A DNA stretch of 64,000 nucleotides from an uncultured Candidatus Saccharibacteria bacterium (GTDB lineage: Bacteria; Patescibacteriota; Minisyncoccia; Phycocordibacterales; UBA9973), in NCBI GenBank assembly GCA_964402895.1, contig CAYODR010000003.1, positions 3,534-67,533 of the forward strand, written 5' to 3'. A model generated the notes under the pieces. It ran no database searches. It was not told where the DNA came from and saw only the letters and a list, made by a program, of their open reading frames with translations. Numbering within the stretch: position 1 is the stretch's first letter; every line of letters starts with the position of its first letter. The position numbers and the translations under genes are program-made. Positions 1 to 64,000 of this stretch are shown here, one piece after another.

Positions 1-52
1 GAAACAATAGATTCTGATGAAGAAAGATTAGAAGACTCACAAGAATAAAAGT

Positions 53-574
53 ATGAACATACTACATGACATCTCTGCTGGAGAAAAATCTCCAGAAATC
101 ATAAATGTGATTATTGAAATCCCAAAAGGTTCAAAAAACAAATATGAAATAGACAAAGAAACAGGTTTGATATCACTAGATAGAGTGATGCATACAGCGC
201 AAGACTACCCTTTTGATTATGGTTTTATGCCACAAAGTCATTGGGAAGATGGAGACCCGCTTGATGTAGTGGTCTTGACCACTTACCCACTAGCGCCAGG
301 AATACTGGTAAAAGTGCGACCTGTAGCAATAGTAAATATGATTGATGATGGAGATTCTGATGCAAAAATAATCGCTGTACCAGAAAAAGACCCAAGATTT
401 AATGATGTACAGGACCTAAAAGATGTAAATCCTCATACTATAAAAGAGATTGAACATTTTTTCCTAACATATAAAAATATCCAAAATAAAAAGGTTTCTA
501 TCAATAGTGTTGGTGATAAAAAAGAAGCACAAGAGGCTATCCTCAAATCCCAAGAACTATACAAAAACCTATAA
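53..574 (+). CDS. ppa: inorganic pyrophosphatase (family I)
   Basis: 173 aa; motifs EIPKGSKNKYE, DGDPLDVVVL, DDGDSDAKIIAVP are typical of family I PPase. A -10-like box lies just upstream of the ATG. Confidence 0.9.
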   Translation: MNILHDISAGEKSPEIINVIIEIPKGSKNKYEIDKETGLISLDRVMHTAQDYPFDYGFMPQSHWEDGDPLDVVVLTTYPLAPGILVKVRPVAIVNMIDDGDSDAKIIAVPEKDPRFNDVQDLKDVNPHTIKEIEHFFLTYKNIQNKKVSINSVGDKKEAQEAILKSQELYKNL

Positions 575-581
575 ACAAAAT

Positions 582-608
582 CCTCAAGTATATCTTGAGG
601 GTTTTGTT
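582..608 (+). terminator. rho-independent terminator after ppa
   Basis: hairpin cctcaagtatatcttgagg followed by a T-run. Confidence 0.55.
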
Positions 609-664
609 ATGATTTTGTAATAATATTAACAAAGTATCGTCTTTATGATATAAGTATAAAAGTT

Positions 665-1156
665 ATGAAAAATATTGTTATTACATTTTTAGCTGTTTTG
701 AGCGCGCTTTCTTTTACAGAAAGCTCTTTTGCTCAGGTATCTATCGTATCTCAAGCTAAACCAGTCACCATAAATCCCATAAACACTGAGGTTTTAAATA
801 TCTTTGAACAATCAAAAGACACAAAAACTCTCTTAGAAAGAAAAGATTATGCTCAAAAATATTTAGAAGAAATGTCTTTCTGGACTGGTACCTTATTACT
901 TAGAATCCAATTAGCTACAGATAGATTGTCTCAAAACAAAATAGATGTATCTAATGCATTGATTTTTATACAAAATGCTCGCCTAGAATTATCAAGGGCC
1001 CAAGAAAGTCTTGTAGTATTTAAGGAAATAATCCCAAATGAACAATCAGAAAATACTCTTAATAATTCATTTATAAGTACCGAAAAGTCTTTAAAAGAAG
1101 CTCAATCAAATATCACAAAAAGTATTCTCACGCTTCAATCAATATTAAATAGATAA
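665..1156 (+). CDS. hypothetical secreted protein (signal peptide, coiled-coil)
   Basis: N-terminal hydrophobic signal MKNIVITFLAVLSALSFTESSFA; no recognisable domain. Confidence 0.5.
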   Translation: MKNIVITFLAVLSALSFTESSFAQVSIVSQAKPVTINPINTEVLNIFEQSKDTKTLLERKDYAQKYLEEMSFWTGTLLLRIQLATDRLSQNKIDVSNALIFIQNARLELSRAQESLVVFKEIIPNEQSENTLNNSFISTEKSLKEAQSNITKSILTLQSILNR

Positions 1157-1163
1157 ATAATAA

Positions 1164-1188
1164 AAACCCTAAAAAACTTAGGGTTTTT
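1164..1188 (+). terminator. rho-independent terminator
   Basis: aaaccctaa/ttagggttt stem followed by a T-run. Confidence 0.55.
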
Positions 1189-1219
1189 ATTATTTAAGCT
1201 TTGTGATAGAATGCCCACT

Positions 1220-2254
1220 ATGAAAAATAAGTACATAAAAGAAACCAAAAACCTAAGTGAAAGTAGACTTGAAATAAAAGTAGAAATCCCCTGGGAAGAT
1301 TTTTCTGTATTTGAAGATAAAGCTACAGAAAACCTTTCAAAAAACATTAAAATTGATGGTTTTAGAAAAGGAAATGTTCCCAAAGATATTGCACTAAAAC
1401 AAATCGGTGAAGAAATGATTTTAGGAGAAATGGTACAGTTAGCATTAGAGAAATACTATCCTGAAATAATTAAAGATCAAAACATAGACTTTATTGGTAG
1501 ACCAGATTTATCAGTGACAAAAATGGCGCGTGGTAATGAACTTGCTTTTACTATCACAGCTTCAATTTTGCCCGAAATCAAGCTCCCCGACTATAAAAAA
1601 ATCGCAAGGTCTATACAAAAACCAGAAGCTCCTATAGTAACAGATGAAGATGTTGATAAGGTTATTGAAGAATTAAGACAACTCAAAGCATATGGCCATG
1701 TACACGGCCCAGATGATAATCACTCTCATGATGAACCTTTGCCTGAAGTAAATGATGAGTTTGCAAAATCTTTTGGAGAATTTAAAAATCTTGAAGAAAT
1801 GAAAGGAAAAATTAGAGAAAATATTTTGAAAGACAAAGAGTTTGGAGCAAAAGATAAAAGACGAGTAGAGATACTAGATCAAATCGCAAAAGAAGCAAAC
1901 TTTGAAATTCCTAAAATAGTGGTTGATAGTGAAAAACAAAAAATGCTATCTCAAATAGAAACAGACATTTCTAAATCTGGAATTACATTTGAAGCCTATC
2001 TTAAACAATTAGATAAAACAAAAGATGATATTCTGAAAGAATTTGAACCAGAAGCTATCAGAAGAGCTAAATTTCAACTTCTAATAAATGCTATCTCAAA
2101 AGAAGCAGATCTGATTCCTAAAGAAGAAGACGTAGAAAAAGAAGCAAACAAAATCATGGAAATGTATGCTGAATCTGACAAAAACCAAGTAATGGCATAC
2201 GCAGATATGCTACTCACCAACCAAGCAGTACTTTCAATGCTTGAGAATTTATAA
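1220..2254 (+). CDS. tig: trigger factor (short form)
   Basis: GFRKGNVPKDI ribosome-binding signature of the trigger factor N-domain; the ORF opens at 1211, but the second ATG at 1220 sits 7 nt after a tagaat -10 box. Confidence 0.8.
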   Translation: MKNKYIKETKNLSESRLEIKVEIPWEDFSVFEDKATENLSKNIKIDGFRKGNVPKDIALKQIGEEMILGEMVQLALEKYYPEIIKDQNIDFIGRPDLSVTKMARGNELAFTITASILPEIKLPDYKKIARSIQKPEAPIVTDEDVDKVIEELRQLKAYGHVHGPDDNHSHDEPLPEVNDEFAKSFGEFKNLEEMKGKIRENILKDKEFGAKDKRRVEILDQIAKEANFEIPKIVVDSEKQKMLSQIETDISKSGITFEAYLKQLDKTKDDILKEFEPEAIRRAKFQLLINAISKEADLIPKEEDVEKEANKIMEMYAESDKNQVMAYADMLLTNQAVLSMLENL

Positions 2255-2276
2255 AAGTTTTAATTACTAAATAGAT

Positions 2277-2313
2277 AAAGACAAAGCGCGCCCGACGGGC
2301 GCGCTTTGTCTTT
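2277..2313. terminator. bidirectional GC-rich terminator between convergent genes
   Basis: aaagacaaagcgcgcccgacgggcgcgctttgtcttt, a perfect long stem flanked by A-run and T-run. Confidence 0.7.
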
Positions 2314-2333
2314 ATGATCTAGATGAATTTTAT

Positions 2334-3035
2334 TTAATAATCCCCTCCAACAAAAATGTTTACATCATTTTGCCCTATTGGTTCATACCAATTAACTCTT
2401 AATCCATAAGAGCCTCCTGGTGCACAACCAAACTCATCGGGTGTAATTATGTATGGATCATTAAAATTAAAAGATGGTGGAAAAGTGATTGTTTCTGTTA
2501 AACCTGTTCCGCCCCATGAATTCATTGGTATTATGGTTACATTTGCTACTATTGGCGATAACCCTCTACCTATAGATTTTTGATAAGTATCACTATCAGT
2601 ATATACTCCTATATTACATCTTACATAATTAGGCATTCCTGTACCATCTTCTGATGCAAGTAATGTATAGTATAGATTCGTTTGGTCATATGAATATGAG
2701 AAGCTGGCATTGTATGTTCCCGGAGTAGGTTGAGCAGTTCCAATACGAGCAGAACGCGTAATATTATTTATTAAATTATCAAAACTTGCTGATCCAGCAT
2801 TTGCTGAACCTGAGGCAGATGCAACAGTATGTGCCGCTGAGCCTAAATTTAATGTAATATCAGCTCTAATTTCTTCTTCAGGAGTATAAAGAGATTTGTT
2901 TAAATTAGCCGTTAAATACACTACACCTGTATCTGTTGATATATTGATAGTCTGTCCTGAAGCTTGGGTATTTTTAATCCCAATAAAACTTAAAAAGATA
3001 AATAGTGTAGATATGAAGATGATTTTATTTTTCAT
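2334..3035 (-). CDS. hypothetical secreted protein
   Basis: signal peptide MKNKIIFISTLFIFLSFIGIKNTQA; Ser/Gly/Asn-rich; no known domain seen. Confidence 0.5.
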   Translation of the reverse strand: MKNKIIFISTLFIFLSFIGIKNTQASGQTINISTDTGVVYLTANLNKSLYTPEEEIRADITLNLGSAAHTVASASGSANAGSASFDNLINNITRSARIGTAQPTPGTYNASFSYSYDQTNLYYTLLASEDGTGMPNYVRCNIGVYTDSDTYQKSIGRGLSPIVANVTIIPMNSWGGTGLTETITFPPSFNFNDPYIITPDEFGCAPGGSYGLRVNWYEPIGQNDVNIFVGGDY

Positions 3036-3128
3036 AAATATATTATACTCCCCACCCTATCTTTTACAAAGCGATATTGTGGAAAAGAAAAAAGACAGAG
3101 TGCTTCGCAGCAGTCCGTCTTTAAATTT

Positions 3129-4010
3129 TTAATCAACATATTCAAGTCTTCCATTGTCAGTCATATACATCTTTCTATCAAGAGATGGGACATAGGAGGA
3201 TATCCTTGGAACATATGTTTCTTCAGCATTTTTTATGTATGCTTTATAATCTTTTGTTTCAAGAACAAAGTAATTTTTAAAAGACCTAAAAATAGTTACC
3301 GTTGGGTCAAGGCGAATTTCTTGGTATAAAACCAAAGTATCACCCTTAAAGTACCTGTATTCATAAGCTCCATCGGCTTCATTTCCTTTAGTAGCTTCGT
3401 GATGTATATAGTACATTTCTATCCCCAACTTCTCTTCTTTGGTGATTTTTGTCCAAGGAGAATATCCAATTGGAGTGACAGCAAAGCATGTACTTGCTTG
3501 AATATGCACAAGTTTTCTGTCTAAAGTAAAAGCTTCTCTTCTACCAAAAACACAATTGTTTACATCATTGAAAGTGGTCTTCCATTCCATAGGCTTTGAC
3601 CTGTCTCCACCGGGGAAATCATAAATTTCATCCTTCCCTGTTTGCCTCCAAACTCCGATAAGTTTCAAAAAAAACGGATCAGGTGGTAACACTTTGATTG
3701 TCAAAGTCTTGGTACTGGTTAAACCCTCTTTTGTAGCAGAGAATACTAATACTGTATCTCTGATCATTTCTTTGAAGGAAAAATCAACAAAACTCTTTTC
3801 TTGCTCAACACCATTAACGGAAATCTTTCCATTATCAGTGCGGGCTTGAAAACTTATACTTTGTCCGTATTCTATCTCAGGTTTATCAGATGATAATCCG
3901 GAAAAAGATATGACCGGTGGTACGACTTTTGGTGGTTCCACTGGTGGGACCACTGGGTCTTTCTCACAACTTAGTGTGAAAAAGAGGAATATGAAAAGTA
4001 TCTTTTTCAT
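3129..4010 (-). CDS. putative lipoprotein
   Basis: signal peptide with lipobox-like LSC; proline-rich linker PVVPPVEPPKVVPPV. Confidence 0.5.
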   Translation of the reverse strand: MKKILFIFLFFTLSCEKDPVVPPVEPPKVVPPVISFSGLSSDKPEIEYGQSISFQARTDNGKISVNGVEQEKSFVDFSFKEMIRDTVLVFSATKEGLTSTKTLTIKVLPPDPFFLKLIGVWRQTGKDEIYDFPGGDRSKPMEWKTTFNDVNNCVFGRREAFTLDRKLVHIQASTCFAVTPIGYSPWTKITKEEKLGIEMYYIHHEATKGNEADGAYEYRYFKGDTLVLYQEIRLDPTVTIFRSFKNYFVLETKDYKAYIKNAEETYVPRISSYVPSLDRKMYMTDNGRLEYVD

Positions 4011-4253
4011 TGTTATATGTTTTTAAAGTGTGAGAAATTTTGTTATTTAATTCAAATGTATTATCTCTTATTTTGAAGGATTTGTCAATATATAAGGAAA
4101 AAGCCTGCAAAATTTTTATTAAATTAAGATTAAAATAAATAAATTATTTTAATACACCATTTTTTTGATTTTTTATGAAAAATCAGTATATTTAAGAGAG
4201 CCGAAGGACAGTTATTGTAAGTATTTGATTTTATTATTTATTTTGAATTTTAT

Positions 4254-4844
4254 ATGTTAATCCCAACAGTTATTGAAAAAACAACGGGTGGAGAAAGAGC
4301 TTATGACATCTACTCTCGCCTCTTAAAAGACCGCATCATATTTCTAGCAGGACCAATAGATGACAATGTTGCCAACCTAGTTATTGCTCAACTTCTTTTT
4401 TTAACAAATGAAGATCCTAAAAAAGATATCTATCTTTATATAAATTCCCCAGGCGGAAATATTACTTCCGGTATGGCTATTTATGACACCATGCAATTCA
4501 TCAAGCCAGATGTCTCAACTATCTGTGTAGGCTTGGCGGCATCTATGGGGGCATTCCTCTTGGCCGGCGGTACAAAAGGAAAAAGATTTGCACTACCTAA
4601 TTCTGAAATTATGATTCACCAACCATCGGGAGGAGCAGAGGGACAAGCCACCGATATTGAAATCAGTGCAAAGAGAATTATCAAGATGCGTGAAAAACTA
4701 AATCAAATCATGTCCAAAAATACTGGGCAAAAAGTATCAAAAATCGCACTTGATGTTGAAAGAGATTATTTCATGGAATCAGATGAAGCTGTAAATTACG
4801 GAATCATTGATGGGGTAATCACCAAGGCAATACAAATAAAATAA
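4254..4844 (+). CDS. clpP: ATP-dependent Clp protease proteolytic subunit
   Basis: ClpP signatures [15 protein letters not shown], catalytic-Ser region [11 protein letters not shown] and His region IMIHQP. Confidence 0.92.
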
Positions 4845-4845
4845 C

Positions 4846-6333
4846 ATGACTAACCAAGTCCTAAACATTTTAGTTTTACTCTTGGGTCTAATTATCGGAT
4901 ATGGAGTGCGTACACTATATTTTTATTTAAAGAAAAATTCTGTAGAAAAAAATATAGATAAAAAAATCGCCCAAGCAAGAAATAGAGCCATTGAGATAAT
5001 AGAGTCTGCTCAAACCAAAGCAGATAAAACAAATGATTTTATTAAAGAAAAGGAATTACACATCTTTAATAAAGAAAAAGAAATAGATATAAAAAATTCT
5101 AAACTTGAAAACCTGATTAAAGAAAAAGAGCTGATTGTCAAAAATATTTTTGAAAAAGAAAAAGAGATAAAAGAAATTCATAAACAAAAAATCTCTACTC
5201 TTGAATCAATATCCGGAATATCGCAAGAAGAAGCACTGGATTTACTTTTACAAAAAATAGAAAATGATAATCAAGAAAACTTTCTAAAAAGATTAAGCAA
5301 GCTAAATAAAATCTCAAGTGAAGAAATCGAAGATCGAGCAAGGAGCATTTTATCAACTGTTATTCAAAAAATATCTGTTGATGTGACAAATGACCTGACT
5401 ACTTCATATATCACAATAAATGATCCGGAAATAAAATCTAAGATTATTGGTAAAGAAGGTCGCAATATAAAATCATTTGAAAACTCATCTGGTGTAAATA
5501 TTTTAGTAGATGAATACCCTGATAAGATGGTTCTATCTTCTTTTGATAGTACTCGTAGAGCTATCGCCAAGATTGCACTTGAGAGACTGATAGAAGACGG
5601 TAGGATTAATCCAAGCAAGATAGAAGACGAACTGGAAAAAGCAAAAAAAGATATCCATGAAAAAATCCGCGAAGCTGGAGCATCAGCAATATCTGAGTGC
5701 AAAATTTACAACCTAGACCCGCACCTAGTAACACTTCTAGGTAAATTAAATTTCAGAAGTAGTTATGGACAAAATGTATTAGCACATTCTATAGAATGTG
5801 CTCACATTGCAAATTCACTTGCACTTGAATTGGGCGCAAACAATGAGGTTGCCAAAACCGCTGCCCTACTTCATGACATAGGTAAAGCCATTGACCAAGA
5901 AATAGAGGGCGGACATGTAGATTTGGGAATCAAATTACTCAGAAGATTTGGAGTAAATGAAGATATTGTAAATGCAATGAAAAGTCATCATGATGACTAT
6001 CCTCATGAATCAATAGAATCAGTAATAGTCCAAACTGCGGACATGATTTCTGCAAGTAGAAAAGGCGCACGAAATAATTCAAAAGAAAACCACATCCAAA
6101 GACTTGATGAGCTAGAAGATCTTGTACACAATTTTAACGGAGTACAAAATGTTTATGCCATAAATTCAGGTAGAGAGATTAGAGTTTTTGTACATCCAGA
6201 AATGATATCTGATCTAAAAGCACATGAATTAGCTAAAGAGATTGCGATATCAATAGAAGATGAACTTGCATATCCGGGACAAATTAAAATAACAATAATC
6301 CGAGAAACTCGTGTTATAAACTACGCTAGATAA
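4846..6333 (+). CDS. rny: ribonuclease Y
   Basis: N-terminal TM, K/E-rich coiled coil, KH domain (IGKEGRNIK), HD domain (LLHDIGKA ... HHDD); translationally coupled to clpP. Confidence 0.85.
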   Translation: MTNQVLNILVLLLGLIIGYGVRTLYFYLKKNSVEKNIDKKIAQARNRAIEIIESAQTKADKTNDFIKEKELHIFNKEKEIDIKNSKLENLIKEKELIVKNIFEKEKEIKEIHKQKISTLESISGISQEEALDLLLQKIENDNQENFLKRLSKLNKISSEEIEDRARSILSTVIQKISVDVTNDLTTSYITINDPEIKSKIIGKEGRNIKSFENSSGVNILVDEYPDKMVLSSFDSTRRAIAKIALERLIEDGRINPSKIEDELEKAKKDIHEKIREAGASAISECKIYNLDPHLVTLLGKLNFRSSYGQNVLAHSIECAHIANSLALELGANNEVAKTAALLHDIGKAIDQEIEGGHVDLGIKLLRRFGVNEDIVNAMKSHHDDYPHESIESVIVQTADMISASRKGARNNSKENHIQRLDELEDLVHNFNGVQNVYAINSGREIRVFVHPEMISDLKAHELAKEIAISIEDELAYPGQIKITIIRETRVINYAR

Positions 6334-6336
6334 AAA

Positions 6337-6367
6337 AGTGAAACATTAAAAGCTGTTTCACTTTTTT
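6337..6367 (+). terminator. rho-independent terminator after rny
   Basis: agtgaaaca/tgtttcact stem followed by a T6 run. Confidence 0.6.
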
Positions 6368-6466
6368 ATGTGGATACACCTGTGGAAACGATTTTATTTA
6401 AATTTTAACTTTCCTGAATAACATCAGTAGTTATAGTTACACGGTAAAATAAGGTATAATATTGTC

Positions 6467-9184
6467 ATGCAAAAAGAAAATTCCTTTGAATCAAAATTCA
6501 AAAACCCAAACGAAGAATTCTCTTATATCAGTGAGAGAGCTCAAAAAGAGTATATCCTACAAAACCCAAACAGTAAGACACTTGAAAGTGCTGCCTTAAA
6601 CACCCTTGAACAATATTCTCAAAAAAATACAAACGAAATAATCCATGAAACAAATATCATTTCTGAAAATGAAGTAGAAACCCTAGGATTAAAATTAAAA
6701 CCCGAAAACCATGATGATAAGATATCTGGGTTGTTGGGAATAGCGCTAGAAAAAGGAATTAAAAATGCATTTGAAGTATTAGATAAAATGCGTGACCCAC
6801 ACCTAAAAGATGACTTCCACAAATTTCTTGTACAGTATATGCAAACTACCGGGCTAATCCCCGGGATTAAAGAAGGCACCCCGCTGCATAAAGAACTAGA
6901 ACACTCATTATTTGCAGTTATGCTCCCAGCCAATACTGACAACCAAGATTTCAAAAATTTCATTCAAGCTATGAAGCAGTTCTATACTGGAATGATATCT
7001 GTATGTGAAAATTCAAAAGACCACTATACTATCGAGCTATCAGTACGAGGTGAATCTAAAGACATCGGTATCTATGTATCTGTACCAAGATTTTATGAAT
7101 CAACATTTGAAAAAATGGTCACAGCTTATTATCCATCTGCATCCATTGAATCTGTACCCGATGATTATAATATTTTCAGTGATACACCATCTGTAGTATC
7201 TGGATCAATAGCTACTCTTGCTGAACCAGAAATCTTCCCATTAAATACAGACGAAAACTTTTCTCATGATCCCCTAAGTGCTATCATCAACTCTCTTTCT
7301 AAATTTGAAATGAGCGGTGAAGGAGCAAGTATCCAAATCATAATTACAAATGACGGACAAAATACTAATAAAATATTTTCTGATGTTATTTCTAGTGCCG
7401 AAAAAAATAGAACAAAAATAAAAGATGAATACAAAGAAGCCGGTAGAAGTATCATCTCTGGTTTTGGCAAAGATTTTATCTCAATGTTTTCACCTAAAGA
7501 TACGAAAGATGATGAGCAAAAAGAAAAATTTTTAGATGTCTCAAATATAGAGCTTGTAAAAAAGAAAAATGGAAATCACATCATAAAATCCGGAATCCGC
7601 ATCATTGCTTCCGCCCCATCTATATCAAGAGCAAATGCAATGCTTACGACTATCAAAACTTCTTTCGGACAATTTGCACTTGTTGGTTCAAATAATATTT
7701 CTTGGAGAGATGTCAGAACATCAGAAATAAATAATTTCATTCAAGATTTTATTTTCCGTTCTATTAGAGAGAAAGAGTTGATGAGACTTTCAATAGATGA
7801 ACTTGCTACAATCTTTCACTTCCCTGTGGGAATTTCATCTACTCCGGAGTTAAGTGAGTCTCAAGCTACTACTGCTCCTGCTCCTAGTGGTATCATCCCT
7901 GAAGGAGTATATCTTGGAGTAAACAACTATAGAGGTAGTCTTACTGATATTTATCTAAACAAAGAAGACCGCGTACGACATACTTATGTTATCGGTCAGA
8001 CAGGAACAGGTAAAACAACAATTCTAAAAAATATGATTATTCAAGATATTAAAAATGGTCATGGAGTATGTTTTATAGATCCTCACGGAAGTGACCTTGA
8101 AGATATTCTCGCCAACATTCCGAAAGAACGACTTGATGATGTCATATACTTTGACCCGGCGTATACAGAAAGACCAATGGGGCTCAACATGCTAGAGTAT
8201 GATGAAAAATATCCTGAACAAAAAATATTTGTTATCAATGAGCTTCTTAGTATTTTTAATAAACTCTTTGATATGAAAACAGCTGGAGGTCCAATGTTTG
8301 AACAATACTTTAGAAATTCTGCGGGACTTGTAATGGAAGATCCAGAATCTGGTTCAACTTTACTTGAAATCACTCGCGTACTATCTGATAAATCTTTTAG
8401 AGACTTAAAACTTTCAAAATGCAAAAATCCTATCATCAAGCAATTCTGGGAAAATGCCGAAAAGACAACCGGTGAAAGCGGTCTTCAAAACTTTATCCCC
8501 TACCTTACAAGTAAGTTTGATGTATTTATTTCAAATGACATCATGAGACCCGTCATTTCTCAACAAAATTCTGTTTTGAATTTCAGAGAGATCATGGATA
8601 AGAAAAAGATACTATTGGTAAATCTATCAAAAGGAAGACTCGGCGATATCAATTCTCATTTGATTGGACTTTTACTTGTAGGAAAAATCACAATGGCAGC
8701 CCTATCGCGTGTAGATATACTTGGTCGTGGAGAAGTAAATGATTTCTATTTATATATAGATGAATTCCAGAATGTGACCACGGACTCTATCACCACGATC
8801 CTTTCTGAAGCTCGTAAATATAGACTAGGACTTATCATGGCCCATCAATATATTGAGCAATTAGACAATTCTATTCGTGATGCAGTTTTCGGTAATGTGG
8901 GTAATATGATTATCTATCGTATCTCACCTGAGAATGCAAAAGTATTTGAACAACAATTAGCCCCCACTTTTACTCCGACCGATATCATCAAGCTAGAAAA
9001 CTTCAACGCTTATGCCAAAATCCTAGTTAAAGGAACACCTCAAAAACCATTTAACCTACAAATTCCTCCACCACCAAAAGGTAATATAGAAATCACAGAT
9101 AAAGTTAAACAATTGTCCTATCTAAAATACGGACGACCTCGAGAAGAAATAGAAGCCGAAATATTTTCAAGATATAAAGCTTAA
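6467..9184 (+). CDS. P-loop ATPase of the TraD/TraG/VirD4 (type IV coupling protein) superfamily, lacking TM segments and carrying a large novel N-terminal domain
   Basis: Walker A GQTGTGKTT, Walker B YIDEFQNV, then ARKYRLGLIMAHQYIEQL as in the T4CP C-terminal region; about 480 aa of unassigned N-terminal sequence with no hydrophobic anchor. Confidence 0.5.
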   Translation: MQKENSFESKFKNPNEEFSYISERAQKEYILQNPNSKTLESAALNTLEQYSQKNTNEIIHETNIISENEVETLGLKLKPENHDDKISGLLGIALEKGIKNAFEVLDKMRDPHLKDDFHKFLVQYMQTTGLIPGIKEGTPLHKELEHSLFAVMLPANTDNQDFKNFIQAMKQFYTGMISVCENSKDHYTIELSVRGESKDIGIYVSVPRFYESTFEKMVTAYYPSASIESVPDDYNIFSDTPSVVSGSIATLAEPEIFPLNTDENFSHDPLSAIINSLSKFEMSGEGASIQIIITNDGQNTNKIFSDVISSAEKNRTKIKDEYKEAGRSIISGFGKDFISMFSPKDTKDDEQKEKFLDVSNIELVKKKNGNHIIKSGIRIIASAPSISRANAMLTTIKTSFGQFALVGSNNISWRDVRTSEINNFIQDFIFRSIREKELMRLSIDELATIFHFPVGISSTPELSESQATTAPAPSGIIPEGVYLGVNNYRGSLTDIYLNKEDRVRHTYVIGQTGTGKTTILKNMIIQDIKNGHGVCFIDPHGSDLEDILANIPKERLDDVIYFDPAYTERPMGLNMLEYDEKYPEQKIFVINELLSIFNKLFDMKTAGGPMFEQYFRNSAGLVMEDPESGSTLLEITRVLSDKSFRDLKLSKCKNPIIKQFWENAEKTTGESGLQNFIPYLTSKFDVFISNDIMRPVISQQNSVLNFREIMDKKKILLVNLSKGRLGDINSHLIGLLLVGKITMAALSRVDILGRGEVNDFYLYIDEFQNVTTDSITTILSEARKYRLGLIMAHQYIEQLDNSIRDAVFGNVGNMIIYRISPENAKVFEQQLAPTFTPTDIIKLENFNAYAKILVKGTPQKPFNLQIPPPPKGNIEITDKVKQLSYLKYGRPREEIEAEIFSRYKA

Positions 9185-9185
9185 T

Positions 9186-9223
9186 AAAAAATGCCCAAGC
9201 TATAATGCTTGGGCATTTTTTTG
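9186..9223. terminator. bidirectional terminator
   Basis: atgcccaagc/gcttgggcat stem flanked by A-run and T-run. Confidence 0.65.
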
Positions 9224-9227
9224 ATTC

Positions 9228-9608
9228 TTAATCAAAGACCTTTCTAAAAAGAAAAACTCCCGGTATAAAGAATAATATCCACAACAACATCTTTACTTCA
9301 GAAAATTTTGGTATATTCAAAAAATCTGAATAATAAGACATCAAGCATATCGGTAGGATAAAAATTGCCGGCAATAAAAATATAAATAAAAATGCTTTTA
9401 TTAAATGCCTGATGTACAAAAGCTCGGCATTGTAAAACAAAATTAATTCTATCCTATTGACTCCTACCATAGATATTATCATTACAGTTAAACTATAAAG
9501 AATCAAAAATGATCTGGTACCACTTAAGCCATCTCCAATGATGGCAAATGCTGAAAATAGCAACACTATGACTAAGCATAGTTTTTGCAAATAATTTTTA
9601 CTTTTCAT
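9228..9608 (-). CDS. hypothetical polytopic membrane protein
   Basis: 126 aa with 3-4 hydrophobic helices; lies downstream of the pilin genes on the same strand. Confidence 0.4.
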   Translation of the reverse strand: MKSKNYLQKLCLVIVLLFSAFAIIGDGLSGTRSFLILYSLTVMIISMVGVNRIELILFYNAELLYIRHLIKAFLFIFLLPAIFILPICLMSYYSDFLNIPKFSEVKMLLWILFFIPGVFLFRKVFD

Positions 9609-9680
9609 CTCTTTATTTTTTTGGTTTAAACCAATTTTGTCATAAAAAAGTGTTTTTTAAAATATTGATTAAAAAATATT

Positions 9681-10345
9681 TTAATTCACTATTTTTATAT
9701 AGTTTCTGATTACCGAACAGCTACACCTACGATTATAAGACCCGCCGCTACTCTGAGTAGAACCATTACAACCTACATATGTATTTTTTCTATTAGAAGC
9801 AAGCTCCATTCCAGCAATAATAAAATAATATTGCCCATTTGCACATCCAGAATACGCAGATGCAGAATAGTAATAATACACTCCACCATCAGTATTGCTA
9901 CCACTATTCCATACAGATAAGGGTTCTGGAGTAGGATCAATAGGGTCTTGCGCTATATATGGAGCAAGAGCGCCACCAGAGATCCACCTGCCATTAGATA
10001 AACCCGTAACAGAATTACACCAGTTTATACTATTTACAATCGGACCACTTGGGGAGCAACTCGCAGATGATGGATACTGCCCATGATCCATATAGTACAT
10101 CTCAAGCGCTGTTTGAATATTTCTAATATCAGAAATTCTTTTAGCATCTCTTGCTTTACTTCTTGCACTATTTAAAGATGCGATAACTACGCCCGCAAGT
10201 ATTCCTATAATGGCGATGACTACTAAAAGCTCAATGAGGGTGAAAGCTTTATTTTTATTATTAAAATAATTTAGAGTGAAGGCGTAACTTTTAGTGGTAT
10301 ACCCCCCCCCCTAATATTCTTTAGTTGGGGTGATAAGATTTTCAT
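9681..10345 (-). pseudogene. type IV pilin-like gene interrupted by a frameshift at a G10 tract (phase-OFF or homopolymer error)
   Basis: ATG at 10345 encodes the leader MKILSPQLKNIRGGG. It then hits a stop because the G-run (plus-strand C10 at 10302-10311) puts it +1 out of frame with the downstream YTTKSYAFTLNYFNNKNKAFTLIELLVVIAIIGILAGVVIASLNSAR... prepilin helix. An 11-G tract would restore a full pilin collinear with the paralogs at 10424 and 58401. Confidence 0.55.
10302..10311. repeat. homopolymeric C10/G10 tract inside the pilin leader coding region
   Basis: counted directly; the paralogous genes have G6 at the same IGG-encoding position. Confidence 0.9.
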
Positions 10346-10390
10346 GAGAATATTATAACATAGTGTGTGTCCCAAACAATATATCTTGCT
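10346..10390 (-). promoter_or_regulatory. conserved pilin upstream block (TGTTTGGGAC ... TGTTATAAT -N6- ATG)
   Basis: the same architecture as upstream of the other two pilin genes; the extended -10 ends 6 nt before the ATG. Confidence 0.45.
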
Positions 10391-10423
10391 AATAAATTCA
10401 TAGTTTTTCTTAAAAAATAAAAT

Positions 10424-11194
10424 CTAAGATGCACAGCGAACAGGATAATTAGTAGTTAAAAACCCTGTGAGTACATAGCTATCATTAAAACCCTGCACAT
10501 AAGCAACATTGTTTGAACTGATAATAGCAATAGATGGAGTAGATGACCAATAATAATTATTATTAAAACCTACATTACCATTATAATCATATATAGATTT
10601 TAAAACCTCAACAGGTGGGAGTCTTTTGCCCGCTGTTGCGCAAATATTATTTGCACCAATCCAGCCCGATGTCCCACTGTTTGAAGAATCAAGCGTTATT
10701 ACACTCTGAGCATCTACTGCATAATGTCTTTCATTGAAATATACTGCTACACCAAAATTTTTAGTTTCTAAAGAATCTGCTGGGATAAAATTATTAACAG
10801 TATCTCTGGGCACATCACTTGTCCTGACTACACACCTAACCTTATCTGCTCCTGCAATACTTATAAGAGCATCTATCATAGGTTGTATTGAAGCATGAGC
10901 TGTGACGCCTGTTGGATTATATGTACAAAGACCTGCAAATGTACCATTGTCTAAATGATATAGTTGGGCTTGATTTTGAAGATTCTTTAGATTTGATTTA
11001 ATCGCTGCTACTCTGCCACTTGTTCTGGCTGAGTTTAAAGATGCGATGACGACTCCTGCTAGTATTCCAATAATTGCAATTACAACAAGAAGCTCTATTA
11101 AAGTAAAAGCTTTAGATTTTTTTAGAGCAAAGATGCTCTTTTTAGAATAGCACCCCCCTATTTGTCTTTTAGAGTTTATTGGTAAATTTTTCAT
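10424..11194 (-). CDS. type IV pilin-like protein (prepilin N-terminal motif)
   Basis: leader MKNLPINSKRQIGGCYSKK...KAFTLIELLVVIAIIGILAGVVIASLNSAR; Cys-containing C-terminal domain. Confidence 0.8.
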   Translation of the reverse strand: MKNLPINSKRQIGGCYSKKSIFALKKSKAFTLIELLVVIAIIGILAGVVIASLNSARTSGRVAAIKSNLKNLQNQAQLYHLDNGTFAGLCTYNPTGVTAHASIQPMIDALISIAGADKVRCVVRTSDVPRDTVNNFIPADSLETKNFGVAVYFNERHYAVDAQSVITLDSSNSGTSGWIGANNICATAGKRLPPVEVLKSIYDYNGNVGFNNNYYWSSTPSIAIISSNNVAYVQGFNDSYVLTGFLTTNYPVRCAS

Positions 11195-11240
11195 GGTTTT
11201 ATTATATCATAGCATTAGTCCCAAACACTACATCCTATTC
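11195..11240 (-). promoter_or_regulatory. conserved pilin upstream block with TGATATAAT -10 box 6 nt before the ATG
   Basis: reverse complement reads aggatgtagtgtttgggactaatgctatgatataataaaacc ATG, nearly identical to the block upstream of 58401. Confidence 0.45.
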
Positions 11241-11329
11241 AGAGACACGGATAAAAATCTGCTGATTTTTTCCTGTGCTCAGACCAGTCGTCTTCCGCAA
11301 GTCTCTTCATAGGATATATTGTTTGGGAC
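11219..11329. repeat. GC-rich palindromic element, copy A (21-bp terminal inverted repeats gtcccaaacaNtacatcctat)
   Basis: perfect TIR pair flanking a core containing ataaaaatctgctgatttttt; the core is the reverse complement of part of the copy at 58266-58377. Confidence 0.6.
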
Positions 11330-11346
11330 TTTTATATTCACTAACG

Positions 11347-11445
11347 CAAAACAAAGCCTTTTTGCCGTGTCTCGCAGGCTGACTGAGCCGAGAGTCAGGC
11401 AATTTTTCAGCAGAAAAATATGCCGACGGCAAAAAGGCTTTGTTT
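11347..11445. repeat. GC-rich palindromic element, copy B (20-bp perfect TIR caaacaaagcctttttgccg)
   Basis: the core shares cgcaggctgactgagccgag with the 58266 copy and has a central atttttcagcagaaaaat palindrome. Confidence 0.6.
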
Positions 11446-11551
11446 GAAGTGGTGAAGATTTAAAAATAAATAAAATAGTTTTAGAAATTTTTTAAATATT
11501 TTAAGAAATAATCTATAAAAATAACAAATTATATTTATATAAAGTCAATGG

Positions 11552-11579
11552 TTGCATCAAAAAAAGCTTGATATATAAT
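11552..11579 (+). promoter_or_regulatory. sigma70-like promoter for hup (TTGCAT-16-TATAAT) with an ~80-nt structured leader
   Basis: hexamers read directly; the leader contains the aagcttaaagcgtaagctt hairpin. Confidence 0.4.
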
Positions 11580-11661
11580 GTGATAAGCTTAAAGCGTAAG
11601 CTTTTGGCGCACTGATGAATTAGTAGAATAGAATTTCCGAGAGAAATCTCATCTTTAAATT

Positions 11662-11934
11662 ATGAATAAACAAGCACTTGTTGAACTTATCCACGGCAAA
11701 ATCGGAGGTACAAAAGTACAATCTGAAGAAGTAATGGAAAGTCTTATCGACGCAATCGTAAGCACACTTAAAAAAGGAGAAGAAGTTTCTATCGCAGGAC
11801 TTGGTATCTTTTCAGTTAAAGATCGTGCAGCTCGTACTGCTCGCAACCCAAAAACAGGCGAAACAGTAAAAGTAGCAGCGACACGCGTTCCAAAATTCCG
11901 TGCAGCAAAAGCACTAAAAGATGCTGTAAAATAA
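11662..11934 (+). CDS. hup: DNA-binding protein HU
   Basis: 90 aa; GLGIFSVKDRAARTARNPKTGETVKV arm motif of the HU/IHF family. Confidence 0.9.
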   Translation: MNKQALVELIHGKIGGTKVQSEEVMESLIDAIVSTLKKGEEVSIAGLGIFSVKDRAARTARNPKTGETVKVAATRVPKFRAAKALKDAVK

Positions 11935-11990
11935 AACCCAAAACAAAAACACGCAAGTTTTATCTTGCGTGTTTTTGTTTTGGGTTTTAT
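11934..11990 (+). terminator. long-stem rho-independent terminator after hup
   Basis: 23-bp stem aaacccaaaacaaaaacacgcaag/ttgcgtgtttttgttttgggttt. Confidence 0.75.
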
Positions 11991-12048
11991 TGACTTTATA
12001 TATATTTTGTATATATTAGTAAACAGTATGTACCTAAATAATTAAATT

Positions 12049-12330
12049 ATGAGAAAGTTGTTTATTTCAACAGAAGTGCTTCCTGCAAAACAGAGAGATC
12101 TACAAAAGAAAGAAATCGGCAGAAGGGCTGCAAAACAAAAACTTTGGTTTTTGTTTAAACCTTCACTTCCAGAAATTTTGGAGCTGGTAAAGAAAAAGAA
12201 GGTAGAAATTATCAGCGTGTCCGGTTTTGATGAAAATTTCATCAACAATCTAACAGAAAGGCTCAACAAGAGCCTATCCACACATTTTGAATTCTGCAAA
12301 GAATCAAAATGTATTAAAAAAGCTGCGTAG
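12049..12330 (+). CDS. hypothetical small basic protein
   Basis: 93 aa ORF with its own terminator at 12349-12386; no domain recognised. Confidence 0.4.
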   Translation: MRKLFISTEVLPAKQRDLQKKEIGRRAAKQKLWFLFKPSLPEILELVKKKKVEIISVSGFDENFINNLTERLNKSLSTHFEFCKESKCIKKAA

Positions 12331-12348
12331 GCCTCAAATCGTAAGTTA

Positions 12349-12386
12349 CCCGTATCACCAACCACAGTGTGATACGGGCTTTTTTT
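12349..12386 (+). terminator. rho-independent terminator
   Basis: cccgtatcac/gtgatacggg stem followed by a T7 run. Confidence 0.7.
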
Positions 12387-12430
12387 ATACAAAAATCCAC
12401 ATTTACCATTATATACGAAACTAAATACTG

Positions 12431-12501
12431 TGCGGGATAAGGGAATCGAACCCTTCACCTCAGTTTGGAAAACTGATATTTTACCGATAAACTAATCCCG
12501 C
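12431..12501 (-). tRNA. tRNA-Trp (anticodon CCA)
   Basis: cloverleaf read by hand: acceptor GCGGGAT/ATCCCGC, anticodon loop UUCCAAA, T-arm GGTTCGATTCC; no encoded 3' CCA. Confidence 0.85.
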
Positions 12502-12575
12502 TTGTAAAAACTATGATATCAAAATTATTGATTAAAATCAATAATCCCCCGTGCACTTTTAACACGAGGGACTTT

Positions 12576-12797
12576 TTAATTTAAACTGATCCAATACTTA
12601 TTTCCTACCTTAGAGATAAACTCACCCAAGATGTAAGCTTTTGATTCAATCTTTTTTTGAAGCTCAGAAGTTTGATCTTTTACCAAATACCCCTTAAAGG
12701 TATCTTGATTTAAATCATGAATTTCAAGATTATCTCTCTCCATGACCAAAGATACATCTTCTGCCTTATTTTTTAAATTTTGACTTATTTGAAACAT
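12576..12797 (-). CDS. hypothetical small protein
   Basis: 73 aa ORF, no domain recognised. Confidence 0.35.
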   Translation of the reverse strand: MFQISQNLKNKAEDVSLVMERDNLEIHDLNQDTFKGYLVKDQTSELQKKIESKAYILGEFISKVGNKYWISLN

Positions 12798-12828
12798 TTT
12801 TTTAAATTTTACAAACTATATATTAATA

Positions 12829-13587
12829 TTAAGACCTTGTCAATAGCTCTTCATATTTATTTTTTAAATCAGAATAATAATCATTATCATTTGGGAGCAT
12901 TACTTTAACTTCCCTACCTCCTATAAATTCATAAGAAGCATATATTTCTTTCTCATCTTCTTCAGACATATAAGATCTTGATGCTCTACCAAAATCAATC
13001 ACAACAGGATTTCCTGTATTAAAATCAATCATTACATTCTTAGCGTGCAAATCTCTATGATAAATCTTTCTTTCGTGCATTTTGTCCAAAAATGCACGAA
13101 GTTTTTTAAAAAAACTTTTTCCGTCTATATTATCAGGAATCAAATTGGGATTAAGCGAAGCTTCTTCTAGTGTACAACCATTTATATATTCCATAACTAC
13201 TACATGATCTTTGCTCATGTATTTTCTACCATCTGGTTTGAATTTAATTTTCATTGGAGAAACAATAGTTGCATAACCTTTTGGAACTTTCACACCAACA
13301 TCAATATCTTGAAGCTCATTTTGAAAAGCCATTTCTATATCTACATCATTGTTTCCCGGCAGTAAATTATGAACATGCTTAAAACATAAATCAGTATCTT
13401 CATCTGGATATTTAAAAACATCTGCAGTTTTACCAAAACCAACTTTATTTTCACTCGTAAAAATTTGTTCTGCAAAATTACAAAGGTTTTCTTTATAAGC
13501 TTCTTCTTCAAGAGTAGGAAATTTCTCTGATAAAGACTCTCTATCATGAATCTTGATCTGACCTAAAAACTTTTCCATATTTTCCAT
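12829..13587 (-). CDS. protein kinase-like fold protein (HRD and DFG catalytic motifs)
   Basis: GFGKTADVFK Gly-loop-like, YHRDLHAKNVMID catalytic loop, IDFGRA DFG motif. The ORF track extends over tRNA-Pro; the start at MENMEKF (13587) abuts the tRNA. Confidence 0.6.
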   Translation of the reverse strand: MENMEKFLGQIKIHDRESLSEKFPTLEEEAYKENLCNFAEQIFTSENKVGFGKTADVFKYPDEDTDLCFKHVHNLLPGNNDVDIEMAFQNELQDIDVGVKVPKGYATIVSPMKIKFKPDGRKYMSKDHVVVMEYINGCTLEEASLNPNLIPDNIDGKSFFKKLRAFLDKMHERKIYHRDLHAKNVMIDFNTGNPVVIDFGRASRSYMSEEDEKEIYASYEFIGGREVKVMLPNDNDYYSDLKNKYEELLTRS

Positions 13588-13588
13588 G

Positions 13589-13661
13589 TCGGGATGCAGG
13601 GATTCGAACCCTGAGTCACTTCTTCCCAAAAGAAGCATGTTAGCCGTTACACCACATCCCG
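13589..13661 (-). tRNA. tRNA-Pro (anticodon TGG)
   Basis: acceptor CGGGATG/CATCCCG, anticodon loop UUUGGGA, T-arm GGTTCGAATCC. Confidence 0.85.
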
Positions 13662-13704
13662 TGGTACATATCATACTAACAGAAAACTATATATAAATAA
13701 AGAG

Positions 13705-14067
13705 CTAGTCAAAAAATAAATCTATGTTTTGCAAAGACTTCTCTCTCCCTAAAGACACCAAAATAAAACCTATTTTAAAAATTTTAATACCACGACTTAA
13801 GCACAAAAATTCAATAGACCTATGAAACTTCAATAATTTGTTTTTTGTGATATTCTCTCCGGCTGAAACCCTAGAATGATTTTTTGAGGTTTTAACTTCA
13901 AAAAAATATACCCGATCTTCCCTACTTGCTAAAATATCTATTTCACCAAACTTTGTATTTATATTCCTTTCAATGATTATGAAACCCTTTTCTTTTAAAT
14001 ATTCAATTGCCAAGTCTTCTCCTATAAGACCTATTTTTTGACTGTTTGCTGAAAAGACTTTTATCAT
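13705..14067 (-). CDS. yraN: YraN-family (UPF0102) endonuclease-like protein
   Basis: GEDLAIEYLKEKGFIIIERN ... GEIDILA ... FFEVKTS pattern of UPF0102. Confidence 0.75.
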   Translation of the reverse strand: MIKVFSANSQKIGLIGEDLAIEYLKEKGFIIIERNINTKFGEIDILASREDRVYFFEVKTSKNHSRVSAGENITKNKLLKFHRSIEFLCLSRGIKIFKIGFILVSLGREKSLQNIDLFFD

Positions 14068-14180
14068 ATGTCCATAAGTGTTAGATAATAGCTATATTAT
14101 ATATGACCAATTTAAAATCTAGATAAAATTGGACACTTATTGGGCATATTATTTGTCTGTTATCCCACTTAACCACAGAG

Positions 14181-14189
14181 TTATCCACA
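14181..14189 (+). promoter_or_regulatory. perfect DnaA box TTATCCACA (plus a 7/9 box 15 nt upstream)
   Basis: read directly in the intergenic region between yraN and tRNA-Gly. Confidence 0.4.
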
Positions 14190-14296
14190 GTTTTTGTCAA
14201 AAAAGTATAGTTTTCAACATTTACTCACAATACTTTCAAATTTTGTAAAAATAAACAAAACAACTGCCGTCTTATAGACGGCAGTTGTTTATCTTG

Positions 14297-14367
14297 TGCG
14301 GCTACAGGGAATCGAACCCTGGTCTCGTCCTTGGCAAGGACGCATTCTACCACTAAACCATAACCGC
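14297..14367 (-). tRNA. tRNA-Gly (anticodon GCC)
   Basis: acceptor GCGGTTA/TAGCCGC, anticodon loop UUGCCAA, T-arm GGTTCGATTCC. Confidence 0.85.
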
Positions 14368-14451
14368 AAGGTGTATATATTATACTCAGGAATATACTTT
14401 TTGCAATAAATACTTCCCTTTTTATATAGCAAATGCTAAAGTTTAGCTGAT

Positions 14452-14523
14452 GCACCTATGGTGAAATGGATATCACAACTGTCTTCGGAACAGTTATTCT
14501 GGGTTCGAATCCTGGTAGGTGCA
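14452..14523 (+). tRNA. tRNA-Arg (anticodon TCG)
   Basis: acceptor GCACCTA/TAGGTGC, anticodon loop CUUCGGA, T-arm GGTTCGAATCC. Confidence 0.85.
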
Positions 14524-14538
14524 CATAAAGACAAAACT

Positions 14539-16071
14539 ATGAATGAAATAAAAAAAGAAAATATCCCAAACTTTGTTTCACATGTAACAAAAATGCTCCA
14601 AGAGAGCGGCTTTGAAGCCTATCTTGTAGGCGGATGTGTAAGAGATATGCTTATGGGTAAAATACCAAAAGATTGGGATATTACAACGAATGCTATCCCT
14701 GAGCAGATTCAAGAAGTATTTAAAGAATACAAGACTATATATGAAAATAACTTTGGAACAGTCAGCGTACTAAATATTCCCCCTGAAAATGTTTCAGGTG
14801 AAACACGCATGAGTCCAGATCAAGATAATCAAGTTCAAATAACCACATATAGATCAGAAGTTGGATATTCAGACAATAGACGCCCAGATAGTGTTTCATA
14901 TGAAACAAAATTAGAAAAAGATTTAGAAAGGAGAGACTTTACTATCAATGCATTAGCCTTTGACCCATTCAGTGGAGATAAAGGACAAATAACAGACATT
15001 TTTAACGGTTTGTCCGATATAAGGGACAAAACTATAAAATGTGTCCTTGATGCAGATACTCGCTTTAAAGAAGATGCACTTCGTATGATCAGGGCTATTA
15101 GGTTTTCCACAACCTTAGACTTTACTGTTTCATATGAAACACTGAAAGCAATTGAGGATAATAAAGAACTCATTAAAAACTTATCAAATGAAAGAGTTCG
15201 TGATGAATTCATAAAAATCATCAACTCCCCATCTCCTGCATTTGGTATTACCTTAATGGAGAAAACCGGTATTTTGCCATTTATACTCCCTGAAATCATA
15301 GATAGTATTGGATGTGAACAAAAAGGTGCCCATATATATGATGTATACAACCATCTACTTCACGCCCTCCAACATGCAGCAGGTAAGCAATATTCTCTAG
15401 AAATACGCCTAGCTGCCCTGTTTCATGATATTGGAAAGCCAGCCACTCGTAGATACGATGCTAAAAAGGGTAAATATACATTCTTTGGACACGAAGTCGT
15501 AGGCGCAAGAATGACCAAGAAAATACTTGAAAGATTGAACTTTTCACGTGTAACAATAGACTTAGTAGTAAAACTTATCAGAAATCACATGTTTTTCTCT
15601 GATACCGAGCAAATTACCCTTTCAGCTGTTCGTAGAATCATTCAGAACGTTGGTAAAGACCATATCTGGGATCTTATGAAGGTCCGAGAATGTGACAGGG
15701 TTGGGATGAAAAAGGCTGAAGCTCCATATAGACTCAGAAAATACTTTGCCATGATAGATCAAGCTCTTAGAGATCCTATTTCTGTAGGACAGCTTAAAAT
15801 TGATGGTACTTTCCTAATGAAAGAGTTACACATGAAACCGGGCCCTAGAATTGGCTGGATACTACACGCCCTCCTTGAAGAAGTACTAGAGAATCCGGAC
15901 CTAAATACACAAGAATACCTCAAATCTAGATCTGAAGAATTAAATACCCTAGATGACCAAAATCTAAAAGACTTAGGCGAAAAAGCTCAAAAAGCCAAAG
16001 AAAAGGCTGAAAACCAAGAAATCACAGAGTTACACATGAAACATGGTATTTCTAATAAAAAATCCAAGTAA
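14539..16071 (+). CDS. cca: CCA-adding tRNA nucleotidyltransferase with HD domain
   Basis: LVGGCVRDMLMGKIPKDWDITT PolyA-pol head, RDFTINALAFD, HD-domain HDIGKP. The ORF call starts inside tRNA-Arg, so the start is placed at MNEIKKE. Confidence 0.85.
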   Translation: MNEIKKENIPNFVSHVTKMLQESGFEAYLVGGCVRDMLMGKIPKDWDITTNAIPEQIQEVFKEYKTIYENNFGTVSVLNIPPENVSGETRMSPDQDNQVQITTYRSEVGYSDNRRPDSVSYETKLEKDLERRDFTINALAFDPFSGDKGQITDIFNGLSDIRDKTIKCVLDADTRFKEDALRMIRAIRFSTTLDFTVSYETLKAIEDNKELIKNLSNERVRDEFIKIINSPSPAFGITLMEKTGILPFILPEIIDSIGCEQKGAHIYDVYNHLLHALQHAAGKQYSLEIRLAALFHDIGKPATRRYDAKKGKYTFFGHEVVGARMTKKILERLNFSRVTIDLVVKLIRNHMFFSDTEQITLSAVRRIIQNVGKDHIWDLMKVRECDRVGMKKAEAPYRLRKYFAMIDQALRDPISVGQLKIDGTFLMKELHMKPGPRIGWILHALLEEVLENPDLNTQEYLKSRSEELNTLDDQNLKDLGEKAQKAKEKAENQEITELHMKHGISNKKSK

Positions 16072-16090
16072 ATAGTTACACATGAAACAT

Positions 16091-16113
16091 AAAAACGCCC
16101 CAAGGCGTTTTTA
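16091..16113. terminator. bidirectional terminator between cca and the convergent gene
   Basis: aaaacgcc/ggcgtttt stem. Confidence 0.6.
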
Positions 16114-16116
16114 TGT

Positions 16117-16923
16117 TTATTGTTTAAATAACTCTTTAATTTTCACTTTTGTAAAATTGTTGTTTTCGTAATATTTTTCTGGGCTAAAACCATCTTTTGA
16201 TCTATATTTTTCAATTTCATAAAAGCCAGCCTTACAATTTTCAATCTCCTTAACAACAAAATTAGAGAGTTCATAAGGGTGCAACCATTTTGATTGATCA
16301 GTGTCTGTATTAATAAAAGCAAAAGGTCTCGTAATTATCTCGTGTGGACATAAAACAGAAGAAATATTAAAAACAATAGTACTCAAATTATCTTTAATTT
16401 TAACCATTTTTTTCATATAATTCTTAGTTTCTTTAATTGTTTTCCACCAAGAAGTATGAACTTCTGGTTCATATTTATCAGCAAGGCTTCCAAAAATAAC
16501 TGTCTTTGTCCCCCCTCTCCAAATACTACATAAACTATTTATTGCATTTGTATAAGCTTTATAAGTAAGATCCCATGTTTCATCATTAATACCATCTTTA
16601 TTTTTATCATTCTGAATAGATATTTTACCATTATTAGATATTTCAAAAGGATAAAAACCTAAAGAATGAACATAAATAACTTCATCTATGTTAGAAAAAT
16701 CAATTAATTCAAAGAATTTTTTGTAATTATTAATACCACCAATATCACAAATGAGAGTTTTTTGTGGAATTTTTCCATTTATTACAAAATCATCAAGTGG
16801 AGCACCTTTTCTAGAAATACCGTATATAATATTTTTATTATCTTGAGCATATTCTGAAAGTATTGCTGAGCCTATTGCTCCTGTAATACCAGCAATAATA
16901 ACTAATTTTCTTTCTTTTTTCAT
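16117..16923 (-). CDS. NAD(P)-binding Rossmann-fold protein (epimerase/dehydratase-like)
   Basis: LVIIAGITGAIGSA GxxGxxG motif near the N-terminus; the ORF opens at 16959, and the likely start is MKKERKL. Confidence 0.55.
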   Translation of the reverse strand: MKKERKLVIIAGITGAIGSAILSEYAQDNKNIIYGISRKGAPLDDFVINGKIPQKTLICDIGGINNYKKFFELIDFSNIDEVIYVHSLGFYPFEISNNGKISIQNDKNKDGINDETWDLTYKAYTNAINSLCSIWRGGTKTVIFGSLADKYEPEVHTSWWKTIKETKNYMKKMVKIKDNLSTIVFNISSVLCPHEIITRPFAFINTDTDQSKWLHPYELSNFVVKEIENCKAGFYEIEKYRSKDGFSPEKYYENNNFTKVKIKELFKQ

Positions 16924-17031
16924 ACTCCATAAGTATGACATAATTATTTTATAAGTCAAATATTATATCTTTTTTGTATGTTTTGTAAACTTTTATTTTA
17001 CTTTATACAAAAATATGCTAAAATTTTTCAT

Positions 17032-17856
17032 ATGAAACCTTTTAATCCAAGCTCTAAAGAGGACAATATTATCAATATGCTAGCGATAGAATCTCTTTCA
17101 GCAAAAGAAATACTAGAAAAACTAAATGATTTAGAAAAAATAACAAAGCAAGCTTTGTACAAAATCCTAAATCGTCTTATTTTTCAAGAGATATTGGTAA
17201 AACACAATCAAAAATACTCCCTTTCTCGTATTTGGATACAGTCTATGTCTGATTTTATCCTTAAAACAGAGAGTTTATACGGACTTAATTCAGAAAAAAT
17301 AGACTTTTTAAATATTAAAGAGGGGGATAAAATAGAATATTCTTTTAAAAATGCTGTAGATGCTGATAAATTCTGGGGGCATGCTTTTGACTTATTTACC
17401 GATACAATACCCAAAAACCAAGAAATCACAATATATAATCAACATCAATGGTTTTTAATTGTTAGAAAAGATGAAGAACTTATGCTTTTTGATAAAATCA
17501 AAAAACAAGAAAAATACCTTAAAAACTATGTTTCTGGCAAGAATTTTCTAGATGAGTATGTAAGGCAATACTTTGATCAAGAAAGGGTTAAGTATGAAAC
17601 ACTCTCAAACCCCCCCTTTGAAGCAAATAACTATTATGTAAATATTTTCGGAACAAAACTTATTGAAGTATATCTAGACGAAAAAACATCTGAAAAACTG
17701 ACATATCTATATCAAAATACGCATGAATTTAAAGATTCAATACCTGAAAAAATAAAAAAAATTGCAAGCGAAGGAAAAACAAGAATCATAATCTCAAATA
17801 GCCCTAAAAAAGCTAAATACATATTGAAAGAAATAGAAAACTCAAAAAACCTTTAA
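17032..17856 (+). CDS. putative winged-helix transcriptional regulator with C-terminal domain
   Basis: N-terminal wHTH-like LSAKEILEKLNDLEKITKQALYKILNRLIFQEIL; start chosen at MKPFNP. Confidence 0.4.
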   Translation: MKPFNPSSKEDNIINMLAIESLSAKEILEKLNDLEKITKQALYKILNRLIFQEILVKHNQKYSLSRIWIQSMSDFILKTESLYGLNSEKIDFLNIKEGDKIEYSFKNAVDADKFWGHAFDLFTDTIPKNQEITIYNQHQWFLIVRKDEELMLFDKIKKQEKYLKNYVSGKNFLDEYVRQYFDQERVKYETLSNPPFEANNYYVNIFGTKLIEVYLDEKTSEKLTYLYQNTHEFKDSIPEKIKKIASEGKTRIIISNSPKKAKYILKEIENSKNL

Positions 17857-17908
17857 AATAAGGGTTTTTTAGTATATACTTGATTTAGTTTACACTTTAC
17901 TGTAAAGT

Positions 17909-18229
17909 GTGAATATGAAAGATACGACATATTATCAAATAATGAACTATCTAAATCTTCAAAAAAGACCTGTTTCACCGCATGAACTAAGAATGATAAC
18001 TAAGAAAAGTCGAGTCTCAGTACAATCCGCACTTAAAAAGCTCCAGAAAAATGGGTGGCTGATTAAAATCGGTACATCTCCAAAAGTCTTCTATAAAATG
18101 ATTGATCCAAATAAAATAATTTCATCCACACAAGAAGTTACACATGAAACAACCATAGAAAAAGTTGAAAACAGGGGATTACTTGAAAAATTCATATATG
18201 ACTCAAATAGTGTTCTTGGTATTGACTAA
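17909..18229 (+). CDS. small winged-helix DNA-binding protein
   Basis: HELRMITKKSRVSVQSALKKLQKNGWL wHTH pattern. Confidence 0.4.
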   Translation: MNMKDTTYYQIMNYLNLQKRPVSPHELRMITKKSRVSVQSALKKLQKNGWLIKIGTSPKVFYKMIDPNKIISSTQEVTHETTIEKVENRGLLEKFIYDSNSVLGID

Positions 18230-18279
18230 AATAAAAAATGTATTAAGATAATATTCTAGTACATTTTAAACAAAAAAAT

Positions 18280-18426
18280 ATGAAAAAGGGACAGAAAAGT
18301 CAAAAGAAAAAGTATGCTTGGTTTGGCCATGGATCTACAGATCCAAAAAATAACCTAAACAAAAATCAGCAGAAAAACATCAAGGTAGCAAATAAACCCA
18401 TTATCACCCGAAGAAACGGTGGGTAA
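18280..18426 (+). CDS. small basic peptide (48 aa), not in the ORF track
   Basis: ATG..TAA ORF MKKGQKSQKKKYAWFGHGSTDPKNN... followed by a good terminator at 18448-18476. Confidence 0.3.
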   Translation: MKKGQKSQKKKYAWFGHGSTDPKNNLNKNQQKNIKVANKPIITRRNGG

Positions 18427-18447
18427 TAATAGGTTTAAAAAACAGAA

Positions 18448-18476
18448 GGAGGGGTATAGCCCCTCTATTTTTATTT
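18448..18476 (+). terminator. rho-independent terminator
   Basis: gaggggtatagcccctc hairpin followed by a T-run. Confidence 0.55.
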
Positions 18477-18501
18477 TAGATAATAGTTTAAAATATAATA
18501 T

Positions 18502-19137
18502 ATGAAACATTTAATATCTTTTGACCTAGACGGTACTCTAACTACAGAGAATTCATGGTTTTTACTAAATAAAGCTATGGGTTTAACCCAAGAAGAAGAT
18601 AGTGAATTATTTAATGACTATCTATCTGGAAAGATCTCTTACGATGAATGGATGGATCTTATCATTTCTATTTATAAAAATAAGAAAGGGGACTTATCAA
18701 AAGATCAAGTAGATCAAATAGCAAATTCTATAAATATCCGAGAAGGAGCTTTTGAAGTGGTTGAAAAACTCAAATCTATGGGTCATGAAGTGATTATAAT
18801 ATCTGGCTCTGTAGATACAATCTGTAATCAAATAGCTCAAAAACTAAACATAGATACATATCTAACTGCATCACAATTAGTTTTTAATAATGAAAACCAA
18901 ATTACAGACATTGAAACAATGGGGGACGAAAGATCCGCAAAAATGAAACTCTTGAAAAACTATTGTGACCAAAAGGGCTACACGCTAGATATGGTGATAG
19001 CCATAGGAGATGGTGGAAATGATTTAGAAATATTTGAAAATGTTAAAGGTATCTTAATAGGAGAAAATACTGAACTTTCAAATGTTGCATGGAAGAAAGT
19101 GTCTAAACTATCTGAGATACCAGATCTTATGGAATAA
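18502..19137 (+). CDS. HAD-superfamily hydrolase (phosphoserine phosphatase-like, subfamily IB)
   Basis: motif I FDLDGTL, motif IV IGDGGNDLEIF. Confidence 0.75.
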   Translation: MKHLISFDLDGTLTTENSWFLLNKAMGLTQEEDSELFNDYLSGKISYDEWMDLIISIYKNKKGDLSKDQVDQIANSINIREGAFEVVEKLKSMGHEVIIISGSVDTICNQIAQKLNIDTYLTASQLVFNNENQITDIETMGDERSAKMKLLKNYCDQKGYTLDMVIAIGDGGNDLEIFENVKGILIGENTELSNVAWKKVSKLSEIPDLME

Positions 19138-19181
19138 ATTCAAAAAAAATAAACCGCCTATTTTCATAGTCGGTTCAATGT

Positions 19182-19213
19182 GGACGATTTTAATATTAGG
19201 CTCGTCCGTTTTC
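19182..19213 (+). terminator. terminator after the HAD gene
   Basis: ggacga...tcgtcc hairpin followed by a T-run. Confidence 0.5.
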
Positions 19214-19225
19214 CTTTTTCCTTTT

Positions 19226-19462
19226 TTAAAGGAACATTAACCATCCTCCAAATATGGTAATTAATCCTGACCATATAGCAATTGCTCCTGATTTTAAACT
19301 ACTTGCTCTGTTATCTGATAAAGAGAAAAGCAGTATTAGTAGTGCTCCAGATATCAATGCTAATCCACACCAGTGAATATCTTTTGTCTGGAACATCATT
19401 ACAAGTGCAATAGAGAACAACAGTGTTGTAATGGCTTGGGGAATAAAAAAGAAATTTTTCAT
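19226..19462 (-). CDS. small two-TM membrane protein (78 aa)
   Basis: two hydrophobic helices; its start codon lies 5 nt downstream of a 19-bp hairpin and about 120 nt downstream of the hammerhead motif on the same strand. Confidence 0.45.
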   Translation of the reverse strand: MKNFFFIPQAITTLLFSIALVMMFQTKDIHWCGLALISGALLILLFSLSDNRASSLKSGAIAIWSGLITIFGGWLMFL

Positions 19463-19468
19463 ATTTTT

Positions 19469-19521
19469 AATTTAATTGGTTACTTGAATATCCATAAGAA
19501 ACTCAAGTAACCAATTAAATT
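19469..19521 (-). other. perfect 19-bp stem-loop (15-nt loop) immediately 5' of the start codon at 19462
   Basis: ttaattggttacttga ... tcaagtaaccaattaa perfect inverted repeat, extendable by 3 bp. Confidence 0.7.
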
Positions 19522-19537
19522 TATTTAAAAGAACAAT

Positions 19538-19586
19538 CTGTTTCGTCCTTTTGGACTCATCAGTACGAATACACATTCGTATACAG
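19538..19586 (-). ncRNA. hammerhead ribozyme motif (type III topology)
   Basis: minus strand reads CUGU-A / UACGAAU-GUGU-AUUCGUA / CUGAUGA / GUCC-AAAA-GGAC / GAA / ACAG. The core C3-A9, G10.1-C11.1, G12A13A14 and A15.1-U16.1 are all canonical, with a GUA cleavage triplet, a 7-bp stem I, 4-bp stem II and 4-bp stem III. Confidence 0.7.
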
Positions 19587-19821
19587 TGTGGACCTATTAC
19601 TAGATCCACTGACATCCCACATTTTTGTTAACCACCAATGCGAGGACAGTTATGTTTTTACACAACGGAATGCCATATATAGCGAAACACTTATTTTGAG
19701 ACATTGTTTCAGAGATGTCTTTCACTTTTTCAGTGTATGTATGCTTCACAGCAGACATCACTTACTTTCTGTTGCCAACCGGCTGTTCGTGCTATTGAAC
19801 AGTGTGAGACCGGTCCGAACG

Positions 19822-20865
19822 TCATTTGTCATAATGCCATGCTGCATCAAACACTGGAATCAGAAATTGTTTGTTAGACAATCCTTTTTTCCGTGCCATG
19901 GTCACCGCTACTGCAAATCCTGCCTTTCCTGTTCTCCCAAACTCACTCAACGCTTCGTGGTGAAAGTCATCCCATTTAGCAACCCATTCACTTTTATCTG
20001 TCGGTTTGAAGCCGACAGCTTTCATGAAAGTTTGATCAATGTGATTACTTGTTACCAAAGCCACTGTATCAAGATGAGGTATTGAAGCCTCAAGAGCGGG
20101 GAACGGAAACATTGGATTTGCATATGTAGTGCCAGGTAAATCATGTCTTGCAATAACAGAAGGGTCTTCTATACCAAATACTCTTTGATACTTGCCGGGG
20201 AATCTCTTCCGATAGGCAAGAGCAGATGATACTGCTTCAAATCCCACAATTGTTATTCCAGGAAGCAATGATTTAAACTCTGTTCCCATGGAGAGCGTTG
20301 TTGTGCCGTTGCCTACGGGGGCAACTAAAATATCTGGTGTGATATTAGCATCAACAATCTCTTTTGCGAAAGGGCGAAATGCATCGATTGCAACTTCGTT
20401 AATACAATCCCCGCGTCCAGTAATATCACCCATCACGTGATTTATATACTTGGTACCGCGGTGTTCGGCGAGGAATCGCTTGATGAACATTGGAAAGCCA
20501 TTAACGTATGCTTCGGCAGGGGTGAGGTGTAGCTCAGCACCGGCCTTTTCGATTGCGGTTTCGCGTGCCCTTTCACCGCCAGCAGGTACAGCTATCTTGA
20601 TTGGGTAACCAAGGGCTGTTGCAATTGCGGCGGCTGCACGTCCTCCTGAGCCGGAAGTAGTTTCAAGCAGTGTATCACCAGGTTTAATAATGCCTAAGCA
20701 TTCTTTCTGATAAATAAGCTGTGAAAATATCCTAGCATAATGACATTCTCCGTAAGGTAATTTATATTCCATCTTGAAATGGTATATGTTTCCCTCAAAC
20801 TCAATTGTTTTAATTGGTGAGTTTTTAACGGCATCCAAAATTTGGTTGTAAAGAGCTGTTCTCAT
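19822..20865 (-). CDS. PALP-fold (tryptophan-synthase-beta/cysteine-synthase-like) protein in a GC-richer island
   Basis: TSGSGGRAAAAIATALGYPIKIAVPAG and VAPVGNGTTTLSMG align by eye with CysK-type fold II PLP enzymes. The expected Schiff-base Lys position reads GECHYAR (Lys apparently absent). GC content is visibly above the surroundings. Confidence 0.6.
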   Translation of the reverse strand: MRTALYNQILDAVKNSPIKTIEFEGNIYHFKMEYKLPYGECHYARIFSQLIYQKECLGIIKPGDTLLETTSGSGGRAAAAIATALGYPIKIAVPAGGERARETAIEKAGAELHLTPAEAYVNGFPMFIKRFLAEHRGTKYINHVMGDITGRGDCINEVAIDAFRPFAKEIVDANITPDILVAPVGNGTTTLSMGTEFKSLLPGITIVGFEAVSSALAYRKRFPGKYQRVFGIEDPSVIARHDLPGTTYANPMFPFPALEASIPHLDTVALVTSNHIDQTFMKAVGFKPTDKSEWVAKWDDFHHEALSEFGRTGKAGFAVAVTMARKKGLSNKQFLIPVFDAAWHYDK

Positions 20866-20930
20866 AATATGGGTGAGTGGGGGTTTATGCACTCGGCCGA
20901 GATGCACAAACGACTCACCTCACATCAATC
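20866..20930 (-). promoter_or_regulatory. GC-rich nested-hairpin leader upstream of the PALP gene
   Basis: ggtgagt...actcacc outer stem enclosing a tgcaNctcggccgagNtgca palindrome. Confidence 0.35.
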
Positions 20931-21070
20931 ATCTGACAACAGTATAGCTTGTTTGTAAAGGATTGTCAATATACAATGAAATAATATATTGTAAATAGCA
21001 ATAAAAACATTGTAAAATAAGAATAAAAAAGTGTTGATAAATCTTCAACAACATGATACAATTTTAATAT

Positions 21071-21838
21071 ATGATTGAAGAAATACTTAAAGAATTAAAC
21101 TTTGGGGAAAAAGAAATAGCTATATATATCTGCGTACTTGAGCACGGTAAATTGTCTGCTGCTACACTTTCAAGAATTACAAAAATCAACAGAACAACTG
21201 TTTATAGTGTGACTAAAGAGCTTATAAATAAAGGAGTTATCACGGAAGATATTGGGGGATCAAATAGATACTATACAGCACTACCACCAGAAGAACTTCG
21301 TAATTTGCATAATAAAAAACAAAAAGAACTAGAAAAAGAAGGTTTTTTAGTAGAAGAAGCTATTAAAAAACTTATAAATATACCTAAAAATAAACATTAT
21401 TCTGTACCAAAAATAGTTTTTACCGAAGAAAGAAATCTAAATGAAGTTCTTTATAAAAAACTTCCTATCTGGATAAAAAGTGCTGAAGGAAAAGACCAAA
21501 ACTGGTGGGGATTCCAAGATTCTTCTTTTATTGAAAGTCACAAAGAATGGTTTAAATACCATTGGGAGATTTTTCCTGAAAATTATGGAACAAGACTTTT
21601 CACTAATGAAAAAACTCCTGAAAAGGATTTTGCTCAAGAAATAAACAAGCAAGATATACGAAAAATTAAATACTGGGATAAATCAAAAGAATTTACAGCT
21701 ACGCATGCAGTCCTTGGTGACTATGTACTTTTTTGTGTAACAAGACAGCATCCTTATTATTTAGTAGAAATTCATGATGCTGTGATGGCAGAAAATATGA
21801 GGCAAATGTTTAAAGCTATGTGGGAAGAACTATCCTAA
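21071..21838 (+). CDS. TrmB-like transcriptional regulator
   Basis: N-terminal HTH LNFGEKEIAIYICVLEHGKLSAATLSRITKINRTTVYSVTKELINKGVI resembles the TrmB family. Confidence 0.55.
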   Translation: MIEEILKELNFGEKEIAIYICVLEHGKLSAATLSRITKINRTTVYSVTKELINKGVITEDIGGSNRYYTALPPEELRNLHNKKQKELEKEGFLVEEAIKKLINIPKNKHYSVPKIVFTEERNLNEVLYKKLPIWIKSAEGKDQNWWGFQDSSFIESHKEWFKYHWEIFPENYGTRLFTNEKTPEKDFAQEINKQDIRKIKYWDKSKEFTATHAVLGDYVLFCVTRQHPYYLVEIHDAVMAENMRQMFKAMWEELS

Positions 21839-22603
21839 TTTAATCTCAAGCAGGATAGGGCAATGGTCTGATCCCATGTATTCAGCTAGAGTTTCAAATC
21901 CTAAAACCTTTTTCCTTAAAGATTCTGATATAAAGAAGTAATCTATGCGCCAACCAACATTGCGAAGCCGAGCGCGAGTCTTTTGATCCCAATATGTATA
22001 TACATCTGTTTTATCAGGGTTTAAATACCTAAAAACATCAGTCCAACCTTTTGAGACAAGTTTATCTATCCAAGCTCTTTCTATTGGTAAAAACCCTGTG
22101 TTTTCAGAATTTGCTTTAGGTCTAGCCAAATCTATCTCTGTATGAGCAGTATTTACATCACCACAAAAAATAACTGGCTTTTTTTTCTGGAGTTTTTCAA
22201 TGTATTTTAAGAAATGATCATAAAAATTAAGTTTGTACTCAAGTCTGATAGGACCACCTCCACCATTTGGAAAGTAGCAAGTGATTAAATAAAAATTATT
22301 ATACTCTAGTGTGATAGTCCGACCTTCATCATCAAGTCCTGCCATACCGATACCATACTTCACACTTAAAGGTTTAATCTTTGTATAAATCCCCACACCA
22401 CTATAACCCTTCTTATGTTCTGGCCAAGTAAAATACGAATGATAACCAAAAACATTTTTCAAATCTTCTGGAAGCTGGTCGGTGGTAGCTTTTGTTTCTT
22501 GAAAACAAACTATATCTGGATTATATTCTGTAAATAATGGGTCAAAATGTCCTTGCTTATGAGTTGCACGAATACCATTTGTATTCCAAGAAATTATTTT
22601 CAT
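21830..22603 (-). CDS. xth: exodeoxyribonuclease III (AP endonuclease)
   Basis: ISWNTNGIR, FQETK, WRIDYFF, SDHCPI catalytic motifs. Confidence 0.9.
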   Translation of the reverse strand: MKIISWNTNGIRATHKQGHFDPLFTEYNPDIVCFQETKATTDQLPEDLKNVFGYHSYFTWPEHKKGYSGVGIYTKIKPLSVKYGIGMAGLDDEGRTITLEYNNFYLITCYFPNGGGGPIRLEYKLNFYDHFLKYIEKLQKKKPVIFCGDVNTAHTEIDLARPKANSENTGFLPIERAWIDKLVSKGWTDVFRYLNPDKTDVYTYWDQKTRARLRNVGWRIDYFFISESLRKKVLGFETLAEYMGSDHCPILLEIKLG

Positions 22604-22681
22604 AAAAACATTATAACATTAAAAATATTCATGCCTAAAAATGATATTATGTCGTAAAATATTGTATACTAGATATGGTAT

Positions 22682-23584
22682 ATGGATATTGAGCCAGCAA
22701 AAAGACAATTTTTAGAATATTTAGAAATTGAAAAGGGTAGAAGTCTTTTAACTGTTCGTAATTATGAACACTATTTAGATAGGGCATTTGAAGAAATGAA
22801 TATTTCTAAATTAAAAGATATCACGGAAGATAAGCTTAGAAACTTTCGCTTAGTCCTGAACAGAGCATCGGGTGTAAAAATAAAAGGGCAAACAGCTGGT
22901 ACAATGAAAAAAAATACCCAAAACTATCATTTAATAGCCTTGAGGTCATTTTTAAAGTATTGGAGAAAAAGGCAATACGATACTTTATCACCTGATACTA
23001 TAGAACTAGCAAAAGTAGGGGGGAGGCATTTAGACCTGATCTCAATAGATGAGCTCAATAGACTTTTAAAAGTGCCTAAAGAAAAAAATGAAAAAGATTT
23101 AAGAGATAAAGCCCTACTTGAACTTTTTTTCTCAACAGGGCTTCGTTTGGCTGAACTATGTTCATTAAATAGAGACTTGGATTTATCAAAAGATGAATTT
23201 TCAATCAGAGGAAAAGGAGAGAAAGTCAGAGTTGTCTTTTTATCTAATGATGCAAAAGCCTCAATCAGAGAATATCTCAAAGAAAGAAAGGATATGGAAG
23301 AAGCAATGTTTGTAAATGTCTCTAAAAATAAAATAAAGTCCCGCCTCACGCCAAGATCAATAGAACGAATAGTCAGAGATTGTGCTATCAAAGCAGGGAT
23401 TTCAAAAAAAGTCACACCCCATGTACTCAGACACTCTTTTGCTACCAATCTTCTCTCAAATGGAGCAGATATCAGAAGCGTACAAATGATGCTGGGGCAT
23501 GTAAATATATCAACTACACAAGTCTATACCCACATTACAGATAAACAACTCAGGGATGTTCACAAAAAATTCCATAAGAAATGA
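22682..23584 (+). CDS. xerD: tyrosine site-specific recombinase XerC/XerD-like
   Basis: HVLRHSFATNLLSNGADIRSVQMMLGHVNISTTQVYTH (R..H..Y catalytic region); N-terminal core-binding domain. Confidence 0.8.
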   Translation: MDIEPAKRQFLEYLEIEKGRSLLTVRNYEHYLDRAFEEMNISKLKDITEDKLRNFRLVLNRASGVKIKGQTAGTMKKNTQNYHLIALRSFLKYWRKRQYDTLSPDTIELAKVGGRHLDLISIDELNRLLKVPKEKNEKDLRDKALLELFFSTGLRLAELCSLNRDLDLSKDEFSIRGKGEKVRVVFLSNDAKASIREYLKERKDMEEAMFVNVSKNKIKSRLTPRSIERIVRDCAIKAGISKKVTPHVLRHSFATNLLSNGADIRSVQMMLGHVNISTTQVYTHITDKQLRDVHKKFHKK

Positions 23585-23700
23585 TTTATCTATAAAACTG
23601 TATCATGTAAAAATATTATGAAATATAAACGATATAAATAAATTCACGATACTTTAAAAAGATTTTATCGGCTTTTGTTATTCTATGAGGTAATACTTAA

Positions 23701-24093
23701 ATGTATATCCTTATGAAAGACTTTAATTCTTGGAATTTTAAAAAGAAAAAAATAAATAGTAGTAGTATTATAAGACTTTTTCATGAAAGAGAGATTTGGT
23801 GGGCATCTTTTGGCGTAAATATTGGAAGAGAACAAAATGGTACTGGAGTAAATTTTGAAAGACCAATTGTAATTCTTAAAAAATTAAGCTCAGATACTTT
23901 TATTTGTTTACCGCTAACAACAAAAAAGAAGCTTCCTAAATTTCAATCAATAGTAACGCATGAAAAAGTTAAGGGTTTTATAATGCTTGATCAAATTAGG
24001 GTTTTTGATACAAAAAGACTAGTTCGCAAAATAGGCAAGCTCTCTGTATCTGAATTTAATATAATGAAGAAAAGACTGAAAGAAATCCTGTGA
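23701..24093 (+). CDS. MazF/PemK-family endoribonuclease toxin-like protein, no adjacent antitoxin ORF
   Basis: REIWWASFGVNIGREQNG..RPIVIL ... FICLPLTTKKK ... MLDQIRVFDTKRL matches the MazF/Kid pattern; the 116-bp upstream intergenic region holds only tiny ORFs. Confidence 0.6.
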   Translation: MYILMKDFNSWNFKKKKINSSSIIRLFHEREIWWASFGVNIGREQNGTGVNFERPIVILKKLSSDTFICLPLTTKKKLPKFQSIVTHEKVKGFIMLDQIRVFDTKRLVRKIGKLSVSEFNIMKKRLKEIL

Positions 24094-24100
24094 AAAATCG

Positions 24101-24126
24101 AAAAGCCCGCATTTGCGGGCTTTTCT
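24101..24126 (+). terminator. rho-independent terminator
   Basis: gcccgca/tgcgggc stem followed by a T-run. Confidence 0.65.
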
Positions 24127-24280
24127 CGGAGTCCGAAGACACTGTGTACTATTAGTATATCAAAGTCATTTTTTATGTCAAATTAGATATACAGGTAGTA
24201 CTAGAGATAGCAGATAAACAAAATCTTTTTTGTTCAAAATTCTAATTTTTCTTATATGTAAACAGGTTAAAAGCCTTAGT

Positions 24281-24316
24281 CCTTCGGACTTGCTTTTTCC
24301 AAAATAGCATGCTATA
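24281..24316 (+). promoter_or_regulatory. rpsO promoter TTGCTT-17-TGcTATAAT ending 9 nt before the likely start
   Basis: read directly; overlaps a UUCG-tetraloop hairpin agtccttcggact. Confidence 0.45.
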
Positions 24317-24325
24317 ATGGGCAAT

Positions 24326-24586
24326 ATGTTAACACCGAAGAAAAAATTACCAATAATCAAAAAATATCAATTGCACGCTACTGACACAGGTAGCAAAAAA
24401 GTACAAATTGCAGTACTTACAAAAAAAATTGATGTTTTGGCTGGACACCTCAAAAAACATAAAGGTGACAATCACTCAAGAAGAGGTCTGATCAAAATGG
24501 TAGCTGACAGAAGGGGGCATCTAAAAGTTCTTGAAAAGAGCAACCCTGGTCAAGCTCAAGAAGCACTAAAAATCATCAAAGGTTAA
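24326..24586 (+). CDS. rpsO: 30S ribosomal protein S15
   Basis: GDNHSRRGLIKMVADRRGHLKVL S15 signature; the ORF opens at 24317, but the ATG at 24326 fits the -10 spacing. Confidence 0.9.
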   Translation: MLTPKKKLPIIKKYQLHATDTGSKKVQIAVLTKKIDVLAGHLKKHKGDNHSRRGLIKMVADRRGHLKVLEKSNPGQAQEALKIIKG

Positions 24587-24590
24587 ATTT

Positions 24591-24618
24591 AAAACACTGC
24601 ACTAACTGCAGTGTTTTA
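24591..24618 (+). terminator. terminator after rpsO
   Basis: cactgca/tgcagtg stem followed by a T-run. Confidence 0.6.
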
Positions 24619-24669
24619 AATTTTTAATGTATAATATGTACAGTACTATTTTAAATATAAAAAATTAAA

Positions 24670-25173
24670 ATGAGCATCATTAAACAAAAAGATCAGCGCG
24701 TAGGTATATTTATTGATACACAAAACCTGTACCATACAGCTAAACATTTATATAAGAGAAAAGTAAACTTCGCCAATGTAGTAAAGGATGTAGTAGCTGG
24801 CAGAAAAATCATTCGTAGTATTGCTTATGTGATAACGACAGAAAACGAAGATGAAAAAGCTTTTCTTGAAGCACTTACAAAATCAGGAATTGAAACTAAG
24901 TCAAAAGATCTTCAAATATTTTATGATGGAAGCAAAAAAGCTGATTGGGATATTGGACTTGCAATTGATGCGGTCACCATGGCGCCAAAACTTGATGCTA
25001 TTATAATAGTTTCAGGTGATGGAGATTTTGTACCACTATGTGAATACTTGAGATACCATCATGGTGTACAAGTAGAGGTAGCAACTTTTGGAAAATCTGC
25101 ATCATATGCACTTAAAGATATTGCTGACGACTTCTTTGATCTATCCGCAAATGCAAGAAGGTATTTAATATAA
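24670..25173 (+). CDS. NYN-domain (LabA-like) putative RNase
   Basis: VGIFIDTQN ... IIIVSGDGDF hallmark of the NYN/LabA PIN-like fold. Confidence 0.75.
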   Translation: MSIIKQKDQRVGIFIDTQNLYHTAKHLYKRKVNFANVVKDVVAGRKIIRSIAYVITTENEDEKAFLEALTKSGIETKSKDLQIFYDGSKKADWDIGLAIDAVTMAPKLDAIIIVSGDGDFVPLCEYLRYHHGVQVEVATFGKSASYALKDIADDFFDLSANARRYLI

Positions 25174-25177
25174 AAAA

Positions 25178-26281
25178 ATGAATGATGATGAAAACAACAA
25201 CATCATAAACAAGGAAACAACTGATGCTTTTTCAGATTTTTCAAAGATTCAGGATGATTTTCTTAAAAAAACTCTAGAAAAAATAGACCCTGTAAACCCG
25301 CCACTGAAAAACCCTGTACCTACAAATATTCCTACTGAAAACATTATAGAAGATATAAGTGTGCCAACTCCAACTCCAACTCCAACTCCAACTCCAACTC
25401 CAACTCCAACTCCAACTCCAACTGAAGTATTGCCCGAACCAGAAGAAATTCAAGAACCAGAAAGGGTCGTACTAGCACGAACATACGAAGATGATCTGGC
25501 TGCTTCAATGACGGTTACAGATGCAAAAACTGTTCAAGAATTATTAAAAGATGCACGAGAAAGAGAATCTTTAGAAAATCAAATTTATAAAGAAAAGAAA
25601 AATAGAAAATGGTATGTCTTCGGATCAATTTTCTTGATGATTTTGGCAATAGGAGCCGCTGGGTACGGAGCTTATCATTATCTTAAACTTACAACCCCGA
25701 CAGTGGAAAAAGCAAAAATTGCAGTCTTCTTAAGTACTGATGATTTTTTTATCAATCAGGCAAATATAGAGAGTGTGATGAATGATCCTTCTCTGCAAGA
25801 AATACAAATATCAAAACCTTATCTCGTGCAACTCCTAACAGATGAGGTCTCTAGAATATTTCCAACCCCACTAAACTTTTTCCAATATATTGGAATAAAT
25901 CCACCAGAACCATTTACTACATCTATTTCTGAACTTAGACTGGGCGTTGTTAATGATGGTATGAAAAATAATTTTTTCATTTTGATCTCTGCTATTGATA
26001 CAAACAAAACATTGAGAGAAATGTCTTTTATTGAGAAAGATTTAATAAATTATTTTTATAAACCCCTAAATATAGAAATAGAAAATATTATTCCAGAAAG
26101 TATGACTAATTTTATCAGTGAGTATAAAGAAAATGTTCCTGTAAGAACTCTGTATACTACAAACACAGATGGCCTGCGGTATTTATCTCTAATATATGGT
26201 GATTTGGGGCAGGATACTATTGTCATAACTCAAAATCCTGATGTATTAAAAACTGTGTACGATACTATCCTTAAACAATAA
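25178..26281 (+). CDS. single-pass membrane protein with (TP)n linker; cytoplasmic N-terminus, extracytoplasmic C-domain
   Basis: PTPTPTPTPTPTPTPTPTPT repeat, then one TM helix YVFGSIFLMILAIGAAGYGAYHYL; start 5 nt after the NYN gene stop. Confidence 0.5.
   Translation: MNDDENNNIINKETTDAFSDFSKIQDDFLKKTLEKIDPVNPPLKNPVPTNIPTENIIEDISVPTPTPTPTPTPTPTPTPTPTEVLPEPEEIQEPERVVLARTYEDDLAASMTVTDAKTVQELLKDARERESLENQIYKEKKNRKWYVFGSIFLMILAIGAAGYGAYHYLKLTTPTVEKAKIAVFLSTDDFFINQANIESVMNDPSLQEIQISKPYLVQLLTDEVSRIFPTPLNFFQYIGINPPEPFTTSISELRLGVVNDGMKNNFFILISAIDTNKTLREMSFIEKDLINYFYKPLNIEIENIIPESMTNFISEYKENVPVRTLYTTNTDGLRYLSLIYGDLGQDTIVITQNPDVLKTVYDTILKQ
25366..25424 (+). repeat. coding tandem repeat (actcca)n encoding (TP)10
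   Basis: direct hexanucleotide repeat counted in the sequence. Confidence 0.8.
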
Positions 26282-26353
26282 GACTTTTTTGACGGCCACA
26301 AAAAGTGGATAAAAACTATTTAATTTTTTATTTCCACATGCTAGTATACGCTT

Positions 26354-26713
26354 ATGAAAAATGTTGAAAAATACGAAAAAATGCTGCTAGAAGAAAAAGG
26401 TAGTCTAGAAGAAGAGCTTTCAGAAATTGCGCTATTCAACCCAGAAACAAATACCTGGGAAGCTACTCCAGACAGAGAACTAATGGGGGAAACAGATGAC
26501 AATGATGCCGCTGATAGGTTTGAGGATTTTGAAGAGAGAAGTGGTATGGTTTCAACACTTAGAGACAGACTCTATGATGTAAATCTTGCACTAACAAAAA
26601 TAGAAACTGGTGTATATGGTATATGTGAAATCTCTGGAGACAAAATAGAAGAAGATAGGCTAATGGCAAATCCAGCAGCTAGAACAAATAAAGCAAATAT
26701 TGATAAAATCTAA
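26354..26713 (+). CDS. DksA/TraR-family-like protein with degenerate zinc finger
   Basis: C-terminal GICEISGDKIEEDRLMANPAA matches the DksA/TraR CxxC...RL.A.P.A motif but keeps only one Cys. Confidence 0.5.
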   Translation: MKNVEKYEKMLLEEKGSLEEELSEIALFNPETNTWEATPDRELMGETDDNDAADRFEDFEERSGMVSTLRDRLYDVNLALTKIETGVYGICEISGDKIEEDRLMANPAARTNKANIDKI

Positions 26714-26715
26714 AT

Positions 26716-26755
26716 TAAAAAACGGCGCACCCAATGGGTGCGCCGTGTTTTTATT
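26716..26755 (+). terminator. rho-independent terminator
   Basis: acggcgcaccc/gggtgcgccgt stem followed by a T-run. Confidence 0.7.
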
Positions 26756-26821
26756 TTCCTAAACCAAAAACTGTGGAAATGATTTTAATTATTTTTGAAC
26801 ATGAAGCTGTAAACTAACTTC

Positions 26822-28327
26822 ATGGGTTTCATTAAAATCAAAAGTGCTCAAATATATGGGATAAGTGCCATAGGTATAAGTGTAGAAATAGATATTAGTC
26901 ATGGACTTTTTTTATTCCAAATCATAGGGCTAGCCAATAAGGCGGTGGAAGAAAGTAGGGAGAGAGTTCTAAGTTCAATCAAAAATACATTTGAAACAAA
27001 TCCTAAAGCAGAAAATGATAAAATCACAGTCTCGCTTACTCCAGCTACTATACACAAAGAGGGTTCTTATACAGATATAGCTATTGCGCTCGGATATATT
27101 ATTATTAAAAATAATTTAGAAATAAAAATTGATGACAAAATATTTATTGGCGAACTATCTTTAAATGGAGAAGCCCTGCCTGTCAAGGGCGTGGTATCCA
27201 TAATACTTTGGGCAAAAGAAAACGGTGTAAAAGAAATATATATTCCAAAAGAAAATTATAATGATGCAAAAATCATTGATGGTATAGACATTTATTTAAT
27301 AACAAATTTAAAAGATTTAATCTCCCATTTAAAAAATGAACAAAAACTTAAAAGAGTAGATTTTAATAATTCACAACCTAAAAATATCTCAGAAGAGTTT
27401 GATATAAATCAGATACACGGACAAGATGTAGCCAAAAGAGCATTACTTATTGCCGCGACGGGTGGTCACAATATAATTTTGTATGGTCCACCCGGTACTG
27501 GCAAAACAATGCTCGCCAAAGCTTTTCAAAGTATCTTGCCTGATTTATATGAAAAAGAATTTTTAGAAGTTGCACAAATATATTCTTCTGTTGGTATGTT
27601 TGATAAATTATCAAATAAAAGACCACCAATAAGATCTCCCCACCATAGCTCGTCAAAATCAGCTATCTTGGGTGGGGGAAGTATTATCAGGCCAGGGGAA
27701 ATCACGCTCGCACACAACGGAGTACTCTACCTAGACGAATTTTTAGAATATGAAAAATCAGTACTTGAAGCACTCAGAGAATCTTTAGAAGAAAAGAAGA
27801 TCACTATTTCAAGATCAAGAGGATCTATGCAATTTCCAGCAAGATATATCTTGCTTGGCTCCATGAATCCATGTCCTTGTGGTTATCGAGGAAGTAAAAT
27901 AAAAACATGCACATGTACACCTCAAGATATTCATAAATACCAAAAGAAAATATCCGGACCAATATCAGACAGAATAGACATGTGGGTTTCAGTAAATAAT
28001 ATAGATTATAAGCTTCTGCATAAAAAAATGAGTCTCAAGGAAAGCCCGAATATGAAAATGCAAGTAAAGACTATCCGAGACAATCAAATATTACTGAGAG
28101 GCAAATTAAACAATGAGCTAAATACTCAAGAAATATCTGACACTGAAAATATCGACCCATTAGCATTACAAATGCTAGAAGAAAGCGCTCTTAAAATGAA
28201 ACTCTCTCCGAGAAGTTATATTCGCACACTGAAAGTCGCTCGTACAATAGCGGATATAGAAGATTCTGAAAAAATAAAAACCCCACATATATTGGAGTCC
28301 TTACAATATCGACAAAGAGATTTTTAA
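26822..28327 (+). CDS. YifB/ComM-family Mg-chelatase-like AAA+ ATPase
   Basis: ILYGPPGTGKTMLA Walker A, LDEFLEY Walker B, N-terminal Lon-like domain. Confidence 0.85.
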   Translation: MGFIKIKSAQIYGISAIGISVEIDISHGLFLFQIIGLANKAVEESRERVLSSIKNTFETNPKAENDKITVSLTPATIHKEGSYTDIAIALGYIIIKNNLEIKIDDKIFIGELSLNGEALPVKGVVSIILWAKENGVKEIYIPKENYNDAKIIDGIDIYLITNLKDLISHLKNEQKLKRVDFNNSQPKNISEEFDINQIHGQDVAKRALLIAATGGHNIILYGPPGTGKTMLAKAFQSILPDLYEKEFLEVAQIYSSVGMFDKLSNKRPPIRSPHHSSSKSAILGGGSIIRPGEITLAHNGVLYLDEFLEYEKSVLEALRESLEEKKITISRSRGSMQFPARYILLGSMNPCPCGYRGSKIKTCTCTPQDIHKYQKKISGPISDRIDMWVSVNNIDYKLLHKKMSLKESPNMKMQVKTIRDNQILLRGKLNNELNTQEISDTENIDPLALQMLEESALKMKLSPRSYIRTLKVARTIADIEDSEKIKTPHILESLQYRQRDF

Positions 28328-29406
28328 TACTTAGTACCGACTTTATTTTTTCCGAAAGGATTTGTTGCTCCTCTAACTTCAAAGTGTAAGTGTGGACCGG
28401 TAGATCTTCCTGTATTTCCACTTTTACCGATTACATCTCCCTTACTTACTTTACGACCCACAGAAACTTCTGTCTTTGAAAGGTGTGCGTAAAGGGTCTG
28501 AGTACCATTTGAGTGCTTGATAACAATATAATTACCATATCCACCGTTATAAGCTCCACCTCCCTTAGAAAGGATAACCTCTCCGTCTAATGAAGCTTTC
28601 ACGGGTGTCCCCACAGGAGCACCAAAGTCTACCGCATTTGTTCCGTGAATTCCTTGAGTTAAGATACTTCCCGGAATAGGCATAGCATAAGTAGATGAAG
28701 TTGAAGAACTAGAATTTGAAGTAGTATTTGAACTAGTCTGAGTAGTGGTTGTACTCTTTGTCGTTGTAGTAGTAGATTTTGGTTTTTCTATTTGGGGCTC
28801 ACCATTTGGAATGATAATTTCCATTCCAGCTTTCAAATCTTTTGCATCATCAAAGCCGTTGAAAATAAGAATCTCCTTACTATCTGCATCATACTTTTTA
28901 GCAATAGCACTGATAGTATCACCAGACTTAACTTTATATTGAAAACCTGTAATAGGGAGGATGGTGAGTTTATCACCTATCTTGATAGTGTCTTTACTAT
29001 TTAATTCATTTGCCCAACGAATAGTATTTACTGATACTTTAAATCTACTCGCAATACTACTAATGGTGTCACCTGATTTAACTTCATAAATCACAATTGA
29101 GTTGTCTGACTTATCTTGAGAATCATCTTCTTTGATCTCCTCAACAATCTGCATCTCAGATTCAGATACGGTCTCACCACTCTCTATATCTTGGTTAATT
29201 ACCTGCTCATCTTTTATGATATGAGCAGCATTTACATTGAGCTCTGATACTTGGTCGGTTAATATATGACCTACACCAGCATTCAATGCTAAAAGAAATA
29301 ATAACGGTACTTGTCGCTTACGCGACCTACCACTTAAATCGTCTGTTGTTAACATATTACAAGATAATATGATATCAAATAAAAAGACTAAAAACATATA
29401 AAACAA
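28324..29406 (-). CDS. LysM-domain M23 metallopeptidase (peptidoglycan endopeptidase)
   Basis: two LysM repeats (VKSGDTISSIASRF, VKSGDTISAIAKKY), Thr/Ser-rich linker, M23 motifs GTNAVDF and HLHFEV; TM near the N-terminus. Confidence 0.75.
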   Translation of the reverse strand: MFYMFLVFLFDIILSCNMLTTDDLSGRSRKRQVPLLFLLALNAGVGHILTDQVSELNVNAAHIIKDEQVINQDIESGETVSESEMQIVEEIKEDDSQDKSDNSIVIYEVKSGDTISSIASRFKVSVNTIRWANELNSKDTIKIGDKLTILPITGFQYKVKSGDTISAIAKKYDADSKEILIFNGFDDAKDLKAGMEIIIPNGEPQIEKPKSTTTTTKSTTTTQTSSNTTSNSSSSTSSTYAMPIPGSILTQGIHGTNAVDFGAPVGTPVKASLDGEVILSKGGGAYNGGYGNYIVIKHSNGTQTLYAHLSKTEVSVGRKVSKGDVIGKSGNTGRSTGPHLHFEVRGATNPFGKNKVGTKY

Positions 29407-29560
29407 GGAAATATTTATGATGTCAAATAATAATGCTCATAAAACCCTTTATTATCAAGGTATTTGACCTAATACTAAAATATGATATTTCATTAATACC
29501 AAAAAAACCTTATTTTATATAGATATTCTTGATTACACTTTTTTCTGATAGAATAAACAA

Positions 29561-31501
29561 ATGGATTTAACAGCAGGACTAAATGACTCTCAAAAAAAAG
29601 CAGTGCTTCAAACAGATGGACCTCTCCTGATAGTGGCGGGAGCAGGGGCGGGAAAAACCAAAACAATAGTTCATAGAATAGGCCATATAATCTCAAAAGG
29701 CATAAAACCAGAAAATATCTTAGCTGTAACATTTACCAACAAAGCTGCCAAAGAGATGCGGGAGCGTGTCATTTCACTTTTACAAAAAGATTCTTCTATT
29801 CATAATACTTCAACACCTTTTGTCAGCACCTTTCACGCACTCGGGGTATTTTTACTTAGAAAATTTGGAGCATATGACGCTAAAATAAAAAATTTTACAA
29901 TCTTAGATGATGGAGACACAAATACTTTAATCAAAGAAGCGATGCAACATTTTGGTATTGACCCTAAAATGCATGAACCCCGAAGTATAAAAAGTACTAT
30001 TAGCAGAAGCGTAAATGCACTTCTTACTCCTAGTGATTTATCAAAAAGTAGTAATCCTAAACACAGAATAGCTGGGCAAATTTGGGGTAAATATAAAGAA
30101 TTAAAAATAAAACAAAAAGCTCTAGACTTTGATGATTTGTTATTTGAAACTTTTAAACTCTTAAATAAAGATGAAGAAGCACTTTCTTGGTGCAACCAAA
30201 ACTGGAAGTACATACATGTAGATGAGTATCAAGACACAAATGAAATTCAATATCGCATTGCTAAATCCTTAGCAGGAGAAAATAAAAATATCTGCGTAGT
30301 TGGTGACAGTGATCAAAGTATATATTCATGGAGAGGAGCAAATATCAAAAATATTTTAGAGTTTGAAAAAGATTATCCTGATGCAGTAGTCGTGCTACTT
30401 GAAGAGAATTATCGCTCCACTAAAAATGTTATTGCTGTCGCAAACGAAGTAATCAATAAAAATACTTTTAGAACACCTAAAAATCTTTTTACAAACAATC
30501 AAGAAGGTGACTTAATCTCACTCTATGGAGCCTATGATGAAAATGATGAAGCACAATTTGTCGTAGAAAGATGTATTGAACAAATGGACAAAGGTATAAA
30601 ACCAAATGACATCGCAGTACTTTTTAGAACTAACTTCCAATCTAGAATTTTAGAAGAAGCATTTCTCAGAAACAATATTCCGTATCAAATGCTTGGTACT
30701 AGATTCTTTGAAAGAAAAGAAGTAAAAGACATTTTGTCATACATAAAAGCATCGCTTAATCCAGATAGCCTGCTTGATATAAAAAGAGTAATAAATACAC
30801 CCGTCAGAGGTATCGGAAAAGTAACTATTGCAAAAATGTTTTCTGCCCCGGACATAAATACCGCTATCAATTCTGATGAATATTTAAGTGGTAAGGCCTT
30901 AATATCTGTAAGGGGGTTTTTTTCTATTTTAGAAAAAATAAAAGAATTTTCTTTATTAAATAGTGTCTCTGAAACTATTAGATATACTATCACCGAAAGC
31001 GGAATGCTAAATTATTTAAAAGACGATGGACTTGATGGACAAGAAAGACTTGAAAACCTGGAAGAACTTGTATCTCTTTCTATAAAATACGATCACCTAG
31101 AAACTAAAGAAGGGTTAGAAAAATTGGTGGAAGATGCAACTCTAATGAGTGATCAGGACAATCTAGAAAAAGCTCATGGTGTAAAACTTATGACTATTCA
31201 TGCCTCAAAAGGTCTTGAGTTTAAGGTGGTTTTTGTTGTAGGGCTTGAATACGGACTTTTTCCATATGAAAAAGATGGTGAAAAATTAACAGGAAGCGAC
31301 GCCGAAGAAGAACGGAGACTTATGTATGTAGCCCTAACGCGAGCAAGAGAAAAACTTTATCTATCTTATGCGGGCATTAGAACCATCTTTGGCATGAGAG
31401 ATGTCAGACTACCGAGCGAATTTATCTCTGATATTCCTGATGAATTTATTGAAAGAGAAAGCAGAACAGGTGAATCAGGGTTCACTACTGTATACTTATA
31501 A
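29561..31501 (+). CDS. pcrA: UvrD/PcrA/Rep-family DNA helicase
   Basis: Walker A AGAGAGKT, DEYQDTN motif II, VGDSDQSIYSWRGA, TIHASKGLEF motif V. Confidence 0.85.
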   Translation: MDLTAGLNDSQKKAVLQTDGPLLIVAGAGAGKTKTIVHRIGHIISKGIKPENILAVTFTNKAAKEMRERVISLLQKDSSIHNTSTPFVSTFHALGVFLLRKFGAYDAKIKNFTILDDGDTNTLIKEAMQHFGIDPKMHEPRSIKSTISRSVNALLTPSDLSKSSNPKHRIAGQIWGKYKELKIKQKALDFDDLLFETFKLLNKDEEALSWCNQNWKYIHVDEYQDTNEIQYRIAKSLAGENKNICVVGDSDQSIYSWRGANIKNILEFEKDYPDAVVVLLEENYRSTKNVIAVANEVINKNTFRTPKNLFTNNQEGDLISLYGAYDENDEAQFVVERCIEQMDKGIKPNDIAVLFRTNFQSRILEEAFLRNNIPYQMLGTRFFERKEVKDILSYIKASLNPDSLLDIKRVINTPVRGIGKVTIAKMFSAPDINTAINSDEYLSGKALISVRGFFSILEKIKEFSLLNSVSETIRYTITESGMLNYLKDDGLDGQERLENLEELVSLSIKYDHLETKEGLEKLVEDATLMSDQDNLEKAHGVKLMTIHASKGLEFKVVFVVGLEYGLFPYEKDGEKLTGSDAEEERRLMYVALTRAREKLYLSYAGIRTIFGMRDVRLPSEFISDIPDEFIERESRTGESGFTTVYL

Positions 31502-31507
31502 TAATCT

Positions 31508-32305
31508 ATGAAAGCCAAAAAACACCTAGGACAACATTTTTTAAATTCACCGAAAGCTCTAAAGGAGATGGTAGAATCTGCAGATATAAAAGGTGATGAT
31601 TATGTACTAGAAATAGGACCGGGCAAAGGTGTATTGACTGAAAAAATTTTAGAAAAATCTAAACATCTTTTTGTAATTGAAAAAGATAAAGACATGATAC
31701 CAATTTTAGAACAAAGGTTTGAAAAAGAAATTAAAAATAAAAAACTAAAAATCATAGAAGGGGATATTTTAAAATTCTCTCCCGAAGAATATTTCAAAGA
31801 AAAAAAATATAAAATAGTAGCCAATATTCCATACTATATAACTGGTGCCATAATTGAAAAATTCCTTTCAACCAAAAATCCGCCCACAGACATGTCTCTC
31901 TTGGTACAAAAAGAAGTGGCTGAAAGAATCGCGGCAAAAGAAAAAAAACAAAGTATATTATCTATTGCTGTCAGTGCCTACGGAGAACCTTTTTATATTT
32001 CTAAAGTTCCAAGAGGTGCATTTAATCCACCACCAAAAGTAGATTCTGCAGTGCTTGCGATCAGAAATATTTCAAAAGTTTTTTTTCAAGAAATAAGTGA
32101 GCTTGAATTCTTTTTACTTGTAAAATCAGTTTTTGGAAAAAAGAGAAAACAACTACAATCCTCACTTTCAGATTTTTTGGAAGATAAAAACCTTGCAAAC
32201 CAAATTTTAGCAGAGCTCAAAATAAATCCAAAAGAAAGGCCGGAAAATCTCTCCCTCTCAGAATGGAAAAAACTAGCCTTAAATATAAAAAAGAGTGTAC
32301 AATAG
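31508..32305 (+). CDS. rsmA: 16S rRNA (adenine1518/1519-N6)-dimethyltransferase
   Basis: KKHLGQHFL, EIGPGKG and NIPY motifs of KsgA/RsmA. Confidence 0.9.
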   Translation: MKAKKHLGQHFLNSPKALKEMVESADIKGDDYVLEIGPGKGVLTEKILEKSKHLFVIEKDKDMIPILEQRFEKEIKNKKLKIIEGDILKFSPEEYFKEKKYKIVANIPYYITGAIIEKFLSTKNPPTDMSLLVQKEVAERIAAKEKKQSILSIAVSAYGEPFYISKVPRGAFNPPPKVDSAVLAIRNISKVFFQEISELEFFLLVKSVFGKKRKQLQSSLSDFLEDKNLANQILAELKINPKERPENLSLSEWKKLALNIKKSVQ

Positions 32306-33176
32306 AGAAGTGAATCAAACAAATCTTCCTAGTAAAAAATTCTTAATAATAAGTGGCGTAGCAATATTTTTGCTCGCAATCGTATTGATAGTCCAGACAG
32401 AGTGGTTTAAAAATATTTTTAAACCAAAAGAAAGACCTGGTGGGCCAATAATGGTCGGAGAAGCTATTACAAAAGATTCTAATGGTAATGGTATTCCTGA
32501 TTGGGAAGAAGCTTTATGGGGGCTAGATCCTACCGTTCTCTACACAGGCGAAATGTCCAATAGAGAGATAATTGAAAATAAGAAGAAGGGGTTGGGGTTA
32601 GAAAATATAGGGGAGTTAAATCCAAGCCAACAGATTGCTCGAGATATCATAACCATAGCGATGTCTTTAGGTTATGAAGGTTTTAGTAATGATACAATAG
32701 GAGAAATCGGAGAAGAATTAGCCAAAAATACAGAAATCACTGATATTCCTCAAAAATATAATATCAATAACATAAAAACAGTGCCGACTACAATGAATTC
32801 TATTAAGAATTACAATGACTCTCTGAATAAAATCCTTGAGGAAGCGCCCGAAGACAGAAGTGGCGAAATAATAACTTACACACTTTATTATGAAGAAAAT
32901 AGTAGACTTTCAGAACTTTCTATTTATGCTGAGAATTATCAAAATATAATATCTAAAATCTCTAAACTTGAAGCACCAGTTGGCGGAGCTAGATATCATG
33001 TAGATATATTAAATGGATTAAATGGTATGTCCGTAGCTTTTTCATATCTAGCAAATATAGATGATGATTTTATAAAAGCTACAAATGGATTTGGGCTTTT
33101 GAAGAAGTATTCTATTCTTTTTGAAATGTCCATAGAAGAATATGCTTTATTTTTAGAAAATTACGGTATAATATAA
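32295..33176 (+). CDS. membrane-anchored hypothetical protein with NGNGIPD Ca-binding-like motif
   Basis: single N-terminal TM; DSNGNGIPDWEE motif shared with the protein at 35469. Confidence 0.4.
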   Translation: MYNREVNQTNLPSKKFLIISGVAIFLLAIVLIVQTEWFKNIFKPKERPGGPIMVGEAITKDSNGNGIPDWEEALWGLDPTVLYTGEMSNREIIENKKKGLGLENIGELNPSQQIARDIITIAMSLGYEGFSNDTIGEIGEELAKNTEITDIPQKYNINNIKTVPTTMNSIKNYNDSLNKILEEAPEDRSGEIITYTLYYEENSRLSELSIYAENYQNIISKISKLEAPVGGARYHVDILNGLNGMSVAFSYLANIDDDFIKATNGFGLLKKYSILFEMSIEEYALFLENYGII

Positions 33177-33178
33177 AC

Positions 33179-35452
33179 ATGCTTAAAAATACTTTTATAA
33201 TTTTTATATCTATTTCACTTTTTTTTCCTAATATATCTTTAGCTCAGAATCGTATAAACCCCGATGATATGAATAAAATAATGCTTACCAATATATTGGC
33301 AGGCTCTGCTACCTGTTTAGTAAATGTGGGGGTAAATTACCTTACAAACTACATGTCTGATAAGGCACAAAAGGCAAGAGAAGAAGCAGAGGAAAGATTA
33401 AAAAAAGAAGCTGAAGATTTTGCGGCAAAAGCAGCTGTTAATGCTACGTCAGCCGCGGTAGGGCTTGGCTATGCATACGTAAATGTTACAAACACTAGAA
33501 CTGTAGAAAAAAGAGCTCAAGATGCTGTTAATAGCTTAATCTCAAAAGAGGCTTGCTGGGACGGCTTGGCTAGAGGTGTTGCTCAAAACCTCCTACAATC
33601 TTTTTCAAACAATATAATAAGTCTTGCAAACACTGGTTTTGATGGAAATCCTGTATACATTAGAAATATAGATGATTTTATGGATAGTGTCACCAAGCAA
33701 AAACTAAATCATTTAATGCCAGATATTCAGACTAAAAATCCTGTCTTTGGAAATGCTTTAAGATCTATATTAACAGATCAAATTAATCTAACATCTAATG
33801 ATCTAATTCTATCAGCCAATAATACTGAAGTCGGAAAACAATATAATGAATTTATTAATGATTTTACTCGTGGTGGTTGGGGGTCACTTTTAAATACTCA
33901 GAACAATCCACTTTCTGCAATGTTTGGTGCATCTAATGAAATATACACCAATATCATAAATGAAAAATTAAACCTTAGAGATGAATACTCTAGAGGAAAC
34001 GGTTTTTTAGATATAAAGCAGTGTATAGAATATGATAAAAATGATAAAGATCTTTGTATAAAATACGCAACTACTACACCTGGGAAGCTTATATCTGACC
34101 AGGTAAGTCTTGTAATAGGTTCACCTATTAGACAGCTTGAGACTGTAGATGAAATAGATGAAATAGTGCATGCTTTTTTTGCTAATCTTATAAATAAAAT
34201 ATTAGGAAAAGATGGAGGGCTTTTTAGTGCTGAAGTTCTTTCTGGAGATTTTGGAGGCACTAACTGGGGGTCCAATCTTACTTTCTCTGATGGTGTACCA
34301 ATAAGACCAACTATTAACATGGAAATGTCTACTGGTTTTAGCAATATAGACATACAAAGACCTCAACTTATCAGAGAAGCAATAATAGCACAAATAAATT
34401 TTAAAAACAGAGCTCAAGATCACATATATGCGAACTTTGAAGAACTATATGAACTAGGCAGACTTGACTACTGTATGCCTGGTCCCAACCCTAGGTGGGA
34501 TTCTAGTAGAAGTACACTAGCCCAAAATATAGAATTATTTTCAGAAAATTCTATAGATGGACTTGATACGGCTCTACTTAAAAAAACTAGTGACAAATTG
34601 ATAGGGAATAACTATAGTTATGTACTTAACAATTCTTATGAAAATTTTTTACAATACGCTAGTATGGATGGAGCAAATCGATCAGTTGGATTATTTAAGC
34701 CATTTAAAGCTATAGACAGTATTACAGGCAAAGAAAAAAGTATAACATTTGAAAAAGGAATTGCTGAACTGCCTGCACAAAAAAATATACAAGGTATTTA
34801 TACTGACATAGCAGACGTTCCGGGTAACCCTATGATAACATCCAGAGGTATGATGGCTTTTACAAGTATTTCTCCTATATATAATAAAAATGTAATTCGT
34901 TTTTTTATGGCGGATAAATTACTAGATAGATATGCCTTGGGGAATTTTATATATAGCAAAGTTCTAAAAAATTCTCTCAAAGAAGATTTTGAATCAAAAT
35001 ATAGTATAGATAAAATAATCACAATATTTAAAGAACATAATCCAAATGTAAGCATTACACAAAAAGCTCTATATGGAGGAATGACGACTCAGGCATATGA
35101 GCATACAGAAAGGCTGATACCAAGAGCGCAAGAGATATACCTTATACAAGAAAGCTTAAATGAAGAGATAAATGAAGAAAATGGTCGAACTACACAAAAT
35201 ATCGTACTTCTTAATCAGTTATACCAAGAGGTACAAGATATAGTAGAACCAGCAAAAGCCAGATATATAGCAGAGAGAGCAGCGGCAGGTGACCCAGTAG
35301 ATATGCAATGTATAGATGCTGCTTATGTAATAGACAGATCTCCAATCACTGTCCCACTAGACTCTGATGCTACTCCAAGAAATCTAAATCATCAAGGTTC
35401 AAAATACAATAAATTAAATCAAAATAGAATATATTTTGATAGTACACTATAA
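33179..35452 (+). CDS. large secreted hypothetical protein (757 aa)
   Basis: signal peptide MLKNTFIIFISISLFFPNISLAQN; no known domain recognised; -10 box 6 nt upstream of the ATG. Confidence 0.5.
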   Translation: MLKNTFIIFISISLFFPNISLAQNRINPDDMNKIMLTNILAGSATCLVNVGVNYLTNYMSDKAQKAREEAEERLKKEAEDFAAKAAVNATSAAVGLGYAYVNVTNTRTVEKRAQDAVNSLISKEACWDGLARGVAQNLLQSFSNNIISLANTGFDGNPVYIRNIDDFMDSVTKQKLNHLMPDIQTKNPVFGNALRSILTDQINLTSNDLILSANNTEVGKQYNEFINDFTRGGWGSLLNTQNNPLSAMFGASNEIYTNIINEKLNLRDEYSRGNGFLDIKQCIEYDKNDKDLCIKYATTTPGKLISDQVSLVIGSPIRQLETVDEIDEIVHAFFANLINKILGKDGGLFSAEVLSGDFGGTNWGSNLTFSDGVPIRPTINMEMSTGFSNIDIQRPQLIREAIIAQINFKNRAQDHIYANFEELYELGRLDYCMPGPNPRWDSSRSTLAQNIELFSENSIDGLDTALLKKTSDKLIGNNYSYVLNNSYENFLQYASMDGANRSVGLFKPFKAIDSITGKEKSITFEKGIAELPAQKNIQGIYTDIADVPGNPMITSRGMMAFTSISPIYNKNVIRFFMADKLLDRYALGNFIYSKVLKNSLKEDFESKYSIDKIITIFKEHNPNVSITQKALYGGMTTQAYEHTERLIPRAQEIYLIQESLNEEINEENGRTTQNIVLLNQLYQEVQDIVEPAKARYIAERAAAGDPVDMQCIDAAYVIDRSPITVPLDSDATPRNLNHQGSKYNKLNQNRIYFDSTL

Positions 35453-35468
35453 TGTATAAGACTGATAT

Positions 35469-36896
35469 ATGAAAAGAAAAAAGATAATCATAATAACCAT
35501 AATACTTCTACTGATAGCAGCCGCTCTCTATGGATTTAGCATTTTCAAGGCACGCCAAAATGCAGCTAGAGAAAATGGTCAAGTATATGGTTTTAGAGAA
35601 TTCCTTAACATAGGGTCATTAGATATTTTTAGTCCGGGAGGGGAAGATATAAATACAGACTTTGAGCCTCTCCCTAGTGACTCAACCCTTGACCCTCTAG
35701 AAGATAGAAATGGAAATGGTGTTCCTGATGGACTAGAGGACCAAAATGGCAATAGAATAATAGACCAATTTGAAAGACCTGATGGAAGTGGATATATATC
35801 AAGACCCTCAGGAATTCCAATTCTTTTACCACCCGGAATAAATCCAGACTATTTTAACCCGGACTATTCTAACCCTGACAATCAAGATATCTATACTTGC
35901 GGAATAACAAACTTTTCAGCAAACGGAACAATAAGTCTTATTTTAACAGACCCAGAGAATGTCACAATAAATTGGAGCACAGAAAACTGTGAATATGTAA
36001 CCATTAGCGGTATTGATGGAGAATTACCCGCCTCAGGGAATACCACTTTAAACATTTCTTCTTCCGAAGTACTCACACTTAATTCATATCCGAGTGGAGC
36101 AAGTGCGTATGTTTCTATTTTTTTAATAGAAGATTCTGGGCTAGAGGATCCTATCATTCCTTCTGATCAAACTCCGAGATGTATGATAAATAGTTTCACA
36201 ATAAATGGAGATACCGTCAGTACTAATATAGCCAAAGGTGGTAACGCAAATATTAGCTGGTCATCTACAAACTGTGAATATGTAACTATCAGCGGCTTTT
36301 CTGGCAGTCAAGATACGGGCGGAACCCTATCAAGAACAATAGAGACCAACACAACATTTACAATTACTGGTTATCCAAATGGACAAACACTCTCTGTAAA
36401 TGCATATATAGATACATTATGGTCGGGGGGGGAGGGCCCAGATTATGTATGGAGTGGAAATGAGATATTGAATGGTTGTCTAGCTAAGGATATTAATATA
36501 GAATTTACACAAGAAGAATTAGAAAAACTGGCAGACCTACAGAGAAGATATAATGTTATCGCTCAAACTCTTAAAAGTAATGAAGCTGTTAGTGAACAAT
36601 ATAAAAAATATCTAGATTCAGCACTTAGTACAGTAAATACAAAAGAATCTAGGGAATTCTGTGAACAAGCAAAAGGATCTATAGCAGATGTAAGTATGAA
36701 TAAAAGAATACCTACGCCTTTTTGGAACGCACAAGCTGAGCCATCACTTGGATACCCAGCAGATTCTAATACTTTTACAAATTTCCCAATATATACATCT
36801 GATTATGAAGGTAGAGAATCGCCCAGATCTGCTTATGAGACTCCGAGCTTATGGGCAACACTATTTGAAAGAATTTTCCGTATCAACATATGGTAA
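35469..36896 (+). CDS. membrane-anchored protein with NGNGVPD motif and two tandem ~90-aa repeats
   Basis: N-terminal TM; repeats share W(S)T(E)NCEYVTISG...TGYP. Confidence 0.5.
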   Translation: MKRKKIIIITIILLLIAAALYGFSIFKARQNAARENGQVYGFREFLNIGSLDIFSPGGEDINTDFEPLPSDSTLDPLEDRNGNGVPDGLEDQNGNRIIDQFERPDGSGYISRPSGIPILLPPGINPDYFNPDYSNPDNQDIYTCGITNFSANGTISLILTDPENVTINWSTENCEYVTISGIDGELPASGNTTLNISSSEVLTLNSYPSGASAYVSIFLIEDSGLEDPIIPSDQTPRCMINSFTINGDTVSTNIAKGGNANISWSSTNCEYVTISGFSGSQDTGGTLSRTIETNTTFTITGYPNGQTLSVNAYIDTLWSGGEGPDYVWSGNEILNGCLAKDINIEFTQEELEKLADLQRRYNVIAQTLKSNEAVSEQYKKYLDSALSTVNTKESREFCEQAKGSIADVSMNKRIPTPFWNAQAEPSLGYPADSNTFTNFPIYTSDYEGRESPRSAYETPSLWATLFERIFRINIW

Positions 36897-36926
36897 AAGT
36901 TATATATATCATGATACAATAGGTTA

Positions 36927-39900
36927 GTGAGTACGACTCTGTCTAAATTTATAAAAAACACAAAAAGTATTTTATCTATAATACTTTTTGTGTTTTTGTT
37001 TTTTGTTTTTAATGGAGACCATGCACAAGCCCAAACACCAGATGAAATAAACTCATTTGAAAACGCATATTTTAGGTATTTAAATCTTTTTACAAATGAT
37101 AGTGGTTTAACACATAAGTCTTTTGAAAAAAATACCGAAAATAATAAATTTAATGGTATTTTATTTGATATTCAAATAAATTTAAATACTGAAATAGATA
37201 CAGCAGAAAATTTATGGAAATATGTAGACGAAGATTATTCGGTTATAAATTCAAACTCTGGAGATGAAGTATTTGTAATTAGACTTTGTGATAATGAAAA
37301 TAAAAATAATTGCTGGATAAACACCGTTTTAAATCAACCCTTTGGCCCAGATCCAATAACTGGAACTAATTATACCCACAATCATGGTGTTATATATCGA
37401 AAAGCCTTATCTGGAGGTAATACTAATTTTTTTGAAAAACAAAAATTAATAAATTTACTTACTTTCAACACTGAAGAATCAAAAAAACCTGCAAGGGGTG
37501 ATTTGTTTACTTTTAAAAAGGGGAGTGGAAATAATGGTGAACTATCTTCTTTTAATGATATAGATTTTAAAAACTTAGACTCTGTAGAAGCGTCTCTATG
37601 GTATTGTGCAGAGAATTCTCTCGGGGTTGATTCTAAATCGATTTATTCTGGAACTTCCTTTAGTGATAGAATCGGGAAGTTTGATGACCTGTGTGATGGA
37701 TACACATTCTTTAAAATTGGTAATAGTATAAACATATCTATCCCAGATGAGGGTACATATACTCCTCCGGTCCTTGACGAAAGAACTCCTGGATCAGAAA
37801 GAGATATCCAAGAACCCTCAGAAAATAATTTACCAGTTTGCGATATATCTTTAGCTGGAAATTCAAAGGTTATAGGTTGTATTGCTCGTATTGTTTATTA
37901 TGGATTTTATATACCAACCTCATGGCTAGCGGGTCTTTTTGGTATGATCTTTGATTTCTTCATAGGATATTCTGTAGACGATGCATCATATCGATATGAT
38001 TTTGTGGTCAAGGGGTGGAGAATAGTGAGAGATATTTCAAATATTGCTTTTATCATCATTCTTTTATACACCGGAATAAAAGCGGTATTTAATACTGGTG
38101 GATCTGCCGGAAGTGATATGCGTAGAATAGTACCAAACCTTATTATCAATGCTTTAATAATCAACTTTAGTCTTTTTGCAACTCGTACAGTGATAGACGC
38201 ATCAAATATTGGTACTAGGGTCTTTTATAGTCGAATGATTGTGTGTGATGGAGAATGTATAAATACAGGTTCTGGTATCCCGGCTAATATAAAAAGGGGG
38301 TTGGGTGGTTATTGGCCTCTCTCAGAAAAAATAACCAGTACTTTTGATCCACAAAAACTATTTAGTCCTAGTATACTAAGCCCGGAAGGACAAAAAACAA
38401 ATACTTCTGAAGACTTATTTAGATCAACTGGTGGAGGAAGAACGATTAGAGATGGGGCCAACAATCCTGGTTTTAATAAAAATAGTGATGAATATGCAGG
38501 TTACTATACACTGGTCAGCTTGCTATCTGGCTTAATCATGCTTGCAATAGCCGTGATGTTTTTCAAAACAGCATTTCTCTTTGTGGGAAGAGTGGTTGGG
38601 CTATATGTACTTATGATATTCTCTCCAATAGCATTTCTTACTCGTAGTATGGGTAAGACATTTAATATAAAAAAGTTTAATTGGACAGAATGGCTTAAAG
38701 AGCTCACAAGCTATGCACTGCTTGCACCTATTTTTACATTTTTCCTATATATCATCTATTCATTCTTTGAATCAGGATTAGTAAAGCAAATGGGGCTTAA
38801 AGAGCAGGGTGAATCATTCTTTGAAATACTTATAAGTATTGTTTTGCCGATGCTTGTAATCTTCATGCTTATTAAATACGCTCAAAAAATAGCAGAAGAG
38901 CATTCAGGTGAAATTGGAAAAATGGTGCAAAGCTTTGCAGAAAAGACTATTGGTGGGGTTGGAGTGGTTGCAGGAGGAGCTGTAGGACTTGCTGCAGGAG
39001 GAGCGGCACTTCTAGGAACAAGGCTCGGATCTAGAGTAGTAGGAAGACTTGCAAATAAAGCGGGCCTGACAGATTGGGCAGCAGAAAATGCAAGTACAAA
39101 CAGATTCGCTAGAAGTTTAAACAGTGGTATTCGTAGTACTCAAACAGGTTCTTGGGATGTTCGAAATACTTGGCTTGGTAAAAATACAGGTGCCGGAATC
39201 AACAGTATGATAAATATGACTAATCGTGCCGGACTAACAAATATAGACAATATAAGAGACAATATTTCTGGCAGACTTGGTCTTGGTGCTAAAGATTTTG
39301 CGGGTGGAGCTATTGCTCTTCAAAAGAAGGCTGATGAAAGAAGAGAGAAAGCTCTAAATAAAAAATTTAACGACAATAGCTTCGCTCACTTAACTGATGA
39401 ACAAGCTAAAGAGGTTTGGGTAAAAATAAAAGAAGAAAAAACAAAAACTCAACTTTCTGGCACTGAAGAAAAATTAATAGATAAACATATTGATTCAACT
39501 CTTAAAACCAACAATACATACTATCAAAAAGCTATTGAAAATATAGAATTTCAAAAAGAACAAGCTAAAATACTAGAAAATGCTATAACAAAGTCTCTAG
39601 AACAGCTTAAAGATAATAATTTGGATATAAATACTAGAAAAACAATAGAAAATCAAATGTCTTTCAATGTAAATGAATTGCAAAAATCCAAAAATGAGCT
39701 TGAAAGACTAGAAAAAGTAAGAGGTAATATTTTTGATACTCGAAAAAATAATAGTACATATGTATCAGATATTAAAAACTCTAAAGAATTCAAAGATGAA
39801 TTTGAAAAAGAAAAGAAAAATATAGAAAAAGATATAGACAAGAAATATGGTGAAGTTAAAAAGACAAAGGATCTTGTAATGGCTGCGAAAATGGATTATA

Positions 39901-40550
39901 TGAACAACCAAAGAGAGAATTCAATGTGGATGAAAGACCAAAAACAAAGATTCCAAGTTGTAGGTGGTTCTACACCATATCTAGGAACATCTTCTGGAGT
40001 ATCAGCATTATCAGCAGCTCTAGCTGGAAGTACTGCTTTAGCTAGTATAGGAGGAGGACTTGCTGTTGGTGGTGTAATTACCAGCCTTATAAAAGAAAAG
40101 GTTCAAGCAACAGACAATGCTACCAAAAAAATAATAAAAGATTTAGAGAAACAAATAGCTAAAAAGGATAGCCTTCCAAAATCAGAAGCGGATTTGAAAA
40201 ATATCAATGAAAAAATTAAAAATCTTTTAGGTGAAGATATTGATTTAATGTCTGAAGAAACAATTCGTGAAAAAATGAAATTAATTACTGAAGACTTACA
40301 AGCAAATCTAGATATTGCGCAAATAAACTTTGAAAAAGCAAAGAAGGAATACATGTCTGGTAGTGGAAGAGTATCAAATGATGATATAAAAAACCTATCA
40401 AAAGACCAGCAAAGATCTAGAGATCAGGTAAACGAAAGTAGCGACCTCCTAAAGAGAAGAAAAACACTACAAGCTCAAATTGAAAAAGCTGAAGGTATAA
40501 AGAATACGGACTCTAAGCCAAAAGAAAATAGTGATGATAAATCAAAATAG
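36927..40550 (+). CDS. giant polytopic membrane protein, VirB6/TrbL-like channel candidate, with long K/E-rich coiled-coil tail
   Basis: GTG start; signal/TM at the N-terminus, at least 6 TM helices in the middle (GLFGMIFDFFIGY, IAFIIILLYTGIKAVF, LIINALIINFSLFA, YTLVSLLSGLIMLAIAVMFF, LYVLMIFSPIAFL, LLAPIFTFFLYIIYSFF), Gly-rich segment, about 500 aa coiled coil. Confidence 0.45.
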   Translation: MSTTLSKFIKNTKSILSIILFVFLFFVFNGDHAQAQTPDEINSFENAYFRYLNLFTNDSGLTHKSFEKNTENNKFNGILFDIQINLNTEIDTAENLWKYVDEDYSVINSNSGDEVFVIRLCDNENKNNCWINTVLNQPFGPDPITGTNYTHNHGVIYRKALSGGNTNFFEKQKLINLLTFNTEESKKPARGDLFTFKKGSGNNGELSSFNDIDFKNLDSVEASLWYCAENSLGVDSKSIYSGTSFSDRIGKFDDLCDGYTFFKIGNSINISIPDEGTYTPPVLDERTPGSERDIQEPSENNLPVCDISLAGNSKVIGCIARIVYYGFYIPTSWLAGLFGMIFDFFIGYSVDDASYRYDFVVKGWRIVRDISNIAFIIILLYTGIKAVFNTGGSAGSDMRRIVPNLIINALIINFSLFATRTVIDASNIGTRVFYSRMIVCDGECINTGSGIPANIKRGLGGYWPLSEKITSTFDPQKLFSPSILSPEGQKTNTSEDLFRSTGGGRTIRDGANNPGFNKNSDEYAGYYTLVSLLSGLIMLAIAVMFFKTAFLFVGRVVGLYVLMIFSPIAFLTRSMGKTFNIKKFNWTEWLKELTSYALLAPIFTFFLYIIYSFFESGLVKQMGLKEQGESFFEILISIVLPMLVIFMLIKYAQKIAEEHSGEIGKMVQSFAEKTIGGVGVVAGGAVGLAAGGAALLGTRLGSRVVGRLANKAGLTDWAAENASTNRFARSLNSGIRSTQTGSWDVRNTWLGKNTGAGINSMINMTNRAGLTNIDNIRDNISGRLGLGAKDFAGGAIALQKKADERREKALNKKFNDNSFAHLTDEQAKEVWVKIKEEKTKTQLSGTEEKLIDKHIDSTLKTNNTYYQKAIENIEFQKEQAKILENAITKSLEQLKDNNLDINTRKTIENQMSFNVNELQKSKNELERLEKVRGNIFDTRKNNSTYVSDIKNSKEFKDEFEKEKKNIEKDIDKKYGEVKKTKDLVMAAKMDYMNNQRENSMWMKDQKQRFQVVGGSTPYLGTSSGVSALSAALAGSTALASIGGGLAVGGVITSLIKEKVQATDNATKKIIKDLEKQIAKKDSLPKSEADLKNINEKIKNLLGEDIDLMSEETIREKMKLITEDLQANLDIAQINFEKAKKEYMSGSGRVSNDDIKNLSKDQQRSRDQVNESSDLLKRRKTLQAQIEKAEGIKNTDSKPKENSDDKSK

Positions 40551-41145
40551 TCAAATGAATCCAAATAATAAACAAGATAATATAGAGATATATGAACAAC
40601 TCATACAAGAGACTCCGATAGAGGTTAGGAATTTTCTTTGGAGTCCAGCTTATCAAGCTATTATAGATTCTATAAAAGAAGCATATAGACTAAGCGATGA
40701 ACAATCTAATGTAGTTAAAGATGCTATTTTTGAAATAGCTATAGGATACCTAGATGAAGCCGGTGCTAAAAATAAATTAAATGATGCAAAAATAGACCAA
40801 ACAACACAAAATAAAATATTCTTAGTGGCTTTTGAATATGTTATTAATCCTGCTATTCAAAAATCAGAGGAAATTATAGAAGAAATAAAAGAGTTCGGTA
40901 TATATGATGAAGAATTTTCAGAAAATGAAACTCCAGAAGAAAAAGTAGGGGATTCAGCTAATAAAGAATTAGATTCAGAACACAAAACATACAAAACAAA
41001 CGATGCGGTTCTAATGAACCTAAACAAAAAACTAAATCAATCAACATCAATAAACCCAGTAGAGAGGAATCATGGTGTTGAAAATATAAAATCTGATAAA
41101 AAAGAAGGTGGTTTTATAGATCCGTATAGAGAAATACCTAACTAG
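40531..41145 (+). CDS. hypothetical soluble acidic protein
   Basis: 204 aa ORF overlapping the upstream gene end; no domain recognised. Confidence 0.4.
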   Translation: MMINQNSQMNPNNKQDNIEIYEQLIQETPIEVRNFLWSPAYQAIIDSIKEAYRLSDEQSNVVKDAIFEIAIGYLDEAGAKNKLNDAKIDQTTQNKIFLVAFEYVINPAIQKSEEIIEEIKEFGIYDEEFSENETPEEKVGDSANKELDSEHKTYKTNDAVLMNLNKKLNQSTSINPVERNHGVENIKSDKKEGGFIDPYREIPN

Positions 41146-41183
41146 GATTACACTATTTATAAATTGCATAGTATAATAAAAGT

Positions 41184-41585
41184 ATGCAATTTAAGGTTCC
41201 GCAGTTTATTGATGTTGAAGACAAGGTCTTTGGGCCATTCACATTTAGACAATTTGTATACTTAGCCGGTGGAGCAGGATTATCATATCTGTCTATAAGA
41301 TTTCTCCCAGGATTTATTGCTTTTTTTGCAGTTCCAGTCTTTGCGGGATTTGCTTTAGCTCTAGCTTTCTTTAAATATAATGATAAACCCTTTATCAATA
41401 CTGTTGAAGCTTTTCTTAGATATACATTTAGATCTAAAACATACCTCTGGAGAAAAGATAATTCTCTTAAAACACCGGCTGAAAATATCATCACTAAAAA
41501 TACTGCCTTAGAAAGAAACGCTTTCACAGAAAACAGGCTTCAAACGCTTTCAAGGAGTCTTGATATAATAGACCCTAAAAATTAA
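41184..41585 (+). CDS. PrgI/VirB3-like small two-TM protein
   Basis: QFIDVEDKVFGPFTFRQFVYLAGGAG followed by two TM helices, immediately upstream of the VirB4 gene, as in Gram-positive T4SS loci. Confidence 0.45.
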   Translation: MQFKVPQFIDVEDKVFGPFTFRQFVYLAGGAGLSYLSIRFLPGFIAFFAVPVFAGFALALAFFKYNDKPFINTVEAFLRYTFRSKTYLWRKDNSLKTPAENIITKNTALERNAFTENRLQTLSRSLDIIDPKN

Positions 41586-41586
41586 C

Positions 41587-42213
41587 ATGAATAAAATAGG
41601 ATCACCAACACAAAATTTTGTACCAGTAAAGGAAGTCAGAGACGGCATCATGGTACTTAAAGATGGTAGTTTGGCTGCCGTGGTTATGGTTTCATCAATA
41701 AACCTATCCCTAAAAAACTATGATGAACAAAGGGCAACACTCATGCAATTCCAAAATTTTCTAAATACAATAGATTTTCCAATCCAAATACTTATTCAAT
41801 CTAGACTATATGATGTAAGACCATACATCTTAACCCTTCAAGACAGACTCCGCGCACAAACAGAACCTCTTCTACAAGTACAAACTAGAGAATATATACA
41901 ATTTATTCAAACATTCACAGAACAAGTAAATATTATGAGAAAAACCTTCTTTGTGGTGGTACCTTATGTACCAGCACTTATCACACAAGATAGAGGTATA
42001 TTTAGAATGCTTTCTAGTCTATCTAAAAATAAACCGACTGATCCTTTGACATCATTTGAAGAATACAGAAGCCAAATGGAGCAAAGAATAAGTGTGGTAG
42101 ATCAGGGGCTTTCAAGGCTTGGGCTTAGAATAGCTCAACTTGGTACACAGGAAATTATAGAACTACTATATAAAACATTCAATCCGGGCGACAATACTTC
42201 TTCAAGTATTTAA
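41587..42213 (+). CDS. VirB4-like ATPase, N-terminal domain fragment (split gene)
   Basis: VPVKEVRDGIMVLKDGSLAAVVMVSSINLSLKNYDEQRATLMQFQNFLNTIDFPIQILIQS resembles the N-terminus of PrgJ/TcpF-type VirB4 proteins; stop, then a 43-nt gap containing tgctataat. Confidence 0.5.
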   Translation: MNKIGSPTQNFVPVKEVRDGIMVLKDGSLAAVVMVSSINLSLKNYDEQRATLMQFQNFLNTIDFPIQILIQSRLYDVRPYILTLQDRLRAQTEPLLQVQTREYIQFIQTFTEQVNIMRKTFFVVVPYVPALITQDRGIFRMLSSLSKNKPTDPLTSFEEYRSQMEQRISVVDQGLSRLGLRIAQLGTQEIIELLYKTFNPGDNTSSSI

Positions 42214-42256
42214 TAAATTATATTTATAAGAGAAATACTGCTATAATATACATACA

Positions 42257-44074
42257 ATGGCATTGTTTAATTCCTCTAAAGAAAATACAAGACAGTCTGG
42301 CTCCTTACCTATTGCACCAGCTCAGATATATGAGTGGGCAACAATGGAGCTGGCGGACAGAATCGCACCTTCTGCTATTGAAATCACATCTAAGTCTATG
42401 CGTATCGGAGACAAAATTGTCCGTACTTTTTTTGTGATTGCGTATCCAAGATACTTAAATGACAATTGGCTTACGCCCATCATAAACCTGGATAAGATTT
42501 TTGATATAGCTATATATATCAACCCAATAGAGACATCAGAGCTTCTTAAGCATTTTCAAAAGAAAATCGCAGAGGTAGAAAGTCAAATCATCATTAGGCA
42601 ACAAAGGGGACTTGTTCGAGACCCTATGCTTGATACTGCCTATGAAAACTTAGAGGAGCTCAGAGAAAACCTAACCCAAGCACAAGAAAAAATGTTTAAT
42701 GTAGGATTTTATCTTACGATATATGCAGACAATGAGGCCGACCTCTTTCGTACTGAAAGTGAAATAAAAAGCATGCTAGAAAGTAAAATGATATACATAA
42801 AACCAGCAATCTTCCAAGAAGAAGATGGCTTTAAGACAGTTTCTCCATTAGGTAAAGACTCTCTTCAGATAACTCACAAACTTAATTCTGATCCAATCTC
42901 TAGCATGTTTCCTTTTGTATCTTTTGATCTCACTGACGATACGGGTATCTTGTATGGTATCAATAGACACAACTCTTCACTTGTAATCTTTGATAGATTC
43001 TCTCTAGAAAACTACAACTCTATAATCTTTGCAAAATCTGGTGCAGGTAAAAGTTATGCAACCAAACTTGAGATTATCCGTACACTGATGTTTGATACTG
43101 AGGTTATTGTGATTGACCCAGAAAGAGAATATGAGTACTTAGCTGAAGCAGTAGGAGGTAGATATTTTAATATCTCTCTTTCATCAGACCACCATATCAA
43201 CCCATTTGATATCCCTGTACCAAGAGAGGATGAAGCTCCTGCTGATGTGCTTCGTAGTAATATCATCAACCTAGTAGGGCTCTTTAGAATTATGCTTGGA
43301 GGTCTTACCGCTGAAGAAGACTCTATCATTGACCGTGCTATCACAGAAACATACTATCTAAAAGATATAACCCCAGAATCAGATTTTAAAACAATTGAAC
43401 CACCACTTCTTTCAGACTTTGAAATGGTACTTTCTGGTATGGAGGGTACTGAATCCATACTTCAAAGACTTACTAAATATACTCACGGGTCGTGGGCGAA
43501 TTTTATCAACCAACCAACCAATGTTGATATAAATAAAAAGTTCATAGTTTTCTCTGTTAGAGATATGGAAGATGATTTAAAACCCGCAGCCATGTATATC
43601 GTGACCCATTTCATCTGGACCGCAATCAGAAAAGAGCTTAGAAAGAGATTGCTTGTAGTAGATGAGGCTTGGTGGATGATGAAAACAGAAGACACAGCGT
43701 CTTTCCTCTATTCTATCGCCAAAAGAGGTAGAAAATACTATTTAGGATTATGTACTATCACTCAAGATGTGGGGGACTTTATGAAAAGCTCATATGGCAT
43801 ACCTATTGTATCTAACTCTTCAATCCAGCTCCTTTTAAAACAATCTCCATCTACAATAGATGTTCTCCAAGAAACATTTAACCTTACAGATGAAGAAAAG
43901 TATCTACTGCTAGAAAGTGGTGTGGGGGAAGGAATATTCTTTGCAGGACTTAAGCATGTGGCCATAAAAATCATTGCTTCTTATACAGAAGACCAGATAA
44001 TCACCTCAGACCCATCTCAGGTAATATCTATCAAAAGAGCCAAAGAAGAATTTAGTCAAAGCAGGGGAATGTAG
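42257..44074 (+). CDS. VirB4/TraC/TrbE-family type IV secretion ATPase (C-terminal part)
   Basis: Walker A AKSGAGKSYATK, Walker B LLVVDEAWWMM, overall VirB4 architecture. Confidence 0.75.
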   Translation: MALFNSSKENTRQSGSLPIAPAQIYEWATMELADRIAPSAIEITSKSMRIGDKIVRTFFVIAYPRYLNDNWLTPIINLDKIFDIAIYINPIETSELLKHFQKKIAEVESQIIIRQQRGLVRDPMLDTAYENLEELRENLTQAQEKMFNVGFYLTIYADNEADLFRTESEIKSMLESKMIYIKPAIFQEEDGFKTVSPLGKDSLQITHKLNSDPISSMFPFVSFDLTDDTGILYGINRHNSSLVIFDRFSLENYNSIIFAKSGAGKSYATKLEIIRTLMFDTEVIVIDPEREYEYLAEAVGGRYFNISLSSDHHINPFDIPVPREDEAPADVLRSNIINLVGLFRIMLGGLTAEEDSIIDRAITETYYLKDITPESDFKTIEPPLLSDFEMVLSGMEGTESILQRLTKYTHGSWANFINQPTNVDINKKFIVFSVRDMEDDLKPAAMYIVTHFIWTAIRKELRKRLLVVDEAWWMMKTEDTASFLYSIAKRGRKYYLGLCTITQDVGDFMKSSYGIPIVSNSSIQLLLKQSPSTIDVLQETFNLTDEEKYLLLESGVGEGIFFAGLKHVAIKIIASYTEDQIITSDPSQVISIKRAKEEFSQSRGM

Positions 44075-44107
44075 TACTTTTTAGTATTTTACTGTTATAA
44101 TTCAAAT

Positions 44108-45049
44108 ATGATTAAGAGAATTATATTATCTATAATATCAATAAGTTTTTTCCCTATAATACTGTCTGCCCAAACCCAAGATCTTTATATTAAATCAAAT
44201 CCTATAAATCCATCTCCAAATCAAAAGGTCGTTTTAACTATAGAAAGCAATAGTACAAATTTAGATAGTGCAACTATTACATGGAGTACGAATGATAAAA
44301 CAATAGATTCGGGTATTGGTAAAAAATCCATAGAAATAAACGCTCCAGACTCTGGTGTAACGGGTGTAATAAGAGCGACAGTCTTTGGTGTAAACATTGC
44401 ACAAACATCTGCATCAATCACTTTGAGACCAGGCAGTATTGATGTTATTTGGGAATCTCTAGACTCATACACACCACCTTTTTATAAAGGAAAGGCTCTT
44501 CCTTCTTCAAATAGTAGTATAAGGCTTACTGCTATACCCAATCAATCTGCACCAAATACCATGAATTATCTGTGGACAAAAGATTCTACCGTACTAGGAA
44601 GTTTATCCGGACCAGGTAAAAATAGCATTACTATTAAAAATAGTGAGTTTATAAATAGAGAAAATATCAGTGTCTCTGGCTCAACTAATAACTTCAGCGG
44701 AGAATCTAGTGTTTCAATAAATATTGAAAGGCCATCTTTAGTTTTTTATCAAAAAAGGGATGGTTTTGTAGACTACAACAATGGTTTTATAGATAATTTT
44801 TCTATGAATAATATCGGTTTAATTCTTAAAATAGAACCATTTTTCTTTTCATTAAACAACAAGGCCGTAAATGATTTAGTATTTGAAATCAAAAATGGAG
44901 ATAATAATATAACCAACTTTACAATTCCTTCAGAAATAAGTCTCTCTCCGATTAGTCAAGTAGGGGTTTTCCCAATCCTTGTAAAGATATTTCACCCAGA
45001 ATTTATATATCAACAAGTATCTAAAACATTGAACATCCGCCCAAACTAA
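44108..45049 (+). CDS. secreted hypothetical protein
   Basis: signal peptide MIKRIILSIISISFFPIILSAQ; TATAAT 6 nt upstream of the ATG. Confidence 0.45.
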   Translation: MIKRIILSIISISFFPIILSAQTQDLYIKSNPINPSPNQKVVLTIESNSTNLDSATITWSTNDKTIDSGIGKKSIEINAPDSGVTGVIRATVFGVNIAQTSASITLRPGSIDVIWESLDSYTPPFYKGKALPSSNSSIRLTAIPNQSAPNTMNYLWTKDSTVLGSLSGPGKNSITIKNSEFINRENISVSGSTNNFSGESSVSINIERPSLVFYQKRDGFVDYNNGFIDNFSMNNIGLILKIEPFFFSLNNKAVNDLVFEIKNGDNNITNFTIPSEISLSPISQVGVFPILVKIFHPEFIYQQVSKTLNIRPN

Positions 45050-45090
45050 CCGCACTGTTTAAAAACCTTTTTTATTGATACAATAAAGCA

Positions 45091-46869
45091 ATGAAAAGGT
45101 TTTTATTTTTAATTGTTACTCTATTTTTCCTTATTATTACAAATAAGGTTCTGGCAAATACTTTAACTCAAAATGTTACAGAAAACAAAATAGACTTTAC
45201 TTTTTCAGTAGATACAAGTGGTCCTATGCCTAATACAGCGGGAACATTTGAACTCATACTATATAAAGGGGTCTTTCCTGGTGGGGAATATAACCAAGCA
45301 CATGCTTCACAAAGCATACTGGGAAATAACCCAATATCAAATAGAAAAACCCTAGATCAAACAGGTAAAGCCACATGGTCTGTAAATGTTATTCCTAGTA
45401 CAACTTATACCGCTAGAATTGTAAAATTTCAAAATTCTGGATCTTTAAATGGATCATATATTACAGAACCACAAACAATTATAACCCCGACCCCCTCAAT
45501 AACACCAACACATGGTAATCTAGAATTTGATTTTATAAAAAGAGAGAATAGATTAAGAATTAAGGGTACTTTTGATTTAAACCAAAACCCAAATGCGAAA
45601 GATTATATAATTCAATTTCAATCAGCAAGGGTTCCTATGGGTGAAGAAAGTAGTCTTAATGCACTAAAATTTGAAGACTTTACAGATACGGTACCAACTA
45701 AATACTCTGCTTATAAGGGGCACGAAGGAACTGCCGGTGGTCTAGGAGTAGATAATGATGGAAAATATAATATACCTATAAATAATCTTTCACCATCAGT
45801 AAGATATAATATAAGAGAAATAATTAATTATGGAGGGTATAATACAACCAAAGACTATATATATGTAGCTGGAGAAGGTACAGTATTGGCTAACCCTCAA
45901 GAAATAGAGGGGGATATTGAAAAAAGAAGCTATAGACTTTTAGCACCATTTCCGGGATTTACTGTTTTTTTGGATCCAGATCTATGTGCTGAACAAACAG
46001 CTGCTGGTAACACTACTCAACTTTGTGATATAAACGATATTTTAAATTTAGGACTTGAAATACTAATAGGAATAGCGGCAGTCCTACTTGTATTTAGAAT
46101 TGTTTTTGAAGGCTATAAATTACTTACTTCAGATATACCTTTTATAAAAGTTGAAGCAAAAAGTGGTCTTTGGGATGCAGTATTTGGACTACTATTGATA
46201 TTATTCTCTTATGTACTTTTAAATACTATAAATCCGAGACTAGTATCGGGTGTATTTCAAATAGACACAATTAAAATGGACGGCGTCATTCAAACAGAAG
46301 CTTTTGATGGAGAAGCAGAACAAACAATATCTGGAAAAACAATAAAAGTAACATCTTCTAAAATTAACTATGACAAAGAATTTTCAAACCAAAACTCCTG
46401 TGCTGGACAAAATGGTACCAATCAAAACCCCGATCCTCAAACCTGTCAAAAAATTGATGATTCTATATATAATGTAGCGAGTGGTAAATATGTAGAAAAA
46501 TCTTTTTCGGAGAAATTAAAAATGTTTAATAATGAACTTAAAAATAAAAATATACCATGGAGAGTTACAGAGGCTTTTCCAGAAAGTAGAACACATAAAG
46601 CTACTTGTCACAAAACAGGGGTATGTATTGATATGAACCATACAACAGGCTGGGGAAGTGGTACAAACCAAACACCTTCTTCTCAAGAAGTTAAAACCGT
46701 AATAGAAACAGCACAAAAAAATAATATGTGTGCTATTTATGAAATTTTAAATAATCAAAACTTATATAGAGAGTTAATTAACAACGGACTTAGTAAGAAT
46801 GTTTTATTTTTTAACGGTAAACACATCTCAGCTAACCATTATTCATTATACAACGGTAAATGTGTATAA
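45091..46869 (+). CDS. secreted protein with internal two-helix membrane hairpin and Cys-rich C-terminus
   Basis: signal peptide; hydrophobic pair LEILIGIAAVLLVFRIVF / LWDAVFGLLLILFSYVLL about two-thirds along. Confidence 0.45.
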   Translation: MKRFLFLIVTLFFLIITNKVLANTLTQNVTENKIDFTFSVDTSGPMPNTAGTFELILYKGVFPGGEYNQAHASQSILGNNPISNRKTLDQTGKATWSVNVIPSTTYTARIVKFQNSGSLNGSYITEPQTIITPTPSITPTHGNLEFDFIKRENRLRIKGTFDLNQNPNAKDYIIQFQSARVPMGEESSLNALKFEDFTDTVPTKYSAYKGHEGTAGGLGVDNDGKYNIPINNLSPSVRYNIREIINYGGYNTTKDYIYVAGEGTVLANPQEIEGDIEKRSYRLLAPFPGFTVFLDPDLCAEQTAAGNTTQLCDINDILNLGLEILIGIAAVLLVFRIVFEGYKLLTSDIPFIKVEAKSGLWDAVFGLLLILFSYVLLNTINPRLVSGVFQIDTIKMDGVIQTEAFDGEAEQTISGKTIKVTSSKINYDKEFSNQNSCAGQNGTNQNPDPQTCQKIDDSIYNVASGKYVEKSFSEKLKMFNNELKNKNIPWRVTEAFPESRTHKATCHKTGVCIDMNHTTGWGSGTNQTPSSQEVKTVIETAQKNNMCAIYEILNNQNLYRELINNGLSKNVLFFNGKHISANHYSLYNGKCV

Positions 46870-46881
46870 TGTAATTATAAT

Positions 46882-48138
46882 ATGAAAAAAACCTTACTAA
46901 TCTTAATTATTATTCTTATCGGACTAGGAGCCTTTTGGTTTTTCTATATCAAACCAAAAACAAACGAAGGTACTACAACAATGGATGTTGTTGGTAACCT
47001 ATTCCCAATTGGGAATAGCATAGGAGATATTTTTTCAAATGGGGATGAAAATCTCTTCATCAATGATCCAAATACTGTTTTAAATCAAAACAACACTACA
47101 AATTTTAAACAAGTTACCAACTTCCCAATAGCGGGATACACAACCTTTAATCTTACTAGAGAGGTTATAGTAAATAATACCGAAAATCCAAATCAACCAA
47201 CTAGAACCAACATTACAGATAACATATTGAGATATGTGTCTAGAGAAACTGGCTATGTTTTTGAGAAAAAAAATGATGATCAAGGTATCCAAATAACCAA
47301 CATTCACATACCAAACATATACGAAGCATCCTTTGCGGACAACAATAACACTGCTATCTTAAGATTTTTGAGACCAGATAATAGAACTATTGCTACATAT
47401 AGTGTGCCTATACCTATAGCAGATGCAAGTGGCAGAAAAACTCAACAAAATGGAGTATTTTTGTCAGACAATATTCAGAGTATTGCTACAGCCAAAAACT
47501 CAAGTACCATACTTGAACTAATAAAAACACAAACAGGCTCTACGATAAGCTCTAGCAGTACAAATAACACAAATAAAAGAACAGTAACAAATCAAACTTT
47601 CAGTGAATGGCTCTTGATATGGCCAAACCCCCAAAACATATATCTACAAACTAAAGCATCTTCTAATGTAGCGGGTTTTCTTTATAGACTAGAACAAAAT
47701 GGCAGATTAAATAAAATAATCGGAAATGTTTCTGGGCTGACAGCTTCAGTTTCACCAAAAAATAATTTTATTATATATTCAAACAGTGTAGAGGGTGGAA
47801 TAGTTACAAAATTATTTAATATGAGTAACAACACAACGACAACAATGAGCCTTTCAATCCTTCCTGAAAAATGTGTGTGGCTTGAAAACGAAGATTTAAT
47901 CTGTGCGGGAAATACTTTTATGCCCAATGATGGCGTATACCCAGATAGCTGGTATGCTGGAATAACTAAACTAAACGATCAATTATATAGAATAAATACC
48001 AGTACAAATACCTACACTCTTCTGTACAATGGTTCTGATAGAGTATTTGATATGATTAACCTTCAGATGGATGAAGGTAGGGGAATACTATACTTTATAG
48101 ATAAGCCCACTGGATTACTTTGGCAATTTAGCGTTTAA
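46882..48138 (+). CDS. membrane-anchored hypothetical protein
   Basis: N-terminal TM LLILIIILIGLGAFWFFYI; Asn/Thr-rich. Confidence 0.45.
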   Translation: MKKTLLILIIILIGLGAFWFFYIKPKTNEGTTTMDVVGNLFPIGNSIGDIFSNGDENLFINDPNTVLNQNNTTNFKQVTNFPIAGYTTFNLTREVIVNNTENPNQPTRTNITDNILRYVSRETGYVFEKKNDDQGIQITNIHIPNIYEASFADNNNTAILRFLRPDNRTIATYSVPIPIADASGRKTQQNGVFLSDNIQSIATAKNSSTILELIKTQTGSTISSSSTNNTNKRTVTNQTFSEWLLIWPNPQNIYLQTKASSNVAGFLYRLEQNGRLNKIIGNVSGLTASVSPKNNFIIYSNSVEGGIVTKLFNMSNNTTTTMSLSILPEKCVWLENEDLICAGNTFMPNDGVYPDSWYAGITKLNDQLYRINTSTNTYTLLYNGSDRVFDMINLQMDEGRGILYFIDKPTGLLWQFSV

Positions 48139-48831
48139 TTTTCTTTTTAAATAGAAATCTTGTACTATAGAAAAGATATTTGCTGTAACCCAATAAATAG
48201 AAACTGCAGCTGCAAGCTGATTTGCAATTATTATAATAATCACAGGGAGAACAAAGCGTGTCTGTATAGACATGCTTTTTGCAAACTGATGTTGGAAACT
48301 CATCTTTTGATCTTCACTTGGAGTAGCGGGCTTCGGCATCAAAAAAGCTTGAACTGATTGAGATAAACCTGCCAAAATAGCCAGTGGAAGATAGGGCTTA
48401 GTGATATCTATAATCCCCAAAAACATATCGTGCAACCCATCAATGCTCAAGAATGAATACAGGTGTTCTGGCTGATTTATTCCGTGAATAAAAACAAAAT
48501 ACAAAGCAAACAAAATAGGGAGCTGAATCAACAAGAACAAACACCCGGAAAAAGGGTTTACTTTTGATTCTTTATAAATTTCCATTGTTTTTTTAGCCTC
48601 TTCTTCTTTGGAAAGTCCGAGTTTTTTGATCGCATCTATTTTAGGTTGTACATCTTTCATTTTGTACTGACTTATAGTGCTTTTTTTACTCAAAGGATAT
48701 AAAACTACACGAATAAGTATTGTTACAAAAATAACAGCCAGTCCAATATCTTTAATTGTGATATTTTGTGATGTAAATACTAAAAGGTTGTAAATAGGCT
48801 CATAGATTATTGTCTCCCAAATTGTTTTCAT
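48115..48831 (-). CDS. yidC: membrane protein insertase YidC (short form)
   Basis: 238 aa, 5 TM, conserved helical-hairpin region; adjacent to yidD-rnpA-rpmH. Confidence 0.85.
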   Translation of the reverse strand: MKTIWETIIYEPIYNLLVFTSQNITIKDIGLAVIFVTILIRVVLYPLSKKSTISQYKMKDVQPKIDAIKKLGLSKEEEAKKTMEIYKESKVNPFSGCLFLLIQLPILFALYFVFIHGINQPEHLYSFLSIDGLHDMFLGIIDITKPYLPLAILAGLSQSVQAFLMPKPATPSEDQKMSFQHQFAKSMSIQTRFVLPVIIIIIANQLAAAVSIYWVTANIFSIVQDFYLKRKLNAKLPK

Positions 48832-48851
48832 AAAACGGATTATAGCACACT

Positions 48852-49121
48852 TTAAAAAGGTTTATCTATCTTAGGCTCATTGAAAGGGTGACATCTGGAT
48901 ATCCTATTTAAGGTCTTAATTGTCGCTTTAAAAAAAGGAAGCTTTTGATAACAAATTATCCCATACTCTGAACAAGTGGGGTAAAAAATACAGCTTGGCT
49001 TAGGATAAAAAGGTAAAAATCTTAAAATCCCAACAGAAGGGGATAGTGTAAACCTATAAAACCTAATAAATAAAATGGCTAAAATATTTGGAATTTTATT
49101 TAGTTTTGTCCAAAAGTTCAT
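48852..49121 (-). CDS. yidD: membrane protein insertion efficiency factor YidD
   Basis: FYRFTLSP ... YPTCSEYG hallmark of YidD. Confidence 0.75.
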   Translation of the reverse strand: MNFWTKLNKIPNILAILFIRFYRFTLSPSVGILRFLPFYPKPSCIFYPTCSEYGIICYQKLPFFKATIKTLNRISRCHPFNEPKIDKPF

Positions 49122-49428
49122 ATATATGTTTATTTAAATCTATAAAATCCATTGAATAAGCGTCTTTTGAAAGAAACAATATAGCATGAACAAAATTTTG
49201 ATTATTTTTATAATAATCTCTCACTAGGGAATATATTCTTCTTTTTATTTTGTTTCTTTTTACAGCGCTTTTCTCTTTTTTAGAACTAACAACAACAGAA
49301 AACCTATAATTATCAAGGGTTTTTAGATATTTTAATGTCCCGATACGATTAAAAGTCGTACTCAAAATACGACTTTCAGACAAGCTTCTAAATAAATTTC
49401 TATCTAGCCGTTTATTTGACGGCAACAT
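49096..49428 (-). CDS. rnpA: ribonuclease P protein component
   Basis: 110 aa basic protein with RNR-like KRNKIKRR motif in the conserved operon position. Confidence 0.8.
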   Translation of the reverse strand: MLPSNKRLDRNLFRSLSESRILSTTFNRIGTLKYLKTLDNYRFSVVVSSKKEKSAVKRNKIKRRIYSLVRDYYKNNQNFVHAILFLSKDAYSMDFIDLNKHIYELLDKTK

Positions 49429-49434
49429 GATACT

Positions 49435-49569
49435 TTAGAGAGCGATTACAGCACGCCCCTTGCGTCTTCTGGCTTGTAAAACCTTCTTTCCAGTTGAAGT
49501 AGCACTGCGAACTAGAAATCCGTGTGTTTTTGCTCTTTTTCTCTTTTTTGGTTGATATGTTTGAGACAT
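49435..49569 (-). CDS. rpmH: 50S ribosomal protein L34
   Basis: [21 protein letters not shown] ... [11 protein letters not shown]; the ORF track extends upstream, so the start is placed at MSQTYQP. Confidence 0.85.
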
Positions 49570-49630
49570 ATAGGTAGAGCTACTATACACAATATGTATA
49601 AAATAATCAAGTATCTTTCTTAATTGTTTT

Positions 49631-49656
49631 TTTGCTATAATCCACTGTATCCACAG
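49631..49656 (+). promoter_or_regulatory. dnaA promoter region: TGcTATAAT extended -10 overlapping two 8/9 DnaA boxes
   Basis: tgctataatccactgtatccacag read directly. Confidence 0.4.
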
Positions 49657-49704
49657 TTTATCAACATTTTTAACTATTTGCTTTAAAAAGGTAGAATACA
49701 TGTA

Positions 49705-51048
49705 ATGCAAAATGACTTAGTACAAATCTGGAATACTTGCTTGAAATCAGTAGAGACACAAATTTCAAAAGCTAACTTTAGTACATGGTTTAAACAAGCT
49801 GATATTATTAAAGAGGAAAATGGTATTGTATACATATCAGTTCCAAATGAATTTGTACGAGAATGGATGATAAATAAATATCAAAAAATGATATTAAAAT
49901 CACTCGTAGAACAAATAGAAAATTTAAGATCTATAGAATTTGTTATCCATAGGGTAACAAATTCTAAAAATGAGACTAAAAAAGATGTAGAAGAAAAACC
50001 TTCTCTTCCTCTACAAGAAGACTTTATCAATAGGGACGACAATCTAAACCCTAAATATACCTTTGATAGATTTATCGTTGGACCGTTTAATGAATTGGCA
50101 CATGCTGCAGCTCAAGCTGTAGTATCTAAGCCCGAATCAGCATATAATCCACTTTTTATATATGGTTCAAGTGGACTAGGAAAAACACACTTAATACAAG
50201 CAATAGGCAATGAACTTAAAAAACAATTTCCTAATAAAAAAGTTTTATATACTAGCTTAGAAAGATTTTCTAATGACTATGTAATGAGTGTACAAAATAA
50301 CAAACAACCAGCTTTTAGAGAAAAATATAGAAAATACGATGCACTTATAATAGATGATATTCAATTTCTTTCAGGAAAAGAGGGGACACAAAATGAATTG
50401 TTTCATCTTTTTAATGTTTTATATGATCAAAATAAAAACATTATTTTTTCATCTGATAAACATCCAAATCATATTATTGGTATAGAAGATAGATTGAAAA
50501 CCAGATTTAATGCCGGTATGACAATAGATATTCAAGAGCCTGATTTAGAGAGTAGACTAGCTATTGCCCGAAACAAAGTATCAAGCTCAAATTACCCCCC
50601 AGAAGACGATACGCTGATGTATATCGCTTCATCCATAACAGGGAGTATTAGAGAGCTTGAAGGTGTTTTAAACACCATCTCAATGCATTCTAACTTAAAA
50701 CAAAAACCAATAAGTCTTACAGATGTAAAATTACTAATTAAAAACAGTGTTAAACCTAAAAAAGTAATATCTATTGATAATATTGTAAAAATAGTTTCTG
50801 ATTATTATAATCTTGATGAACAAACTATATACAATAAGACTCGTAGAAAAGAAATAGTTCGAGCAAGACAAATCATAATGTATGTTTTAAGAGAAGATTT
50901 CAACGAATCATATCCAACTATCGGTTCTAAACTTGGTGGAAAAGATCATACTACAGTTATACACTCTTATGAAAAAATTAAAAATGAAATAATTATCAAT
51001 CCTCACTTACAAAAAGAAATAGATGACATTAGGATTATGTTTAAATAG
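49705..51048 (+). CDS. dnaA: chromosomal replication initiator DnaA
   Basis: Walker [11 protein letters not shown], box VII, C-terminal DNA-binding domain; divergent from rpmH. Confidence 0.92.
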
Positions 51049-51257
51049 TGTGGATAAGGTGTGTAGATATATGTTTAAAGTTATGGAAAAGTATAAATAT
51101 AAAAAGTATCTTTTATTTGAATAAAAAGTTATTAAAATTAATTAAATTTTTTACACATTCTTTATTTAATAAATACCTTTAAATATAAAAGATAAAAAAC
51201 CCTTTTCCACAATCCACACCCTATATATAGTCTTAATAGAATTAAATATAAAAAATT
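51049..51257. other. candidate oriC / DNA unwinding element between dnaA and dnaN
   Basis: perfect DnaA box tgtggataa at 51049-51057, partial boxes at about 51213-51226, and an extremely AT-rich tract in between. Confidence 0.45.
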
Positions 51258-52355
51258 ATGAAAGTTACCTGTGAAATAAAAAAACTACAAAATGCTGTAT
51301 CCTTAGCTGATAAAATGACTGGTAAAAATTTATCACTACCCACACTACATGCTATTCATTTAGAAGTAAAAGGTAAGGAAATAAAAATAAAAGCTACAAA
51401 TCTAGCTATTGGTATAGAGGTTACTATTCCTGCGGATGTTGCAGAGGAGGGTAGTGTTTTGATTAAGGGGGATATTTTATCTAGTGTATGTAGTCATTTA
51501 AAAGGGGATAATGAGGTGGCATTATCACTTGAGAATGAAAATCTAACAATAACAACAGAACACAATACTACTGTTGTTAAATGTTTACCAAATGATGATT
51601 TTCCAACATTGCCTGTTGTAGAAGAAAATGAGTTTAATATTAAAACTAAAGATTTGATAGATGGTATAAGATCAGTATTTTTTGCAGCTGCTGTGACTGA
51701 TATTAAACCAGAAATTGCTAGTGTTTATATATATAGTGAAAATGATAATCTTGTTTTTGTTGCCACAGATTCATTTAGATTAGCTGAGAAAAAGATTAAA
51801 ATAAAAGGACTTCCAGAAATAAGTAAAATTCTTATTCCTTATAAAAATATTCCAGAGATTTTAAGAGTATTAGATAGCTCACCTGAAAATATGACACTTG
51901 CTTATAATAGAAATCAACTTTCTTTATTAGGAAATGGTATTTATTTAACTTCAAGATTGATTGACGGAGGCTTTCCACAATATCAACTTATTATTCCTAA
52001 AGAGGAAGAAACTAAAGTAGTCATTCTTAAGCAAGAGCTTATAAATACTTTAAGACTTTCTACTTTGTTTGCAGATAAATTTTATCAAGTATTGTTGTCT
52101 GTATCACTTGAAAATAAAAATATTGTTATTAGTTCTAGAAACAATGATGTAGGCTCGTCAGTTTCCAATATAGAGGCTGCTATTGTTGGTAATGAGATTG
52201 CCGTAGAGTGTAATTTGAAATACTTTATAGATGTATTTCAATCACTAAATGGTGATAGTGTTTCTATGTCTTTTACAAAACCAAATAAACCCATAGTGAT
52301 CAGAAGTGTAAACGATACTTCTTTCCTATATTTATTAATGCCAGCCAATAGATAA
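51258..52355 (+). CDS. dnaN: DNA polymerase III beta sliding clamp
   Basis: 365 aa, three-domain clamp pattern, in the conserved dnaA-dnaN order. Confidence 0.9.
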   Translation: MKVTCEIKKLQNAVSLADKMTGKNLSLPTLHAIHLEVKGKEIKIKATNLAIGIEVTIPADVAEEGSVLIKGDILSSVCSHLKGDNEVALSLENENLTITTEHNTTVVKCLPNDDFPTLPVVEENEFNIKTKDLIDGIRSVFFAAAVTDIKPEIASVYIYSENDNLVFVATDSFRLAEKKIKIKGLPEISKILIPYKNIPEILRVLDSSPENMTLAYNRNQLSLLGNGIYLTSRLIDGGFPQYQLIIPKEEETKVVILKQELINTLRLSTLFADKFYQVLLSVSLENKNIVISSRNNDVGSSVSNIEAAIVGNEIAVECNLKYFIDVFQSLNGDSVSMSFTKPNKPIVIRSVNDTSFLYLLMPANR

Positions 52356-52356
52356 G

Positions 52357-52608
52357 ATGAATTTATTTCAAGATATATTATCAAAAATAAAAAAAGATTT
52401 AGATGCTAAATCTTTAGATATATCTTTAGTTTCTAAAATAATATCTGATATTGTAGGGGTTGAAATATCTAAAGATAAAATAAAACAAAAAGGTAGTCAT
52501 ATATTTTTAAATATTTCACCAACATTAAAATCTAAACTAATATTAAAACGCCAAGATATTATCTCAGCGTTTCAAAAAAATAATTTAAATATTAAGAGTT
52601 TTAGTTAA
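52357..52608 (+). CDS. DUF721/DciA-like small protein
   Basis: 83 aa immediately after dnaN; C-terminal G.HIFLNISPTLKSKLILKRQDII resembles the DUF721 pattern. Confidence 0.35.
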   Translation: MNLFQDILSKIKKDLDAKSLDISLVSKIISDIVGVEISKDKIKQKGSHIFLNISPTLKSKLILKRQDIISAFQKNNLNIKSFS

Positions 52609-55111
52609 TAATTTCAATTTCTTTTTCTACAATACTTCTTGCAAAAATACTATTTATTCCAACAAATCTCATTGTATATTTACCAGTTTTATAATTGAAA
52701 TCTTTAGGGATAAAATTAAATCTAAAAGGTGAAGCGGGTAATGTGGTGATAAAAGAATTATCCACATATATATCTACACTATTTAATGGGTGATCATCTT
52801 CTGTTGAAATGGTTATGGTTGTCATTTCATTTAATGGTATATAGCTTTCTAGTCCATTTATTTTTAATTCGCCAGCATCTCCTTGGTGTAGGGTTTCATA
52901 TTCCTCTGGAAGGTCTGTTAAGGCGATAGCGTTATAGTCTTGTGCATGTTGTTGCCACCATCTTTGAACAGCATAATTCCAAGAATTAAATTGTGGATCA
53001 GAAGCGGGGTTTCTTGGGGCAGGACCTCTAGGGTCTTTTTTATCAACCCAGAAAAGAATATCTTTTACATCAGTAATAACTTTTTCAATAATAACCTCAA
53101 GTGGAGTATTTTCTGTTGCTCTAAGTCCTGTGATACGATCTATTTTAACAGTTTCATTACCCATCCATTCTCCTTTTAGAACAGGTTTTATTTCAGACAA
53201 GTCTTCTTCTGGTATTGGTTTTTCAAATTCAGTTTTACCGATTTTATCAATAGCCTTATTCATAAATTCTTTCCAGATAGGACCTGAGATTGCAGAACCA
53301 CCACTTGCCATAGAACGATTGTCATTATTTCCAGACCATACTCCAACTGCAATATCAGGTGTATAACCTAAAATCCATGCATCTTTGTTGTCATTAGTAG
53401 TACCAGTTTTTACTGCTACACCTGGAATAGTAATAGATGACAATCCAAATGTCGGAACTCTAGCTTGGGTGTCACTTAAAACATCGTTTAGGATCAGGGC
53501 AGTGTTTTTATCTATTGCTTCTACATTATTTTCTTCAAATTTTTCTATAACTTCACCTTTTTTATTTTTTACTTCTAGGATACCTGTAGTCACATTTCTG
53601 ATACCACTATTTGCAAGTGTTGCATAAGCAGTAGTCATATCAAAAAGTGATACTTCTCCGCCCCCAAGAACAAGTGATAGTCCTAAATTTTTAGGGTCTT
53701 TAAGAGTTGTTATACCTAATTTGTGAGCATTTTTTATAGTATCTTCTATTCCTACTAAATATAAAAGTTTTACAGATGGTATGTTTCTACTTTCAGCTAG
53801 AGCACTTCTTATAGAAATAGGACCTCGAGATTTGTTGTCAAAGTTTGAAGGATGATAACAATCTTTATCTGTAAATCCTGGCTTCGGTGTCATATCAGGA
53901 TAACAATTTGTTGAAAATTCTGTGGGAACATCAAAAAGTATTGTTTCAGGTAAATAACCTTTTTCAAAAGCGGTTAGATATACGAAGGGTTTAAAAGAAG
54001 ACCCTGGTTGTCTTTGTGCAGTAACCACATTATAAGCACCATCTATTTCTTTATCAAAGTAATTTCTTGATCCAACCATTGATAGGATTTGCCCAGTCTT
54101 TGGGTCTGTAGCAAAGAGTGCAGTATTGGATGCTCGATATTGCGACATATTTTTAGGAGCTTGTTCTGCAATAATTTTTTCAGCTTCTTGCTGAAGTTCA
54201 TAATCCAGAGTTGTTTTAATAGTATATCCACCACTTTCCATAACATTTTCACCATATTTTTTTTGTAGATAATCTAAGATATAAAATACAAAGTGTGGAG
54301 CTTTGATACTATTTGAGGCTGATTGATTAAATACTACCTCTTCTATTTTGGCAGATTCATATTCTTCTTCTGTAATTCTTTCATACTCAAACATTTTCTT
54401 GAGTACCAAATCCTTTCTGGCTGAGAGTCTATCTTTGTTATTTCCAAATGGAGAATAATATGTGGGGGCAGGAAGCATGGCTGCGAGATATGCTGATTCT
54501 GCTACGGATAATTCTTTTGATGCTTTACTGAAAAATGCTTGGGCTGCTTCCTCTACACCATAAATAGTACTTCCAAAAGGTGCATCATTTAGATAGATTT
54601 GTAAGATTTGATCTTTTTCAAAATGTCTTTCAAGTCTAACTGCCAAAATCCACTCTTTAAGTTTACGAGTTATTTTTTTATCCGTTGTCAGAAGAGTATT
54701 TTTAACAATCTGTTGAGTGATGGTTGATCCACCCTGAGAGAAACTCATTGTTTTTAGAGAGTCTAAAGTCGCTCTGATTATAGAAGTTGGTCTGATACCT
54801 TTATGTTTATAAAAATGTGTATCTTCAATAGATAAAACTGCTTCTATGATGTTTTCACCCATTTCTTCTAGAGGGATTTCTGTTCTTCGAACTGATTGGT
54901 GGATATCGTATAAAACAATTTCACCTGTACGGTCAGTTATTTTAGATGAATTAGCTATTTTTCGTGCTTCAAAGGTGCTGATGTCTGGCAATCTTAAAGT
55001 ACTAGCCCAAATCAAGCCCCCACCAATAGATAGTAGTAAAATAGAAAATGCACCTATTATTATTTTAGTAATTAAATCTAGCTTCTTCGTTTTTTTTACA
55101 GGTTTTTTCAT
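52601..55111 (-). CDS. mrcA: bifunctional class A penicillin-binding protein (glycosyltransferase plus transpeptidase)
   Basis: N-terminal TM, GT51 motifs EDTHFYKHKG and GGSTITQQ, transpeptidase SSFKPF, SRN, KTGT. Confidence 0.9.
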   Translation of the reverse strand: MKKPVKKTKKLDLITKIIIGAFSILLLSIGGGLIWASTLRLPDISTFEARKIANSSKITDRTGEIVLYDIHQSVRRTEIPLEEMGENIIEAVLSIEDTHFYKHKGIRPTSIIRATLDSLKTMSFSQGGSTITQQIVKNTLLTTDKKITRKLKEWILAVRLERHFEKDQILQIYLNDAPFGSTIYGVEEAAQAFFSKASKELSVAESAYLAAMLPAPTYYSPFGNNKDRLSARKDLVLKKMFEYERITEEEYESAKIEEVVFNQSASNSIKAPHFVFYILDYLQKKYGENVMESGGYTIKTTLDYELQQEAEKIIAEQAPKNMSQYRASNTALFATDPKTGQILSMVGSRNYFDKEIDGAYNVVTAQRQPGSSFKPFVYLTAFEKGYLPETILFDVPTEFSTNCYPDMTPKPGFTDKDCYHPSNFDNKSRGPISIRSALAESRNIPSVKLLYLVGIEDTIKNAHKLGITTLKDPKNLGLSLVLGGGEVSLFDMTTAYATLANSGIRNVTTGILEVKNKKGEVIEKFEENNVEAIDKNTALILNDVLSDTQARVPTFGLSSITIPGVAVKTGTTNDNKDAWILGYTPDIAVGVWSGNNDNRSMASGGSAISGPIWKEFMNKAIDKIGKTEFEKPIPEEDLSEIKPVLKGEWMGNETVKIDRITGLRATENTPLEVIIEKVITDVKDILFWVDKKDPRGPAPRNPASDPQFNSWNYAVQRWWQQHAQDYNAIALTDLPEEYETLHQGDAGELKINGLESYIPLNEMTTITISTEDDHPLNSVDIYVDNSFITTLPASPFRFNFIPKDFNYKTGKYTMRFVGINSIFARSIVEKEIEIIN

Positions 55112-55364
55112 ATACTAATCATACAGATAAAATGCAAAAAAGAGAACATTTTGCATGTTTATATCTCTTATAGACGATTACCTTACTCTATTTATTACTA
55201 TTAGTAAAATATTTTATAAATATATGCTTATTTATAAAATATGAAATAATTCATTAGTTTTTTTCTAATCTTTTCAGCTTTTTTATGATTTCTTTCTATT
55301 ATTACTTTTGACCTTTTAATTTTATATCTAAAATCTCTTAAAAATGATATAGTATAGATACTAT

Positions 55365-56567
55365 ATGGAGAATAAGACTAAAGAAGACAAAATAAAAGAG
55401 GTTTTAGAAAAGGGGGTATCAGAGGTATTACCAAGTAAAGAGTTCGTAGAAAGTAGATTAAAAAGTGGCGATATATTGTCTATATATGCTGGATTTGACC
55501 CTACCGGACCAACTCTTCACTTGGGTCACGCCATACAACTCAGAAAATTAAGGCAATTTCAAGATTTAGGGCATAAAATCATATTTTTAGTTGGGAACTT
55601 CACTGCTCAGATAGGTGACCCTACCGATAAAGGCTCTGCAAGAAAAGTTTTAACCAAAAAAGAAGTAGAACAAAATCTAAAGCTTTATAAAAAACAAGCT
55701 GGTAAGTTTATAAATTTTTCTGGGAAAAATAGAGCTGTCATTAAATACAATAATGATTGGCTTGGTAGAATGCGTTTTGCTGAAGTCCTTGATTTAGCAT
55801 CAAATATGACAGTGGATCAAATGCTCAAGAGAGATATGTTTGATAAACGCATGAAAGAAGGAAAGCCTATATATATACATGAGTTTATGTATCCGCTAAT
55901 GCAGGGGTATGATAGTGTGTACCTAAATGTAGATGGCGAGATAGGAGGGAACGATCAACTCTTTAATATGCTAACAGGCAGACATCTTCAAAAGACTCTA
56001 AAAAATAAAGAGAAATTTGTCATCACAACTAAACTTCTGGAAGATAATAGCGGAAAGAAAATGGGTAAGACTGAAGGAAATATGGTTAGTTTTTTAGATA
56101 CCCCACCAGAGGTTTATGGAAAAGTTATGAGTTGGACTGATGGAATGATAATTCCTGCATTTGAACTTTGTACTGATTATTCAATGGAGGGTATAAAAAG
56201 TATCGCAGATAGACTAACAAAAAATGAAAATCCAAGAGATATTAAAATGTTTTTAGCATATGAAATAGTAAAAGAGTACTTTGGAGAAAAAGACGCTCTT
56301 AAAGCGCAAGATATTTTTATTAAAACTTTTCAGAAAAAAGAAATACATGAAGATATTAAAGAAGTAAATTCAGAAAATAGAACTCTGGAAGAGATTATCT
56401 TAAATGAAAATATTTTATCATCTAGGGGAGAGATTAGAAGGTTGTCTCAAGCGGGTGCTATCTCTGATTTTGAAAGCAAAAAAACTCTTTCGTATGAAGA
56501 GGTAAAAATAAATACAGAGAAAAAAGTTTTTAAGATTGGTAAAAAAAATATTATTAAAATAATTTAA
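55365..56567 (+). CDS. tyrS: tyrosyl-tRNA synthetase
   Basis: GFDPTGPTLHLGH (HIGH), KMGKT (KMSKS) and C-terminal S4-like domain. Confidence 0.85.
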   Translation: MENKTKEDKIKEVLEKGVSEVLPSKEFVESRLKSGDILSIYAGFDPTGPTLHLGHAIQLRKLRQFQDLGHKIIFLVGNFTAQIGDPTDKGSARKVLTKKEVEQNLKLYKKQAGKFINFSGKNRAVIKYNNDWLGRMRFAEVLDLASNMTVDQMLKRDMFDKRMKEGKPIYIHEFMYPLMQGYDSVYLNVDGEIGGNDQLFNMLTGRHLQKTLKNKEKFVITTKLLEDNSGKKMGKTEGNMVSFLDTPPEVYGKVMSWTDGMIIPAFELCTDYSMEGIKSIADRLTKNENPRDIKMFLAYEIVKEYFGEKDALKAQDIFIKTFQKKEIHEDIKEVNSENRTLEEIILNENILSSRGEIRRLSQAGAISDFESKKTLSYEEVKINTEKKVFKIGKKNIIKII

Positions 56568-56758
56568 TATTTAAATAAGTCACCTAATTTTTTGGACCAA
56601 AATGTTTGAAATAAGTTAACAATCAGAAGTGCTGGTAGAAAAACAATACTAACTATTGCAAATACAATAACATTCCATACAAGCGAGATTATTTTTTCTA
56701 GACTTTCCATATAGGGAATAGTACTTCAAAAAGAATATCGTGGCAATATAATAAAAAT

Positions 56759-57619
56759 ATGAAAAGAAAAGATTATATAATTGATAACTGGTCAGAATAC
56801 ACTCTCTTAGATTCTGGAGATTCTAGAAAATTAGAGCAGTTTGGAAGTATTCTTCTTGATCGCCCAGAACCACAAGCCATTTGGAATAAAAAGCACACTG
56901 ATTTGTGGCTTTTGGCGCAGGCTCAATTTGTCTGGGCAGATAAAGGGGAGAGATGGAAGATTTCTAAAGATTTAAAAGAAAGTTGGGATATAGCTTGGAA
57001 TGATTTGAGGATAGGACTTTCTTTTAAAGGATTTAAACATGTTGGAATATTTCCTGAGCACAGTATGCAGTGGCAGAAAATTAAAGACTTAGGTGCTCAT
57101 CATCCAGGATTAAAGATGCTTAATCTTTTTGGGTATACAGGTATTGCCAGTATGGCTGGTGCATCTGCTGGTATGGAGGTGACACATGTAGATGCATCTA
57201 AGCAAACAGTTCAAATACTAAAAGATAATTTAAAGAAATCAAAACTTGAAAATAAAAAAGTGAAAATCATTGTTGAAGACGCTCTTAAGTATGTAAAAAG
57301 ACTTGTATCTAGAGGAGAAAAATTTGATGTAATCGCCATGGACCCACCAGCTTTCGGGCGTGGACCAAAAAAAGAAGTCTGGAAGATAGAAGAATCTTTG
57401 ACAGAACTTATATCTTTAATTCCTAAAATCATATCTAGTGATGTAAAGCTTGTGATATTGAATGGTTATGCGTCTGGGTATAGTGCTAGAACTTTTGGAG
57501 AACTTTTGGCGGGTATTTTAGGCGAGGAAAAAATCATCTATGGAGAAATTGGGATAAAAGAAAAAGATTCTAATCGCATATTAACTACAGGAATATATAG
57601 TATGTATACTCAAGAATAA
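56759..57619 (+). CDS. class I SAM-dependent methyltransferase, RlmI-like (DPPxF type)
   Basis: FGYTGIASMAGASAGMEVTHVD and FDVIAMDPPAF motifs. Confidence 0.55.
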   Translation: MKRKDYIIDNWSEYTLLDSGDSRKLEQFGSILLDRPEPQAIWNKKHTDLWLLAQAQFVWADKGERWKISKDLKESWDIAWNDLRIGLSFKGFKHVGIFPEHSMQWQKIKDLGAHHPGLKMLNLFGYTGIASMAGASAGMEVTHVDASKQTVQILKDNLKKSKLENKKVKIIVEDALKYVKRLVSRGEKFDVIAMDPPAFGRGPKKEVWKIEESLTELISLIPKIISSDVKLVILNGYASGYSARTFGELLAGILGEEKIIYGEIGIKEKDSNRILTTGIYSMYTQE

Positions 57620-57647
57620 TCTATTTAGTGTATAATTCTTGATTGTG

Positions 57648-58073
57648 ATGAAAAAAGAAAAACTAAGTGACAATAAAATAAATCCAGAATTGAAAGATTT
57701 TATAAAGGTTAAAAGAGGGGTTGATGGTTTTGGATTATTTGCCTTGAAAGATATTTCAAAAGGGGAATATATTATTGAGTATTTTGGACCTATTTTAAAT
57801 GATGCAGAAACTCAAGAAAAAGGTGGAAAATACCTTTTTCAAATTTCAAAGAATAAAACCGTTGATGGTTCTATAAGGGAAAATATTGCTAGATATATAA
57901 ATCATTCATGTCGTCCTAATTGTGAAGTAGAAATAAAAAAAGGTAGAATACTCGTATTTACTAAAAAGAAAGTAAAAGCTGGAGAAGAATTTAACTATGA
58001 TTATGGTAAGGATTATTTTAACGAATATATAAAACCAAAAGGTTGTATGTGTGTGAAGTGTAAGGAAAAATAA
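57648..58073 (+). CDS. SET-domain protein (putative lysine methyltransferase)
   Basis: GFGLFA, NHSCRPNCEV, EEFNYDYG SET motifs and C-terminal Cys cluster CMCVKCKEK; the ORF track starts at a TTG at 57639, while the ATG at 57648 lies 11 nt after a TATAAT box. Confidence 0.75.
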   Translation: MKKEKLSDNKINPELKDFIKVKRGVDGFGLFALKDISKGEYIIEYFGPILNDAETQEKGGKYLFQISKNKTVDGSIRENIARYINHSCRPNCEVEIKKGRILVFTKKKVKAGEEFNYDYGKDYFNEYIKPKGCMCVKCKEK

Positions 58074-58108
58074 TTTTTTTAAATTACATTACTTATTTTA
58101 TAGACTCA

Positions 58109-58213
58109 AAACCAAATATGTCCTTCTGGGGGCACGCGTATTTTTCTGAGGAAAAATCGCTATGCTCGCGCCAGTCGCGCTGCGCAAGTCCCCCAGAAGG
58201 ACATATTTGGTTT
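58109..58213. repeat. GC-rich palindromic element, copy C (24-bp TIR aaaccaaatatgtccttctggggg)
   Basis: perfect TIRs; central tatttttctgaggaaaaat palindrome as in the other copies. Confidence 0.55.
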
Positions 58214-58265
58214 CTTGTTTTTGTTATTCTGTTAAAATTAAAATAAACCTTTTCACTATATAAAA

Positions 58266-58377
58266 GTCCCAAACAATACATCCTATGAAGAGACTTGCGC
58301 AGGCTGACTGAGCCGAGCACAGGAAAAAATCAGCAGATTTTTATCCGTGTCTCTGAATAGGATGTACTGTTTGGGAC
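58266..58377. repeat. GC-rich palindromic element, copy D (same TIR family as 11219-11329, core inverted)
   Basis: TIR gtcccaaacaatacatcctat / ataggatgtactgtttgggac; the core is the reverse complement of the copy-A core. The right TIR doubles as the pilin upstream block. Confidence 0.6.
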
Positions 58378-58385
58378 GCACATTA

Positions 58386-58394
58386 TGATATAAT
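58386..58394 (+). promoter_or_regulatory. extended -10 TGATATAAT, 6 nt upstream of the pilin ATG
   Basis: read directly; the same block occurs upstream of the other two pilin genes. Confidence 0.45.
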
Positions 58395-58400
58395 ATTTAT

Positions 58401-59093
58401 ATGAAAAAAATACCAACAAACTCTAAAACACAAATAGGGGGGTATACACTAAAAAGTAAAGCCTTCACTCTGATTGAACTTCTTGTTGTAATTGCAATCA
58501 TCGGTATTCTTGCGGGAGTAGTAATAGCTAGCCTAAACAGCGCCAGAACCAAAGGTAGAGTAGCGGCGATTAAATCAAATTTAAAGAATCTTCAGACACA
58601 AGCGCTCGCATATCATGCAGAAAATGGAACTTTTCTAGGATTATGTAATGCTGATAATAGTGTTATCCATGCAAATATAAAACCTAATTTTGATGCACTT
58701 AAAAATATCGTTGGAGAAAATAATATTAAATGTTTTGTTAATACATCATTATTGCAATATTATACATTTGGTGTAAGTGTGTATTTTGAAGAAAATTATT
58801 ATAGCGTAGATCATTCTATGATTTTGGCATTAGATAATTATTCCAATGTAGCTACTTCAACTGGTTGGCAGAACTCAATGGATAGCTGTATTTCTCAGGG
58901 TAAATTTGTTGCCTCTATTATGATGTTGAAAACAGTATTTGATCTAGGTTTTAGTGTAAGTGCTTATCACTGGTCGTCTACGGAGTCTTTTAATGATAGC
59001 TCTATGGCTTATACTCAACATCCAACTAATGGTATTTCATATCAAAATGTTAAGACATCAGGTTTTAATAGATCTATTTGTGGTACTTTATAA
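58401..59093 (+). CDS. type IV pilin-like protein (prepilin N-terminal motif)
   Basis: leader MKKIPTNSKTQIGGYTLKSKAFTLIELLVVIAIIGILAGVVIASLNSARTKGRVAAIKSNLKNLQ; almost identical N-terminus to the 10424 paralog. Confidence 0.8.
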   Translation: MKKIPTNSKTQIGGYTLKSKAFTLIELLVVIAIIGILAGVVIASLNSARTKGRVAAIKSNLKNLQTQALAYHAENGTFLGLCNADNSVIHANIKPNFDALKNIVGENNIKCFVNTSLLQYYTFGVSVYFEENYYSVDHSMILALDNYSNVATSTGWQNSMDSCISQGKFVASIMMLKTVFDLGFSVSAYHWSSTESFNDSSMAYTQHPTNGISYQNVKTSGFNRSICGTL

Positions 59094-59118
59094 TTTTTGT
59101 TCTAAAAAACAAAAAAGC

Positions 59119-59248
59119 ATAAATCTCTAAACAGTCCTTATAAAGACTGTGCTTCATAAGTAAAGCATATTTGTAGGATAGCCCCAGTCGAAACCAAGAC
59201 GTCCTGCGCCTAGACTTAGAACCTGTGGCTGACTGCTTAGAGATTTAT
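59119..59248. repeat. palindromic element, copy E (18-bp TIR ataaatctctaaacagtc, 1 mismatch)
   Basis: TIR pair read directly; the core contains the ggctgactg motif shared with other copies. Confidence 0.5.
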
Positions 59249-59320
59249 ACCTTCTTATTGTGATATAATATATTTATATTGAATTGAGTGCTAAAAGTAT
59301 AATAGCATAAGCAAATAAAA

Positions 59321-60301
59321 ATGTCAAGCCACAACCTACAACCCATCCCAGACGAGCAATTTAGCGACAATATCTTGAGACCGCAATCTTTTGATGAATA
59401 TGTTGGTCAGCCTCAAATAAAAAAGAACCTTTCTATCCTTATTGGGGCGGCAAAGTCTCGTAATCAGACACCGGAACATATACTTTTTTATGGTCCACCA
59501 GGACTAGGCAAGACCACACTTGCAAATGTGATTGCTAAAGAGATGAATGCAAATATCAAGATCACAAGTGGACCCGCTATTGAAAAAGTAGGAGACCTTG
59601 CAGCCATTTTAACCAATCTACAACCAGGAGATATTTTATTTATTGATGAAATACATAGGCTCAATAAATCTATTGAAGAAATTTTATATCCAGTTATGGA
59701 GACAGGTAAGCTTGATATTATGATTGGTAAAGGACCAAGCGCTAGAACTATTCAACTTGATCTTCCGGCCTTTACTTTGCTTGGAGCAACCACGAGGTTT
59801 GGTATGCTTTCATCTCCCCTCAGGTCTCGTTTTTCAGGCGGTACTTTTAGACTTGAGTTTTATTCTGATAGTGAAATAGAAAGTATTTTAGAAAGGTCAT
59901 CTAGAATCTTGCAAATAGATTTCAATAAAAGTTTTCTACCGGAATTATCAAAGAGAAGCAGAAAGACTCCAAGAATAGCCAACTATCTCTTAAGAAGGGT
60001 GAGAGATTATGCACAAATGAATCAAAAAGATATTGATCAAGATTCAATTGAAGGAGCATTTGAGTTGCTCGGACTTGATAAGAATGGATTATCTAAGAGT
60101 GATATTTCAATTATGAAAGTTTTAAATGATAAATTTGGTGGCGGTCCTACGGGGATTAAAAATCTAGCTGCTGCTACCGGTGAAGATGAAGCAACGATTG
60201 AAGATGTTGTTGAACCATATTTGATACAAATGGGACTAATTGAAAGAACTCCTAGAGGTAGGATTTTAACAGAAAGAGGCAAGATGTATATTCATGAATA
60301 G
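59321..60301 (+). CDS. ruvB: Holliday junction branch-migration helicase RuvB
   Basis: FYGPPGLGKTTLA Walker A, DEIHRL Walker B, C-terminal winged helix. Confidence 0.92.
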   Translation: MSSHNLQPIPDEQFSDNILRPQSFDEYVGQPQIKKNLSILIGAAKSRNQTPEHILFYGPPGLGKTTLANVIAKEMNANIKITSGPAIEKVGDLAAILTNLQPGDILFIDEIHRLNKSIEEILYPVMETGKLDIMIGKGPSARTIQLDLPAFTLLGATTRFGMLSSPLRSRFSGGTFRLEFYSDSEIESILERSSRILQIDFNKSFLPELSKRSRKTPRIANYLLRRVRDYAQMNQKDIDQDSIEGAFELLGLDKNGLSKSDISIMKVLNDKFGGGPTGIKNLAAATGEDEATIEDVVEPYLIQMGLIERTPRGRILTERGKMYIHE

Positions 60302-60788
60302 GATTTTAGCAATAGACCCGGGTTATGACAGGTGCGGGGTTGCGATACTTGATTTTGGTGGTGGTAAATATGAATTAAAAAAATCAGAATGTATCACGAC
60401 TGATAAGAAAGATTTGCACCAGTTTAGGTTGTTTGAGATTTTTAATGGTTTGAAAGAAATTATTGAAAAAGAAAAACCAGACTATATTGCACTTGAAACT
60501 TTATTTTTTTCTACAAATAAAAAAACCGCTATAAAAGTAGCAGAGGCTCGTGGAGTTATAGTACTTCTTTCTGGGATTTATAATATTTCTCTTTTAGAAC
60601 TTTCTCCGCAAGAAGTTAAAATAGCAATGACTGGTGTAGGGAATGCTAGTAAAGATCAGGTAAAAAAAATGGTAGAACTCACTCTAAAGATAGATACAAA
60701 AAAGGTTTTAGATGATGAAATTGATGCTATTGCAGTAGCTTTTGCCGGGGCACAAAAACAAAAAGTAAATACACTACAAAATTTGTGA
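60294..60788 (+). CDS. ruvC: Holliday junction resolvase RuvC
   Basis: ILAIDPGYDRCGVAIL catalytic Asp region; overlaps ruvB by 8 nt. Confidence 0.85.
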   Translation: MNRILAIDPGYDRCGVAILDFGGGKYELKKSECITTDKKDLHQFRLFEIFNGLKEIIEKEKPDYIALETLFFSTNKKTAIKVAEARGVIVLLSGIYNISLLELSPQEVKIAMTGVGNASKDQVKKMVELTLKIDTKKVLDDEIDAIAVAFAGAQKQKVNTLQNL

Positions 60789-60863
60789 TTTTGCTCTTGC
60801 AAAGAATCTATCTTTTTGATACAAATATGTGCATATTAGTATTAATTTATTTTTAGATAATAT

Positions 60864-61082
60864 ATGTCTGATGACAATGAATTTGGTGAGGTAACAGAAA
60901 TCACAGAAGATGAACTTGGTGGGGATATAAACCAAGTTATGGAGGATGAAGATGCCGATGTTTTAGAAGATGGACTTGAAGGAGAGCTTTCAGAAGATGA
61001 ATATCAAGATGAAGAAGATCCTTATGCGGAAATCGAGGAAATTCTAGACCCAAACGATACAGACCCTTGGGATGATAGATAA
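60864..61082 (+). CDS. small highly acidic protein (72 aa, about 45% D/E)
   Basis: MSDDNEFGEVTEITEDELGGD...; followed by a strong terminator. Confidence 0.45.
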   Translation: MSDDNEFGEVTEITEDELGGDINQVMEDEDADVLEDGLEGELSEDEYQDEEDPYAEIEEILDPNDTDPWDDR

Positions 61083-61085
61083 ATT

Positions 61086-61123
61086 AAAACCCTTAACTAC
61101 TCGTTAAGGGTTTTAATTTTTTT
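61086..61123. terminator. bidirectional terminator between the acidic-protein gene and pilB
   Basis: aaaacccttaac/gttaagggtttt 12-bp stem followed by a T-run. Confidence 0.7.
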
Positions 61124-62825
61124 CGTATAGATCAACCACATCTTTCACTTCTTCAAAATCTGTGACACCTTGAAGTATTTTGATTAGGGCATCTTCTTTC
61201 ATATCTAGGGTTTTTTGTTTGTCGGCTATCTTTTTTATTTCTCTTTCACTTGGGTTTTCTATAATACTGTTTTCAATATCTTCTGTTGTCTGGATTGCTT
61301 CAAAAATACCAATACGGCCTTTATAGCCAGTACCATTACAATGCGGACACCCATCTGCAGACCAGAGGTTTTGAATGTCTTTATTTGCTCCAAATTTTTC
61401 TATATCCTTATCTTTTTCTTTGGCATTGTTCCAGATTCTATCAATGTGTTCTCTTTCTTCTGGTGTTATGGGTCTTTCGTATTTGCATTGTGAACAGATT
61501 TTTCTTACAAGTCTTTGCGCAATAGAAAGAGTGAGTGCACTTCCAAGAATTTTTGGATTTACATCAAGGTCAATAAGGCGAGGAATAACCCCGGAAGCGT
61601 TGTTGGTGTGGAGAGTTGAAAAAACTATGTGACCAGTCAGGGCACTTTCTACCGCCGTCTTTGCTGTTTCGGGGTCTCTGATCTCACCGACCATGATTAC
61701 ATCGGGGTCTTGTCTAAGCGCACTTCGGAGTCCTTCTAGGAAATTGTAACCCTTTTTATGGTCAGCTTGTGTTTGGGTAATTCCTGGTAGGTGGTATTCA
61801 ATAGGGTCTTCAATTGTAATTATTTTTTTTTCTGAAGAATAGATTTTTTTTAGAAAAGCATAAAGAGTTGTGGTCTTACCACTACCAGTAGGACCGGTTA
61901 GAAGGATTAAACCATTTGGCTTGCTGATTTCTTTAACAAAGATTTCGTACAGGGGTTCTGAAATACCAAGCTGTTCAAGCTCTACCTGAATAGCTTCGGG
62001 ATTTAAAATACGAAGAACTATACTTTCGCCATATGCACCAGGTACCATAGAAGTACGAAAGTTTATTTCAAGTTCTTTGTCTTGTGGTTTGAAGTATGCA
62101 CTAAATCTTCCGTCTTGAGGATTTGAAGTGATAGTTAGCTTAAGACCTGAGAGAAGCTTAATACGAGTATTGATTTGTTTGTAGGTAGCTTTATTAAAAT
62201 GAGTAATGATTCTGAGAACTCCATCAAGTCTAAAACGAAGCTCTGTTTTATCTTCCATTGGCTCAATATGAATATCAGAAGCCCCAAGCCCCATAGCGGT
62301 ACCGATAATAATTTCCAAAAGAATAGAGAGTTTATATTCTCCAAGTTCATTTACCGCGCTGTTAATAGAATTCACCGCATCTTCAATTGTTTTGGTTGTA
62401 TGACTTAGTTCTTCTAGGGTTATAGCACTTATTTCTATTCCACCAGAACGAGAGGCTTTAGCAAAAGATAAATCTTTATATCTTTCATGCACCTTTTCAA
62501 TACTTTTTTGGCTAGCCATTACTAAAGTTATAATGTATCCCTTATTTTTTAATATCTGTATTGCTTTTTGTGCATTTAGATTTTCAGGGGAACGGACGGC
62601 AAGAGAGAGTTTTTTACCAATGAGTTTATAAGGTCCCACCTCAAACTCTCGCGCTTGCTCTTCTGTTAAAGCGCGGATTGCATCGTTGTCTATAGATTCG
62701 CCTGATAAATCAATATAAGGTATTCCGTATCTTTCTCTAGCTAAAAGGGAAATCAAAGCTTCTTCTTCAGATTCTCTTAAATCTTTGAGTCGTTTCATCT
62801 GGTTGTCATCTTGGAAGCGTGGCAT
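61113..62825 (-). CDS. pilB: type IV pilus assembly ATPase PilB (GspE family)
   Basis: Walker A GPTGSGKTTT, GEIRD, tetracysteine CSQC...CPHC; TGcTATAAT 9 nt upstream of the ATG. Confidence 0.9.
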   Translation of the reverse strand: MPRFQDDNQMKRLKDLRESEEEALISLLARERYGIPYIDLSGESIDNDAIRALTEEQAREFEVGPYKLIGKKLSLAVRSPENLNAQKAIQILKNKGYIITLVMASQKSIEKVHERYKDLSFAKASRSGGIEISAITLEELSHTTKTIEDAVNSINSAVNELGEYKLSILLEIIIGTAMGLGASDIHIEPMEDKTELRFRLDGVLRIITHFNKATYKQINTRIKLLSGLKLTITSNPQDGRFSAYFKPQDKELEINFRTSMVPGAYGESIVLRILNPEAIQVELEQLGISEPLYEIFVKEISKPNGLILLTGPTGSGKTTTLYAFLKKIYSSEKKIITIEDPIEYHLPGITQTQADHKKGYNFLEGLRSALRQDPDVIMVGEIRDPETAKTAVESALTGHIVFSTLHTNNASGVIPRLIDLDVNPKILGSALTLSIAQRLVRKICSQCKYERPITPEEREHIDRIWNNAKEKDKDIEKFGANKDIQNLWSADGCPHCNGTGYKGRIGIFEAIQTTEDIENSIIENPSEREIKKIADKQKTLDMKEDALIKILQGVTDFEEVKDVVDLYEKN

Positions 62826-62890
62826 TGTCTAAGTATTATAGCAAAATAAAGCTATAATGCTTATTTTAGGGGTATTGACTTTTTTTGATA

Positions 62891-62990
62891 TATATGTTAA
62901 CATATAGATAAGTTAGATCTTTGAAAAAGATTTTAAAGGTTATCAGAAAATCTTATTTTGAAATAGGGATTTCCGATAACCTTTAAAATT
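62891..62990. promoter_or_regulatory. palindromes in the divergent pilB / 63004 intergenic region
   Basis: perfect 16-bp palindrome tatatgttaacatata (62891-62906); 16-bp IR ttttaaaggttatcag / ccgataacctttaaaa separated by about 29 nt (62927-62990). Confidence 0.4.
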
Positions 62991-63003
62991 AAATATAAAA
63001 AAT

Positions 63004-63561
63004 ATGAAAAAGTTAATTTTTATTCTCGCGTTGATTGTTGTTGGGACATCTGCAAGCGCACAGAAGTTTGCGAAAAGACCTAAGGCAAACGATTTGCCAA
63101 AAACAAAGGAGGACCTGATGCATGTCTTTCATATCTTTCCGCAAGATAATGCGGAGTATGTATGGAAACATGCAAAAAAAGGAGTTTTAACAGAGCTTCC
63201 AAGTACTTTATATGAAGTACTTGTGCCAGTAGATTCTACTGGCAGACTTGCTTTTGTTGATTCGGAGTTACATCAACCTAGAAGACAAGATAGTGTCTTG
63301 TACTTCACCACGGCAGATGGGGAGACGATTATCTTTAAAAATCTGACAACGAAGTTATTTTGTCGTCCGGTTCTTATTGAAGAATCTGAGCGTCAGTTTA
63401 GCGGGAATTTTATTCCTGCTCAGCCAAGGGCTCAACCTCAACCACAGCCTAGGGTTGTACATACACAACCGCAACCACAAGCTCGTCCCGTTTTTAGGGA
63501 TGATGTTTATGGCTATGACTCTGGTTATAGCTCTAGGATTATTATTCCTAGGTGGCGCTAG
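63004..63561 (+). CDS. secreted hypothetical protein with PQ-rich C-terminal segment
   Basis: signal peptide MKKLIFILALIVVGTSASA; AQPRAQPQPQPRVVHTQPQPQARP. Confidence 0.5.
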   Translation: MKKLIFILALIVVGTSASAQKFAKRPKANDLPKTKEDLMHVFHIFPQDNAEYVWKHAKKGVLTELPSTLYEVLVPVDSTGRLAFVDSELHQPRRQDSVLYFTTADGETIIFKNLTTKLFCRPVLIEESERQFSGNFIPAQPRAQPQPQPRVVHTQPQPQARPVFRDDVYGYDSGYSSRIIIPRWR

Positions 63562-63598
63562 GGGCTAAATTTTTTTTGTATTGTCCTATTTGTTGTTT

Positions 63599-63634
63599 GT
63601 CGGTCTACATATATTGTGTAGACCGACCTTTTTA
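63599..63634 (+). terminator. rho-independent terminator
   Basis: gtcggtctaca/tgtagaccgac stem followed by a T-run. Confidence 0.6.
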
Positions 63635-63725
63635 TTGCCTATTGACTTTCTTATTATAATATGCTATTATTTAATCAAATAGGATAAGTAACAAATTTGA
63701 TTTAAACTAAACATCTCAAAAAAAA

Positions 63726-64000
63726 TGTTCTTTAAAAAATTTATCGCACTCATTATCATAGTGATGATGAGCGCAAGCGCTTTTGCGCAAACTGATTACA
63801 ACCCCTTCTTAAAGGTGGTTGCAAACAGTGAAGCCCAATACAAAAAATTGCTATCAGACCTTTTGGTTGATGGTAATGGAGAGAAGTGGCACGCAGGTGC
63901 AGGGCAAGCATATTTTGAATTCTTCAATCATGTTTTTCCCGGAGAATCTCCAGAGAGTATTATTGTTGGTACAAAATTTGTTTCAGCAAACACTCTAACT
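63726..64000 (+). CDS. secreted hypothetical protein (partial, continues beyond the window)
   Basis: MFFKKFIALIIIVMMSASAFAQ signal peptide; the ORF is open to the window end. Confidence 0.4.

Follow-up and report, generated by a model that had tools for sequence, protein, structure and literature searches.

A preliminary description of this DNA had placed a run of plus-strand genes at positions 32295–48138 of the window (the whole stretch analyzed, 64,000 nt), and ORF calling confirmed the listed genes, their strand and their coordinates (Table 1). One ORF of 204 aa, lying between the VirB6-like gene and prgI, had been overlooked, and it is conserved in place in 62 related loci. All 11 ORFs of the locus are intact, with lengths in line with those of their orthologs. 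Also the characterization of the products as secreted or membrane proteins was borne out by hydropathy, which gave N-terminal signal or anchor segments in every putative secreted or membrane member.

The locus is flanked upstream by rsmA and downstream by yidC-yidD-rnpA-rpmH on the minus strand, followed by dnaA-dnaN. It lies beside dnaA, 1.6 kb downstream, in line with the origin-side position that had been proposed. Four DnaA-box-like sites flank dnaA, and no enrichment of DnaA boxes was found across the whole window. The tRNA genes closest to the locus are at 12–14.5 kb. The block extending from rsmA to yidC-dnaA-dnaN is syntenic across Paceibacteria, with 39 full loci from different species, and GC content is even over the locus and its flanks. 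A location on a plasmid or ICE was rejected on the basis of these constant flanks and the uniform GC. Median identity across the related loci was 76% for VirB4, 56% for both TrsD and DnaA, and 48% for DnaN, VirB4 being more conserved than DnaA.

Table 1. Genes and other features of the locus and its surroundings, in window positions.
Feature	Coordinates	Strand	Size or remark
VirD4/TraD-like P-loop protein	6467..9184	+	25 kb upstream of locus
g293	32295..33176	+	293 aa
g757	33179..35452	+	757 aa
g475	35469..36896	+	475 aa
g1207, extended VirB6-like	36927..40550	+	1207 aa
g204	40531..41145	+	204 aa
PrgI/VirB3-family small membrane protein	41184..41585	+	133 aa
TrsD-type protein	41587..42213	+	208 aa
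Extended -10-like element TGCTATAAT	42239..42247	+	9 nt before virB4 ATG
VirB4 ATPase	42257..44074	+	605 aa
g313	44108..45049	+	313 aa
g592	45091..46869	+	592 aa
g418	46882..48138	+	418 aa

VirB4 and TrsD, an ATPase encoded by two genes

Profile searches recovered VirB4 from the 605-aa ORF, both with NCBIfam conju_CD1110 (E 3.5e-112; 376 bits, cutoff 325) and with Pfam P-loop_TraG (1.7e-25), and the PDB matches were 4ag5, a VirB4 C-terminal domain (6.4e-43), and TrwK (3.8e-7). The Walker A (AKSGAGKS) and Walker B (LLVVDE at residue 465) motifs are present and intact. The 208-aa ORF upstream was matched by the NCBIfam profiles VirB4_plasma (1e-11, profile positions 102–233), TrsD (8.2e-6) and CD1110 (1.7e-4, positions 2–114), and its precomputed Pfam assignment is PF26593 TraC-like. 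When compared with the 783-aa VirB4 of a Clostridium perfringens plasmid, the two products tile: the TrsD-type family profile covers residues 22–193 (hhalign E 0.001) and the 605-aa protein residues 193–754 with 33% identity. From these matches, the 605-aa ORF encodes a VirB4 of the CD1110 or MPF-FATA type without its N-terminal domain, and the 208-aa ORF a free-standing, TrsD-type homolog of that domain. The fission point is now placed to the residue, at about position 193 of full-length VirB4.

The TrsD-type ORF ends in TAA followed by another in-frame TAA, and the 605-aa ORF lies in the +1 frame. The stop and the 43-nt spacer containing TGCTATAAT were found as previously described. In all 76 related loci TrsD and VirB4 are separate adjacent ORFs, with gaps anywhere between -83 and +506 nt and each of the three frame offsets represented, and a fused virB4 was sought among these relatives and found in 0/76. 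VirB4 matched more than 8000 protein clusters at E<=1e-20. The best 120 of these clusters, 85–100% identical and 587–631 aa long, derive from Paceibacterota, Minisyncoccia, Nomurabacteria or Patescibacteria assemblies or carry a VirB4/TraC annotation. The protein is 72–88% identical to its counterparts in 80 GTDB species representatives belonging to these groups, and at most 35% identical to plasmid VirB4s, the closest of the latter being from Firmicutes and Actinobacteria and annotated as the CD1110 family. Judged by these identities rather than by a tree, the protein appears as a member of the Patescibacteria VirB4 clade.

The earlier view of a VirB4 in two pieces holds as evolutionary fission and fails as damage. 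TrsD and a VirB4 of about 600 aa occur together in 76/76 loci, and the same state recurs across more than 8000 protein clusters; the split is no lesion but the fixed, functional condition. Pseudogenization by a break private to this genome was rejected, as no intact single-ORF ortholog was found and the best 120 clusters have the length given above. A broader version of the same idea, that the whole locus is what remains of an integrated conjugative element in decay, in which a stop codon and a frameshift have disrupted virB4, could appeal to the stop, spacer and frame change between the two ORFs and to the missing relaxase and VirD4 of the locus. It is refuted by the conservation data and hardly credible: the two-gene state recurs with differing spacers and frames, VirB4 is better conserved than DnaA, the ORFs and Walker motifs are intact, GC is uniform and the chromosomal synteny is fixed.

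The element TGCTATAAT is probably a promoter of virB4's own, producing a leaderless or near-leaderless mRNA. Boxes of the -10 type lie 6–9 nt ahead of the start codon at many genes of the window. One of them, TGTTATAAT, is found 6 nt upstream of the g313 ATG, and in 58 of 74 loci the ortholog of g313 is preceded by this arrangement.

PrgI, the VirB6-like protein and g204

The PrgI/VirB3-like protein claimed upstream of VirB4 was recovered with Pfam PrgI above the gathering score (E 4e-12; 46.9 bits, cutoff 27). It has a hydrophobic segment at residues 35–65 by hydropathy, and it lies directly 5' of TrsD in 76 of 80 loci.

In g1207 a signal peptide leads into an extracytoplasmic N-domain (~300 aa) and a helical membrane core at residues ~300–700, with several hydrophobic segments between residues 366 and 698 by hydropathy. 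The tail of about 500 aa is charged and for the most part helical-looking. The proposed VirB6/TrbL likeness was upheld by a fold match of the polytopic helical core to VirB6 and by the position of the gene beside virB3/virB4, and it was left without a profile match: Pfam TrbL/VirB6 or PrgH matched none of 41 orthologs, and a profile search of PDB gave no match. Weak matches were obtained to other conjugative-element membrane families (best 6.6e-5). Identity to VirB6/TrwI of plasmid R388 (PDB 7o3v) is only 13–16%; TrwI is about a quarter of the size of g1207 and differs from it by the N-terminal extracytoplasmic domain and the ~500-aa tail present in g1207. The protein is an extended VirB6-like polytopic membrane protein.

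The overlooked g204 is acidic, lacks a hydrophobic segment by hydropathy and carries an invariant C-terminal DPY motif. Jackhmmer ties it to the ORFs in the matching position of the 62 loci, while five shuffled controls gave 0 matches. It has no match in PDB.

Lineage-specific surface proteins

The core T4SS set is embedded among six lineage-specific proteins, five of them extracytoplasmic and one, g204, without hydrophobic segments. The first, g293, has a hydrophobic segment at residues 11–42 and one bacterial TSP3-type (DxNGNGxPD) calcium-binding repeat with the motif at residue 61. It is located directly 3' of rsmA in 34 related loci, TSP3_bac was detected in 5 of 32 orthologs, and nothing else was found for the family in Pfam or PDB. 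These features indicate an N-terminally anchored, lineage-specific extracytoplasmic protein. The Cys-containing g757, a secreted protein, has a signal-like N-terminus and the conserved core motifs NWIN.GF.G.PLY, GGW..W and LDYCIPGPNP.W. Its positional orthologs in 39 loci range from 438 to 1184 aa, a few with extra Ig-like or discoidin domains; no PDB sequence match was found, and the AF2 model (pLDDT 34.9) was too poor for use.

The tandem Ig-like repeats and NGNGxPD motifs noticed earlier proved real. The two repeats are located in g475 (internal identity 36% over 77 aa, E 5e-15), and the TSP3-type motif is shared by g475 and g293. Similar anchored proteins occupy the matching position in 17 loci, and in about 15 loci g757 directly adjoins g1207, which points to g475 as a membrane-anchored accessory, variable member of the locus.

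Downstream of virB4, g313 follows directly in 76 of 80 loci. It has a signal-like N-terminus by hydropathy, and a few orthologs show weak Ig_3 and PKD_3 matches; it is probably a secreted protein of Ig-like or PKD-like beta domains. The block's last gene, g418, present as such in 67 of 80 loci, encodes a membrane-anchored extracytoplasmic protein with its anchor at residues 1–26. Weak matches to PD40 (3/41) and PG_binding_1 (2/41) among its orthologs, and of the family profile to TolB (E 0.053), make it possibly a TolB-like beta-propeller. The family profiles of g313 and g418, like that of g293, found nothing in PDB, and no locus protein matched a VirB8, PrgL or TcpC family in either Pfam or NCBIfam. 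The set of conserved partners can now be delimited to g293, g757, g204, g313 and g418, all without a known fold.

A pilin-like hairpin carrying an exchangeable C-terminal module

The 592-aa protein is composed of a signal peptide, a variable surface domain, a YxLLAP motif with a VirB2-like two-helix pilin hairpin (about 45925–46260) and, C-terminally, a domain of some 200 aa (46273–46866); about 280 aa precede the hairpin. The profile search for a VirB2-like domain was partly successful: g592 itself scored under the cutoff with Pfam T4SS_pilin (PF18895; E 0.028, 14.9 bits against 26.6), and 30 of 40 positional orthologs matched at E<=0.001 (best 1.8e-8). The family core HMM recovered g592 (1.1e-33) as the sole such ORF of the window, with no small pilin ORFs. 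The hairpin core was alignable in all 62 sequences, i.e. g592 and 61 positional orthologs.

In 61 of these 62 the hairpin is followed by an interchangeable C-terminal domain, falling into at least 18 unlinked clusters across the family. The domains identified were VanY (7), NlpC/P60 (6), SLT-type (5), YkuD (4), M15_4 (2) and amidase (2), and the module is swapped even among genomes with VirB4 81–88% identical. In g592 itself the domain has no Pfam match; it shares with M15-type peptidases only an H-x6-D motif and a conserved His, and aligns weakly with the M15_4 ortholog group (hhalign E 0.04). By domain assignment the C-terminal part is a cell-wall hydrolase in many orthologs, and the earlier statement that no VirB1 was visible is corrected at the level of the gene family, in which VirB2-like and VirB1-like functions are fused in the orthologs of g592. 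A typical VirB2/TrbC pilin, a small (about 70–150 aa) processed near-bare hairpin, was rejected for g592 by its length, and its architecture marks it as a carrier of a pilin-like domain. No mention of such a pilin-hairpin/hydrolase fusion was found in the text of PMC12102498 or in the other literature searched.

As an alternative, the locus could serve mainly to build a surface organelle: VirB4, TrsD, PrgI and the VirB6-like protein would put together a pilus or adhesive structure made of the VirB2-like protein and of secreted Ig-like proteins, and no substrate would be translocated. Classical pilus biogenesis needs VirB4 (established, and restated in PMC12102498), the block conserves the hairpin protein with several Ig-like, TSP3 or propeller-like surface proteins, and the pilin arrays of Saccharibacteria are essential. 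Against this, the sole pilin-domain protein of the window, with large domains on both sides, would fit a VirB2-type filament poorly, and the family HMM found no small pilin in the window. We regard surface-organelle assembly as unlikely.

Relaxase, coupling protein and DNA transfer

No relaxase was found among the 11 locus proteins and 20 other ORFs of the window scanned with profiles and in some cases by eye, and a VirD4-type coupling protein is absent from the locus in Pfam and NCBIfam searches. A VirD4/TraD-like protein encoded 25 kb upstream matched Pfam TrwB_AAD_bind (3.6e-6) and TraG-D_C (1.2e-4) as well as NCBIfam SXT_TraD (6.8e-16) and conju_CD1115 (5e-8), all NCBIfam matches far under the family cutoffs; it is a possible coupling protein, its link to the locus being putative. 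A conjugative MPF-FATA mobile element was rejected on these grounds, and the absence of relaxase and coupling protein together with the conserved chromosomal synteny agrees with the earlier judgment that a standard conjugation module is unlikely.

A working conjugative or DNA-translocating T4SS, exporting DNA or importing it like the archaeal Ced or Helicobacter ComB systems, would have to rely on the distal VirD4-like ATPase and on a relaxase or DNA-processing protein too divergent or distant to be recognized. Besides that P-loop protein, it is favored by the weak match of VirB4 to CedD, the archaeal DNA-import ATPase (9e-5), by descent from conjugation systems and by the co-localization of T4SS genes of class ABY1 with comF, recG and radA (PMC12102498); undiscovered relaxases are also allowed for in that study. 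However, neither relaxase, oriT-type context, integrase nor coupling protein lies in or beside the locus, and the block is chromosomally fixed by the origin in dozens of species and not mobile. Furthermore, 3,035 Patescibacteria genomes hold only 109 relaxases, 15 of them near virB4 (PMC12102498), and in Saccharibacteria the t4cp homolog is non-essential although the T4SS is essential, and comEC deletion leaves viability unaffected. DNA translocation is, in our estimation, improbable.

Comparison with known systems

A T4SS with TrsD, PrgI, VirB6 and VirB2-like pilins, without relaxase and near the origin, has been described from Patescibacteria (Quinonero-Coronel et al. 2025, Microb Genom, PMC12102498). 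Such a repertoire is carried by 2,407 assemblies, TrsD being the most abundant component, and in Paceibacteria it is located near dnaA, dnaN, rnpA, ksgA and rpmH. The present locus shares the VirB4 of MPF-FATA ancestry, the adjacent TrsD, PrgI/VirB3, the VirB6-like protein, the lack of relaxase, a T4CP homolog elsewhere in the genome and the neighborhood of dnaA, dnaN, rnpA, ksgA (rsmA) and rpmH; the pilin domain PF18895 of that system is the one scored below cutoff by g592. There is no difference in kind.

In Southlakia epibionticum ML1, epibiotic growth requires nearly all genes of SEML1_0006-0019 (Wang et al. 2023, Cell, PMC10633639). Their order is VirB6-like, PrgI, a 293-aa protein, a 612-aa VirB4 and, further on, a lysozyme-like protein, and the 293-aa protein is a TrsD homolog according to PMC12102498. 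The synteny comparison suggested earlier gave a match: both clusters are origin-proximal and have an extended VirB6-like protein (1088 aa in Southlakia), PrgI, the TrsD position and VirB4 in order, then large proteins of unknown function, a cell-wall hydrolase (here putative) and an exported protein of Ig-like type, and both lack a relaxase and coupling protein. The Saccharibacteria differ by six small VirB2-like pilins arranged in an array, by a triple lysozyme-like protein encoded separately and by an NTF2-like (VirB8-like) protein. The present locus has a single pilin-hairpin protein to which other domains are fused, small pilins are absent from the window, and no VirB8-like protein was recognized. 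The essentiality result comes from Saccharibacteria.

The MPF-FATA system of C. perfringens pSXP-169_2 is collinear in membrane protein, PrgI, VirB4 and peptidoglycan (SLT) hydrolase, and the VirB4s of Firmicutes systems of this class (CD1110/CTn2 type, pGO1 trs, pCF10 prg) are 30–35% identical to that of the window. A free TrsD beside the VirB4-type ATPase is shared with pGO1 trs. In contrast, the plasmid systems are mobile, with MobC, relaxase and VirD4 adjoining the T4SS, and their VirB4 is mostly one polypeptide (783 aa in pSXP-169_2). They are without VirB2-like pilins and without partners like g293, g757, g313 and g418.

The locus matches the systems of PMC12102498 and PMC10633639 and thus represents a known system: TrsD, the missing relaxase and the position near the origin have all been published, as has the locus itself. 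Added here are the gene-by-gene synteny in Paceibacteria, the TrsD/VirB4 tiling, the fold match of the VirB6-like protein and the pilin-hairpin/hydrolase fusion.

Interpretation

The locus is best explained, with a probability of roughly 0.85, as an intact chromosomal T4SS of Patescibacteria (CPR), derived from the monoderm conjugation machinery of the MPF-FATA class. In the proposed mechanism, TrsD, VirB4 and PrgI would join the VirB6-like protein at the membrane as a translocon, the pilin-hairpin protein would in many relatives put a cell-wall hydrolase where the machine passes peptidoglycan, and g293, g757, g475, g313 and g418 may form the part that spans the wall or contacts the host. As it has no relaxase and no coupling protein next to it, such a T4SS would most likely pass proteins or other molecules between host and ultrasmall cell rather than conjugate DNA. 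For Paceibacteria we infer this function from the Saccharibacteria work and from the absence of conjugation genes. Such transport agrees with what has been proposed for Saccharibacteria, whose homologs of these genes are essential to epibiotic growth (PMC10633639).

The one fresh lead from the locus is the exchange, between close relatives, of the cell-wall-cutting end of this pilin-like membrane protein. As a tentative idea, with the odds clearly against it, the module could be aimed at the cell wall of the host and not at that of the cell itself, as a polymorphic 'drill' of the Paceibacteria T4SS that would follow the envelope chemistry of the host and contribute to host range. The swappable module, usually a cell-wall enzyme, offers a testable handle on host specificity. 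The window does not add a new kind of system, and its use is as a clean and intact example from Paceibacteria; the Patescibacteria T4SS, essential in the one lineage tested, is the best present candidate for the machine by which these ultrasmall auxotrophs exploit their hosts.

Organization of the locus

The locus consists of 11 plus-strand ORFs, which are separated by 2-43 nt or overlap slightly and code, in order, for proteins of 293, 757, 475, 1207, 204, 133, 208, 605, 313, 592 and 418 aa (g293, g757 etc. below). The ORF map reproduced the coordinates of the preliminary description exactly, and its gene list stood except that the 204-aa ORF had been missed. Upstream of the locus lies rsmA; downstream come yidC, yidD, rnpA and rpmH, all on the minus strand, followed by dnaA and dnaN. 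The GC content of the locus (0.32-0.37) is no different from that of the flanks. Since DnaA boxes were not enriched in the window (30 found, 21.5 expected) and the cumulative GC skew reached its minimum 20-30 kb before dnaA, the origin call is based on gene context only.

Coordinates of the locus and of features discussed in the text
Feature	Position	Strand	Description
VirD4-like protein	6467-9184	+	905 aa
LysM-LysM-Peptidase_M23 protein	28324-29406	-	secreted
Locus	32295-48138	+	11 ORFs
g1207	36927-40550	+	extended VirB6-like (best reading)
Inverted repeat	36954-36997	+	in g1207 signal-peptide codons
g204	40531-41145	+	C-terminal D-P-Y motif
PrgI	41184-41585	+	133 aa
TrsD	41587-42213	+	208 aa
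TAA-TAA	42211-42216	+	end of the 208-aa ORF
TGCTATAAT	42239-42247	+	in the spacer before VirB4
VirB4	42257-44074	+	605 aa
g592	45091-46869	+	hairpin protein
dnaA, dnaN	49705-52355		replication genes
Class A penicillin-binding protein	52601-55111	-	Transgly, Transpeptidase
PilB-type ATPase	61113-62825	-	T2SS-E/type IV pilus
TGNTATAAT examples	42239-42247, 44093-44101, 58386-58394		
TGNTATAAT examples	48839-48847, 11201-11209, 22610-22618, 62835-62843	-	

VirB4, TrsD and PrgI

The 605-aa protein is a VirB4 ATPase, as had been proposed: it matched NCBIfam conju_CD1110 (3.5e-112, 376 bits, cutoff 325), Pfam P-loop_TraG (1.7e-25), the solved VirB4 C-terminal domain 4ag5 (6.4e-43) and R388 TrwK (3.8e-7), and its Walker A (AKSGAGKS) and B (LLVVDE) motifs are both preserved. 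Also the suggested PrgI-like protein was recovered as PrgI/VirB3 (Pfam, 4e-12). The 208-aa protein matched the N-terminal region of VirB4 models (VirB4_plasma positions 102-233, 1e-11; CD1110 positions 2-114) and the TrsD family (8.2e-6); the TrsD family profile found nothing significant among PDB sequences.

VirB4 had been described as lying in two pieces, and the two ORFs, the stop and the 43-nt spacer are indeed present, the 605-aa ORF being in the +1 frame. They do not reflect damage, as TrsD and VirB4 were separate ORFs in 76 of the 76 related loci with both genes complete, their spacers running from -83 to +506 nt and their relative frames covering all three possibilities. The closest plasmid-borne VirB4s, from Firmicutes and Actinobacteria, were at most 35% identical to that of the window. 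In C. perfringens pSXP-169_2, where the gene order is relaxase, VirD4, two small proteins, PrgI, VirB4 and SLT hydrolase, VirB4 is one 783-aa polypeptide. The TrsD-family profile covered its residues 22-193 (hhalign E 0.001, 169 columns) and the 605-aa protein its residues 193-754 (33% identity, E 4e-87), so that the two window genes together cover an ancestral VirB4 from end to end. The 605-aa piece had matches in more than 8000 protein clusters at E<=1e-20, and the best 120 of these were 85-100% identical to it and 587-631 aa long. Judged from these comparisons, the fission of VirB4 is old and fixed, a TrsD-plus-VirB4 state and not a lesion.

Conservation among related loci

GTDB species-representative genomes contained VirB4 relatives at 599 or more places, and 80 loci from Nomurabacteria, Paceibacterota, Kaiserbacteria, Wolfebacteria and Parcubacteria MAGs were retrieved for comparison. 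When every window protein was used in tblastn, nearly all of the 39 full-length loci kept one gene order: rsmA, g293, g757, (g475), g1207, PrgI, TrsD, VirB4, g313, g592, g418, yidC(-), dnaA, dnaN. Here g475 counts as accessory: 17 loci have anchored proteins related to it. Every window ORF has orthologous length and none is degraded, and mobile-element context is lacking. A pseudogene or a remnant of an integrative element (ICE) was ruled out by these lengths together with the fixed synteny and the presence of the split throughout the related loci and clusters.

Median identity to the window was 76% for VirB4, 56% for both TrsD and DnaA, 48% for DnaN, 44% for PrgI and 25-35% for the remaining locus proteins, while RsmA and YidC were 47 and 46% identical in the same loci. 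The secretion ATPase is therefore more constrained than the replication initiator, and in comparison with DnaA/DnaN, YidC and RsmA across loci L001-L080 the constraint is unusually strong for a secretion ATPase.

Many of the GTDB representative records (L001, L005, L006, L012 and others) are titled 'uncultured Candidatus Saccharibacteria bacterium' yet bear a block of the Paceibacteria type, in which VirB4 shares 73-88% identity with that of the window. These titles look generic or mistaken and may stem from an automated MAG submission.

Comparison with published systems

The locus is an already published Patescibacteria type IV secretion system (T4SS). The survey of 3,035 Patescibacteria genomes by Quinonero-Coronel et al. 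2025 (PMC12102498) placed the VirB4 of 2,407 assemblies in one monophyletic clade within MPF-FATA, with TrsD, a remote homolog of the VirB4 N-terminus, as the most abundant associated component. PrgI/VirB3, VirB6 and VirB2-like pilins (PF18895) were located near virB4, there were hardly any relaxases, and in Paceibacteria virB4 adjoined dnaA, dnaN, rnpA, ksgA and rpmH. The findings for the window agree with this system point by point.

A homologous cluster is the origin-proximal SEML1_0006-0019 of a Saccharibacterium, essential for epibiotic growth (Wang et al. 2023, PMC10633639). Its order is extended VirB6-like, NTF2-like, 998-aa, PrgI, 293-aa, 612-aa VirB4, 1113-aa, lysozyme-like and Ig-like exported protein, together with a pilin array. 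A 2025 review (PMC12857230) treats these systems as the newest T4SS class and speculates that they are channels that carry signals or serve uptake from the host.

The 1207-aa protein

The resemblance of g1207 to VirB6/TrbL found no counterpart in Pfam, where neither g1207 nor its 40 orthologs matched any family, TrbL/VirB6 included; nor did the family profile give anything significant against PDB sequences. NCBIfam matches of the orthologs were weak (MMCAP2_0566 in five, Mbov_0396 in three, CD3337/EF1877 in two; best 6.6e-5), all to membrane proteins of Mollicutes/Firmicutes conjugative elements. When the membrane core (residues 281-738) was modelled with AlphaFold2 from a 35-sequence alignment, pLDDT was 75.3 and pTM 0.72. 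Both searches of the PDB ranked R388 TrwI/VirB6 first for this model (Foldseek E 0.17, probability 0.84), which counts as moderate support because of the all-helical background. Fold match and gene position together point to 'extended VirB6-like' as the best reading of g1207.

The g1207 ORF also contains a 21-nt inverted repeat, 95% complementary and followed by a T-run. A terminator or attenuator was rejected, as none of the seven nearest loci compared has the repeat; it probably reflects complementary runs of Lys (AAA) and Phe (TTT) codons and not a regulatory hairpin.

The 592-aa protein

In the window g592 the Pfam T4SS_pilin domain remained below threshold (E 0.028, residues 317-379), and it was significant in 30 of 40 positional orthologs (best 1.8e-8), in whose alignment an invariant YxLLAP motif precedes a two-helix hairpin. 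This core was present in all 62 orthologs, and 61 had a C-terminal domain beyond it. Among the 40 scanned orthologs this domain was VanY (7), NlpC/P60 (6), YkuD (4), SLT_2 (3), Peptidase_M15_4 (2), or Amidase_2, SLT, SLT_4 or Amidase_5 (one each). BLAST divided the C-terminal regions into at least 18 unlinked clusters, and even the nine loci nearest the window (VirB4 81-88% identical) included four clusters and two singletons, which indicates that the domain is often exchanged.

The C-terminal domain of the window g592 grouped with three others and had no Pfam match even at E<=10. It has an H-x6-D motif and a distal His in common with M15-type peptidases, and in hhalign comparisons with ortholog groups of the VanY, M15_4 and 'ITGGTE' types the metal-motif region was aligned (best E 0.04), which is no more than suggestive of a hydrolase. 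No second pilin-domain ORF was found in the window.

Other proteins of the locus

g204 seemed poorly conserved in tblastn, but an iterative profile search tied it to ORFs that occupy this position in 62 loci; shuffled queries gave no matches. An invariant D-P-Y motif (consensus DPYRE.PE) stands at the very end of these acidic, otherwise very divergent proteins (12-33% identity; alignment A10) and could serve as a peptide on which another component docks.

An anchor and a single TSP3-type repeat characterize g293 (TSP3_bac in 5/32 orthologs); g313 has a signal peptide and weak Ig/PKD signals, and g418 an anchor and weak TolB/PD40 signals, with a peptidoglycan-binding domain in two orthologs; g757 is secreted and its conserved motifs contain Cys. 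None of the four matched Pfam, NCBIfam or PDB. Pfam scans of all their orthologs and those of g1207 gave sporadic accessory domains only, and family profiles of the four and of g204 found nothing significant among PDB sequences. The g757 structure model (five homologous sequences in the alignment) was too low for use at pLDDT 34.9. The four are lineage-specific envelope proteins.

Promoters

Generic scans of the locus stayed at chance level for sigma-70 promoter-like sites (76, 80 expected) and terminator-like sites (8, 8.2 expected) and are uninformative on operon structure. TGNTATAAT occurred 12 times in the window against 6.9 expected, eight of these 6-9 nt before a long-ORF start. In 25 of 46 long ORFs the end of a TAnn[AT]T hexamer preceded the start codon by 4-10 nt, most often by 6, compared with 14.6% at random positions, and inspection by eye showed nothing like a Shine-Dalgarno sequence in the 30 nt preceding these starts. 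Of 74 loci, 58 kept the arrangement before their g313 ortholog (peak 6-7 nt). From this pattern, leaderless transcription gene by gene seems to be widespread and to include virB4, prgI, g1207, g313 and g592.

Neighbouring genes and function

The secreted M23/LysM protein 3 kb upstream of the locus (M23 6e-31, LysM 6.6e-28) may belong either to the T4SS, similar proteins being counted among VirB1-like matches in the survey (PMC12102498), or to cell division (DipM-like matches). Within 15 kb of the T4SS are also a PilB-type ATPase (T2SSE 1e-111, MshEN domain) and a class A penicillin-binding protein (Transgly 5.7e-60), and the origin region thus concentrates envelope machinery. The source organism is predicted to make its own peptidoglycan.

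TrsD, VirB4 and PrgI would join the VirB6-like channel protein in an energising complex at the membrane, g592 would bring a wall-active enzyme to the machine, and the extracellular part may be built of the secreted and anchored partner proteins. The system would work in host interaction, not conjugation. A role in DNA transfer is formally possible, in favour of which is the distal VirD4-like ATPase. This protein, 25 kb from the locus, has weak VirD4/TraD coupling-protein signatures (TrwB_AAD_bind 3.6e-6, TraG-D_C 1.2e-4, SXT_TraD 6.8e-16), all far below family cutoffs, and its position agrees with the survey, in which T4CP homologs were mostly far from virB4 (PMC12102498).

The preliminary interpretation was right or nearly so in every element, all of them already published. 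As for the g592 fusion, no mention of a VirB2-like hairpin joined to an interchangeable cell-wall hydrolase at a fixed place in the Paceibacteria block was found in the searchable literature. In a system otherwise known, this fusion offers a modest clue to host specificity that can be tested.
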